From contig OZ176056.1 in NCBI GenBank assembly GCA_964247055.1, positions 4,464,001 to 4,528,000 of the forward strand: 64,000 nt of DNA. The letters run 5' to 3'. A program made the position numbers and the translations under genes. Positions 1-64,000 of the stretch are shown here, piece after piece (within the stretch, counting starts at the first letter, position 1; the number at the start of each line of letters is the position of its first letter). Source of the DNA: Paragordius varius. Taxonomy: Eukaryota; Animalia; Nematomorpha. Under the pieces are notes generated by a model that did not search any database, had not been told where the DNA came from, and saw only the letters and a list, made by a program, of their open reading frames with translations.

Positions 1-75
1 ATTGCACAATAATATAATTTTAAATTATAATTTTTTTGAAGATCCGATCCGTATGAAATAATAATAATAAAATAC

Positions 76-646
76 CGATTCTCAGGACATCGAGAGCTGT
101 TGTTTGAACAATATAGAGATGAAAGATAGCACAATTGAGAAAATTATGCATTTTAAAATAATGTAATTTATTTAAAACTTAGGCATGAATTCTATATTAT
201 TAAATTAAATTAAATACGATTTTTAATTTTCGAATTTTATTTAATGCGCAGCATTCAGGTTTAATGTTGAAGTTACAGATATAAATATTTTTAACATAAT
301 TGGGGAATATGAGATTGGTTACTTGACAGCTAAAAGAGAGAAGCTAAGTCTTACTGCTTATGAATTTGAATTTCACAATGGGAAAAAATTTTGAATCAAC
401 TAAAAAAAGCGATGAAATTAACCAATAAAATTTGTTTTATTAGCAGTTTTAAAAATATTTTTAGCACATCAAATTTATTTTTTTAAATCTGGGTGACTGG
501 TTGTTTTATTCACGGGTGAATTTTAAAAACCAACTATAGTCGTAAGATTAAAAAAAATAAAAGAATGATACATGTAATCATAGCTTCGGAAGCTAAATTG
601 ACAACAGAATTAATTACTTTAGGGTTACCTAATTGTTCACTGCGTG

Positions 647-681
<35 letters not shown>

Positions 682-3146
682 AAATATTTTTTATAAAAAG
701 GAGGATATAAAATCAATTTTTACCTGCCAGAAAAAGGAAAATTTTCAATATTTTTTTATTTTCAATGGTTATTTTGAGCATATTCTTTTGGTTTTGTAAA
801 AATTTTATGCCAAAATTTTGAACACTATCATATTTTTTATTATATTAAACTTATTTATTTAAGGAATTTGGTAAACAAGAAGGAAAGGGCGGGTGATAAC
901 GCATTATTACAAAAAATTGGTTCAATGAGATATAAATTTAATAATTTATCTTTTCGTAGATAAATTATTGAAATATATAACCTAAAATTAATTAACAAAA
1001 GAATCACTTAATACTTTGCTCGTTTTCATGTTGTACGGACATATCATCATTTGTGGTTTCGCCTATTCATTTTGATTTAATTTAAAATAAATTGAAAATA
1101 TATGTTACAAGTTAAGTTAACAAATACGGAAATTGATTTACCATCGCTTTCGCCATCCTGAGCGGGTCTATTTTCTTGGGGATCTTGTTCATTGACAGGT
1201 TCATTCTCTTCAACTTACAGTAAAAATAAAAATTTTTATAGACAAAATATTAAAAGAGGAATATTTATTTATAAAATGATAACCATGTTTTTTTAAAAAA
1301 GCCTTGATTTTTATAAATATAAGCTATCTGCTGTTGCCAAACAAGGAATATATATATACTGTGAAAAAGAGGGTTGATTTTTTAACAAAAATTTTCTTCA
1401 TGAGATAGCTTATGACCAGCGAATTAATTTGCGGCAATAATTTTAGATTGTTGACGACCTAGTTTTGAAATATTAAAATCGAAATCGGGCAAAAAGTGAA
1501 AATTAAGGATAAATACTTCAAAAACAATGATAAAAGTTGAGATATTATTGTTCAATTTCATTATAGGAGATATTTTCAATATATAAATAGCCTAAAATCA
1601 TATGGATAGGTCTATAAAATCTCAGCTTAAAAGATGGCATTTTTCTTTTAACATACTTAAAGACAAAATTTTTTTATGAAACTATATTAAAATATTTTTT
1701 TTATTTATTTATTAGCTAAACTCACTATTAAAATCTTAAATATTATTATTAGTAAAAAAAACTTCTATATAAAATTAAAACCAAAAAATATTGTTTTTTA
1801 TTTAACTTTTTTCATCTGGTTTATGAGTGTATAAAAGATTTATACTGTTTTATTTTGGAATCTTACATGAGTGGGTATTAGAAACTTTATAATTTATGTA
1901 AAATAGGTTTAAAAGTAGTGGAATCAAAAAATACTTACTAATCCGTGTAAAAAGTTTGTTTTAATACAAATAAATATTTTGCTGGGATATGTACGGATTT
2001 TTGGTTGACTTTACATTACTTGTAAATTTTATTTTGTATTAATTTATAAAATTTATAATTTCCCCTCATGTTTCCAAAAAACATTAAATTTTTATACCCT
2101 CATAAAACAGAAAAAAATGATAAACAAAAATTAAGTGATTCTGATTAATTCCGATAACGAACGATACTCTAACCTGCTTACTAGAACGTTGACGTCTTTC
2201 GCCAGAGAAGCTTCATAGAGGGAAAAGCGACGATATCAGTCGCACGAGATTGACCAATAACAGGTCGGCTGCACGAGCATCCTGATATATAAGTTTTTTT
2301 TACTGAAAATAGGATTTTATTAGGTAGTTTAGAGAGTGAATAATAAAACAAAAATTATTTATAGTTTCATAAAAAAATTTTGTCTTTTAAGTATGTTAAA
2401 AGAAAAATGCCATCGAGATTTTATAGACCTATCCATATGAATTTAGGCTATATTTATATATTGAAAAAATCTCTTATAATGAAAACCATAATATCTCAAC
2501 TTTTATTATTGTTTTTAAGTATTTATCCTTAAATCTCACTTTTTGCCCGATTTCGATTTTTCATTAATATTTCAAAAACTAGGTCGTCAATGTAAAATTT
2601 TTTTTGCGACAAATGAATACGCTAGTCATAAGCTATCTCATGAAAAAAAATATTTTGTTAAAATTTTTTTGCACCCAGTGTATAGATACAATGATGCTCA
2701 ATTAAATAAATTGTAATGGAATAAAATTTGGGGAAAATTAAGGATTAAAAAGTATGATTGACTATTTTTTAAAAAGTTTGTCTTTTAGTTTTTTCATTTG
2801 GATTGTATAATTTCAATTTTTACTGTTATATTTAATGGAATTAAAAACATTGCATAGAGAAATTATTAAATATAGTAAAGAGAGATTATGGATATAATCC
2901 TGTAATTTTAGGCTTTTTACAATATAATCTACTTATCTATGGCAGTAAATTAATTAATTTAAGTTTCTTAAAATAGCCGTAACTTTAAGGTGTAATATTT
3001 AAATATGCGTAAAAAAGCACTAGTACCACATATTATCCGCTAATCAAATTCTAATATCTTACATGATTTAAAATATCCAAATTGGATAATTGATTTAATA
3101 AAATTCTTAGAAGCTATTTTATCAATTTTAGGATAAACTTGATAAT

Positions 3147-3181
<35 letters not shown>

Positions 3182-6100
3182 TAGTAGTTTTGTTTGAAAA
3201 CATCCGTTAGTTGGCTGGTAAAGGCAAGTGTCAGAAAATATTTACATAGTTTTTACAGCACTTATATTATTGGCTCATTTTAATAATTAATCTGATCTAT
3301 CAATAACATAAAATAACATTCTATCATTAATATACATTTCATAAATTAAGAGCAATCTCTACTTTAAAGCGAACATTAAATTAAAAACTTTACTTTGGTC
3401 CTCGGACCGAGTCCCATCAGAAATAACATCTTCATCATGGTTTTCCTCTAATCGCGAAAATAAAAATAATTATCCATTTTAGTTTTAATCTGAAACTCAA
3501 TTTTTATAGATTTATTTTTTTGAAGTTGAAGGTTCGTTAGAATTTTCAAAAAATTAAAATGTGGTTAAGATAGAAATTATTAATAATTACAAAGATATTA
3601 CAGTATGTGTAAAAATAAGTACAAGTTTTTATTTAATACTGTAGATAACATATACACCAAAAAACATCCTTGGTGGCTATCAAATGTGAAATAGTAACCA
3701 TACTTCCTTTTTCTTTATAAGCTATCTGGCAATAACTTTAAAAACGAGCTATCCATACTTAAACCGATAAACGAGGTGAAAATTTTTATTTTAAAAAACT
3801 TATTAATTCACAATTTTATGACTGGCTTACGACCAAGCAAGGCCAGTAAAGAAAACAATCGAGTTATATCATTTCTTTTATCTTCAATACTACATGATAG
3901 GTTTTTCAGGAAGTAAGCTTATTAGTGCGATTCATTCACTGAGAAAATATTAAAATAGGGCTTCAAACAGGGTTGAAAGTGGAACCCTATGTTCCAGGAC
4001 GGTAATCGGAACTGGTTTCTTACAGTTTCATTTTGGGTTCTGGACTTTTTATTTAATGATTTTTATACAACATTGTAATTATAATAATTTATAAACCAAA
4101 CAACAGTAGTAAATCAATTATCAAAAAAAATTAAAGTGGCCAAAGTACAAAGTGTAATAAATGATTAATATTAACTATCTCATTGAAAAAAATCTCGATA
4201 TAACTATACAAAAATGATTGTTTCAAACAAATGGGTGGTCAGAATACTGCTTACATCTGAAAATATATTTAGCGTGAAAAAGTTTCATTCTATGTTGTAA
4301 GCCGTATGTACCTCTAATACCTAACATGATTAAATTCTAATATTTTTGCAAAATCTGTGGTTAAAAAAGTAAATTTGAGGTCTTCATACGGTCCGTGCGC
4401 GGCGGAATGATATATAGTGGGGCTCATATTTTTCGTTATGCGGACGCTATAGTTTATGGTTTTTTTCCAGGTTTATTTCATTAGGTACGAGTAAATGTTT
4501 TTAATGTATAGATTGAAAAAAACCACGTAATTATGTCTGGATTTCTAATAAACTGTTAATATTCAGAAGTTAATATTCAACATGGTATTTTCATTTCGGA
4601 TTACAATAAAAATGTCATCATATGATCAACGATTATTAACAACTAATATAAACAACAAATTTAAAATTTATGGTGTTCATTTGATAGGAAACTAGAAAAA
4701 ATGTTATAATACAACGTATAAGAATAGATTCCACTTATTAAAAATAAAATCATAAAAACACTTTTTGGAGGTGGAACCGAAAGCGAGCTGGTTTCTAAAC
4801 GGTTGGATATGTTAAAATCTCAGGACAAGGGTTCAGATTCCTATTCAAAGCACCTCTATTTAAAGGCATAAAAATGAAACAATTTATTTTATTTTTTATT
4901 GTCTTAATGGGCGTTTTTAGTAGGATCGTTTCGTAAACAAACATTTTATGAAAATAATACTATGTACCTTGATCTAAATTTTCCTGATTTTCTTGCCCAA
5001 TTAGATCCCTTTCATTATTTTCAGCTAAAATTATTTAAAAATTTTATGAATTATATTACTCGATTCTGGCATTGGGGTCGCAGAATCAACGTTTTCTGAT
5101 GTAACATCCTCTAGTGAAAGATTATAACAGTAATCAAAATTAAAAATTGGTATTAAATACATGAATTATTTTAATAAAATTTTATATGTAAAAAGAATCC
5201 TTAATTACAAAATATTTGGTTTAGTAACATAAAATATAAAAAAACTTAAAACTTATCGAAAAAATTCATTCAAATAATTAATTGTGTCGATATTTTGGTA
5301 TTTCGTATTATCTATCTTACTTTAATTACCTTGTCCTTCATGTAAATCATCTGTTTGTGTGGCTACATTTTTATTTATTCATATAAAAATTATACTATAA
5401 TCAGCTAAAAATTATTAATAACTTAAAACCAAATGCAATAATTTTTTATTTTGTGTAAAACATAATCTTCCTATGATATCATAATTATATTAAAATGATA
5501 AATGAAATCCATAAAAAAAGAATTCGAACAAAAACTCAAAAGTTACATTGAGATTGGGTATTTTGGGCGTTCGTATTTATTCCAGAAGGTCCCGCAACTC
5601 CAACCAATTGTGTTGAAGGACTTGAACCGATTCCTCCTACAATAATTCCTACATATGATATAATCGTTTTTCGTTAAACATATAATTTGATTGATTTAAT
5701 TTGGATATGTTGCTAAAAAATTTATATACCACCGATCGTTGCTATATAATTATAATTTATATATTTTACGAAATGAAATGTACATATTACAGTATGAATG
5801 AATATAAATTGATAGTTTTTCATTAAATATTGCCAGATAACAGTGAAATACGAAAAAAATAACTATAAGCCAACAATACTGCCCTTTTCTCTATATGTAT
5901 ATTCAGGCAATTATTGAAAAACTAGGTTTGTATACTTAATAAAATTTTAATTAAAAATGAAGGCTTTTAACCAAACAGTAATATTTTCGAAAATATTTTG
6001 TGGCAAAATTTTTATTTTTATTTGATTAAATATTGAAAACCTGACAGTGGTAAAAGTCCAATCGGTACTATAGCATGGTCAAAACTGCTGCCTAAAAAAT

Positions 6101-7448
6101 AGATTATAAATTTGCAATAAGTTATAACGAATATATTTCCGAATAAAAACTCTGGTTAATTTTGCCACAAACGGGTCGTAAATGTTTATTAATCATTTAT
6201 CATTCGACACTAAAATCTTCTGCATTATATCTGAAAAAACCTGCAATATATGATCCTTTAATACTATTTAATTAAGGAAAAACTTTGCTCGTTTTTAAGT
6301 TATTAGTCGATGTTGAGATTCAAAATGGCGCCAAACTATATTATCACGATTTTCGGTCACTTAAATCTAAAAAAGGAGTTGTTTTTTGATCGATTGTGTT
6401 GAAAAACAATTTAAATTATATCTGTTGGAGGTTAAAAACACCTCTTTGGTGAAATTACTTAAAAATGTTTTTAAAAAACAAAGTTGTCTAAATAACAACT
6501 TTATTTACATTTTGTTCAACGCGGTACTTTAACAATTCAAGTTGGTCTTACATGCAATAGATTATTATATCCAAAAATGATATGTTTTTAAGGACCACCT
6601 TGCAATGTTCATTCAAGGACCATTGGAAGCTTTTTTAAGGTATTGTATAGATTTTAGAATAAGTGTAATATTTTATTATTAATTTCGTCGTTAAAATCTT
6701 ATATTTTTGTTGATATAACAAAAAAAATTTATTGTACGCATTTTTCTCTCCACTATAGTCTTTATATTTTACGACCTAATGTGCGGTAAAAATGTAATTT
6801 ATTTTAACCACATTTTCATTTTGATATTGATTGTACTGAGGCGTTTTTAGTATCGAATGATAAATGCTCCATAAAGATTTTTTGAGTGCACACTGAATTA
6901 AAATTTATACAAGGGTTTGGAATGAGATTTTTAAAAATATTCAAAAAATGGTTTAAATTGTTTTTGGAAGCGAAACCATGGTTTTTCAAATTTGTATTTG
7001 CGTGTTGACCATATTTATTTACTATTAATTTTTTAAAACATTTAATTGGAAAATCATATTATATCTTTTAGCTTATTCAGCGCATGATAATTTTTTGTGG
7101 CTATCTTATATGTTTATGATAGGCCCATTCAGATTTATAATATAGTAGATTATTTACAAACTAAAAAATAATACGGAAAAATTAAAATCAATCATTTTAT
7201 TAAAACCGGAAACTATGGAACCGAAGTCAATAAAGAAATCCTTGAAACCCATTTTTAGGTAAAAAATGTGTGAAATTAAACAGATCCAAAATCCCCGATT
7301 TATATATATTTTTTGACCAAAAACCGTGATGCTATTAATAAAATATAAATTTTAATAAAAATTCTACCAGGTTTCTTATTATTATTGGAATTTGGAATAG
7401 AAGGATCTAAAGATCCATTGCTTTTCAAATAATTTGTTGGATTATTTT
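76..7448 (-). CDS. Micro-exon gene paralog A (most divergent; 5' end unresolved, 3' part runs off the window start)
   Basis: AG/GT-bounded exons, all phase 1-1 and multiples of 3: 7368-7448, 6041-6091, 5730-5741, 5547-5648, 5330-5362, 5060-5110, 4968-5024, 3394-3447, 1142-1213, 1015-1062, 629-646, 572-592, 76-96. Spliced frame is open: NNPTNYLKSNGSLDPSIPNSNNNKKPGSSFDHAIVPIGLLPLSATIGGIIVGGIGSSPSTQLVGVAGPSGINTNAQNTQSQSTQTDDLHEGQEDVTSENVDSATPMPESTENNERDLIGQENQENLDQEENHDEDVISDGTRSEDQIEENEPVNEQDPQENRPAQDGESDGETTNDDMSVQHENEQTRSEQLASEAMITSLDVLRI. Exons are collinear with B and C. Confidence 0.85.
649..678. repeat. (AT)n abutting the splice acceptor of the 18-nt exon, gene A
   Basis: About (AT)15 directly upstream of the acceptor AG on the minus strand. 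Confidence 0.95.
1357..2680. mobile_element. Large palindromic MITE family 1 (CACTGTGTGCAAAA termini), copy carrying the 18S fragment
   Basis: Long imperfect inverted arms (catgagatagcttatgaccagcgaa / gctagtcataagctatctcatg) with TA flanks. Tc1/mariner affinity is inferred from TA|CACTG. Confidence 0.8.
2135..2285 (+). pseudogene. Decayed 18S rRNA fragment (V7 region) embedded in a MITE
   Basis: ctgattaattccgataacgaacgatactct...cttcatagagggaaaagcgacg...gagattgaccaataacaggtc/ggctgcacg matches the conserved eukaryotic SSU motifs GGTTAATTCCGATAACGAACGAGAC, CTTCTTAGAGGGAC, GAGATTGAGCAATAACAGGTC and GGCTGCACGC, with substitutions. The TGTGATGCCCTTAGATG segment is deleted. Confidence 0.88.
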
Positions 7449-7713
7449 CTAATTTACAAAAAATATATTAGTTTTGTTAAACAAATAAAAACTATAAAAA
7501 ATAATTGAGACACAGGCAAATGACATCAGAAAAAAAAACACTGTGAAATATTTTATGAATAATAAACTATTAATTATTTGAGGCTTAAAAATTTCGTGAT
7601 ATTGATAATTTTATAAAAACTAAAAAGTTTAATTTCAAGTATTATTTGTTTTACTTATCTTAGCTGTTTGTTCATAGCTGATACATGAGGTTATTCAGTC
7701 AATCGTTGACCCC

Positions 7714-7744
<31 letters not shown>

Positions 7745-8964
7745 TTCTTATTCATGGATTTTAGATTTATATTTCACTATTTTTAGTAAACATACAAATT
7801 GTAAAACTGAGATTTCATATTCCCATATTATTTTAGATATTATAAAAAACCGAAAAATTATTACTAAAAAATTTTAATATTCGATAATTATTAACCCAAT
7901 GATTATCAACTGTCATGTGCTTGATGTGACATCTTTCTCTTGGGAAAAGACAACTAAATTATATTCAAAGATGTTGTCAAGAAACAGTCAAAACGAAAGC
8001 AAATTTTTTTGTAACCATACTATTACAGTAAAAATTGAAATTATACGGTCAAAACGTAAATATTAAGAAACGAATATTTTTTTCTAAAAGACAACCATAC
8101 TTTTTATAACATGATTTGATTGAATGTACATTGTTAAAAACTGTAAAGTATGAAATAGTGAGATATATAAAGAACAATTAATTAGATTTTTTACAGTTGT
8201 AATAATATGATTTTTATGAGAAATTAAGGTCTTAAAAAGTATGAATGTCTTTTGAAAAAGAATTTTTTATATTTTTACCTTTTGTTCGTATAATTTCAAT
8301 TTATACTACTGTATTAAGCGTTGATTTAATAAGCCATTTATAAATTAATTACATTAAATTAGTTTTTTAACAATTCACATCGCTAATTCCTAATATTAAA
8401 ACCAAAACAATGAGTAGAGTATATTTTTTTAAAAAAACAAGATTTTGAAGAAATATTTGTCTTTCATGTTTTTTACTGTAATTTAGATGGAAAATAAGCT
8501 ACCTACTGTTGGAAAAAAGTCAATAGTAAATTTTATTATATTTTTAACCAAGAGGTATAAATATATATTTAAAAAAATAAGCCAATAATACGAGGACAAT
8601 CGTATTTTAGGTTAAAATTGAAATTATACGGACCAAACATAAAAATATAAGGACAGATGTTTTTTCTTGCAAATAAAGACAACTACCATATTTTTACAAC
8701 TTTTATTTTTTAAATATAACCTATCTTTTTGGGTCGCAAAATATCAAATAGTAACTAATATAAATTGGTAACATTCTCATTTATATTCACAGAATGAATT
8801 ATAATTTTATAGTTTATGCCAAAAATAACTAGATATAAAAAATATTTTTACGTTTTGTCCATATTGTGTGTCAATTTTTACTGTATTTTTATTGATTTAT
8901 ATTTAGTTAAACTTGTGGGTTTTCTGCAAACATTTTGGTATTGCTATTGATTCTAGCACTGATA

Positions 8965-10195
8965 TCATTCAACACCTCAATGGCTCCTTGTAAGAATTTT
9001 AAACGACAAAATAATCAACGAGGAATATTTAAAATTTTTACCAATGAATAATACCACAAAAGGAAATTATTTTTTAGAAGTTTGGATCTGAACAGATGGC
9101 TGGCCCTCTATGATTGGATTAAACAAGTGATTTATTCCTTTTTAATATTTTATCCTTTCATTGCTTTATTCATCAGCAAAACTTGGTTTCGCGTGATGAA
9201 TCACTCAATTCAGTAATTAAAACTGTTGTGGATATAAACCATATTCGTGGCAGAGAATTCCACAGACGTAAAGTCATAAACCTTCAGAAAGATATGCACA
9301 TTTGATAATATTCTTTTTTACACCGCTGTGAGATGCCTAAGCCTTAAAAAAGTATTAATTAGATTTTTTGTTTTAAGACATGAAATTCTATTATTTGTAA
9401 AGTTTGACGAGGAAAAGTGACAAATGGTGGGTTTTATTAGTCTACCTTTGCGACATTACTTATAAACTTAGTATTTTTAATACAAGTTCCAAAAGAGCAT
9501 ATAATTAATTTGCTAATCAAATATTACCTTTTGAAGAAAAATAATAATATATGAAATTTAGATTTTAAGAATTAAGAAATATTAAAAATTGCTTAAAATT
9601 CGTTGAAAATCTTTAACATATGGATATACCAATATTAAGCAAAGTGAGCATTTTGGTTTATATCAGGCGCATATCATTAAAGAATTCTTAGATTTTAAAA
9701 ATGATTCCAATTTGGAGGCTATACTCAAGAAGAATCGTAGACAAGAAAGATATGAGTTTTGGCAAGATGTGCCAAATAATGAAAATTAAAAAAAATAGTG
9801 CTCAAGTTATCCTAACTGTTTTTCCCTCAGCTTACACGTGGGGGACGGCATGTTCAAAAATGAAGTATGTCAAGGATATATACAGAAATCGCTTAACCGA
9901 TGATCATATGCACGACGTATTAAAATTGGCCTCTCATGAGGCAAAACCAAAATTGTCAAAATTATTGGTTAATATCAAAATGAATGTTGTTATCAAAATA
10001 TTTTAATTTTTTAATCTAAATGGTGCAAAACGAGTTTTTAGCTGGATTTACATGGGATCAAAAATTCAGTTAATAAGTATAAATATGTGCATATGTGTCA
10101 AATAGCTATGGAATATTTGCCATTATAAGGTTCATGGCCCTCCAAAAAAACATATATTTTATTTGACCCGTCAAATTTTTTGGTGAGCACCACTG
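8965..10195 (+). mobile_element. 5'-truncated copy of the same Buster-type hAT at a different site
   Basis: 3' TIR TGAGCACCACTG ends at 10195. Aligns to 35200-36633, including the same internal deletion junction. ORF 9701-10006 is the transposase C-terminus. The left end is missing. Confidence 0.85.
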
Positions 10196-10654
10196 GATTA
10201 GTGTTTTGTTTGATTCTAACCACTATAAATTCTAATTTTTATAGTAAATAACCGTTAAAAACCGAAATTAAATAATTGTGGGTGTTTCAGAATGATTCAA
10301 ATGTTCCTTGATATTTTAATTTTAAGTACTTGCAAATTTTATTCTCTTTCTTAGAATTTAAAGGCTAAACTACTATGTTGATAAATATATTATTTATTAT
10401 TTTTATTCTAAGGATAGCATTTATTTTAATAGCAATTTATGCTTTTTATTATTTAAAATTAATATGGTAACATATAAGTAACCCATTATTTATATATGTA
10501 TTTTTGTCGATTCGGAATCGAGTTAAGATGATTTATATTTATTAAAAGAAAATATTCTTTCAAACAACCAAATATCACACTACTATATCAATCAAGATAT
10601 GATTTATTTAACAGTATATTTAAGTAAATGGTATTGCATATTGAAAAAAAATAA

Positions 10655-13600
10655 TCACGATTCAGCTATAATGTATTATAATGTTTTTGAAATACTGTCA
10701 AAGTTTCTGCTAAAAGAATTTTATATATCAATTAGGAATTTACCTATCTCATCGACATCTATAGGAGAATTAATAATCCGTATGAGATTATTTTAGATTT
10801 ATCTTTATTGATAGTATTTTCTTACATTCATCCGTGTCCAGTATATCTAGAAAAATTAAAATATATACCATAAAATATAATTCGGTGTTGTCTTATATTC
10901 AACAACTGCAGTAAAAAACCTTATTTATGATAAAACTAAAACATATTCTTTTTTATCATATGTTTTTTGATTTAATAAATTTACTGTTTTGTTTTGAAAT
11001 TCGACATTAGCGGGAATTACGAAGTATATAAATTAATACAAAATAGGATATAGAGGCAGTGGAATATTAACGAAAAATTTGTGTTAATACAAACCTGTTA
11101 GCGGGATTCGTATGTTTGATATTCCACTACTTTAAAACCCTTTTTGTATAAATCTATTACTTTTTCATTCCCGCTCATGAAATGTTCCAATAATTATACA
11201 CTCATAAACCAGATGATAATAAATGAAAAAATAAAAAACATATTTTTTTGGTTTTATTCTTATATTAAGGTTTTTCTGTTTAAAATATGAAAGATTTAAA
11301 TGGTGAGTTTAACTAGTAAAAGAATATTTTTATATTTCATAAAAAAAATTTTGTGTATAAATAAAATTAAAACACATATAATCTGGGTTTATAAAAAAAC
11401 AACTATATGATTTTAGGTATTTATAAATTAATGATATAAATCTTAATATATTAAGTTTACTAATTATTAGATATCTATAATTTTCTTAGATTATGACTTT
11501 TTGTCTCGATTTTCTCTAATATTTCAAATACTAGATCGTCAACAAATAAAATATTTTGATGTGGCAAACTAATTTGTTGGTTATAGACAACTCAAGAAAA
11601 AATTTTGTCAAACCCTCTTTTTTTGCACACATATATATATAAAAAACATTATCATTAGTGCTAGAGATCTTAGAATTAATTAAGAGAGAAAAAATTAATT
11701 TTAGGTTTAAATACATTTTATAGCAAAATTATACATTTATTCTTCAACAATAAAGATTTTCTTAACCAATTAAAAAATTTTAGGATTTTAAAAGCACAAT
11801 GTATCTACCTGTTAGATATTCTATCGTTTCTAAGGAAAACAAATTAAATATAATAATTTAATTCAATAATTGGTTATGCCATTTTTAGTATTTCATTTTT
11901 TAAACATTAAATCATTATAATAGTATGAATGTTCACTCCTTATTCTTTAGCCAATAAATTATAACAAATAACCATTTGGAGGTGCTTGCTTGCCGCCATG
12001 AATCCGCTAACTCATCTTTTATAAAGCGGCAAATTTTATCCAAAATCCAGGGATCTCATACACCAAATTTAACACCATTTTTTAAAACTTCTTTTTTTGC
12101 ATGAAAAATATTTTATAAATACAATACAATCTACATGTAAAGCGATCTCTTGACAGGCGTCAGATATTACAAAACGCAATTTAGTTAATTCAAAATACCT
12201 TGTTCAGGAATCGGCTCTAGAATAATAAAAAATGTACATGGTGATGTAAGTTTTGATCCCCTTGATAAATTATTATTATTTTATCAAACTATCTAAAAAA
12301 TATAAATTAATACCATGGTTCATATCAGTAACATTAATAAAAATTCATACATATATACCGCGTAAAACATTATTGGTGTCTAAATAAATTTAAAAAATTG
12401 AGAGTAAGAATTTATAAAGCATTTCAAAATTATTACCTATTGCTAACTGTTCCATCGCTAACATTATTTTGATAATTTAAAATTATTATTCTAATACCTA
12501 AAACATCCGCTTCCATAGCTAAAATATTACATAATTATACGGCAATTATCTTACTGTCCAATATTCCTCTAACTCCTGATAAACAAAAAAGTATACTAAA
12601 AAGTATTACTGTATGCATTTTAAATGGTTGCTTATTTCACACGATAGTAGGGCGGGCAATTTACGCAACACAGTAGTGTAGTATGGAAAAAACAACGAAA
12701 TGAATGTTAAATAAACAATTATTTCCTTTCTTTTTTCATACACTACTGTGTTTTGCTAATTGCCCTACTATAGTCTGTAATAAGCAACCATTAAAATGCA
12801 TACTGTATTTACTTTCAATGTTATTCCGCAAAACTAAATTGAATTTACAAATAAAAATTAAATAATAATATAGCATAATTTTTCTAAAAAATAAAAAAAT
12901 AAAGTTATGAAAAATTTTAACAATTTTAATTAAACACACTGTGTGCAAACAAGGGGGTTAATTTATTTAACAAAAAAATTTTTTTTATGAGATAGCTTAT
13001 GACCAGCGACATTTGCCTCAAAAACTTTTATTTGTTGACGACTTTAATTTTAAAATATTGAGAGAATATTGGGCAAAAAGTGAATAATTCAATAAATAAT
13101 GATAACATTTCAGATATTATGATATCATTTTATGAGATATTTCCAAAATATAAACAGCCTAAAATCATATACTCAGGTTAAAAGATGGCGTTTTTCTTTT
13201 AACTTATTTAAAAAAAAATTTATGAAACTATATTAAAATAATTTTTTGATTATTTATTAACTCACAATTAATATCCTAACATTCATATTTTATTCAGTAA
13301 AAAACTTATATGTCAAAAAAAACCAAAAAATAATGTTTTTTATTTTTTTATTATTTTGTCATCTGGTTTATAAGTGTATAAAAAATTTATATGTTATTTG
13401 GATTCTTACATGAGTGGAATTATAAAATATGTAATTTATGAAAATAGCATTTAAAAGTATTGGAATATCAACCAACAATCCTTACAAATCCCTGTAACAA
13501 GTTTGTTTAAGACGAATTATTATTTTCGTTGGGATTCGTACGGATTGTTGGTTGATATTCCATTACTCTTAAATGCTATTTTGCATAAATGTAGTATAGA

Positions 13601-16333
13601 ATTCCCACTCATGCAAAATTCCAAAACAATACAGTATAAATTTTTTTACACTCATAAACCAGATGACAAAAAAATAAAAAACAATACTTTTTGTATTTTG
13701 ATATGTATGTTTTTTTACTGAATAAAATCTGAATGTTAAGATTTTAATAGTGATAACCAGAAAATAATCAAAAAAATTATTTTAATATAGTTTCATATAA
13801 TTTTTTTAAGTGTGTTAAAAGAAAAACAGCATCTTTTGACTTGCGATATTATAAAAATCCCTACTATATGATGTTAGGCTATTTATATATTGAAAATATT
13901 TCTTAAAATGATAATAAACCATATTATCTCAAATTTCATCATTATTTTTTGAATAATCCTCAATTAACTTAAATTTTTACTTTTTGACTGATTTCGATTT
14001 TCTCTCCATATTTCAAAAACTATGTGGTAAACTAAAAAAATTTTTACGGCAAATGAATTAGTCATTATCTCATGAAAAAAAAATGTCTTGTTAAAAATTT
14101 TTTTGCACACAGTGTTTAGAAACGTCAAAGCTAACAAACATATTTTTTAAAATCATAGTTTTTTATAAACCCTATTGCCAATTTATACTATTTAATTACA
14201 ATTAGATTGATTTTGTCACCAATTTACATTACTAAACTTTGCAGTTGATTAAAAATAATGAATTATCTATAAGAAAATTAAGTTTAAAAAAGCGGTCTTT
14301 TGAAAAAAATGTGAATTTTTTCAATTTGCCTGTATATTTTCAATTGAGATAATTTTATTTATATAATATATATAAATAAATACTTTACCTTCTATGTAAT
14401 CTACAAAATGTAAAACAAATATAATAAAAAATGGATAAATGATTGTTATTTAAAATTATGATGATGATTGTTGTAAGTCTGTGCTTATTTTTATATAATT
14501 AATGTAAAAATATTATTAAATTTTCTATTTTATCTTTTACTAAAACGTATAATCAATGAAACTTATGGTAAACACAGGGATCTGCCCAATACAAATGGCA
14601 TCGCGGGCTGTATTTTTCTATAAATCTATGGTAAATACTCTAAAAAAATCAGAAAAACACGATAAGTACTATTAATTCACCAAGCTATTTTGTTTCCACA
14701 ATTTGGGCTGATTTAACAAAATTTATTTTATAAATAGCATTAATGTTGCTAATTATGGAATTTTGATATGTATTTCATAATTTGGCACAAAATACAGTCA
14801 TGTATCCGTTATTTTACCAAAAATTTATTTTCGTTCGTTAAATGGGTATAAATATTTGTTAAAGCATGGAAAAACAAGAACACTATGGTATTAACAATAT
14901 CATAATTATCAAAAAATTATAAGAATTACCATTGAGCTCTTATTTTCATTCTTCCAAATATTTATACTCATTTAAGAAAAAAATAAATTTTTGATTAAAG
15001 GATACATTACTGTATCTCAGTGGGCGCCGTATGTCAGAAACCCAAACGCCTGGTTTTAATTTTTTCGTTGTTTTCTAAATATCATTTTCAAGGTTTTCTG
15101 TAAAAAAACAATTCATAGTAAAATACTTGTTTCCTGTAATCCCGTAAAGCCTTCCCAAACACTTGCTAAAATTTATAATTGACAAAAATGTAATATATAT
15201 ATTTATATTTGTGGATAAGTTACACTTACATTGAAAAACTATGCAATATTGTAATATTTAATTTAAAATATATATAATTAAGTATCATTAAAATATTTTT
15301 CAAAATAAATTTATACCTCTTTGCAGTCTGCCTGCCGCTACAAATATAAAAATATCACATTAACTCAAACACAGCAATTGCAAAACATTTTTAGGTTAAT
15401 TATAAATTTTTTATTAACATTTCATTTACAATTTAAATTCACCCCACCCTCGAAAAATTCAAAATCAGTCTTGAACATTCAAATTCACCCTAAAAAATTA
15501 TGTGTTTTCGGGCTATGATAACTCATCCTTAATAAAAAATATATTTTTAAATTTCCTGCATTAAAAATAGGTTATAGGTGATTTTTGATCTTAAAAAACA
15601 CATAATTTATTTTAAATTTAAATATTTCGAGGGTGAATTTGAATTGTTTAAGGGTGAATAATTTGTAGTGTGAATGGTATATCATTTATAAAAATCAAAA
15701 TTTACATTTACACAAAAATAAATTCGGTTATAGGCAAAAATAATTTCTTAAAATTAAAAATTACATTCTGACATTATTGAGGAGTCTATAGAAAAAATAT
15801 ATATATAAAATTATTAGTGTGCAAATAAAAATATTATTTTAGCATTGTCTTGGGATATACATACATTCTTCCATATTATCAGCGCCTAGTGGTTAATTAA
15901 TGTTTTAAAAAATATTTAATATATATCCATACCGATTCTTATAATATCGAGAGCTTAAAGAAAATAAATATTTTTTCATAATTTTTTTAAGTACATACAG
16001 TAAAAATTAAAATTATACGGACAAAACGTAAAATACAAAAGACAAATAATTTTTCTAAACCATACTTTTTAAATCTTATAGAGATATATATTAGTAACCA
16101 ATAAATTTTATATTTTTAAATAAAATAGCTTATATGATTAAATTTAAAGTGTGATTATTTTTTATAAAAAAAATAGTTGTCTTTATAATTTAACGCGTTT
16201 TGTCCGTATAATTTCAATTTTTACTGTAAATTAAATATAAATAGCTATAAGCAAAATAATGTACATGTCATCATAACTTGTGAGGCTAAATTCAACATTG
16301 TAAAACTAACATTACCTAATTGTTCACTGCGTG

Positions 16334-16375
<42 letters not shown>

Positions 16376-19300
16376 GTTTTATTAATCACCACTTGAATGC
16401 AACACATTTATTTCAGTCATTCTATTCAAATTCCTTTTTTAAAAAAAACAGAGTCATTATAAATAAGGCACAATTAATTTCAAAATTATATTCGTAAGTG
16501 ATGTCGATTTTATAAAAACAATTATATGATGGGTATTCTATTGTAGTTTAACATTAAAATTTATTAATATTTAATTAATTTTATAAAGTTAACAGTATTT
16601 TTTGTAATTGTAAAGAATAAGGAATAAGTGATTACATGATAAATTTAATATTATTAGTTGATTAGTATCTATTCTCATAAAAAAATTTAATACAGTAAAA
16701 ATTGATACCATACAGTTAAAAAAACATAAAGACAAATATATTGTTCAAAAAGACCGCTATACCTTTTTTAAATCTTTATTTTGCAATATATAACTCATTT
16801 TTTTATATTGCATAGTATGAAATATACATGTAAAATGGCAACACAATCAATTATATATTTTTAAATTGTAATTAGTGTATATAGGAAAAATTAAGGTTTA
16901 AATAAGTATGGTTGTTGTCTGTTAAAAAAATATTTGTCTTTATAATTTTACGTTTTATCCGTATAATTTCGATTTTGACTGTAAATACATATACTTTGTG
17001 GTCGAGGTAGGTTTTCATTGACGGACACGTCACCTATTAATTGATTTTATAAATTATTTTTTTTCGTATAAAAAGCTAATAAAGTACTTTATTATTTTTA
17101 ATATTATACCATTGCTGCTTTCAGTATCAAATCTATTTTCTTCAGAGTTCGGTTCGCTGTTAACTGGATCATCTACTAAGTGTTATATGTTAAATACATT
17201 AATGACATTTTGAATTAAAATTATAGGGTGTATAGATTTGATAAAGTTATTGTTTTGTTTTCTGCAGTTTTAATAAAGTTGTAATATATTTTTATATAGA
17301 ATTTAAATTTTTTGACTAAATTTAAATGAGATAAATAGATAGCCTAATTAACAGAAAGATATATATAATAATTTTTTTTAATTATTTTTTTAACCCTTTT
17401 AAACTACACTTAAAATAATTTTCAAACCTTAAAATATTTTTTTATTTAAACAAAATGTGCGATTTATCAAAGTTTTTATAAGACATAAAAAATTATTTGC
17501 AGATTAATGTTATTTATACTCCCCATAATTAACATATAATAAATTATACTCTGTAGTTCAGATCCATTTTCATCCGAAAATAAATCATCATCAAGGTTGT
17601 CTTCTACATATTGCACAAAAATTATTTAATTTTTTTTATTTTTATTAAATTTTTGTTATGGAATAACCTTCATCACCCTCAATTCCAATCTCATCTTCAA
17701 AGTCATCAGGTGAATTTTCTTCGACTTTTTGATTAAATATAATTTATTATGATCATTATATAAATATTTGTTTTCGTGCATAAATAAACTATATATTTTG
17801 TAAGAAGTTTATTTTTTAAACTTAATATATATGGTTTATTTTAAAGATTGGATTCAAAGGCGCAAAGGGAAAGGGGACCTAATGAAACGGGCCCATAGTT
17901 TAAGGGGGGCCGGATTCTAAATTTTTTTATTTAATTTCAAAAAAATAGTTATTAAAAAATTTTTATTATTAAAAAATCATTCATTTATGAGTGGTCATGA
18001 CCAAGGTTGGGGACAAGAAGAGGCCATCACGGACTGGGCGTCAGAAATGCAAGTTACGTCTCTGATTGAATTGGTTAAGATCGCTTGTACATATTTATTA
18101 TTTTTCGTTCTTTGGTAAAAGTGTTAAAATTAGTTAGCTATTTATAGTGTTTTCACTATAACTTGCGAAAAAACTAAGATAAATTAAAATTTCTTACTAT
18201 ATATTCAAGATTTTGTTCAAAGTTTTAATTTTAACAAAATTTCACTCGGCTTACACAGATTGGTTATGAAATTATATGATAAACTAGCCTAAATCTCATG
18301 CTGCTACGCAGACCGAGGAAGTTTCGGACTTCTGGGGGGGGGGGGGGGGGAGGAGGGGGGGCTATTTGAAAAAAGAGACAATAAAATGATCCATATATGT
18401 GGATTACAAAACATTATTCAATAGCTATGATATAGGATTATCAAAACGGTTCATTCATACTAATATATTGTTTACTGTTGTAAAGGCCCTAAATTGACTA
18501 ACGGAAAAAACCGCTATGCTATAATATTCATTTTTATGTGTAATATTTAAAGCCTTTAATGAACTCCTATGGCTTTTAAGTTTTTTAAAATTAGCTCCAA
18601 AGCTACGCCATTTTTGTATGGCGTCTCAGTTTTAAACCGGTAGGCCCCTACCCACAGGCCTATATGGAAAAAGCGCTAAGTTAACTTTTTTGCCTTTATA
18701 GGCAAATATTTGGAATCATCTTTGAGACCATCGTCTCATGGGTTATATTCGGAATAATACCTCAACACTAAATAATCGTTATATGATGGCGTATTTTTAG
18801 GGCATAAAGGCACTAAATTAACGACTAATAAAAAAGGCCTGGCATAATTTTTACCTAGTTACGGGTAACATTTCAAACAAATGAGTTCATATGGCATTAG
18901 TTTTAAATAAGTTCCAAAACAACAATTCCTATATAGTGGCACAGTTTTTGGCGAGCTTCTTACCCAGAGGCAGGTATAAAATAGCGACGGGGAAAATATT
19001 TGGCTTTATATGGGGAATATCTGGAATTATAATGTCCATATTATTTTTATAAGCTCTTGGAAATATTGCTTCAAAACCCAAAAATTGTTCTATGGCGGCA
19101 AATTTTTTTGTTTTTTAAGGGCTAATAAATATTTTAGGCCCTTATTGAACTCACATAGTCTCATAAGTTTTCTGAAATTTGGCTCTAAAGGCATGCTGTA
19201 TCGATATAATGACTTTTTACGCGGATAGCCCTCTACCCAGAGCCTATTTAACCGCTAAATTAAAAAATCAGCTCGACTAAAATTTTTGCCTTTTAACAGG

Positions 19301-22300
19301 GAATACCTGAAATCCTTATTGAATTTTAACAGTCTCATACTTTGGGCGAAAAATAGTTTCAAAAAATTATTTTTGTGGACTTGATTTTTTTGAAAAAAAA
19401 TGGCATTTTACGGTGGGAGCGGGTAAAAAGAGAGCCTAAATTTAAAAAGCGAGCCGACTATGTTCGGCGCAATCGAAAATAAGTAAAAAAAATCACATTT
19501 GAAATCGAATGGTCCAACACGTTTTCCGGAAAATTGTCTCAAAGTGACAATTTTTGTGGACTTCTGTTTTCAAAATAACCGTTTCTTACGCGGGGTGGGC
19601 CCGAACCCGAGGCCTAATTCAAAAAAGGGCGAAGCTATTGTCGGGGCATTCATTAATGATTATATTTTTTCGGTATGACTTGAATGGGTTTACCGGTTTT
19701 CCGGAAACAGATCACAAAGCCACTCCTTTCCATTTTTATAAATATATAGATTACAAATTAGATTCCCATTATTTTTTAATATTTTATTGCATAATCCAAC
19801 TACATAAAAAATCCAATTAATCCCGCCAATGAATACAAGCGACAGCAACACAATATATATGAAACTCAACTCTTTTAAAAACACGATATAAATTTATGTT
19901 TCAAAATAAAATATTACTTGGTGGTGCTGTTGTCGTGGATTGTAGGTTTGATTCTGGTGTCACATCATCTGTAAGGTTAGTATGATAAAAATTAAGTTTA
20001 ATCAAAATAGAATTATCTTAAAAATAAGATGAAAAATAGAGGTCAATAAAATTATAATTCACTGAATTATTATTTGTATTAATTTGATATACGTGGTTTA
20101 TTAAACAATCAAAAGTTTAATCTGTATGAATCGGTAAAATTGATATATACATTTCTAAATAACAGAATTTTAATTAAAATAACTCGCTAAAGTACATCAA
20201 CTCATCAATGTTGTTTCCTTAAATATTTAATAAATTCAAACTAGCAATGTTTATGGTCTTAAAATAAACCTATTTAAAAGTCTGATAACTATTTTAAAAC
20301 TATAACCTGGTTGAGTAATCCCTTCTGTTTGGACAGCTACTTTTTTTAGGTGTGAATTAGTCTTCGAAAATCATTAAATTGAAAACAATACAATTTGTAT
20401 GGGTTAATGATGTCGCGATTATATATTATAGCTGCTTAAAATTAGTTTTGTTTTTATGTTTTAAAAACGATCATTTTATTATAATACAAGGAATATAAAT
20501 CTTAATCTAAGACTGTAGAATAATTTTGATACATATTCTATTTGCACTTCAAGAGTCCTTAAACACTTCATGTTGGTCCTTGTACATTTAATGGTCCTTG
20601 AACATTTCAAGTTTGTCCTTGAACACTTCAAAGTGGTTCTAAAACACTTCAAGGTGGTCTTAAAAGACTTTAAGGTGGTCCTAAAACACTTCAAGTTGGT
20701 CCTTTAAAGTTTTAAATTTTAATTTAATCATAATTTTTGCATTTATTTTTTTAATTTATTAATTTTTTACCTAAATTACTTTATTTATAATATTATAGAT
20801 TCAAAAATTAAAATTTTGTTCAAAAACTACTTTGTTTCAAAATAAATTTTTTCCATTTCACAAAATTATTAACTTTTAAATGTTTCCATGAAAAATTGTA
20901 AATAACAACCCAGAAAACATATATTTTTCAATTTCGTGAATCTTATAAATATCCAAATTAATTTTGAGAAATTAAAAAAGATAACGGTTTATCAATGATT
21001 AAAAGTTGATATTGATTTAAAATTTATGTTAAATAATTAAAATAGGTCAAAAACGATAAAATAGATGAATGATATACGATTTGATTAGTCAAAAACTAAA
21101 CAAATAAGTCAAAGGATTAACTTGAATAGCACTGCTCAACAAGGTTTTGCACAACTCCATTATTTTTGCATTTTCTGATACCTAATGGCATGGAAAGGCC
21201 AAAACAAAAATGAAAATTGAGGCCACCAATAGGATTTTTCCGAAATTTAATTTTTAAATTTGTATTTAATTTAAAAATAACAATCATTCCTCGTGTATAT
21301 ATGTTTAAATATTCAAACGAACAAGTCGATACAAGTAATATTCCATGCATGAATAACAAAATTCTAGGCATTAAATAAGATACTAAACAAGCTAAGAGCC
21401 AAAGTATTCAAAATCTAAAAAGGGCTTATGTATAGTGTGATAGATCCGGGCGGCTGCACAAGCTCTGCATATCCCCCAAGCCATCAAATTATGCCAGATA
21501 TGGCAAAGATAACAATAAGTAATCGTAAAGCCCGATAAGAGAGACTTGCAAGCAAAATCCAGTCAAATTGACATGTCGAATTAACCAATTCACAGAATAA
21601 AGTTAGATAAATTCTACAATTAAATTGAATAAATAGACTAAGTAAATACAAATGGTCCAATCCCATAATAGTAAATTCTACTAAAAGTGGCTACACAACA
21701 TCCATCTGAAATTAAAAATACAAAACAACCAATAATTTTAAAAAATAAAGTATATCCACTAGGTATAAATAAAGGATTTTTTGTAAGAACCAACTCAAGA
21801 AAAAAAGCCTAATAAGTACTCGAAATAACGAAAACTAGCAAAAAAATATAGCCTATCTAAAAGCCGAATGTTTAAACCATAGAATGCCTTTTTTAGTATT
21901 TTTTTAAAAAATTTTTATACGTATTAAAAATTCACTTGAAAGAAAAAGACTAAATTTTGACGTTTAAGTCCGTACTATTTTTTTCTCTCTGATAAATGAC
22001 ATATTTATATTCAAAAGATAGAGTTTATAACTATTAAATGATATTAAGTTTATAATATAATAACATTTTATTATAAAGTTATATATAATTTTCTCTCGAT
22101 TTTCTCTTGTTTTTGAAAAATTGAAAAACCTATAATATTTTAAAATTCTGATTGGCGGGATCAAAAAAATTTTCACATTCGGTTTTAAAACACTAAAATT
22201 AGTCATAATTTAAAAGTTTGAGTGGTGGTGCTCAAAAATGTCCAAATTTGTCGACTAGTGTAGTCCAAGGACAAACTTGAAATGTTCAAGGATATTCTTG

Positions 22301-22960
22301 AAGTGCAAATGATATATATAGATTAAAAAATATAGACTTTGAGGTTGGACATTTTGAGCCATTGCATTTATTCCAGAAGGTCCGGCGACGCCAGCTAATT
22401 GTGATGTAGCACTTGAACTTGCCCCAATTATTACACCTAGGTTTTTGCGTTTTGTAATTTTTTAATTTGAATTCAAAATAAAATTTATGAATTAAGACAA
22501 AATAATAAAGTTTTACCACCAATTGCTCCTTAATTACATAAAAAAAATAAGTATTCAAACAATGTAGTTGTCATAAATGACATATTTGAACTAAATATAT
22601 ACCTACTCCCCCAACTATATTACATATTATTTAAATGTGATTGAAACCTGTCAATGGTATAACTCCAATCGGAACAATAGATTTGTCAGTGTTATCTTGA
22701 AAAAAATAAATACATTTTTTAAAAAAATTTTTTGCAAAAGGTTGATGAGAAGCTCTGAAAATTTTATACATATAAGTTTTAATATTGTTTCTTTATAATT
22801 CATAAAATAAGAAAAATCCAACAATAGTTTACCAATATATGAAATATAAAAAATAAATTTTGAATGTAAATACCCGATTTTAGCCCAGATTTAAATTTGG
22901 GAATATTGCGAAACTCTGAAGTCCCATTGTTTTTCAATATTTGTTGGTTATTTAAAATTT
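10655..22960 (-). CDS. Micro-exon gene paralog B (31 exons found, ~318 aa; start exon not identified)
   Basis: Exons 5'->3': 22874-22960, 22648-22695, 22603-22614, 22517-22528, 22338-22436, 20307-20336, 19918-19968, 17668-17724, 17550-17603, 17110-17175, 16995-17033, 16316-16333, 16265-16285, 15933-15953, 15865-15885, 15765-15785, 15317-15337, 15230-15238, 15127-15165, 14389-14400, 12813-12833, 12555-12575, 12498-12518, 12437-12457, 12359-12379, 12199-12216, 12064-12090, 11809-11829, 10826-10846, 10744-10758, 10655-10665 (TGA). Translation: ILNNQQILKNNGTSEFRNIPKFKSGLKSDNTDKSIVPIGVIPLTVGGVGAIGGVIIGASSSATSQLAGVAGPSGINAMAQNVQPQTVQTEGITQPDDVTPESNLQSTTTAPPIEENSPDDFEDEIGIEGDEEDNLDDDLFSDENGSELQIDDPVNSEPNSEENRFDTESSNGDVSVNENLPRPQTRSEQLASQVMMTSLDIIRIGADNMEEYSSIMSESAGRLQRVFQSSVWEGFTGLQETNYIEVLRNNIERVRGILDTMEADVLAMEQLAIDTNNVLREPIPEQEVLKNGVKFETIEYLTDILDTDEYVDEIAES*. 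Confidence 0.88.
12609..12805. mobile_element. ~200-bp palindromic MITE (CAGTATGCATTTTAATGG); target of the Buster insertion in C and D
   Basis: Near end-to-end inverted repeat with TA flanks. Confidence 0.85.
12937..14114. mobile_element. MITE family 1 copy, specific to gene B
   Basis: CACTGTGTGC...GCACACAGTG termini. Absent at the paralogous positions 36810 and 60060. Confidence 0.85.
16336..16372. repeat. (AT)n abutting the same acceptor, gene B
   Basis: About (AT)18. Confidence 0.95.
16693..16981. mobile_element. MITE family 2 (TA|CAGTAAAAATTGAAATTATACGGAC)
   Basis: 230-300 bp elements with ~40-bp TIRs. Other copies at approx. 8026-8311, 8610-8885, 15998-16226, 29469-29696, 29825-30065, 39666-39945, 41192-41480, 51822-52027, 52167-52405, 62957-63206. 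Confidence 0.85.
17855..18064. mobile_element. Small hAT MITE (paralogous copy 42376-42580)
   Basis: CAAAGGCGCA...TACG(T/C)CTCTG with near-perfect 8-bp TSD ATTGGATT/ATTGAATT. Confidence 0.75.
18284..19750 (-). mobile_element. Non-autonomous Helitron H1 (long variant)
   Basis: On the minus strand it starts A|TCTATATAT and ends CTAG|T, with a GC hairpin ~7 nt inside the CTAG end. No TSD. Shared with H6. Confidence 0.85.
20537..22312. mobile_element. Inverted-repeat (foldback-like) element with 21-nt subterminal tandem repeats, in the gene B intron
   Basis: ATTTGCACTTCAAGA at left and TCTTGAAGTGCAAAT at right. About eight ~21-nt repeats (tccttgaacacttcaagttgg-like) at 20556-20705, with inverted copies at the right end. 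Absent from C, where this intron is short (45046-45097). Confidence 0.8.
21130..22260. mobile_element. CACTA/CMC-like non-autonomous element, insertion 1
   Basis: Ends CACTGCTCAACAA...TTGTCGACTAGTG with 3-bp TSD TAG. Nested in a larger inverted-repeat element in gene B. Superfamily assignment is inferred only from the CACT termini and 3-bp TSD. Confidence 0.82.
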
Positions 22961-24387
22961 CTAAATGCAGGAAAAATGTTAATAAATTTGATAAAAAAAT
23001 ATTTTAAAAAAATAATGGTGACACAGGCACACGACTCATTTTTAAACGCCCTCATAAATAATTTCAAATTAATTAAAAATATCTTAAATAATTCTTAGGC
23101 TTAGGTTAAATGATATTCGTACTAATGATAATGATATTATTCATAAAAGTACAAAATAAATTGTTTTCATATTAAGTTAATAAGATTAAAATTATATCTT
23201 AGCTGTTTTTAGCCACATATAAGGTTATTAACTTATTTTGCGTCCAAAACAAGTTTTATCAATAAATAATTAGTTATTATATTAAAAAAGTAAAAATCAT
23301 CTTTACTTTAAAACTTAAATTATATTAATTACATATTAGCCCACACTCAAAATATTTGAGTATCTTTCTTCACCTTGAACTAAAGCAAATATTTGTATAA
23401 TTTTCGAAACAAGTTGAGATAGGTTAAGGGGGGGGGGGGGGTGCAAATGACTTGGCTTATTTATTGATTTTTATTATATAAAGCCAACCTCAAAATTGAT
23501 TTGATATTATCATTATGAGTCCACTAAAATATTTAACAACCATCTTATTTTAGGTGCTTATGGCAACTTTTTTGGGAATCTCAAAACCAAGTATATATTT
23601 AATTAAGATAATTTTATAACAAGAGTTAAACTATAAAAATGATGTTAAAACAAAGACATTTTTTATGAGAAATGATTATAGTTTCTAAATATTTTATTTC
23701 CTGAGTAAGGTAATATTAAAAAAACTAAAGTCTCTTTTTTTCTTCATATATTAAGGTAAGAACTTAAACTATATCAGGACTTGTAAAAGCTTTGACACTC
23801 GCCTACCCATATTTTATATTTCATATAAAATTTCATTTTTGATCAATATTTAATATTCAAAATTTCTGAAACAAAAATATGTAACAAATTTATATTTAAA
23901 ACCGAATAAAGCTTACAATCGATAGAACACACTTTAAAATCTAATAATTGTTTTAGGGATCATCATTTATAACATACGGATTTCAATTACTTTTTATAAA
24001 AAGCAAACGATTTTAAAATTTTTATATATGGGATAATAATTTATCATCTGACTTATTTTTCATATTCCACTAGTAGATGACTAGAGTATTAAATATAATT
24101 TTTGCTATATTCTAAAAAACAACTATTTATATAACTATAGAAAATTTAAAATGAGAAATGCGTGAGATAGCTCGAATTTATAAAATTTTGGGGTTTTGCT
24201 AGACATGCTAAAATCATTTAACGATTATTCAAAAACAATAAACGATAAAATGACATATTTTTAAAATTTTGATTTCTAATTTCAATGCCATGCATTTTCT
24301 ATATCTGTACTTAAGGATGTAATAAACTAGTCCGTAAACATTTGAAAGCTTTTATATTTATGTATTAAAAAATTTTTAATCATTATA

Positions 24388-26623
24388 CATGGCGCAAAAA
24401 AGAGGGTTAATTTTTTAAACTCAACGAGATAGCTTATGACCAGCGAATTCATTTGCCGCAAAAATTTTAATGACGAACTAATTATTTAAATATTAAGAGA
24501 AATTCAAAATTGGGCAAAAAGTGAAAATATTAAGGATAATTTAAATATTAATGATAAAACTTGAGATATTATGGTTTGTTATCATTTTAGGAGATTTTTT
24601 ATTAATGGCCTAAATCATATAGTTAGGGTTTGTATAAAATCTCAGTTCAAAACATGGCGTTTTTTTATTAACATACTAAACACTTGGATACAACACATCA
24701 ATTTCAGTCCTTCGATTTAAATTGGGGTAGTTGGATACCCCAGTCCTGTTTAAAATTAAATTTCAAAAAATATGGAACGGATTAGATATTTTGGCTTATT
24801 TATATAGTTTTTATTAGGATAGAAGCATAATAAATTGGGACCGTTTCTTTCGTAGTTTTTTAAAAATTTTAATTTAGATATAGTCTGGGGTATTTAGATA
24901 CTCCAATTTGAATCGAAGTGTTAAAAGATAAATAAAATTATTTTTTTGAAATTGTTTACTAGCTAAACTCACTCTTAATATCTCAATTCTATTTTATTCA
25001 GTAAAAAACTTATATGTCAAAATAAAACTAAAAAATAATGTTTATTTTTTCATTTTTCTGTCATCTGGTTTATTAGTGTATAACAAATTTATACTGTACT
25101 AGCGTAAATCTCGTGCTGCTATGCAGCACAAGGAAGTCCTTCGGACTTCTGAGGGGGGGGGAGCCTATTTAAAATAAGGGACAATAAAATGATCCACATA
25201 TGTGGATTATTTCGAAACATGATTATATAGGAATTTTCAAACGGTGCATTCGCACTAATATATTGTTTACCTGGGGGAAAAATAGATTTAAAAAATTATA
25301 TTTGTGGACTGTGTTTTTTTTGAAAAAAATGGCATTTTACGGGGGTAGCGGGTAAGAGGGTCTAAATCAAAGTGAATGGACTATGTTCGGCGCGATCTAA
25401 AATAAGTAAACAAAATCATATTTGAAATTGAATGGTCCAATACGTTCCCCAAAAAATTGACTTAACCCATTTTTCACACAGGGTAGGCCCGAACTGGGGA
25501 CCTAATTGAAGCTATTGTCGGGACATTTATTAATGATTATATTTTTTCAATATTTGGATTTGATTGAAAATTTATTTTGTGGACTTAGTTTTTTGAAAAA
25601 AATGGCTTTACGGGGGGAGCGGGTAAAAAGAGGGCCTAAATCAAAAAAGCGATACGACTATGTTCGGCGCAATCGAAAATAAGTAAATAAAAATCACATT
25701 TGAAATTGAATGGTCCAACACGTTCTACGGAAAATTGTCTCAAAGACACGATTTTTGTGGACTTCTGTTTTCAAAAAAAACCCGTTTTTCACACGGGGTG
25801 GGCCCGAACTGGGGACCTATTTTAAAAAAAGGGCGAAGCTATTGTCGGGGCATTCATTAATGATTATATTTTTTTAAAGTTGGATTTGAATGGGTCTACC
25901 GGTTTTCCGGTACCAGATCACAAAGCCAGCATTTTCTATTTTTATAAATATATAGATTATTTTGAATCTTACATGCGTGGGGATTATGTTTATAATTTAT
26001 GCAAAATAGGATTTAAAAGTAGTTTTATGCCAACAAACAATCCGTACAAATCCCTGTAACAAGTTTGTAACACAAACTAATATTTTAACTGGGATATATA
26101 CGGATTTTTGGTTGATTTTTCACTACTATTTTGTATTATTTATATATTTTATAATTCACGCTCATGTAAGTTTCCAAAATAAAACAGTTAATATTTTATA
26201 GACTCATAAACTAGATGACAACAAATGAAAAATTAAAAAAAATTTTTAGTTTATTTTGATATAGAAGTTTTTTTACTGAATAAAATATGAATGTTAATAT
26301 TTTAGTGAGTATATGATATTTCATAAAAAAATACTCTTGAAGGTATTTTAAAAAGACGCCATCTTTTGAACTGAAATTTTATACTAACCCTATATATATG
26401 ATTTCAGTCTATTTATATATTGCAAACATCTCTTAAAATGATAATAAACCATAATATCTCAACTTTTTTCATAATCCTTAATTTTCACCTTTTGCCCGAT
26501 TAGGATTTTCTCTCAATATTTCAAAAACTAGGTCGTAAAAAAATAAAAAATTTTACGCCAAATGAATTTGGTCATAAGCTATCTCATGAAAAAAAAATAT
26601 TTTTTAAAAATTTGCACACAGTG
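24388..26623. mobile_element. MITE family 1 copy with nested Helitron H2
   Basis: Family arms are present. The paralogous, internally deleted copy is at 47053-47898. Confidence 0.8.
25099..25956 (-). mobile_element. Non-autonomous Helitron H2, nested in a MITE
   Basis: TC...CTAG ends, inserted between A and T. The empty site is in the paralog at ~47495 (ttgta|ttattttgaatc). Confidence 0.9.
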
Positions 26624-28976
26624 TGTTATGGTATTTATATATTTAAACTTTATTAGCCATGATTTCGCAAAGTTAATGTTTGATGAATGACTTTATGCGT
26701 GATTGCACACTAAAATATTTTAAATAGATTTCAGGAGCTTCTTAAATATTTACACTCAATTTAAGAATATTCAATGCCAAATCTGGATTATTATTTTTAT
26801 ATGGTAAAATGCGAAATTCAAAACGCTATTAAGGTGATTTTTCGGAGTTATCTCATATGTTTTGATCTCGTCTAAATTTAGAGCGTTTGTTTTAGATATG
26901 ATGATTAAAGCAAAAATACTAAAAACAGCTGTTTTTGGTTTTTTGTATTTATTTTCATTAGATGGCGCTGGATTCCAATCCCAGAATGGACTCTACTAAA
27001 AATGAGTCTTATACAAAAATTATTCCAAATTTTTAACATTATATGTATATTTAGTAAATGAGACGAAATCGATTAACGATACACATCGCATTGGAAAGCG
27101 TGGTGTTTGGTATGTCGAGGAATATGGTGTGGAAGAATATTACGAAGTATATTAAAATTATATCCTGTTTAAAAGGATTTACTATAAAAAAACCATCGAT
27201 AATATATTATTAAAATTAATTGGTTTAAAACGATTTGCATAGTCAAAAATAACGCATATAAGTCATAGTGTATCATTTGGTTGTAAAAGTTTTTACTTTT
27301 TAAATTTTTTTTAAAAATATTACATTGCCACTCAAAAATTAACTTTTTACAAAAAATTTTTAAAGAGCAGCAAGTGCCTGAGGAACCACCTAGGACACTC
27401 TTGCTCTATTTAAAAAACCCTTTTCACGTTAAACACTTTTTTTGATGTCAAAAATTAGCATATTCAAATTTTATCGTTGTCGTGAATTTTGCGGTTATAA
27501 GAGAATTGGCCCATTTAAGAAGGGCAAAAAAACAAGGACATTCGGAGGCCACATCTAAAATTAAAGATTTATAAAAACATTGATTAACTTTTTATATACA
27601 GTTTATATTATATCTTAGTGATATCAAAAAAAATTTATTTAACACAAGTGCCTGATATGGACGACACCTAACGTGTAATTTCATATTTCATTCGTAAGCC
27701 TTAAAACCAAAAATACCTTGATAACCCTATTATTTTTCTACCAAAATATATATATTTATCAGCATATTTATTATTGATTTTAGACGCGTGTTATCCTACT
27801 AAAATTTTTACTAAAGTCACAAAACTTAACACCGATTTAATAACTATTTATATATAGGTAAAATGATCACACATAATTACCACAATTTATTAAATATCAA
27901 ATATAACTGAAGCGTAATAAAGAATTAGAAATGAAACAGAAGTCGAGTGTTTATCATTAGTAAATCATAAAAAATTGAGAAACTTTATAAAAAGAGTTTA
28001 ATCTCAAATAAGGGCGCTTTTGCAGGATTACATTTAATATCCGTAAAGATTTATTTAATCACTTTAGGATTCACATGGTAAGGTTTATTGATTCGTTAAA
28101 TTCAATATTAATTATACACATATATAAATCATCTTTTTTATTATATATTTAGTCTATCACGGTTAATTTATCCACAAGCCATTTAAGAAAAATGAATCTA
28201 GTAAATTAATTATTTTCATATAAATATAATGAATAGTAGTTAGTCTAAAGAATAAATTTTTTTTTAATTTAATATTTTGGTTAATTAACACCTTATTACC
28301 TTTGGGTGTAGTTGAGCATACCGAGCGATTTAAAATTCGATTTTAAATAATATTGGGCCAAATTTAGTATGTATTCTCTAGCTTTTTAGACGCATGATAT
28401 ATTTTTTGTAAAGCTTAAAAAAATCCTCATCTTAACAGAAAAATATATTATGGTGAAATGTATATAGCTTAAAAAGCTTAAAGAAACCTTTTAAAAACAA
28501 ATTCCTTATAATAATTTTATACAGCAGCTGCTCTTGACCTGGTTTCAAGCTATCCCAATTTTAATTCTATAAGTTAATTACAAACAAAAAGGCTTTTGAA
28601 TTAATAGATAAAACCAATATTTTATAATTAAATTTTAACCCTAACAACATTTAAAAAACTGAATAATATACAAGTTTAAACTCAGGGGTAAATCAGTTAC
28701 TCAGAAATCGTCTACAAAAAATAGGTAACGTTTATGTTTTACCTTATAATATTAAGATAAAGCCATGTTCGATTATAATGAAAATTCTACCTATTTTATT
28801 GTAACAGCTAAATAAATTAAATTTCAGCTATTATGAAACCAATATAATATTTACAAGAAAACTCTATAAAAATGATGTGGTTTATTTTAGGCGTAAACTT
28901 AACTAAATTCGAGAAAAAAAACAAAAAACTATTTACATTTATTCGTATGTTGTATTTATAGTTGTTTTATTAAAAA

Positions 28977-29310
28977 CTAGCGTAAATCTCGTGCTGCTAG
29001 AGGGCTTAAATTAAAAAAGTGAGCCGAGCCGACTATGTTCGGCGCAATCGAAAAATTTGAAATCGAATGGTCCAACACGTTTTCCGGAAAATTGTTTCAA
29101 AGACACAATTTTTGTGGACTTGTTTTTTCGAAATACCGTTTTTTATACGGGGTGGGCCCGAACTGGGGGCCTAATTCAAAAAAAGGCGAAGCTATTGTCG
29201 GGGCATTCATTAATGATTATATTTTTTCGACATTTGGATTTGAATTGGTTTACGGGTTTTCTGGAAACAGATCACAAAGTTAGCATTTTCCATTTTTATA
29301 AATACATAGA
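28977..29310 (-). mobile_element. Non-autonomous Helitron H3 (short variant)
   Basis: Same ends and core as the other copies; shared with H7. Explains track ORFs 29035 and 29057. Confidence 0.85.
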
Positions 29311-30966
29311 TTACACTTACAGTATTAGTTTATTAACAATTCGCATCGCTTATTCCTATTTTTAAAACCAAAACAATGAGTAGAGTATATTTTTTTAAAA
29401 AAACAAGATTTTAAAAATATGGACAAAAAAATATTTGTCGTTCACATTTTCTGTAATTTATAAATATACAGTAAAAATTAAAATTATACGGACAAATGTA
29501 TAAATATAAAAAATTTTTAAATCGTAAAATACATAATTGATTGCGTGATCAATTTACTTTACGATATTTTACTTTGGAGTAAAATATAATGAGTTATAAT
29601 AAAAAAAATCAAATTTAAAAAGTACCGTTGTGTGTTAGATAAAAATATTTGTTTTTATAATTTCACATTTTGTCCGTAAAATTACAATTTTTACTGTATA
29701 TGTAGCCTTCCTGACAAAGCTACCTATTGTTAAAGTTGGAAAGAAGTGATTTCATACTAATAACATTTCCTAGAGGTAAAATATATACAAAAAATTAGTC
29801 AAAAATAAGAGGATAATCGACATTTACTGTAAAAATTGAAATTATACGGACCAAACATGAAAATAAAAAGACGAATATTTATTCTTGTAAAAAACAACCT
29901 ATCTTTTTGGGTCGCATAATATCAAATAATAACTAATATAAATTGGTAACATTCTCATTTATAAATTTCACAGAATGAATTATAATCATATAATTTACGT
30001 CAAAATTAGCAAGTATAAAAATAAATTTTTACGTTTCTTCCATATAGAGTGTCCATTTTTACTCTATATTTAGTGATTTCTATTTAATCAAACTTAGGGG
30101 TTTTTACTATATTATTCTAACTGCTAATCAAGTTAAGAGATGAATAATATCAATGGTCATGTTACCAATCGCAACCCCCATATTTTTTAATATAAATTTT
30201 ATTAGTAAATGCAAAGTGTGGATTGCCTCTTTTCTATATGAGTCTACTCCTAACAGCAATTATAACTGATTATAAAATTATGTTTTTGATAATCATTAAA
30301 AATTGATATTGATTATTTGGCTCCCAGACAATAAATTTGAATCTTTTACAATAAGCATTTGTAGATTAGTTTACATTTTTAAATAACGAATAAAAGTTAA
30401 TAAGAATTAAAATGTATTTAAAAAGCAGATATTTGATCCGTGTATTTTTGTTAAAATTTGGGGTCATAATGGGCGGCCCGATTTTACAATCTAATAATAT
30501 ATTATTAAACTTCTTTTTATTTAACCAGTATTGAACAAAAACTATGAGTAAATATTATAAAACTGTTATCGTTTGTTTACGTATCAATTTTATCCACAAG
30601 GTATATTCAATGAATATTAGTGTTTTGTTTAATTCTAACCACTGAAAGTTTTATTTATGAGGCAAATACCCTTAAAAACGGAATTAGAGGTGTTAATTCA
30701 GAACGATTCAAATGTTCCCTGATATATTATAATTTTTAACAACTTGCATCTGGCCTCTTGTTAGGATGTCGGCTAAAATTTATGTTGGCAAATATATTAT
30801 TTATTTTATTTTTTATCTAAGGGCAGCATTTATGGTAATGACATTTTAAGTTTTTGCATTATAAATTTAATTTGATAACAAATAAGAAGTACCCCATTAA
30901 AATTTATATATTTTATCGATTCGGAAGCGTAAGTCAATTTACCTATTTATTGAATCAGTAAATATA

Positions 30967-31106
30967 TATTGCAAGAAAGTTATTAACTATTGCCAAACAG
31001 TATATGCAGCAAGAATTATTATTGGCTAATAATAGTAAAAAGAAGCCGATAATACCTCCCTTTGTTGTATATGTTATTGGCAATAATTAATAACTTTCTA
31101 GCAATG
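30967..31106. mobile_element. ~140-bp hairpin MITE (related sequence at approx. 53345-53495 and 5825-5915)
   Basis: GAAAGTTATTAACTATTGCCAA versus TTGGCAATAATTAATAACTTTC inverted repeat, extending to about 45 bp. Confidence 0.7.
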
Positions 31107-31243
31107 TGTATTTACTCATTCTGTAAAAAATAAAATATTCTGTATCTAATCCAAACAACCAAATACGTCAACACTCTATTAATCAAGATATGATTTATTT
31201 AACAGTATATATAAGTAATGGTAATGCATATTGAAAAAAATAA

Positions 31244-34200
31244 TCACGATTCAGCTATAATAATATTATAATGTATTTGAAATACTGTCAATTGTGGCTA
31301 AAAAATTTGTCAATTTAATTATGAATTTACCTATCTCGACATCTATAAGAGAATTGAAATCAGTATGATTGTAAGATTTATGATTATTATAGTATATTCT
31401 TACATTCATTCGTGTCAAGCATATCTAGAAAAATTAAAAAATAAAAATATTTATTTAAATAATTCGGTGTTGTCTTATATATAACAACTGATACACTGTG
31501 TGCAAAAAAATGATTAGCAAAAATATTTTTAATAGCTTATAACCAGCGAATTAATTTGGCGGAAATTTTTTTATTTGTTGACGACCTAGTTTTTGAAATA
31601 TGGAGAGAAATTCGAAATTGGAAAACTGAAAATTAAGGATAATTAGAATTAAAAAAATAAGGATAAAACTTAGGATATTATTATTATCATTTTATCAATA
31701 TTTACAATTTATAAATAGCCAAAACTATATAGTTAGGGTTTTATGAAATCTCAGTTAAAAAGATGGCGTTTTTCGTTAAAGTATACTAAATATATAAATA
31801 AAACTATTTTAGAATTATTTTTTCCAATTATTTAATATCTTAACTCACTATTCTTAACATTCATGTTTTATTCAGTAAAACTTATACATCAAAACAAAAC
31901 CAAAAAAAATTGTTTTTTATTTTTATATTTTTTTGTCAATGGTTTATGAGTGTATAAAAATTTTATACTGTTTTATTTTGGAATCTTACATAAGCGGAAA
32001 TTTAAAGTATATTAAATAAAAAATAGGGTTTACAGGCAGTGGAATAATATCGAAAAATCCGTACATATCCCAGTAAAATTATTAATTTGTGTTAATACAA
32101 ACCTGTTACATGAATTTGTATGGATTTTTGATATTTATATTCAACTACTTTTGAACCCTATTTTGTATTAATTTATATACTTTATAATTCCCACTGATGT
32201 ATTCCAATATAATTAATTTTACACTCACAAACCAAATGACAAAAAAATGAAAAAATAAAAAATATTTTTTATTTTGATATTAAGTTTTCTTACTGAATAA
32301 CATATGATTGTTTAAATAGTGAGTTTAGCTAGTAAATAATTAAAAAATTTGAAAAAAAGGACAATAAAATGATCCACATATGTGGATGTTTTTCGAAACA
32401 TTATTTAATAACTATGATCTCATAGGAATTTTAAAACCGTGCATTCATAATAATATATTGTTTACATGGGCGAAAAATAGATTCAAATTATTTTGTGTTT
32501 TTTTTGAAAAAAATGGAGAGAGCCTAAATTAAAAAAGCAAGCCGACTATGTTCGGCGCAATCGAAAATAAGTAAACAAAAATTATAGATGAAATTGAATG
32601 ATCCAACACGTTCTCCGGAAAATTGTCTCAAAGAGATTTTTGTGGACTTGTGTTTGAAAAAACCGTTTTTTACAGGGGGTGGGCCCGAACTGGGGAGAAG
32701 CTATTGTTGGGTTTAGTAATGATTATATTTTTTCGCTATTTGGATTTGAATGGGTTTACCGGTTTTCCGGAAACAGATCACAAAGCCAGCATTTTCCATT
32801 TTTATAAATATATAGAATAATACATTTATTCTTCAACAATAAAGATATTCATAACTTGTAAAAATTTTAGGATGTTAAAAATCTACCTGTTAGATATTCA
32901 ATCGTTTCTAAGAAAAACAAATCAAATAAATCAATTCAATTCAATAATCGATCATGCCATTTTTAGTAATTCATTTTTTTAATATAAAATTTTTTATATA
33001 GTTATTTATATCCACTCCATATCGAAAATCCAAAAATTTTTGAACAAATCGCCATTTAGAGGTGCTTGCTTTTTCGCCACCATTGCGAATTCACTCACTC
33101 ATCTTTTATAAAGCGGCAAATTTTACACGAAATCCAGGGATGAACTCATATACTTAATTTAGCACCATTTTTTATAACTTCTTTTGTGCATGAAAAATGT
33201 ATTACTACAATTAGGGTTATGCTGACCAAGTCATGACCGGGTCATGACCAGGTCAGTTATGATTTATTTTTTGACCATAATCATTTGAAAAAACAGCTGT
33301 TTTTGAAAAATCTGGTAAATGGAAGAGTAATAAGATTTTATTGTTTTTTATATATTTCTTAAAAATCTAATATTTAATATGCTTATTTAACAATATAAAA
33401 TTGTTTAACATGCATCGTTATAACATAAGCATTCTAGTTATTTTGAAAAGTAAAACAATCAAACAAAAATATGCAATTATTCCATATATGTGAACCAATA
33501 TTTTCTTAAATATTTTATAATTGGATATTTGATGAAAGAAAGTTTAAAACAAACTAGGTAAAATTTTTGAATCATCCAGTATTAAAAGCTATGTTTTGGA
33601 GATTCAAAAGGTCACAAACATGTGGCAAAATTTATTTGAAAATTCTTGAATAAATTTGATTTAAAATATTTGTTAATAATAAATATAAAAAGAATGTATA
33701 ATATAAACCGTACGAACATTTTTTTCACAATCCAATATCGCATCATTACTAAAGTAAGTCTGACCGGGTCTCACCGGACTTTTTTAAAAAAGCAGAATGC
33801 ACAACCCTATGCATAATGTAAACTTTTTAGAAAAAAACAGGACATTATTAGTGCAAGTGTGGTGCGAACATTATTACAATCCAATATCGCATGATATTTA
33901 CTTAATAAAAAATGGTCATGACCGTGGTAATGACCATGGTCTGACTGGGTTTGACCGGACTTTTTTAAAAAAGCAGTCAAATGCACAGCCCTAACTACAA
34001 TACAATCTACATGTAAACATCTCTTAACAAACATCAGATATTCCAAACGCAATTCTATACAACATACCTTGTTCTGGAATCGGCTCTAGAATAACAAAAA
34101 ATATATATGGTAATATAAATATTAAAGCCCTTGATAAATATTATTATTTTATCAAATTTTTATCTAAATTAATATCAAAATTATGCATATCAGTAACATA

Positions 34201-37044
34201 AATAAAATTCATATGCAATATACACAGTATAATATTACCGTGTAAAACATTATTGGTGTCTAAATAAATTTAAAAAATTAGACAGTCTAAAATAATTTAT
34301 AAAACATTTTAAACACAATTAATACCTGTTGCTATCTGTTCCATTGCTAAAAATATTTTTTTAAAATAAAGTTTTTATTCTAATACTTAAAACATCCGCT
34401 TCCATAGCTAAATATAATATAATACGGCACTAAACTTACTGTCCAATATTCCTCTAACTCCTATAAACAATATTAAAGATACACAAAAGTATTACAGTAT
34501 GCATTTTAATGGTTGCTTATTTCACACGATAGTAGGGCGGGAATTTGCGCAACACAGTAGTGTAGTATGGAAAAAACAAATGCTAAATAAACAATTATTT
34601 TCTTACTTTTTCCATACACTACTGCAGTGGTACTCAAACCGTGACCATATTGATAGTTTAATTATTTTTTTGATGATTTTTTAAAATACGCTTAAACGAA
34701 TTTTTGCTTATTTTAAAATTAATTTATTTTCTTTAGATTTAATTTTGGTATTTTACCCAATTCAAAATGTAGAAAAATTTCCCTACATTTAAATGATTTC
34801 AAAATTTTGGCACACGTTGTTTCTGTTTCTGTAATTTTCTTTTCTATTTTGAAATTATTGCACTTTTTTGTATTTAAGCAAGCCTTTCACCCAAACTTGA
34901 ATATACATATTCTTTTCATTGCTATCCTGCATCATATACATTCCCATAAAATATTTTCAAATCAACATCATTTAATTTCGACCTATTTTTTTAGCATATC
35001 AAATTTTATTCCTATTTGTTTGAAAAAATTTACATATTATTTAAACATAAAAGGATAACATCTAATGCTAAAAAACGTAAATATCCCGATGAAAATTGCT
35101 TCTTTATAATAGAATGGGAAGAAAATTTCTTTGTCTTTAAATAAAAATGTTCTTACCTGCCTTATATGTAAGGACAACATAATTATAAAAAAATACAATA
35201 TTGAAAGACATCTCAATGTGCCCTCTTGTTGAGATTTTGCAACGACAACATAAACAACGAGGAATATTTAAAATTTTTACCAAAGAATAAAACCAAGAAA
35301 GGAAGTGATTTTCTCTACAAAATTAGCACTTTTTTCGATAATAATAGTATTTCTATGAAAAAAATGGTTTCGATCTGCACAGATGGCTGTACCTCTATGA
35401 TTAGAATAAACAAAGGATTTATTCCCTTTTGAAAATAATATTTTATCCTTTCACTGCTTTATTCATCAGCAAAACTTGGTTTCGCGTGTAAAAGATGAAT
35501 CAAGTATTAAAACGGTTGTGGATATAGTTTACCACATCCCTGGCAGAAAATTTAACCTCCGTAAATTCCAAAAACCTTCTGAAAGATATCCACAGTGAGT
35601 TTGGTGATATTCTTTTGTACACCGCTGTGAGATGGCTAAGCCTTAGCAAAGTATTAAATAAATTTTTTGTTTTAAGACATTTTATTATTCATAAAAAAAA
35701 GAAAGTTTGATGAGGATTAATAGTGACAAATGGTGGGTTTATTAGCCTACCTTTGCGACATTACTTACAAACTTAGTATCATTAATACAAGTCTTCGAGA
35801 GACCAAATGACCCAATTCGCTAAAATTTGCTTTTGAAGAAAATTAATAATATGTAAACAAGATATTATTAAACTCTCCTCTATTTTTCAACACTTAAAAC
35901 GATCCATGAAGAAAATATGGAATTTTCGAGGAGATTTATATTATAATAGACAATAATTTAACACTTTCATCTAATGAGATGAAATCCAGATTTCAAGAAT
36001 TAAGAAATATTAAAAATTGCTTAAAACTCGAGGAAAATCGATGGCATATGGATATATTTAATATTAAACAACTTGAGAATTTCGGTTTTGATCAGGCGCA
36101 TATCATTGAAAAATTAGTAGATCTTAAAAAAGATTCCAATTTGGAGGCTATATCAAGGAGAATCGTAGAGTGGAAAAATATGGAGAGTTTTGGCAAGATG
36201 TGTGATATAAATATGAAAATATAAAAAAATGTGCTCAAGTTACCCAAACTGTTTTTCCCTTAACTTACAAGTAGGAGAAAGCATATTTAAAAATGAAGTA
36301 TGTCAAGAATACATATAGAAATCGAACCGTTGATCATATGGACGACATATTAGATTGGCCTGTCATGAGGCGAAACCAAATTTGTCAAAAATTATTGGTT
36401 ATTATCAAAAAAATGTTGCTATCAATATTTTAATTTTTTTAAACTAAATGGTGCAAAACGAGTTTTAGCTGGATTTACATGCAATCCGCAAAAAATTCAT
36501 TGCGCAGATTTAGGTTATAAATATGTGCATATGTGTCAAATAGCTATGGAATATTTGTCATTATAAGGTTCATGGCCCTCGAAAAAAAATATATTTTATT
36601 TGGCCCGTCAAATTTTTTTGGTGAGTACCACTGCACTACTGTGTTGCAAATTGCCCTAATATAGTGTGAAATAAGCAACCATTAAAATACATACCGTATT
36701 TACTTTCAATGTTATTCCGCAAAACTATGTTGAATTTATAAGTAAAAATTAAATATAGCATATTTTTAGATAGATAAAAAATAAAAAAAATTTTAAGAAT
36801 TTTAATTATACAGAAACGTCAAAACTAACAAACATAAATTTAAATACTTTTTTATAAACCCTATTCCCATTTTATACTATTTAATTACAATTGTTAAATA
36901 GATGATTGATTTTATCACCCACCAATTTATATTTCTATACATTGCAGTTAATTAAAAACAATGAATTATAAGTTTAAAAAAGCGGTCTGTGAAAAAAAAA
37001 CATGCGTTTTTTCATTTTGCCAGTATATTTCTAATGATAACTAT

Positions 37045-37075
<31 letters not shown>

Positions 37076-40050
37076 TGAATAAATAGTTTACCTTCTATGT
37101 AATCTAGAAAAAGTATTGAAAATGATATAATTAATAAAATGATGAATAAATGATTGTTATTCTAAAATGATGATGATGATGATTGTAATTAATTCAGATT
37201 TAGTCTGTGGTTATTTATTACATAAATAATTAGCGTAAATCTCGTGTTGCTACGCAGCCCGAGGAGGTCCTTTTGACTTCTGGGAGGGGGGGGGGGGTTA
37301 TTTGAAAAAAAGGACAATAAAATGATCCACATATGTGGATATTTGGAAACATTATTTGATAGCTATGATCTCATAGAAATTTTAAAACGGTGCATTCATA
37401 CTAATATATTGTTTACTTGGGGAAATTGAAAAAAATGACATATTACGGGGGGAGCGGGTAAAAAGAGGGCCTAAATTAAAGCGAGACGACCATATTCCGC
37501 GCAATCGAAAATGAGTAAACAAAAATCATATTTGAAATCGAATGGTTCAACACGTTCTCCGAAAAATTGTCTCAAAAACACGATTTTTGTGGACTTCTGT
37601 TTTCAAAAAAAACCGTTTTTCATACGGGGTGGGCCCGAACTGGGGGCCTAATTAAAAAAGGGCGAAACTATTGTCGGGACATTTATTAATGATTATATTT
37701 TTTCGATATTTGGATTTGATTGGGTCTTCCGGTTTTCCTGTACCAGATCACAAGGCCACATGACGGATCAGTTTTTATCGGGTAGCCCCTTACCCAGCAG
37801 CTATCATCAAAGAAACTAACTAAAATTTTTGCTTTTTAACAGGGAATACGTGAACTCCTCATTAAATTTTTACAGTCTCATATACCTTAAGCGAAAAATA
37901 AAATCAAAAAAATATTTTTGTGGACCTTGTTTTTTGTAAAAAATGGCACGGGGGAGCGGTTAAAAGAGGGCCTAAAAAACAAGACGACGATATTCGGCGC
38001 AATTGAAAATGAGTATGCAAAAATTATATCTAAAATTGAATGGTTTAACACGTCTGGAAATTTGTCTCAAATACACGATTTTTGTGGACTTTTGTTTTCA
38101 AAAATACCCGTTTTTCACACGTAGGCCAGAATTGGAAACCTAATTCAAAAAAAGGGCGAAGCTATTGTCGGGGCATTCATTGATGATTATATTTCGACAT
38201 TTGGATTTGAATGGGTCAACCGGTTTTCCGGAAACAGACAAAACCAGCATTTTCCATTTTTATAATATATAGATGTCAATTATTAAAATATGATTAAACT
38301 TTCTAATTTATCTATTACTATAACGTTTAATCATTGAAAAATTCTTTAAATTCTTTAAAATGTTCAATTAGCTCCTAATCGGTATGGCGAATTCATATAT
38401 CCAAGGTTATGGTAAACACAGGGGTCTACCCAATACAAATGGCATCGCGGGCCGCATTTTCTATAAATCTATGGTAAATACTATAAAAAATCAAAATAAC
38501 AATATAAATACCATTATTTCACCAATTTTTGCTAGTTTGTGCCCAAAATTTGGGCTGATTTAACAAGATATTATAGCATTATTTTTGACAATTATAGAAT
38601 TTTGATACGTATTTTATAATTTTGCACAAAATATATTAGTAGGCGCTGTATGTTGGAAACCCCTAGTTTAAATTTATAGTTTTTTTCTAAGGAGCATTTT
38701 CAAGATTTTGTAAATTCATAGTAAAATACTTGTTTCCTGTAATCCCGTAAAGCCTTCCCAAACACTAGCTAAAATTTATATTTGACAAAAATGTAATATA
38801 TAATATAATATATTTGTGGATAAGTTAAACTTACATTGAAAAACTATCAAATATTGTAGTATTAATTTATAATATATATAATTAGTATTTAAGTTATTTT
38901 TGAAAATAAATTTATACCTCTCTGCAGTCTACGTGCCGCTACAAAAATATCACATTAAACCAAAAATAGCCAATAAATATTTTATATCAAAAAATTTTTT
39001 TTATAAATTGTAAAACATTTTTGGTTAATTACAAAAGCATTTACGTTTTTTTAAGATTAGATATTATACTGTCTAATATCAAATTCACCCCTCAACAATT
39101 TAACCTTAAACAAAAATTCACCCTAAAAATGATTATGTGTTTTCAGGCTAATATAACTCATCATTGATAAGACATATATTCTTAAATTTCCTGTTTTAAA
39201 AATATTCTATAGGTAATTTTTAATTTTAAAAAACACATAATTCATTTTAGGAAAATTAAAATTGTTCCAGGGTGAATTTAAATTGTTCATGGATGAATTT
39301 GAATTGTTTAAGGGTGAATAATTTGAAGTGTAAATGGTATATCATTAATAAAAAACAAAATTTACATCTACACAAAATAAAGTCAGTTGTAGGCAAAAAT
39401 AATTCGAATCCTATAATTTTTAAAAAAATTACATTCTGAGATTACTGACGTGGCTAAAGAAAATCAATATATAAAATTTAAGCGACCAAAAAAAATATAA
39501 ATTTTTAGCGTTGTGTTATGATACATACTTTCTTCCATAATATCAGCGCCTTTAAATATAGTGATTTATTAATGTATTAAAAAATATTTAATATAAAATA
39601 AAATAATCCATACCGATTCTTATATTATCGAGAGCTGAAATAAATATTTTTTTTCATATTACGCACAGTAAAAACAGAAAATATATAGACAAAACCTGAA
39701 ATATAAAAGCAAATATATTTTCTTAAAGCCAACCATACTTTTTGAATCGTGTTTTTTATAATATAACTCAATGTTTAAAATGGCAAAATGGGTAATAGAG
39801 ATATATATTAGTAAAGAATCAATAATATATTTTTGAATAAAATGGCTTATATGAGTAAAATTAAAAGTATGATTATTTTTTTCAAAAAAATATTTGTCTT
39901 TATAATTTTACGCGTTTTGTCCGTATAATTTTAATTTTTACTGTAAATTAAATATAAATAAATATACGCAAAATAATATACATGACATCATAACTTGTGA
40001 GGCTAAATTTAAAACTGTAAAACTAACATTACCTAATTGTTCACTGCGTG

Positions 40051-40092
<42 letters not shown>

Positions 40093-40541
40093 AAATTTTT
40101 CTTAATGAATGCAACACATTTATTTCAGTCCTTCGATTTAAATTTTGGTCGTTGTGTACCCCAAGCCTGTTTAAAATTTTAAAAAAATCATTAAATACTT
40201 GATATTATTTATTTTGAAATTCCCAGAGGTAATAATTTAGTCACCATGACATGTGTGCATAAATTTAAAATTCTTTCTGTTTCTATCAATGGTAGATGAG
40301 ATTTAAATAAAAAATTAGCCTGATTTTAGCTTTAAAATCAAATAAACACGATGTTTCGCAAAAATATTGTAAAATACTATCAAAGTAGTTTGATATAAAA
40401 CTTTTATACACTGAATTTTATTTAGATACTTCGTTATTCTTGGCATTAAATGAAAACCTATAAAAGCCACCTAAATTTAATTATTATTGAAAAAAATTAA
40501 TATATAAAGATACTTGGCACTTTATATATATTTTTGTATAC

Positions 40542-40580
<39 letters not shown>

Positions 40581-43500
40581 GATATTTTGGGAATTAGGCA
40601 GGCTGATTTTGGAATAAAGAAATCGATTTATTACGATACAGAAAATTTTAACTTTAGTGAGATATCAGATTTACATAAATTAATGCTAGCAATTTCACTA
40701 TGAAATAATGGTAATTTTGGATATTCCCATAGGGAATGTCCTGATAATGCTACAGGCCTGGATACCCTAAACCTTCTTATTGATTTTGGTTACAAATTAA
40801 ATGGGATTTAATTGGCATTTCGTTTTATTTAATAAATCGCGCAATTTATTTATATATTGAATACTTTAGGAAAATTACATTTAGATATATTAATGCCGAC
40901 TTCAGCTGAAAATACATCCCCCTAAACTTTTTTTAAAAAAACAGAGTCCACATTAAATAAGTTACAATTAATTTGAAAGATATTAGTAAGTGATGTCGAT
41001 TTTATACAACAAGTATGTGATGGATATGTTATTGTAATTTAACATTACAATTTATTAATATTTAATGAATTTTATAATTTATAATGTTAATTTTTTAAGC
41101 AGTGTAATTTGTGATTGTAAAGAATAAGTGATTACATGATAAATTTAATAATATAGTTGATTAGTATCTATTCTTATTATAAAATTTAATACAGTAAAAA
41201 TTGATACCATACAGTTAAAAAAACATAAAGACAAATATATTGTTCAAAAAGACCGCTATACCTTTTTTAAATCTTTATTTTGCAATATATAACTCATTTT
41301 TTTATATTGCATAGTATGAAATATACATGTAAAATGGCAACACAATCAATTATATATTTTTAAATTGTAATTAGTGTATATAGGAAAAATTAAGGTTTAA
41401 ATGAGTATGGTTGTTGTCTGTTAAAAAAATATTTGTCTTTATAATTTTACGTTTTATCCGTATAATTTCAATTTTGACTGTAAATGCATATACTTTGCTG
41501 TCGAGGTAGGTTTTCATTGACGGACACGTCACCTATTAATTGATTTTATAAATTATTTTTTTTCGTATAAAAAGCAAATAAAGTACTTTATTATTTTTAA
41601 TATTATACCATTGCTGCTTTCGGTATCAAATCTATTTTCTTCAGAGTTCGGTTCGCTGTTAACTGGATCATCTACTAAATGTTATATGTTAAATACATTA
41701 AATGACATTTTGAATTAAAATTATAGCTGTTTTATAGTTTTAATGAAATTATTATTTTTTATGTAGTTTTAATATATTTTTATATGGAAGATTTAATTTT
41801 TCGACTAAATTTAAATTAGATAAAAAAAGCTTAGTCAGCAGAAAGATATACTCAATAATGTTTTTAGATTATTTTTTTAACCCTTCTAAACTACACTTAA
41901 AATAATTTTCAAACCTTAAAATATTTATTTATTTAAACAAAATGTACGATTTATCAAAGTTTTTATAAGACATAAAAAAATATTTGCAGATTAATGTTAA
42001 TTTTATACTTTTCCCCATAATTAACATATAATAAATTATACTCTGTAGTTCAGATCCATTTTCATCCGAAAATAAATCACCTTCATCAAGGTTGTCTTCT
42101 ACATATTGAACAATAATTATTTAAATTTTTTTATTTATAATTAAATTTTTGTTATAGAAAATAACCTTCATCACCCTCGATTCCAATCTCATCTTCAAAG
42201 TCATCAGGTGAATTTTCTTCAACTTTTTGATTAAATATAATTTATTATGATTACTAATATATATATATATATAATATATATATAAATATTTGTTTTCGTG
42301 CAATAATTAACTATATATTTTGTAAGAAGTTTATTTTTTAAATTTAATATATATGGTTTTTTTAAAGATTGGATTCAAAGGCGCAAAGGGAAAGGGGACC
42401 TAATGCAACGGGCTATAGTTGAAGGGGAGCCGGAATCTGAATTTTTTTTTTAATTTCAAAAAAATAGTTATTAAAAAATTATTTTTAAAAAATCAATCAT
42501 TTATGAGTGGTCATGACCAAGGTTGGGGACAAGAAGAGGCCATCACGGACTGGGCGTCAGAAATGCAAGCTACGCCTCTGATTGAATAAGTTAAAAACGC
42601 TCGGACATTATTATTTATCGTTCTTTGGTAAAAGTGTTAAACTAAGTTGGCTATTTAAAGTGTTTTCTCTATAACCTGCGAAAAAACTAAGATAAATCTA
42701 AATTTCTTACTATATTTTCAAGATTTTATTTAAAGTTTTAATTTTAACAAATTTTCCCTCGGCTTACACAGATTGATTATTATATAATAAACTAGCGTAA
42801 ATCTCGTCACGCAGCCCGAGGAAGTTTTGGACGGGGGGCTATTTGAAAAAAGAGACAATAAAATGATCCATGTATGTGGATTACAAAACATTATTTAATA
42901 GCTATGAACTCATAGGATTACCAAAACGGTTCATTTATACTAATATATTGTATACTGGTGTAAAGGCCCCAAATTGACGGCTAACGGAAAAAACCGCTAT
43001 ACTATAATATTCATTTTTATGGGTAATATTTAAAGCCTTTAATTGAACTCCTATGGCTTTTAAGTTTTTTGAAAATTAGCTCCAAAGCTACGCCATTTTT
43101 GTATGGCGTCTCAGTTTTAAACCGGTAGGCCCCTACCCACAGGCCTATATGGAAAAAGCGCTAAGTTAAATTTTTTACCTCTATAGGGAAATATTTGGAA
43201 TCATCTTTGAGACCATCGTCTTATGGGTTATTCGAAAAAATACCTCAACACTAAATAATCGTTATATGATGGCTTTTTAGGGCATAAAGGTCCCAAACTA
43301 ACGGCTAATAAAAAAGTTCTGGCTTTAATTTTTACCTAGTTAAGGGTAACATTTCAAACTTTAAATGAGTTCATATGGCATAAGTTTTAAATTAGTTCCA
43401 AAACAACGCAATTTCTATATAGTGGCACAGTTTTTGGCGAGCTTCTTACCCAGAGGCAGGTATAAAATAGCGTCGGGGAAAATATTTGGCTTTATATGGG

Positions 43501-45667
43501 GAATATCTGGAATTATAATGTCCATATGTTTTTATAAGTTCTTGGAAATATTGCTTCAAAACCTAAAAATTGTTCTATGGCGGCGAATTTTTCAGGACGT
43601 AAAACTTTTCTTAGCGACTCATTTAAATAACCCCCTATAATAAAATAATTGTTTTTAAGGGCTAATAAATATTTTAGGCCCTTATTGAACTCACATAGTC
43701 TCCTAAGTTTTCTGAAATATCGCTCTAAAGGCATGCTGTATCGATATAGTGACTTTTTACGCGGATAGCCCCCAACCCAGACCCTATTTAACCGCTAATT
43801 TAAAAAATCCGCTCGACTAAAATTTTTGTCTTTTAACAGGGCATACCTGAAATCCTTATTGAATTTTAACAGTCTCATACTTTGGGCGAAAAATAGTTTA
43901 TTTTTGTGGACTTGATTTTTTTGAAAAAAAATGGCATTTTACGGTGGGAGCGGGTAAAAAGAGGGCCTAAATTTAAAAAGCGAGCCGACTATGTTCGGCG
44001 CAATCAAAAATAAGTAAAAAAAAATCATATTTGAAATCGAAAAGTCCAACACGTTTTCCGGAAAATTGTCTCAAAGTCACAATTTTTGTAAATTTCTGTT
44101 TTCAAAAAAACCGTTTCTTACACGGGGTGGGCCCTAACCCGGGGCCTAATTCAAAAAAGGGCGAAGCTATTGTCGGGGCATTCATTAATGATTATATTTT
44201 TTCGGTATGACTTGAATGGGTTTGCCGGTTTTCCGGAAACAGATCACAAAGCCACCGCTTTCCATTTTTATAAATATATAGATTACAAATTGGATACCCA
44301 TCAATTTTTAATATTTTATTGCATAATCCAACTAACTCCATAAAAAATCCAATAAATCCCGCCAATGAATACAAGCGAAAGCAACACAATATATATGAAA
44401 CTCAACTCTTTTAAAAACACGATATAAATTTATGTTTCAAAATAAAATATTACTTGGTGGTGCTGTTGTCGTGGATTGTAGGTTTGATTCTGGTGTCACA
44501 TCATCTGTAAGGTTAGTATGATAAAAATTAAGTTTAATCTAAAAATAGAATTATCTTAAAAATAAGATGAAAAATAGAGATCAATAAAACTATAATTCAC
44601 TAAATTATTAATTGTATTAATTTGATATACGTAATTAATTAAACAATGAAAATTTTAATAATCTCTGTATGAATCGTTCAAATTGAAATGTACATTTCTA
44701 AATAACAGGATTTCAATAAAAAGCTTAATGCGCTTAAGTACATCAACTCATCAATGTTGTTTCATTAAATATTTAATTAAACTATCAATGTTTATTGTAA
44801 AATAAACTTAATTAAAATTCTGATAACTATTTTTAATCTATAACCTGGTTGAGTAATCCCTTCTGTTTGGACAGCTAGTTTTTATATTTATAAAGTGTAA
44901 ATTAGTCTTTAACCAAACATCATTGAATATCAAAAAAAATTTACCATTTTATACTTAACCTCAAGTCACGCTGATTCAAAATTTTTTATTTTTTTATGTT
45001 TTAAAAACGATCACTTCATTATAATACAAGGAATATAAATCTAAATCCAAGCCTGTAAAATAATTTTAATACATATATAGATTAAAAAAATATAGACTTT
45101 GAGGTTGGACATTTTGAGCCATAGCATTTATTCCAGAAGGTCCAGCTACCCCAGCTAATTGTGATGTAGCACTTGAACCTGCCCCAATTATTACTCCTAG
45201 TTTGCGTTTTGTAATATTTTAATTTAAATTTAAATAAAATATATTGATTTTAAGGCCAAAACAATAAAATTTATTTACCACCAATTGCTCCTTATATACA
45301 TAAAAATTAAAATAAATATTTAAAAAATGTAAATAAATGATATATTTGAACTACATATATACCTACTCCCACTATATTTAGTTAAATTTAATAAAAAACC
45401 TGACAATGGTATAACTCCAACCGGAAAAATAGATTTGGTGTTATCTTGAAAAAAAATAAATAAATTTTTTAAAAAATTTTTTTGCAAAAGGTTGATGAGA
45501 AGCTCTGAAAATTTTATACATATAAGTTTTAATTAGATTGCGTTGGAATTTATATAAAAATTAATTTTGGATGTAAATACCCGGTTTCAGCTCAGATTTA
45601 AATTTGGGAATATTGCGAAAGTCTGGAGTCCCATTGTTTTTCAATATTTGTTGGTTATTTAAAATTT
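31244..45667 (-). CDS. Micro-exon gene paralog C (32 exons found; start exon not identified)
   Basis: Exons 5'->3': 45581-45667, 45400-45444, 45363-45371, 45279-45290, 45098-45196, 44845-44874, 44454-44504, 42166-42222, 42042-42098, 41609-41674, 41494-41532, 40033-40050, 39982-40002, 39614-39634, 39529-39549, 39433-39453, 38918-38938, 38835-38843, 38730-38768, 37092-37103, 36704-36724, 34440-34460, 34387-34407, 34326-34346, 34239-34259, 34068-34085, 33154-33180, 32887-32907, 31404-31424, 31331-31342, 31286-31297, 31244-31254 (TGA). The frame is open throughout. C-terminal half: TRSEQLASQVMMSSLDNIRIGADIMEETTSVISESARRLQRVFQSSVWEGFTGLQETNYIEVLRNNIERVRGILDTMEADVLTMEQIATDTNNVLHEPIPEQEVIKNGAKLKTIEYLTDMLDTNEYVEIATIDTES*. 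Confidence 0.88.
32348..32816 (-). mobile_element. Helitron H4, 3' end lost
   Basis: Core and 5' TC end are present; the CTAG/hairpin end is missing. Absent from the B and D introns. Confidence 0.75.
33212..33993. mobile_element. hAT-type MITE specific to gene C
   Basis: TAGGGTTATGC...GCACAGCCCTA with 8-bp TSD ACTACAAT. The 3' end is internally duplicated (approx. 33700-33810 vs 33860-33993). Empty site in B at ~12120. Confidence 0.9.
34625..36633 (+). mobile_element. Buster/Charlie-type hAT, internally deleted and frameshifted, inserted in an intron of gene C
   Basis: TIR CAGTGGTACTCA...TGAGTACCACTG with 8-bp TSD CACTACTG (central TA) on both sides. Transposase remnants: KKRKY..., CLICKD, SICTDG, HCFIHQQNL, TAVRWLS, STYTCE-like tail. 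The empty site is visible in B at ~12741 (cata-cactactg-tgtt). Confidence 0.95.
37230..38273 (-). mobile_element. Helitron H5 with internal head-to-tail duplication
   Basis: Hairpin end at 37230-37265. Two copies of the core (approx. 37440-37750 and 37940-38273). Shared with H8, absent from B (~14498). Confidence 0.85.
38419..38665. mobile_element. Old hAT-like MITE (paralogs approx. 14575-15052 and 61700-61956)
   Basis: CAGGGGTCTACCCAATACA at left versus reverse complement TAGGGGTTTCCAACATACA at right. No clean TSD. Confidence 0.6.
40053..40088. repeat. (AT)n abutting the same acceptor, gene C
   Basis: About (AT)18. Confidence 0.95.
42792..44282 (-). mobile_element. Helitron H6 (duplicate of H1)
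   Basis: Same site and same long internal module as H1. Confidence 0.85.
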
Positions 45668-47052
45668 CTAAATGCACAAAAAAATGTTAATAAATTTGAT
45701 AAAAAAAATATAAAACAAAATGATGGTGACACGGACACACGACACATTTCAAATGCCCTTATATATAATTTCAAATTAATTAAACATATTTTAAATAATT
45801 CTTAGACTTAGGTTAAAATGATATTCTTGGTAATGATAATGATATTATTCATAAAAGTACAAAATAAATTGTTTTCATATTAAGTTAATAAGATTAAAAT
45901 TATATCTTAGCTGTTTTTAGCCACATATATAAGGTTATTAACTTATTTTGCGTCCAAAACAAGTCTTTTTAATAAAGAAGTTTTCAAGTGAAACCCTCTT
46001 CACTTTAAAATTAAAAGATTTTATATAAAGGCTTTAAACTTTAAATTATATTAATCACAATTTAACCCACACCCAAATATTTCAAGTATCTTTCTTCATC
46101 TTGAATTAAAGCAAATATTTGTATAATTTTCGAAAGAGTATAGGATAGGGGGGGGGGGGGGCAAATGACTTAGCTGATTTTTATTAAAATATTCTAAAGC
46201 CAATCCTCAAAATTGATATTCTAACATTATGAATCCACTAAAATATTTGACATCCATCTTATTTTTGGTGCTTATGGCAACTTTTCTGGGAATCGCGAAA
46301 CCAAGTAAAAAATTTATAAAGATAATTTTATAAAAAGAGTCAAACTATAATAATGATTCTTAAACAAAGACATTATTTATGAGAAATGATTATGTTCGGA
46401 TTGAGGCAATATTAAAAAATGACTAAAGTATGTTTTAAATTGTATCAGAACTTGTAAAGCTCTGACACTCCCCTACCCATATTTTTATAAAATTACATAC
46501 TCATATTTTTAAAATCAAAATTTCTAAAACAAAAATTTTTAATGTAAAAAATTTATAAAACCAATAAAACTTATAGACCACACTTTAAAATCTGAAATTA
46601 TAATTGTTTTAGAATCGCCATTCAAAACTTACGGATTACAGTTACTTTTTATAAAAAAAATTTTAATCATTATATATGGAAAAAAAGTGATTTATCATCC
46701 TAGTTTTATTTAATATTCCTCTGGTATTGGTAAATTACTAAAGTATTAAACATAATTTTTTGTTATATTCTAAAAAACAATCATTTGTATTAATAAAGGA
46801 AAAATGAAAAATTGAAAATGTGAAATAGCTCGAATTATCAAAATTTTGGGGTATGCTAGATTGTATCATGCTAAAATCATTAAAAACGATCTTGATTACA
46901 TCCAGAAAAAACGATAAAATGATATATTTTTTGATTTCTAGTTTCAAATGCCATGCATTTAATTTCTATATCTGTACCTAGGGATGTAATAACTAATCCG
47001 TAAATATTTGAAAGATTTTATATTTATTTATTCAAAATATATTTAATCATTA

Positions 47053-47898
47053 CACTGTGTGCAAAAAAGAGTTAATTTTTTTAATTAAAAATTATTTTTA
47101 CATGAGATAGCTTATGATCAGCTAATTCATTTGCCGCATAAATTTTAATGACGACCTAGTTATTAAAATATTAGGAGAAAATCAAAATAGGGCAAAAGGC
47201 AAATATATTACGGACAATTCAAAAAATAATGATAAAATTTGAGATATTATGGTTTGTTATCATTTTAGGTATATTTTATATAATGGCCTAAAATCATCTA
47301 GTTAGCGTTTGTATAAAATCTCAGTTCAAAACATGGCGTTTATTAACATACTTAAAAGTATTTACTAGCTAAACTCACTATTATCTCAATTCATATGTTA
47401 TTTAGTAAAAAAACTTATATATCAAAATAAAAAATAATGTTTTTTATTTTTTTATTTTTATCTGGTTTGTGAGTGTATAACAAATTTACATTGTATTATT
47501 TTGAATCTTATATGCGTGGGAATTATAGAGCGTATTATTTATTAAAAGTAGTTTAATACCAACCAACAATCCTTACAAATCCCTGTAACATACCTCCAAT
47601 TTGAATCGAAGTGTTAATTATGTTAAAAAAAGCCATCTTTTGAACTGAAATTTTATACAAACACTAGCTATAAGATTTTAGTCTATTTACATATTGCATA
47701 TATCTCATAAAATGATAATAAACCATAATATCTCAACTTTTATCATTATCCTTAATTTTCACTTTTTGTCCGATTTGGATTTTCTCTCAATATTCAAAAA
47801 ACTAGGTCGTAAACAAATAAAAAATTTTCGCCAAATGAATTCGGTCATAAGGTATCTTATGAAAAATAATATTTTATTAAAATTTTTTGCACACAGTG
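47053..47898. mobile_element. MITE family 1 copy
   Basis: TA|CACTGTGTGC...GCACACAGTG termini. Confidence 0.82.
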
Positions 47899-49159
47899 TG
47901 TTACGGTATTTATATAATTAACTTTATTAACCATGATTTCCCTAAGTTAATGTTTGATGAATGACTTTATGCGTGATTGCACATTAACATATTTTAAAAA
48001 GATTTCAGGAGTTTCTTAAATATTTACACTCAATTTTAGAATATTCAATGCCAAATCTGGATCATTATATTTATATGGTAAAATCCAAGATTCAAAAACG
48101 GTTTTACGGAATTTTTCGGAGTTATCTTATATGTTTTGTTCTCGTAACAATTTATAGCATTTGCTTTAGCTAGGATGATTAATGCCATACTAAAAATAAC
48201 TCTGTATTTATTTCCATTATATGGCGCTTGATTCCCAATTCCATAATGGACTCTACTAAAAATGAGTCTTATACAAAAATTATTCCAAATTTTAAACACT
48301 ATATGTATATTTAGTAAATGAGACGAAATCGATTAACGATACACATAGCATTGGAAAGCGTGTGTTTGGTACGTCAAGGAATATGGTGTTGAAGAATATA
48401 ACGAAGTATATCAAAATTTATCCTATTTAAAAGGATTACAAATCGAAAATATATTATTAAAATTATAATAATTGGTTTAAAATTTGCATAGTCAAAAATA
48501 ACGTAAATCATAGTGTATCATTTAATTGTAAAAGTTTTTACTTTTTAAAAAATTTTAATAATACATTGCCACTCAAAAATTAACTTTTTACAATTTTTAA
48601 ATAGCAGCAAGTGCCTGAGAAACCACCTAGGACTTATCTAAATTATATAACCCTTTTCATGCTAAAAATTTATTTTGATATTAAAATTTAGCATATATTA
48701 CAAATTTTATCGCCGCGCAATCTCGTAAATTTTGCGGTTATAAGAGAATTGGCCCATTTAAGAAGGGCAAATATTGGGACATTAAGAGCCCACATCTAAA
48801 ATTAAAGTTTTATAAAACCATTGATTAACTTTTTATATAAATTATATTCTATTTTAGTGATTTTGAAAAAGAGTATTTGGCCTTCACCAAAAAAATTTTG
48901 TTTGACAAAATGTGCCTGATATGGACTATACCTAAAATGTTATAATTTCATATTTCATTCCTAACCCCCAAACTAAAAGCACCATGATAACCCTAATATT
49001 TTTTTCTATCAGAATATATTTATTTTATCAGTGTATTTTTTCCTGATTTTGACGCGTATCCTTCTTAAATTTTTTCTAAAGTCACAAAACTTAACACCGA
49101 TTAAATAACAATATATATATAGGTAAATAATCACACGTAATTACCACGATTATTAAATA

Positions 49160-50269
49160 CACTAGTCAACAAGGTTTTGCACCACCCCATTATTTTTGGA
49201 TTTTCTGATACCTAATGGCATGGAAAGGCCAAAACAAAAAAGAAAATTGAGGCCACCAATAGGATTTTTCCAAAATTTAATTTTTAAATTTGTATTTAAT
49301 TTAAAAATAACAATCATTTCTCGTGTACATATGTTTAAAAATTCAAACAAGCAAGTTGATACAAGTAATATTCCATGCATGGATAACAAATTCTAGGCAT
49401 TAAATAAGATACTAAACAAGCTAAGAGCCAAATTAAAAATTTAAAGGGGGCTTATGTATAATGTGATAGATATGGGCGGCTGCACAAGCTCTGCATATCC
49501 CCCAAGCGATCCTATAATTATGCCAGATATGGCAAAGATAACAATAAGTAATTGTAAAGTCCGATAAGAGAGACTTGCAAGCAAAATCCAGGCAAATTGA
49601 CATGTCAAATTAACCAATTTACAGAATAAAGTTAGATAAATTCTATATATAAATGGTCCAACCCCATAACAGTAAATTATACTAAAAGTGGCTACACAAC
49701 ATCCATCTGGAATTCAAAATACAAAAAACCAATAATTTAAAAAAAATAAGGTATATCCACTAGGTATAAATAAAGGATTTTTTATAAGAACCAACTCAAG
49801 AGAAAAAGTCTGATAAGTACTCGAAAGAACGAAAACTAACAAAAAAATATAGCCTATCTGAAAGCCGAAGGTTTAAACCATAGAATGCCTTTTTTAGTAC
49901 TTTTTTAAAAAAATTTTATATGTGTTAAAAATTCACTTGAAAAAAAAGACTAAATTTTGACGTTTAAGTCCGTACTATTTTTTTCTCTCTGATATTTAAA
50001 TGACATATTTATATTCAAAAGATAGAGTTTAAAACGCTTTATTAAATGATATTAAGTTAATGATATAATAACATTTTATTATTAAGTTATATTTAATTTT
50101 CCCTCGATTTTCTCTTGTTTTTGAAAAATTGAAAAACCTATAAAATTTCAAAATTCTGATTGGCGGGATCAAAAATTTTTTCAAATTCGGTTTTAAAACA
50201 CTGAAATTAGTCATAATTTAAAAAGTTTCAGTGGTGGTGCCTAAAAATGTCCAAATTTGTCGACTAGTG
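49160..50269. mobile_element. CACTA/CMC-like non-autonomous element, independent insertion 2
   Basis: Ends CACTAGTCAACAA...TTGTCGACTAGTG with 3-bp TSD ATA. Empty site in the paralogous spacer at ~27890 (attaa-ata-tcaaata). Confidence 0.88.
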
Positions 50270-51328
50270 ATATCAAATAACTGAAGCTAATAATTAAAAG
50301 AATTAGAAATGGAACAGGAGTCGAGTGTTTATCTTTTGTAAATTATAAAAATTGAACTTTATAAAAAAGTTTAATCTCAAATAAGGGCGATTTTGCAGGA
50401 CTCAATATCCATATATATTTATTTATCCTTTTAGGATTCATATGGTAAGATTTATTATTTCGTTCAATTTAATAATGATTATACACATATATAAATCATC
50501 GTTTTTATTATATATTTAGTCTATCACGGTTAATTTATCAAACAAGCGATTTAAGAAAAATAAAATTAGTATTTGATTCTTTCCATATAAATTTTAATGA
50601 ATAGTTGTTACTAAATAAATTTTTGTTTAATTTGGTTGATCAACACCTCATTACCTTTGGATATAGTTGCGAATACCGAGCGATTTCAAATTCGATTTTA
50701 AATAATATTGGGCCAAATTTAAAAGTATGTATTCTCTGGCTCGACGCATGATATAATTTTTTGTAAAGCTCAAAAAAATCCTCATCTCAACAGAAAAATT
50801 AATGTATATTATGGTGAAATGTATATAGCTTAAAAAGCTTAAAGAAACCTTTTAAAAACAAATAATTTATAATAATTTTATACATCAGCTGCTCTTGACC
50901 TGGTTTCATGCTATTCAAATTTTGATTCTATAAGTTAATTACAAACAAAAAGGCTTTTGAATTAATAGATAAAACCAATATTTTATAATTAAATTTTAAC
51001 CCTAACAACCTTTAAAAAACCGAATAATATACAAGTTTGAACTCAGGGGTAAATTAGTTACTCAGAAATCGTCTACAAAAAATCGGTAACGTTTATGTTT
51101 TACCTTATAATTTTAAGATAAAGCCATGTTCGATTATAATCAAAATTCTACCTATTTTATTGTAACAGCTAAATAAATTAGATTTCAGCTATTATGAAAC
51201 CAATATAATATTTACAGTAAAACTCTATAATGTGGTTTTAGGCGTAAACTTAACTAAATTCGAGAAAAAATAATAAAAAACTATTTACATTTATTCGTAT
51301 GTTGTATTTATAGTTGTTTTATTAAAAA

Positions 51329-51656
51329 CTAGTGTAAATCTCGTGCTTCTAGAGGGCTTAAATTAAAAAAGTGAGCCGAGCCGACTATGTTCGGCGCAAT
51401 CGAAATATTTGAAATTGAATGGTCCAACACGTTTTCCGGAAAATTGTTTCAAAGACACAATTTTTGTGGACTTATTTTTTCAAAATACCGTTTTTTACAC
51501 GGGCCGAACTGGGGGCCTGATTCAAAAAAAGGCGAAGGTATTGTCGGGGCATTCATTAATGATTATATTTTTTCGACATTTGGATTTGAATGGGTCTACG
51601 GGTTTTCTGGAAACAGATCATAAAGCCAGCATTTTCCATTTTTATAAATATATAGA
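51329..51656 (-). mobile_element. Helitron H7 (duplicate of H3)
   Basis: Same site and structure as H3. Confidence 0.85.
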
Positions 51657-53507
51657 ATACACTTACAGTATTAGTTTATTAACAATTCACATCGCTAATT
51701 CCTTTTTTTCAAACCAAAAAGAGTAGAGTATATTTTTTTTAAAAAAACAAGATTTTGAAAATATGGTTTGACAAAAAAATATTTGTCGTTCACATTTTTT
51801 TCTGCAATTTAAATTAAATATACAGTAAAAATTGAGATTATGACATAATGTAAAAATATTAAAAAAAATTTTAATTTTAATCGTAAAATACATAATTGAT
51901 TGTGTTACCTATTTACATTACAGTATTATAATAAAAAAATCAAATTTAAAAAGTCCCGTTGTGTGCTATATAAAAATATTTGTTTTTATAATTTAACATT
52001 TTGTCCGTACAATTACAATTTTTACTGTATCTGTAGCCTTCATGACAAAGCTACCTATTGTTAAAGTTGGAAAGAAGTGATTTCATACTAATAACATTTA
52101 TATTATTTTTATCCTAGGGGTAAAATATATTCAAAAAATTAGGCAAAATAAGAGGATAATCGATATTTACTGTAAAAATTGAAATTATACGGACCAAACA
52201 TAAAAATATAAGACAAATATTTTTTATTGTAAAAAACCTATCTTTTTGGGTCGCAAAATATCAAGACGTAACTAATATCAATTGGTAACATTCTCATTTA
52301 CAAATTTCACAGAATGAATTAGAATCATATAGTTTATGTCATAATTAGCAAATATAAAAATAACTTTTTACGTTTCGTCCATATAATGTGTCCATTTTTA
52401 CTGTATATTTAGTGATTTATATTTAATCAAACTCACGGGTTTTTACTATACAATTCTAACTGCTAATCAAGTTAAAAGTGAATAATATCAATGGTCATGT
52501 TACCGAAAAATCAGCCGGCATATTTTTTAATATAAATTTTTTAGTAAATGCAAAGTGTCTGCCTCTTTTCTATATGAGTCTACTCCTAAGAGCAATTATA
52601 ACTGATTGTAAAATTATGTTTTTGATAATCATATAAAATTGATATTGATTTTTTGGCTCCCAGACAATAAACTTGAATTACAATAAGCATTTGTAGATTA
52701 TCATTTTACATTTTTAAATAACGAAAAAAAGTTAATAAGAATTAATGTTTTTAAAAGCAGATATTTGAGCCGTATATCATTGCTAAAATTTGGGGTCAAT
52801 ATGGGCGGCCCGATGGTACACTATCTAATAATATATTATTCAATTAAACTTCTTTTGTTAGGGATGATTTAATAGTATAAAACCTAATTATTTAACAAGT
52901 ATTGAACAAAAACTATGAGGAAATATTATAAAACTATTATCGTTTTGATTTACGTATCAATTTTATCCACAAGGTATATTCAATGAATATTAGTGTTTTG
53001 TTTATTTCTAACCACTGAAAGTTGTATTTATGAGGCAAATACCCTTAAAAACGGAATTAGAGGTGTTAATTCAGAACGATTCAAATGTTCCCTGATATAT
53101 TATAATTTTTAACAACTTGCATCTGGCCTCTTGTTAGGATGTCGGCTAAAATTTATGTTGGCAAATATATTATTTATTTTATTTTTTATCTAAGGGCAGC
53201 ATTTATGGTAATGACATTTTAAGTTTTTGCATTATAAATTTAATTTGATAACAAATAAGAAGTACCCCATTAAAATTTATATATTTTATCGATTCGGAAG
53301 TAAGTCAATTTACCTATTTATTACAGTATCAGTAAATATATATCGCTAAAATTAACTATTGCCAAACGTATATGCAGCAAAGAGAATTATTATTGGCTAA
53401 TAATAGTAAAAAGTGAAAAATAACTATAAGCCGATAATACTGCCCTTTGTTGTATATGCTCTTAGCAATAATCAATAACTTTCTAGCAATGTAAACTTAC
53501 TCATACT

Positions 53508-55315
53508 TAAGGTTACCAGACGTCCCGCTTTTGGCGGGACAGTCCCGCTTTTTCACACTTCGTCCCGCGTCCCGCTACTTTTTAAAATGTCCCGCTTTTT
53601 CACGATTATATAAAAAAAAATTTTTTTAATATAAATAAATTTTTTTTATCCGTTTAAATTTTTTATCATTAAGTATCTTTAAAATCTAAATTTTAAATTT
53701 AAATTTTTTATTTTTAAATTTAAATTATTTATTTTTCCCGAATTTATATCATATGATTATACACTTCCTTTCTACTACTACTGATTATCAAAAAGCCAAG
53801 TTAATACCACAAATCTCTAGATTAAAAGACGAATTGATACCACAAATCGGTACCTTACACGTTTATTCCAGAAAATTAAGGTAATAAAATTTATTATACA
53901 AATATTTTAGTTTTATTATTTGCCAACATTTTTAAAAAGCCAAATTAATACCACAAATCGGAGCTTAAAAGACAAATTGATACCACAAATCGGTACCTTA
54001 CACGTTTATTTCAGAAAATAAAGGCAATATAATATTTATTATACTAATAGTAGTTTATAAATATGAGCTCAAAAAGAGGTTTTAAATTCAACGATGAATT
54101 AATGAAAGACTTTCCTTTTATGAAAAAAACGAAGAATGAATCATCTGTTAAATGTCTTATATGCGAGGGGGAATTCACCATAGAACATGGCGGAAAGCAT
54201 GATATTACAAAGCATATGGAAACACAGAAAATAAAAAAAATGTTTGGATATGGCGGCACCATCTTACAAATTAAGCGATTTTCATCGAAAAACCGCTTTT
54301 GGAGAGGAAGAAAATTTGGCACTAGCCGAAGGCGTTTTATCTTTTCACGCCGTTTATCATAATCATTCCTTTAGATCTATGGATTTACCTCACAAGTTGT
54401 TCGCAAGTTATTCCATAAAAAATTTACATGTGCTCGTACAAAGGCTGAAGCCATTGTGTGCAATGTCCTTTCGCCACATGCATTTTCTGAAATACAGCAG
54501 TGGTTCAGGTAAAGATAATGGAAATTCTACACTTAAAATATTATTGTATGGAACATAATTTGTTTAAAAATGAATTTTTTAGCCATTTCTATCCTAAGTA
54601 TTTTTTTCTGTTGTCCATAATATAAGTTTTCATTCAATATATTTAATAATGAGACTTCATAAAAAAGTGTCATTGTGCACCGTCTTGTCTTCCAAATAAT
54701 CGTTTCTGTTTGTATAAAACATTTTTATATTCTAGCTATTCATTGAGCCTTGTTTTTCTGGATGCTTTATAATATTGCGATTAGGTAATGGTATAAAATT
54801 ATTTTCTAACCTTTTTTAACTTAGAATTTTGACCTTTGTCCTGTGATAAAAAATAGGATTCTAGGAGATCACATTTTTATAAATATTTCAATTGCTGGCA
54901 AAAGAGCTAAACAGTAACATCTATATTTTCCATCCAGGGGTAACAAATCAGTAGCTGTTTGAATAGCGTTGTGTATCTGCCAATAATGTTTTGATTAAGA
55001 TTATTCGCTAAATTGTTAAAAATATTTTTTGTGCCGCTTCTTGCATCCCCCAGCGCACTTTGTAATGATTTCGTCTTAATTACTTTTTTCTAGAATATTA
55101 CAATCACTTCACCCTTTGATCGTGCACATGTAAATTTATTGAATAAGGTACAAACAACCTGTAAGGTACAATTTTTTTATATTTATAATGTATTTGTGTT
55201 AAAAATAAATAAATATTACAATAAATTTTTTGTATAAAAATTTTTGGTTGTACGCCCCAATGACCCCTGTCTCAGATTTGTCCCGCTTTTTCCTTCAAAA
55301 AATCTGGTCACCTTA
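53508..55315 (+). mobile_element. Blackjack/Tip100-type hAT non-autonomous element
   Basis: TIR TAAGGTTACCAGA...TCTGGTCACCTTA, 8-bp TSD CTCATACT (53500-53507, 55316-55323), subterminal GTCCCGC repeats. Zinc-finger N-terminus (KCLICEGEFTIEHGGKHDITKH) and KKFTCARTKAEAIV on the plus strand. Empty site at ~31112 (ttactcattctgtaaaaaataaaatattc). Confidence 0.93.
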
Positions 55316-55444
55316 CTCATACTGTAAAAAATAAAATATTCTGTATCTAATCTAAACAACCAAATACCTCAACACTACTATATCAATCAAGATGTGATTT
55401 ATTTAACATATATAAGTAATGGTAATTCATATTGAAAAAAATAA

Positions 55445-56844
55445 TCACGATTCAGCTATAATATATTATAATGTATTTGAAATACTGTCAATTGTGGCTA
55501 AAAAATTTATCAATTTAATTATGAATTTACCTATCTCGATATCTATAGGATTGAAATCAGTATGATTGTATTTAGATTTATGATTATAGTATATTCTTAC
55601 ATTCATTCGTGTCAAGTATATCTGGAAAAATTAAATATATTTATTCAAATATAATTCGGTGTTGTGTGTAATATAAGAACTGATAAACTGTGTGGAAAAA
55701 AATGATTAGCAAAATTATTTTTTATAGCTTATAACCAGCGAATTAATTTGGCAAAAAAATTTTTTATTTGTTGACCACCTAGTTTTTAAAATATTGAGAG
55801 AAATCGAAATTGGGAAAAAAGTGAAAGTTAAGGATATTTAAAAATAATCAAAAAAATTATGATAAAACTTAGGATATTATTATTATCATTTTATCTATTT
55901 TTACAATTTATAAATAGCCAAAACTATATAGTTAGGGTTTTATGAAATCTCAGTTAAAAAGATGGCATTTTTCGTTTGAGTATACCAAATATATAAAAAA
56001 AACTATATTAAAATAATTTTTTCCAAAATATCTTAACTCATTATTCTTAACATTCATGTTTTATTCATAAAAAAAACTTATACATCAAAACAAAACGAAA
56101 AAAAATTTTTATTTTTTATATTTTTTTGTCATATGGTTTATGAGTGTATAAAATTATACTGTTTTATTTTGGAATCTAACATTAGCGGAAATTTAAAATA
56201 TATTAAATAAAAAATAGGTTTACAGGCAGTTGAATATTATCGAAAATCCGTACATATCCCAGTAAAATTATTAATTTGTGTTAATACAAACCTGTTACAT
56301 GAATTTGTATGGATTTTTGATATTTATTTCCACAACTTTTGAACCCTATTTTGAAAAAATTTATATACTTTATGATTCCTGATGATGTAATGTTTGAAAA
56401 TAATTAATTATACACTCATAAACCAGATGGCAAAAAAATGGAAAAAATAAAAAACAATATTTTTTATTTTAATATATAAGTATCTTTACTGTAATGTTAA
56501 AATAGTGAGTTTAGCTAGTAAATAATCAAAAAAATTTAATATAGTTTCATTAAATTATGTATTAAATATATAAAAAACGCGATATTTGATCTGGGTTCAT
56601 ATGACTCCCCTAACTATATGATTTTAGGCTATTTAATTGTAAATATATGATGATAATTAATCTAATATCTTAAGTTTACTCATTATTTATTTAGATATGT
56701 CGAATTTTTCTTAATCACTTTTTCTCATACGATTTTCTCTCTATATTTTATAAAACTAGGTCGTCAACAAAAATTTTTGATGGTCAAATCAATTCGTTGG
56801 TTATAGCAAGAAAAAATTTAAATAAAAAATTACCCTCTTTTTTG

Positions 56845-56879
<35 letters not shown>

Positions 56880-59800
56880 AACATTATACTAAAAATCTTA
56901 GAATTAGTTAAGAGGGAAAAAAATAATTTTAGTTTTAAATACATTTTATAGCAATATTATATATTTATACTTCAACAATAAAGATTTCCATAACCCATAA
57001 AAAATTTTAGGATGTTAAAAATCTACCTGTTAGATATTCAATCGTTTCTAAGGATACCAGATCAAATAAATAAATTTAATACAATAATTGATTATGTCAT
57101 TTTTAATATCATTTTTTAAACATATAATTTTTATAGTTATTTATATCCACTCCATATCGAAAATCCAAAAATTTTTGAATACTAATCTACATGTAAAACA
57201 TTTCTTAACAGACATCAGATATTCCAATCGCAATTCAGTTAATACAATATGCCTTGTTCTGGAATCGGCTCTACAATAACAAAAAATATATATGGTAATA
57301 TAAATATTAAAGCCCTTGATAAATATTATTATTTTATTAAATTTTTATCTAATAATTTAAATTAATATCAAAATTATACATAACATATATAAAAAATATG
57401 CATATACAGTATATTATTACCATGTAAAACATTATTGGTGTCTAAATAAATTAAAAAAATTAGACAGTCTAAAATAATTTATAAAACATTTTAAACACAA
57501 CTAATACCTGTTGCTATCTGTTCCATTGCTAAAAATATTTTTTTGATAAAATAAAGTTTTAATACTTAAAACATCCGCTTCCATAGCTAAATATAATATA
57601 ATACGGCACTTACTGTCCAATATTCCTCTAACTCCTATAAACAATATTAAAGATACACATTTACAGTATGCATTTTAATGGTTGCTTATTTCACACGATA
57701 GTAGGGCGGAAATTTGAACAACACAGTAGTGTATAAAAAAAACAACGAAATGTTAAATAAACAATTTTTTCCTTACTTTTTCCATACACTACTGCAGTGG
57801 TACTCAAACAGCGGCCCTAAGAGTCCTCTAAAATGCCATACAACCATATTGATAGTTTAATTATTATTTTTACTGATGAATTTTTAAAATACGCTTAAAC
57901 GAATTTTCGCTTATTTTAAAATAAATTTATTTCTTTAGATTTAATTTTGGTATTTTACCCAATTCAAAATGTAGAAAAATTTCCTTACATTCAAATGATT
58001 TCAAAATTTTGGCACACGTTGTTTCTGTTTCTGTATTGTATTTTCTTTTATATTTTGAAATTTTTATTGTTTTTTGGATTTTAGCAAGCCTTTTACCCAA
58101 ACTTGAATATACATATTCTCATTGCCATCCTGCATCATTTTTTATAACTCATTTCCACAAAATATTTTTCAAATCAACGTCATTTAATTTCGACCTGTTT
58201 TTTAGCATATCAAATTTTATTCCTATTTGTTTGCAAAAATTTACATATCATTTAAACATAAATTTAAAGGATAACATCTAATGCTAAAAAACGTAAATTT
58301 CCCGATGAAAATCGCTTCTTTATAAAAGGGGAAGAAAAATTTATTGTCGTTCAAATAAAAATGTTCTTACCTGCCTTATATGTAAGGACAAAATAATTAT
58401 AAAAAAATACAATATTGAAAGACATCTTAATGTGCGCTCTTAGTGAGATTTTGCAACGACAACATAATCAACGAGGAATATTTAAAATTTTTACCAATGA
58501 ATAAAACCAAGAAAGGAAGTGATTTTCTCGAAAATATTAGCACTTTTTTTAATAATAATGGTATATCTATCAATAATTGGTTTCGACTGCACAGATGGCT
58601 CTCCCTCTATGATTGGAAAAAACAAAGGATTTATTCCCTTTTGAAAAACAAATATAATTTGTATTATATTTTATCCTTTCACTGCTTTATTCATCAGCAA
58701 AACTTGGTTTCGCGTGTTAAAGATGAATCACTCAATTCAGTAATTAAAACAGTTGTGGATATAGTTTATCACATCCGTGGCAAAACATTTAACCGCCGTA
58801 TATTCTAACAACCTTCTGAAAGTTATCCACAGTGAGTTTAATGATATTCTTTTGTACCGCTGTGAGATGGCTAAGCCTTAGCAAAGTATTAAATAGATTT
58901 TTTGTTTTAAGACATGTATTTCTGTTATTCATAAAAGATAACAGAAAGTTTGATGAGGATTAATAGTAACAAATGGTGGGTTTTATTAGCCTACCTTTGC
59001 GACATTACTTATAAACTTAGTATCTTTAATACCATTCTTCAAAGGAGCAAATAACCCAATTCGCTAAAATATTTGCTTTTGATGAAAAATTAATAATATG
59101 TAAACAAGATATTATAAATAAAACTCTCTTATATTTTCCAACACTTAAAACGATTGATGAAGAAAATATGGAATTTTCGCGGAGATTTATTTTATAATAG
59201 ACAATTATATAACACTTTTATCTAATGAGATAAAATTCAGATTTCAAGAATTAAGAAATATTAAAAATTGCTTAAAACTCGTTGAAAATCCATGGCATAT
59301 GGATATATTTAATGTTAAACAACTTGAGCATTTCGGTTTTGATCAGGCGCATATCATTGAAAAATTAGTATATCTTAAAAATGATTCCGGAGGCTATATT
59401 AAGGAGTATCGTAGAGAAGAAAGATATGGAGAGTTTTGGCAAGATGTGCCAAATAAATATGAAAATATAAAAAAATGTGCTCAAGTTATCCTAACTTTTC
59501 CCTCAACTTACACGTGTGAGACAGCATATTCAAAAATGAAGTATGTCAAAAATACATACAGAAATCGCTTAACCGTTGATCATATGGACGACATATTAGA
59601 TTGGCCTGTCATGAGGCGAAACCAAATTTGTCAAAAATTATTGGTTACTATCAAAAAAAATTTTGCTATCAATATTTTAATTTTTTAAATGGTGCAAAAC
59701 GAGTTTTAGCTGGATTTACATGCAATCCGCAAAAAATTCATTGCGCAGATTTAGGTTATAAATATGTGCATATGTGTCAAATAGCTATGGAATATTTGTC

Positions 59801-62800
59801 ATTATAAGGTTCATGGCCCTCGAAAAAAAATATATTTTATTTGGCCCGTCAAATTTTTTTGGTGAGTACCACTGCACTACTGTTTTGCAAATTGCCCTAA
59901 TATAGTGTGAAATAAGCAACCATTAAAATGCAATCCGTATTTACTTTCAATGTTATTCCGCAAAACTATGTTGATATAAGTAAAAATTAAAAATATAGCA
60001 TAATTTTTAGATAAATAAAAAATGAAAAAAAAGTTGAAAATTTTTTAAGAATTTTAATTATACAGAAACGTCAAAACTAACAAACATAAATTTAAATATT
60101 ACTTTTGTATAAACCCTATTCCCATTTTATACTATTTAATTACAATCGTTAAATAGATGATTGATTATATCACCCACCAATTTATATTTCTATACTTTGC
60201 ACTTAATAAAAATAATGAATTATCTATAAGATAATTAGTTTAAAAAAGCGGTCTGTGAAAAAAACATGCGTTTGTTCATTTTGCCAGTATATATCTAATG
60301 ATAACTATTATATATATATATAATATATATATGAATAAATAATTTACCTTCTATGTAATCTACAAAAAGTATTAAAAATGATATAATTAATAAAATGATG
60401 GATAAATGATTGTTACTCTAAAATGAAGATGATGATGATTGTAGTTAATTCAGTAGTCTGTGGTTATTTATTATATAAACAACTAGCGTAAATCTCGTGC
60501 TGCTACGCAGCCCGAGGAAGTCCTTAGGACTTCTGGGAGGGGGGGGGGGGGGGGGTTATTTGAAAAAAGGGACAATAAAATGATCCGCATATGTGGATAT
60601 TTCGAAACATTATTTGATAGATATGATCTCAGAATTTTAAAACGGTGCATTCATACTAATATATTGTTTACTTTGGGGAAAAATGCAAAAAAATATTTTT
60701 GTGGATTTTATTTTTTTGAAAAAGTGGCATATTACGGGGGGAGCGGGTAAAAAGAGGGCCTAAATTAAAGCGAGACGACCATATTCGGCGCAATCGCAAA
60801 TGAGTACACAAAAATCATATTTGAAATTGAATGGTTTAACACGTTCTCCGGATTGTCTCAAATACACGATTTTTGTGGACTTTTGTTTTCAAAAAAACCC
60901 GTTTTTCACACGTAGGCCCGAACTGGGGACCTAATTCATAAAAAGGGCGAAGCTATTGTCGGGGAATTCATTAATGATTATATTTTTTCGACATTTGGAT
61001 TTGAATGGGTCTTCCGGTTTTCCGGAAACAGATCATAAGGCCACATGACGGATCTTATCGGGTAGCTCCTTACCCAGCAGCTATCATCAAAGAAACTGAC
61101 TAAAATTTTTTCTTTTAACAGGGAATAAGTGGAATCATTATTAAATTTTTACGGTCTTATACCTTGGGCGAATAATAGAATCAAAAATTATTGTGCACTT
61201 TGTTTTTTTGTAAAAAATGGCACTGGGGGAGCGGGTAAAAAGAGGGCCTAAAAAACGAGACGACGATATTCGGCGCAATTGAAAATGAGTAAACAAAAAT
61301 TATATCTAAAATTGAATGGTTTAACACGTTCTCCGGAAAATTGCCTCAAAGACACGATTTTTGTGGACTTTTGTTTTCAAAAATACCCGTTTTTCACACG
61401 TACGAACTGGGGACCTAATTCAAAAAAGGGCGAAGCTATTGTCGGGGCATTCATTAATGATTATATTATTCGACATTTGGATTTGAATGGGTCTACCGGT
61501 TTTCCGGAAACAGATCACAAAGCCAGCATTTTCCATTTTTATAATTATATAGATGTCAATAATTAAAATATTATTAAATTTTCTAATTTATCTTTTACTA
61601 TAACGTTTAATCATTAAAAAATTATTTAATATTCTTTCAAATGTTCAATTAGCTCCCAATAGGTATGGCGAATTCATATATCCAAGCTTATGGTAAACAC
61701 AGGGGGTCTACCCAATACAAATGGCATCGCAGGCCGCATTTTCTATAAATCTATGGTAATACTATAAAAAATCAAAAAAACAATATAAATACCATTATTT
61801 CACCAATTTTTGCTAGTTTGTATCCAAAATTAGGGCTGATTTAACAAGAATTATTTTTTATATATAGCACTATTTTTGCTAATTATGGAATTTTGTTATG
61901 TTTTATATAATTTTGCACAAAATATATTAGTAGGCGCTGTATGTTGGAAACCCCTAGTTTAAATTTATAGTTTTTTTCTAAGGATTATTTTCAAGATTTG
62001 GTAAATTCATAGTAAAATACTTGTTTCCTGTAATCCCGTAAAGCCTTCCCAAACACTAGCTAAAATTTATATTTGACAAAAATGTAATATATAATATAAT
62101 ATATTTGTGGATACGTTAAACTTACATTGAAAAACTATCAAATATTATAGTATTAATTTTTAATATATATAATTAGTATTTAAGTTATTTTTGAAAATAA
62201 ATTTATACCTCTCTGCAGTCTAAGTGCCGCTACAAATGTAAAAAATCACATATAACCAAAAACAGCCATAAATATTTTATATCAAATAAATTTTTTTTAT
62301 AAATTGTAAAACATATTTTGGTTAATTATAAAAGTATACATTTACTTTTTTTAAGATTAGATATTATACTGTTTAATATCCAAATTCACCCCTCAACAAT
62401 TTAACCTTAAACAAAATTCACCCTAAAAATGATTATGTGTTTTCAGGCTAATATAACTCATCATTGATAAGACATATATTCTTAAATTTCCTGTTTTAAA
62501 AATATTCTATAGGTAATTTTTAAACTTAAAAAACACATAATTTGTTTTAGGAAAATTAAAATTGTTCCAGGGTGAATTTAAATTGTTCATGGATGAATTT
62601 GAATTGTTTAAGGGTGAATAATTTGAAGTGTAAATAGTTTATCATTAATAAAACAAAATTTACATTTAAACAAATATAAAGTAAGTTATAGGCAAAAATA
62701 ATTCGAATCTATTTTTAAAAAAATTACATTCTGAGATTACTGAAGTGGCTAAAGAAAATCAACATATAAAATTTAAGCGATTAAAATATAATTTTTTAGC

Positions 62801-63303
62801 ATTGTATTATGATACATACTTTCTTCCATAATATCAGCGCCTTTAAATATAGTGATTTATTAATGTATTAAAAAATATTTAGTATATAATAAAATAATTC
62901 ATACCGATTCTTATATTATCGAGAGCTGAAATAAATATTTTTTTACATATTACGCACAGTAAAAACAGAAAATATATAGACAAAACCTGAAATATATAAA
63001 CAAATTTTTTTTAAAGCCAACCATACTTTTTGAATCTTGTTTTTATAATATAACTCAATGTTTAAAATGAAGTGGGAAATAGTGATATATATAAGCAAAC
63101 ATGATTTATAGCCTTTATTAGTAATATTAAAAGTATGTTTATTTTTAAAAAAATATTTGTCTTTATAATTTTACACGTTTTGTCCGTATAATTTCAATTT
63201 TTACTGTAAATTAAATATAAATTATACGCAAAATAATATACATGACATCATAACTTGTGAGGCTAAATTGTAAAACTAACATTACCTAATTGTTCACTGC
63301 GTG
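55445..63303 (-). CDS. Micro-exon gene paralog D (3' half; 5' half beyond the window end)
   Basis: Exons 5'->3': 63286-63303, 63242-63262, 62905-62925, 62820-62840, 62728-62748, 62209-62229, 62126-62134, 62021-62059, 60348-60359, 59945-59965, 57614-57634, 57566-57586, 57508-57528, 57421-57441, 57253-57270 (GC donor), 57027-57047, 55601-55621, 55531-55542, 55486-55497, 55445-55455 (TGA). Translation: RSEQLASQVMMSSLDNIRIGADIMEETTSVISESALRLQRVFQSSVWEGFTGLQETNYIEVLRNNIERVRGILDTMEADVLTMEQIATDTNNVLHEPIPEQETIEYLTDILDTNEYIEIATIDTES*. The 27-nt exon present in B and C is deleted. Confidence 0.83.
55686..56850. mobile_element. MITE family 1 copy in the same intron of B (approx. 10920-11630), C (31494-32340) and D
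   Basis: Family arms, differently truncated in each paralog. Confidence 0.75.
57795..59874 (+). mobile_element. Same Buster-type hAT insertion in gene D (inherited by duplication)
   Basis: Same TIRs, same TSD CACTACTG and same site as in C. Track ORFs 58443-58808 and 59299-59688 are transposase fragments (LSFHCFIHQQNL; FPSTYTCETAYSKMKYVKNTYRNRLT). Confidence 0.95.
60483..61553 (-). mobile_element. Helitron H8 (duplicate of H5)
   Basis: CTAG followed by perfect-looking hairpin CTCGTGCTGC-TAC-GCAGCCCGAG. Same internal duplication as H5. Confidence 0.88.

Positions 63304-63305
<2 letters not shown>

Positions 63306-63336
<31 letters not shown>
63306..63336. repeat. (AT)n abutting the same acceptor, gene D
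   Basis: About (AT)15. Confidence 0.95.
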
Positions 63337-63341
<5 letters not shown>

Positions 63342-64000
63342 TTCTTAATGAATACTACACATTTATTTCAGTCCTTCGATTCAAATTGGGGTCGTTTGAT
63401 ACCCCAGGCCTGAATTAAAAAAAATCATTCAAAGATATTTGATATTACTTAATTTAAAGTAACGCCCAAAGATAAAATTTAATTACTATGACATGTGTGC
63501 ATTAGATATATTTGAAAAAATAAAAAATAAACCACTTTTTCTGTTTTCATCAATGGTAGATGAGATTTAAAAAATTAGCCTTGATTTTAACTCTGAAATT
63601 AAATAAACACGATATTTCGCAAAAATACTGTAAAAATACTGTAGAAATAGATTGATATAAAGCCTTTATTCACTAAATTTTATTTAGATATTTTAGCTTA
63701 TTTATATAATATTTATTAGGATATTTAATTGGCACCGTTTCTTTCAGTAGTTTATTACAAATACCAACTTAAGTATAATCTGGGGTATTAATATGCCCCA
63801 ATTTTAATCGAAGCACGGTGAAATTTTTAAATAAATCTAATTTAAACCATAAAATTTACAATGCATGTGGTATTAAATCGTATTTTATTTTCTTTAACTG
63901 TTCAATCCTTATTCTCCTGAATGATCTTAGATGCATTATAGATAATTCTTGACAATTAAAAACCTATAAAAGCCACCTAAATTTAATTGTTATTGAAAAA

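Follow-up and report, generated by a model that had tools for sequence, protein, structure and literature searches.

A tandem family of four collinear paralogues lies on the minus strand of a 64,000-nt stretch of the Paragordius varius genome (assembly GCA_964247055.1, contig OZ176056.1, positions 4,464,001 to 4,528,000 of the forward strand); this whole stretch is referred to as the window, and coordinates are positions within it, position 1 being its first letter. As the initial annotation had described, four genes can be recognised: D, C and B are complete, and A is cut by the left edge (Table 1). Gene D is a recent segmental duplicate of C, roughly 23 kb in size, and its exons were placed by mapping from C through a MAFFT alignment. 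The genes span 15-23 kb each; the shortest intron measures 27 nt and the longest 9.8 kb. In B, C and D all acceptors (84/84) are AG and the donors are GT, the sole exception being a GC after D 57270-57253; both exons of gene A are likewise bounded by AG and GT. All internal exons of B, C and D are multiples of 3 nt, phase 1-1 and open, an open spliced frame being near-automatic when blocks are picked as exons for being open, 3n and in phase 1. Each of the three genes has twelve 21-nt exons, the smallest exons of the family are 9 nt long, as previously reported, and exons of 36 nt or less hold 366-384 of the 906-931 coding nt, about 40%.

The exon anatomy proposed earlier for gene B holds with respect to splice sites, 3n lengths and phase, but its 31 exons, 22 of them of 30 nt or less, are reduced to 28 coding exons with 18 in this class; a count of 31 requires the 18-nt leader block together with two or three blocks that are doubtful. 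One of these, an 18-nt candidate exon (B 8389-8372, C 29355-29338, D 51701-51684), was rejected: its junction with the exon that follows creates a stop, split T/AA, its GTTAAA donor is weak, and it sits within a broader conserved block. A 33-nt candidate at 15555-15523, which has a low GC content, is hydrophobic and lies inside an alignable intron, was omitted, yet it is in frame and may be an exon. Since the 9-nt and 12-nt exons lie within alignable intron, identity alone is little proof of them; the 9-, 12- and 15-nt exons are candidates that sequence by itself cannot prove.

Table 1. Genes, exons and associated elements of the micro-exon family (positions in the window)
Feature	Position	Strand	Remarks
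Gene D	63303-41468	-	29 coding exons; 20 of 30 nt or less
Gene C	40050-16948	-	30 coding exons; 21 of 30 nt or less; about 304 aa before read-through tail
Gene B	16333-1004	-	28 coding exons; 18 of 30 nt or less; about 306 aa
Gene A, 5' end only	646-76	-	leader like that of other paralogues; ATG exon 592-572; first heptad exon 96-76
(TA)n repeat and 24-nt block	B 16372-16312; C 40087-40029; D 63336-63282; A 677-625	-	from alignment
Possible leader micro-intron or unspliced 5' UTR	B 16315-16286	-	30 nt in B, 36 in A, 30 in C, 23 in D
Heptad (coiled-coil-like) domain	B 16285-10744; C 40002-31286; D 63262-55486	-	in B: ATG exon, eleven 21-nt and six other short exons
Membrane-span candidate, uncharged, Gly-rich	B 6091-5547; C 22695-22338; D 45444-45098	-	Kyte-Doolittle
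C-terminal tail, acidic, Ser/Thr/Pro-rich	B 5362-1004; C 20336-16948; D 44874-41468	-	
B heptad-domain exons 1-18	16285-16265 (ATG), 15953-15933, 15885-15865, 15785-15765, 15337-15317, 15238-15230, 15165-15127, 14400-14389, 12833-12813, 12575-12555, 12518-12498, 12457-12437, 12379-12359, 12216-12199, 12090-12076, 11829-11809, 10846-10826, 10758-10744	-	
B exon 19	7448-7368	-	
B membrane-span candidate exons 20-22	6091-6041, 5741-5730, 5648-5547	-	
B tail exons 23-28	5362-5330, 5110-5060, 5024-4968, 3447-3394, 1213-1142, 1062-1004	-	stop TGA 1006-1004
C heptad-domain exons 1-19	40002-39982, 39634-39614, 39549-39529, 39453-39433, 38938-38918, 38843-38835, 38768-38730, 37103-37092, 36724-36704, 34460-34440, 34407-34387, 34346-34326, 34259-34239, 34085-34068, 33180-33166, 32907-32887, 31424-31404, 31342-31331, 31297-31286	-	
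C exon 20	22960-22874	-	
C membrane-span candidate exons 21-24	22695-22648, 22614-22603, 22528-22517, 22436-22338	-	
C tail exons 25-30	20336-20307, 19968-19918, 17724-17668, 17603-17550, 17175-17110, 17033-16995	-	continues to stop TAA 16950-16948
D heptad-domain exons 1-18	63262-63242, 62925-62905, 62840-62820, 62748-62728, 62229-62209, 62134-62126, 62059-62021, 60359-60348, 59965-59945, 57634-57614, 57586-57566, 57528-57508, 57441-57421, 57270-57253 (GC donor), 57047-57027, 55621-55601, 55542-55531, 55497-55486	-	
D exon 19	45667-45581	-	
D membrane-span candidate exons 20-23	45444-45400, 45371-45363, 45290-45279, 45196-45098	-	
D tail exons 24-29	44874-44845, 44504-44454, 42222-42166, 42098-42042, 41674-41609, 41532-41494	-	continues to stop TGA 41470-41468
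Inverted-repeat transposon (MITE), ~300 nt	C 16981-16675; same insertion in D ~41480-41175	-	from alignment to B
D intron with deletion	57252-57048	-	15-nt exon lost; kept in B (12090-12076) and C (33180-33166)
B exon relic, 14 nt	10709-10696	-	relic of 12-nt exon C 31297-31286, D 55497-55486
B exon relic	5890-5879	-	relic of 12/9-nt exon C 22614-22603, D 45371-45363; donor GT changed to TA

Whole exons have been gained and lost between the paralogues during evolution. In D, a deletion has removed a 15-nt exon: C 33700-33200 is without a D counterpart, and the intron measures 205 nt in D compared with 887+15+258 nt in C. Gene B carries two exon relics, one of which has lost its donor; the other retains both AG and GT, and its inclusion would break the frame. 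Because all exons are frame-neutral, whole-exon loss, gain or skipping leaves the frame intact, and the architecture would permit exon skipping in RNA. RNA runs with the same species label contained 0.00 of the words sampled from two stretches of gene B. Run searches with gene B words matched only DNA-like runs.

The predicted proteins begin with a heptad domain. In 8 of its 11 exons compared, hydrophobic residues occupy positions 2 and 5 of the heptad, and the periodicity of hydrophobicity has its maximum at exactly 3.5 residues, a value reached by 0.25-1.4% of shuffles. This micro-exon domain is the best-conserved part of the protein, with 87% amino-acid identity between B and C. In each of B, C and D, the membrane-span candidate reaches a Kyte-Doolittle maximum of 2.1 over 19 residues, and lysines are located N-terminal of it. 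The last 125 residues contain 31-36 Asp+Glu versus 2-4 Lys+Arg, and the C-terminal tail is fast-evolving (35% amino-acid identity and a dS of 1.46 between B and C). Up to the last conserved exon, the three proteins are devoid of cysteine. No signal peptide was found, the first 20 residues not being hydrophobic (mean hydropathy about -0.1), and an alignment of the upstream regions revealed no signal-peptide exon conserved among the paralogues. Upstream ATG-started phase-1 mini-ORFs (A 781-724, B 16711-16636, D 63550-63493) were rejected as signal-peptide exons: they are not homologous, C is without one, and their hydrophobicity is at chance level for AT-rich DNA. Overall, the products appear to be membrane-anchored and not secreted; we infer topology and coiled coil solely from composition. 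The earlier statement that no homologue is recognisable stands for the 99/102-nt exon, whose profile, searched against 1.84 billion proteins, returned two unrelated repeat proteins and no relevant match. An Rfam scan of the window gave no match.

These protein features bear directly on the initial annotation, which had proposed diversification akin to that of micro-exon genes (MEGs), with secreted variants arising when symmetric micro-exons are skipped in various combinations, and with paralogue copies multiplying their number. The symmetry of the internal exons, which makes any skip frame-preserving, the tandem multiplication, the fast-evolving tail and the whole-exon differences between paralogues would all suit such a system, which is nevertheless unlikely: a signal peptide and a conserved upstream exon are both absent, it is the micro-exon domain that is most conserved, with dN/dS below 1, and exons of 36 nt or less make up only the minor share of the coding sequence given above.

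Upstream of the ATG exon lies a 24-nt block that is invariant in 4/4 paralogues and contains a CAGT 6-9 nt past the (TA)n repeat; repeat and CAGT block could represent a TATA-like element plus initiator. An AG precedes the leader block at 16334 (B), 40051 (C) and 63304 (D), and since the block is open in phase 1 behind this AG, there may be a trans-spliced leader, or an upstream exon that escaped detection. The lengths of the leader stretch in front of the ATG exon differ by 6 and 7 nt between paralogues, which marks this stretch as non-coding. At the 3' end, the conserved TGA claimed previously does not hold up: the stops are TGA in B, TAA in C and TGA in D, and they share no position. The C and D stop codons lie inside, and are supplied by, the MITE, which inserted 12-15 nt past the last conserved coding block of C; because of this insertion, the placement of both 3' ends is uncertain.

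Alternatively, the locus could be one long modular gene or polycistronic unit, in which the GT after the 'last' exons (16995, 41494, 1015) is spliced to the AG and invariant 18-nt block of the next unit, the four genes being repeats within a single transcript, or in which this AG serves as a trans-splice acceptor. The 48/39/39-nt blocks are indeed 3n and retain a GT donor, all four copies of the 18-nt block follow an AG and are open in phase 1, and the 368-1443-nt spacers are ordinary intron sizes at this locus. However, the 24-nt block is invariant even in the divergent gene A, whose adjoining coding exons are ~76% identical, which fits a promoter or 5' UTR better than a linker. The succession of (TA)n and CAGT resembles a TATA box plus initiator, an ATG is found at the same place in every unit, the B stop lies three codons beyond the putative donor, and with one membrane span per repeat, successive units would switch from one side of the membrane to the other. 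Such a unit is unlikely.

That the exons are under selection emerges from their comparison with the surrounding introns. Identity between C and D is 97.3% in exons versus 91.0% in deep intron (Fisher p 6e-14), and between B and C, in the 5' half, 92.6% versus 83.2% (p 9e-6); the 30 nt adjacent to exons are 94.2% conserved, above deep intron. Exons of C and D differ by 3 indels, each of 3 nt, compared with 15 expected at the intron rate, and 30% of small indels within introns are 3n. The nine sets of paralogue exon lengths listed in the initial annotation (81/87/87, 51/48/45, 12/9, 102/99/99, 33/30/30, 54/54/57, 72/66/66, 48/39/39 and 15/12/12) were reproduced exactly, and if 3n indels were as frequent as in introns, all nine differences would be 3n with a probability of about 2e-5. 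Orthologous short introns of 36/32/27 nt show non-3n differences, and the exons on both sides are identical. With dN/dS values of 0.25 (C-D) and 0.55 (B-C), and a synonymous excess in both comparisons (p about 7e-4), the purifying selection postulated from in-frame-only exon indels is borne out. A plus-strand control for AG..GT blocks showed no 3n excess and is only partly informative, owing to transposon-copy noise. The evidence supports A, B, C and D as a family of genuine selected genes that are invisible to ORF calling, with symmetric phase-1 micro-exons and tandem multiplication. It is very improbable that the blocks are non-functional, be they conserved non-coding sequence, pieces derived from transposons or pseudogenes in decay, with chance AG/GT bounds: AG..GT blocks are common in a very AT-rich, repeat-full genome, and the RNA runs gave no support, but the in-frame indels, lower exon divergence, synonymous excess, collinear order across three paralogues, coherent protein domains and the lack of 3n-block excess in the control argue against it.

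On balance, the locus probably harbours a tandem protein-coding family of genes with about 28-30 symmetric exons each, encoding membrane-anchored heptad-domain proteins without a signal peptide. Every gene would be driven by a promoter of its own, made up of the (TA)n tract and, after it, the invariant CAGT-containing block, and would have its start codon in a 21-nt exon. In the acidic N-terminal domain of about 115 residues, each 21-nt exon would encode one heptad of an a/d-type amphipathic helix. The uncharged Gly-rich stretch would most likely be a signal-anchor membrane span, the flanking lysines suggesting a cytoplasmic N-terminus, and the acidic, Ser/Thr/Pro-rich tail would form the fast-evolving C-terminal part. 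Exon skipping in the heptad domain would alter helix length by whole heptads.

More tentatively, a horsehair-worm lineage may have independently evolved heptad-per-exon micro-exon genes with 27-40-nt introns, whose membrane-anchored coiled coil is adjusted in length, one whole heptad at a time, when single 21-nt exons are skipped or lost; with the tandem family, such genes in this genome would for the first time be backed by evidence of selection. If this possibility, which we hold with reservation, is true, it adds to flatworm MEGs, hemipteran bicycle genes and bird BG genes a further case of independent origin in animals. To our knowledge, symmetric micro-exon genes are known from very few lineages, and standard annotation misses them. 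The tandem family permits a direct measurement of selection from exon versus intron divergence, in-frame indels and whole-exon gain and loss. Transcripts that confirm the gene models would reveal convergent evolution of the chicken BG one-heptad-per-exon design, and would make the locus a natural test case for the recognition of 9-21-nt exons that lie between introns of 27-40 nt. The label 'secreted MEG-like effector' is herewith corrected, given products that look membrane-anchored and a conserved micro-exon domain.

Three known systems invite comparison. Schistosoma MEGs are hard-to-annotate families with many very short symmetric 3n exons and long introns, and every MEG product has an N-terminal signal peptide (PMC4350168, PMC10526429). 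The internal exons of B, C and D are similarly very short, 3n and symmetric, with 18-21 of 30 nt or less. In contrast, most MEG coding sequence lies in micro-exons, MEG proteins do not exceed 189 residues compared with about 300 here, and the signal peptide that MEGs always possess is absent from B, C and D. Variants from alternative splicing are documented for MEGs, whereas splicing of B, C and D is predicted from sequence, and the MEG family is reported to be restricted to flatworms. Aphid bicycle genes, a family recognised by gene structure and not by sequence, contain many unusually small internal exons, nearly all of which start at codon position 2 (PMC9168663). This corresponds to intron phase 1, so that small internal exons in a single phase are common to both; unlike the B, C and D proteins, which lack cysteine up to the last conserved exon and have no signal peptide, those of the bicycle family are effectors secreted in saliva that bear paired CYC motifs. 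Chicken BG genes are a multigene family arranged in tandem; their products cross the membrane once and have a cytoplasmic alpha-helical coiled coil that is encoded by one 21-nt exon per heptad, with a few of 18 or 24 nt, a split first codon and an exon number that varies among paralogues (PMC5938342). The twelve 21-nt phase-1 heptad exons of B, C and D, accompanied by 18-, 15-, 12- and 9-nt ones, match this design, as does exon presence or absence that differs between paralogues. BG (butyrophilin-family) proteins, however, are type I proteins with a signal peptide, an Ig-V ectodomain and heptads C-terminal to the span, whereas B, C and D have neither signal peptide nor Ig domain, they carry the heptads at the N-terminal side, and the acidic low-complexity tail would form the ectodomain. 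Between a vertebrate and a horsehair worm a sequence relation is not expected. While the family belongs to none of the three, its architecture resembles theirs, and most of all that of the chicken BG tails.

All minus-strand blocks bounded by AG and GT, with a length that is a multiple of three (3n) and an open frame in phase 1 (codon split by the intron), were listed, and a composition filter on this list yielded three collinear series of larger exons whose splice contexts are ordinary for the genome. The micro-exon series was obtained by matching the short blocks of B, the lowest gene, to C and D, with C mapped onto D via global alignment. In the resulting models of these three paralogs, AG is present at 84 of 84 acceptors, GT at every donor but one, and internal exons are 3n without exception; each gene has twelve exons of 21 nt. 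Introns range from 27 nt to 9.8 kb, and ultra-short introns of 27-40 nt part several micro-exons. The nine paralog exon-length triplets quoted in the initial annotation were all found exactly. Its 31 exons in B become 28, since 31 requires the leader block (an 18-nt stretch before the ATG exon) and two or three doubtful blocks. One of the doubtful blocks, 8389-8372, was rejected as an exon: in both B and C, joining it to the exon that follows creates a TAA. The 9-nt and 12-nt exons have the same sequence in B, C and D and good splice sites, but are graded only as probably genuine because the surrounding intron is itself alignable.

An open spliced frame is nearly automatic once open 3n phase-1 blocks have been chosen; therefore, selection was tested instead. 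Between C and D, 24 of 900 aligned exon sites differ (97.3% identity), compared with intron identities of 94.2% within 30 nt of exons and 91.0% deeper (Fisher p 6e-14); the higher conservation of the flanks may reflect splicing signals required for micro-exon recognition. Small indels occur in C-D introns at ~1.7 per 100 nt, 30% of them 3n, and exons carry three indels versus 15 expected, each 3 nt long. In the 5' half of B, where introns can still be aligned with C, identity is 92.6% in exons versus 83.2% in introns, with one 3-nt exon indel versus 293 intron gap columns (p 9e-6). By the Nei-Gojobori method, C-D has a dN/dS of 0.25, and B-C and B-D each have 0.55; synonymous change is in excess in the C-D and B-C comparisons (p ~7e-4). 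Orthologous short introns measure 36, 32 and 27 nt, differences that are not 3n, and the adjoining exons are identical. In a plus-strand control, noisy owing to transposons, 3n blocks were not in excess. Taken together, these results argue that the rebuilt exons are genuine and that purifying selection acts on them; two of the checks named in the initial annotation, exon versus intron conservation and dN/dS, thus bear out its claim of purifying selection. The contribution of the locus is this paralog-based evidence for selection.

C and D stem from a recent segmental duplication. Self-comparison of the window reveals a tandem duplication of ~23 kb (16434-40431 versus 40927-63693, ~88% including gaps), an older copy at 1-16432 that is alignable in part, and numerous interspersed repeats. 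Relative to C, the 5' half of B has a dS of 0.12 and introns alignable at 83%, whereas its 3' half has a dS of 1.46 and unalignable introns; B is thus mosaic, which suggests that gene conversion or unequal crossing-over has acted, and the switch from one half to the other would fall between 10744 and 7448. B, C and D also differ by whole exons. Two micro-exons retained in C and D, of 12 nt and 12/9 nt, survive in B as relics, and a 15-nt exon is deleted from D, where the neighbouring donor, at 57253/57252, is the single GC in the models; the 18-nt exon 57270-57253 preceding it may thus be weakened or skipped. Such gains and losses are tolerated because the exons are frame-neutral. This supports the view that exon skipping would be tolerated; exon gain and loss is no evidence that skipping occurs.

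Upstream of the ATG exon, all four genes have a (TA)n tract, 30-38 nt long, and after it a 24-nt block holding CAGT. This block is invariant even in A, where the coding exons nearby share only ~76% identity with B. The pair resembles a TATA box plus initiator more than an acceptor tract, and we infer a TATA-like element with an initiator. Indels of 6 and 7 nt distinguish the copies between this block and the ATG exon (the 7-nt deletion is in D), so this stretch is non-coding, and would be either 5'UTR or a leader intron of 23-36 nt. An upstream or trans-spliced exon could possibly be joined at the AG before the leader block. Upstream mini-ORFs were ruled out as signal-peptide exons, being non-homologous between copies and missing from C; for this reason we place the translation start at the conserved ATG in the 21-nt exon. 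At the 3' end, the TGA described as conserved proves not to be so: B stops at TGA 1006-1004, three codons beyond the GT previously taken as a donor, C at TAA 16950-16948 and D at TGA 41470-41468. In C and D, a ~300-nt inverted-repeat transposon directly follows the homologous block, and its copy within the last exon provides both stop codons.

GC content ranges from 21 to 34% across the window in 2-kb steps; the window holds no long ORFs and gave zero matches in an Rfam scan. A GC-richer intronic repeat of ~330-390 nt, with at least 10 copies at 80-90% identity and adjacent pairs twice, accounts for the GC bumps at 18-20, 36-38, 42-44 and 60-62 kb and is probably a short non-autonomous transposon. 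A ~400-nt foldback lies in the intron of B flanked by positions 3394 and 1213. The inverted-repeat element that supplies the stop codons of C and D, with ends beginning TACAGTAAAAATTGAAATTATACGG, is also dispersed through introns.

Positions of genes, 5' elements, exon relics, ultra-short introns and repeats in the window
Feature	Positions	Strand	Remarks
Gene A	646-76	minus	ATG exon 592-572, first heptad exon 96-76; cut by window edge
Gene B	16333-1004	minus	28 coding exons, 18 of <=30 nt
Gene C	40050-16948	minus	30 coding exons, 21 of <=30 nt
Gene D	63303-41468	minus	29 coding exons, 20 of <=30 nt
(TA)n tract + 24-nt block	625-677 (A), 16312-16372 (B), 40029-40087 (C), 63282-63336 (D)
Relic in B of 12-nt exon	10709-10696	minus	14 nt
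Relic in B of 12/9-nt exon	5890-5879	minus	donor absent
Ultra-short introns	12519-12554 (B), 34408-34439 (C), 57587-57613 (D), 45372-45399, 22615-22647, 5025-5059
GC-richer repeat	19363-19753, 25567-25959, 28999-29315, 32517-32819, 37426-37758, 37900-38238, 43897-44285, 51351-51661, 60669-61043, 61160-61525
Foldback	1380-1770 + 2285-2663		inverted repeat, 82% identity
Copies related to foldback	12950-14110, 25950-26620, 31500-32350, 47050-47900, 55690-56860
Inverted-repeat element	16675-16981 (C), ~41175-41480 (D); others e.g. 16170-16230, 8270-8310, 8030-8060

The spliced products of B, C and D have ~300 residues, zero cysteine and an N-terminus that is not hydrophobic. Roughly the first 115 residues form an acidic domain (B-C identity 87%) in which 8 of 11 seven-residue units encoded by 21-nt exons are hydrophobic at positions 2 and 5; in all three products, hydrophobicity has its spectral peak at exactly 3.5 residues, a value attained by only 0.25-1.4% of shuffles. 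This predicted heptad domain shows a coiled-coil a/d pattern, with each 21-nt exon supplying one heptad. An uncharged Gly-rich stretch, encoded by the 51/48/45-, 12- and 102/99-nt exons, reaches a 19-residue hydropathy maximum of 2.1 in B, C and D; with lysines N-terminal and the next ~15 residues uncharged, it is a candidate signal-anchor membrane span, which would leave the N-terminal domain cytoplasmic. The last 125 residues are Ser/Thr/Pro-rich, with 31-36 acidic versus 2-4 basic, and here B-C identity is only 35%. Of the words sampled from two stretches of gene B, RNA runs labelled with the same species name contained 0, and a profile built on the longest of the conserved exons retrieved nothing relevant from 1.84 billion proteins.

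On the evidence of the DNA sequence, the gene architecture is real. Schistosome micro-exon genes (MEGs) also have short, symmetric exons of 3n length; they are reported to be flatworm-restricted, their products are small and always carry a signal peptide, and micro-exons make up most of their coding sequence (PMC4350168, PMC10526429). Two defining MEG features fail in B, C and D, and no paper connecting horsehair worms with micro-exon genes was found in the literature. The proposed reading as a secreted diversification system is unsupported as stated, given the non-hydrophobic N-terminus and the lack of a homologous upstream signal-peptide exon. Aphid bicycle genes likewise use a single exon phase, but they also require CYC motifs plus a signal peptide (PMC9168663), both missing here. 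Chicken BG genes form a tandem family of single-pass membrane proteins in which exon number varies among genes and the cytoplasmic coiled coil is built from one heptad per 21-nt exon, with the first codon split (PMC5938342). They differ from B, C and D in domain order and in their ectodomain, and of the three systems theirs is the nearest design.
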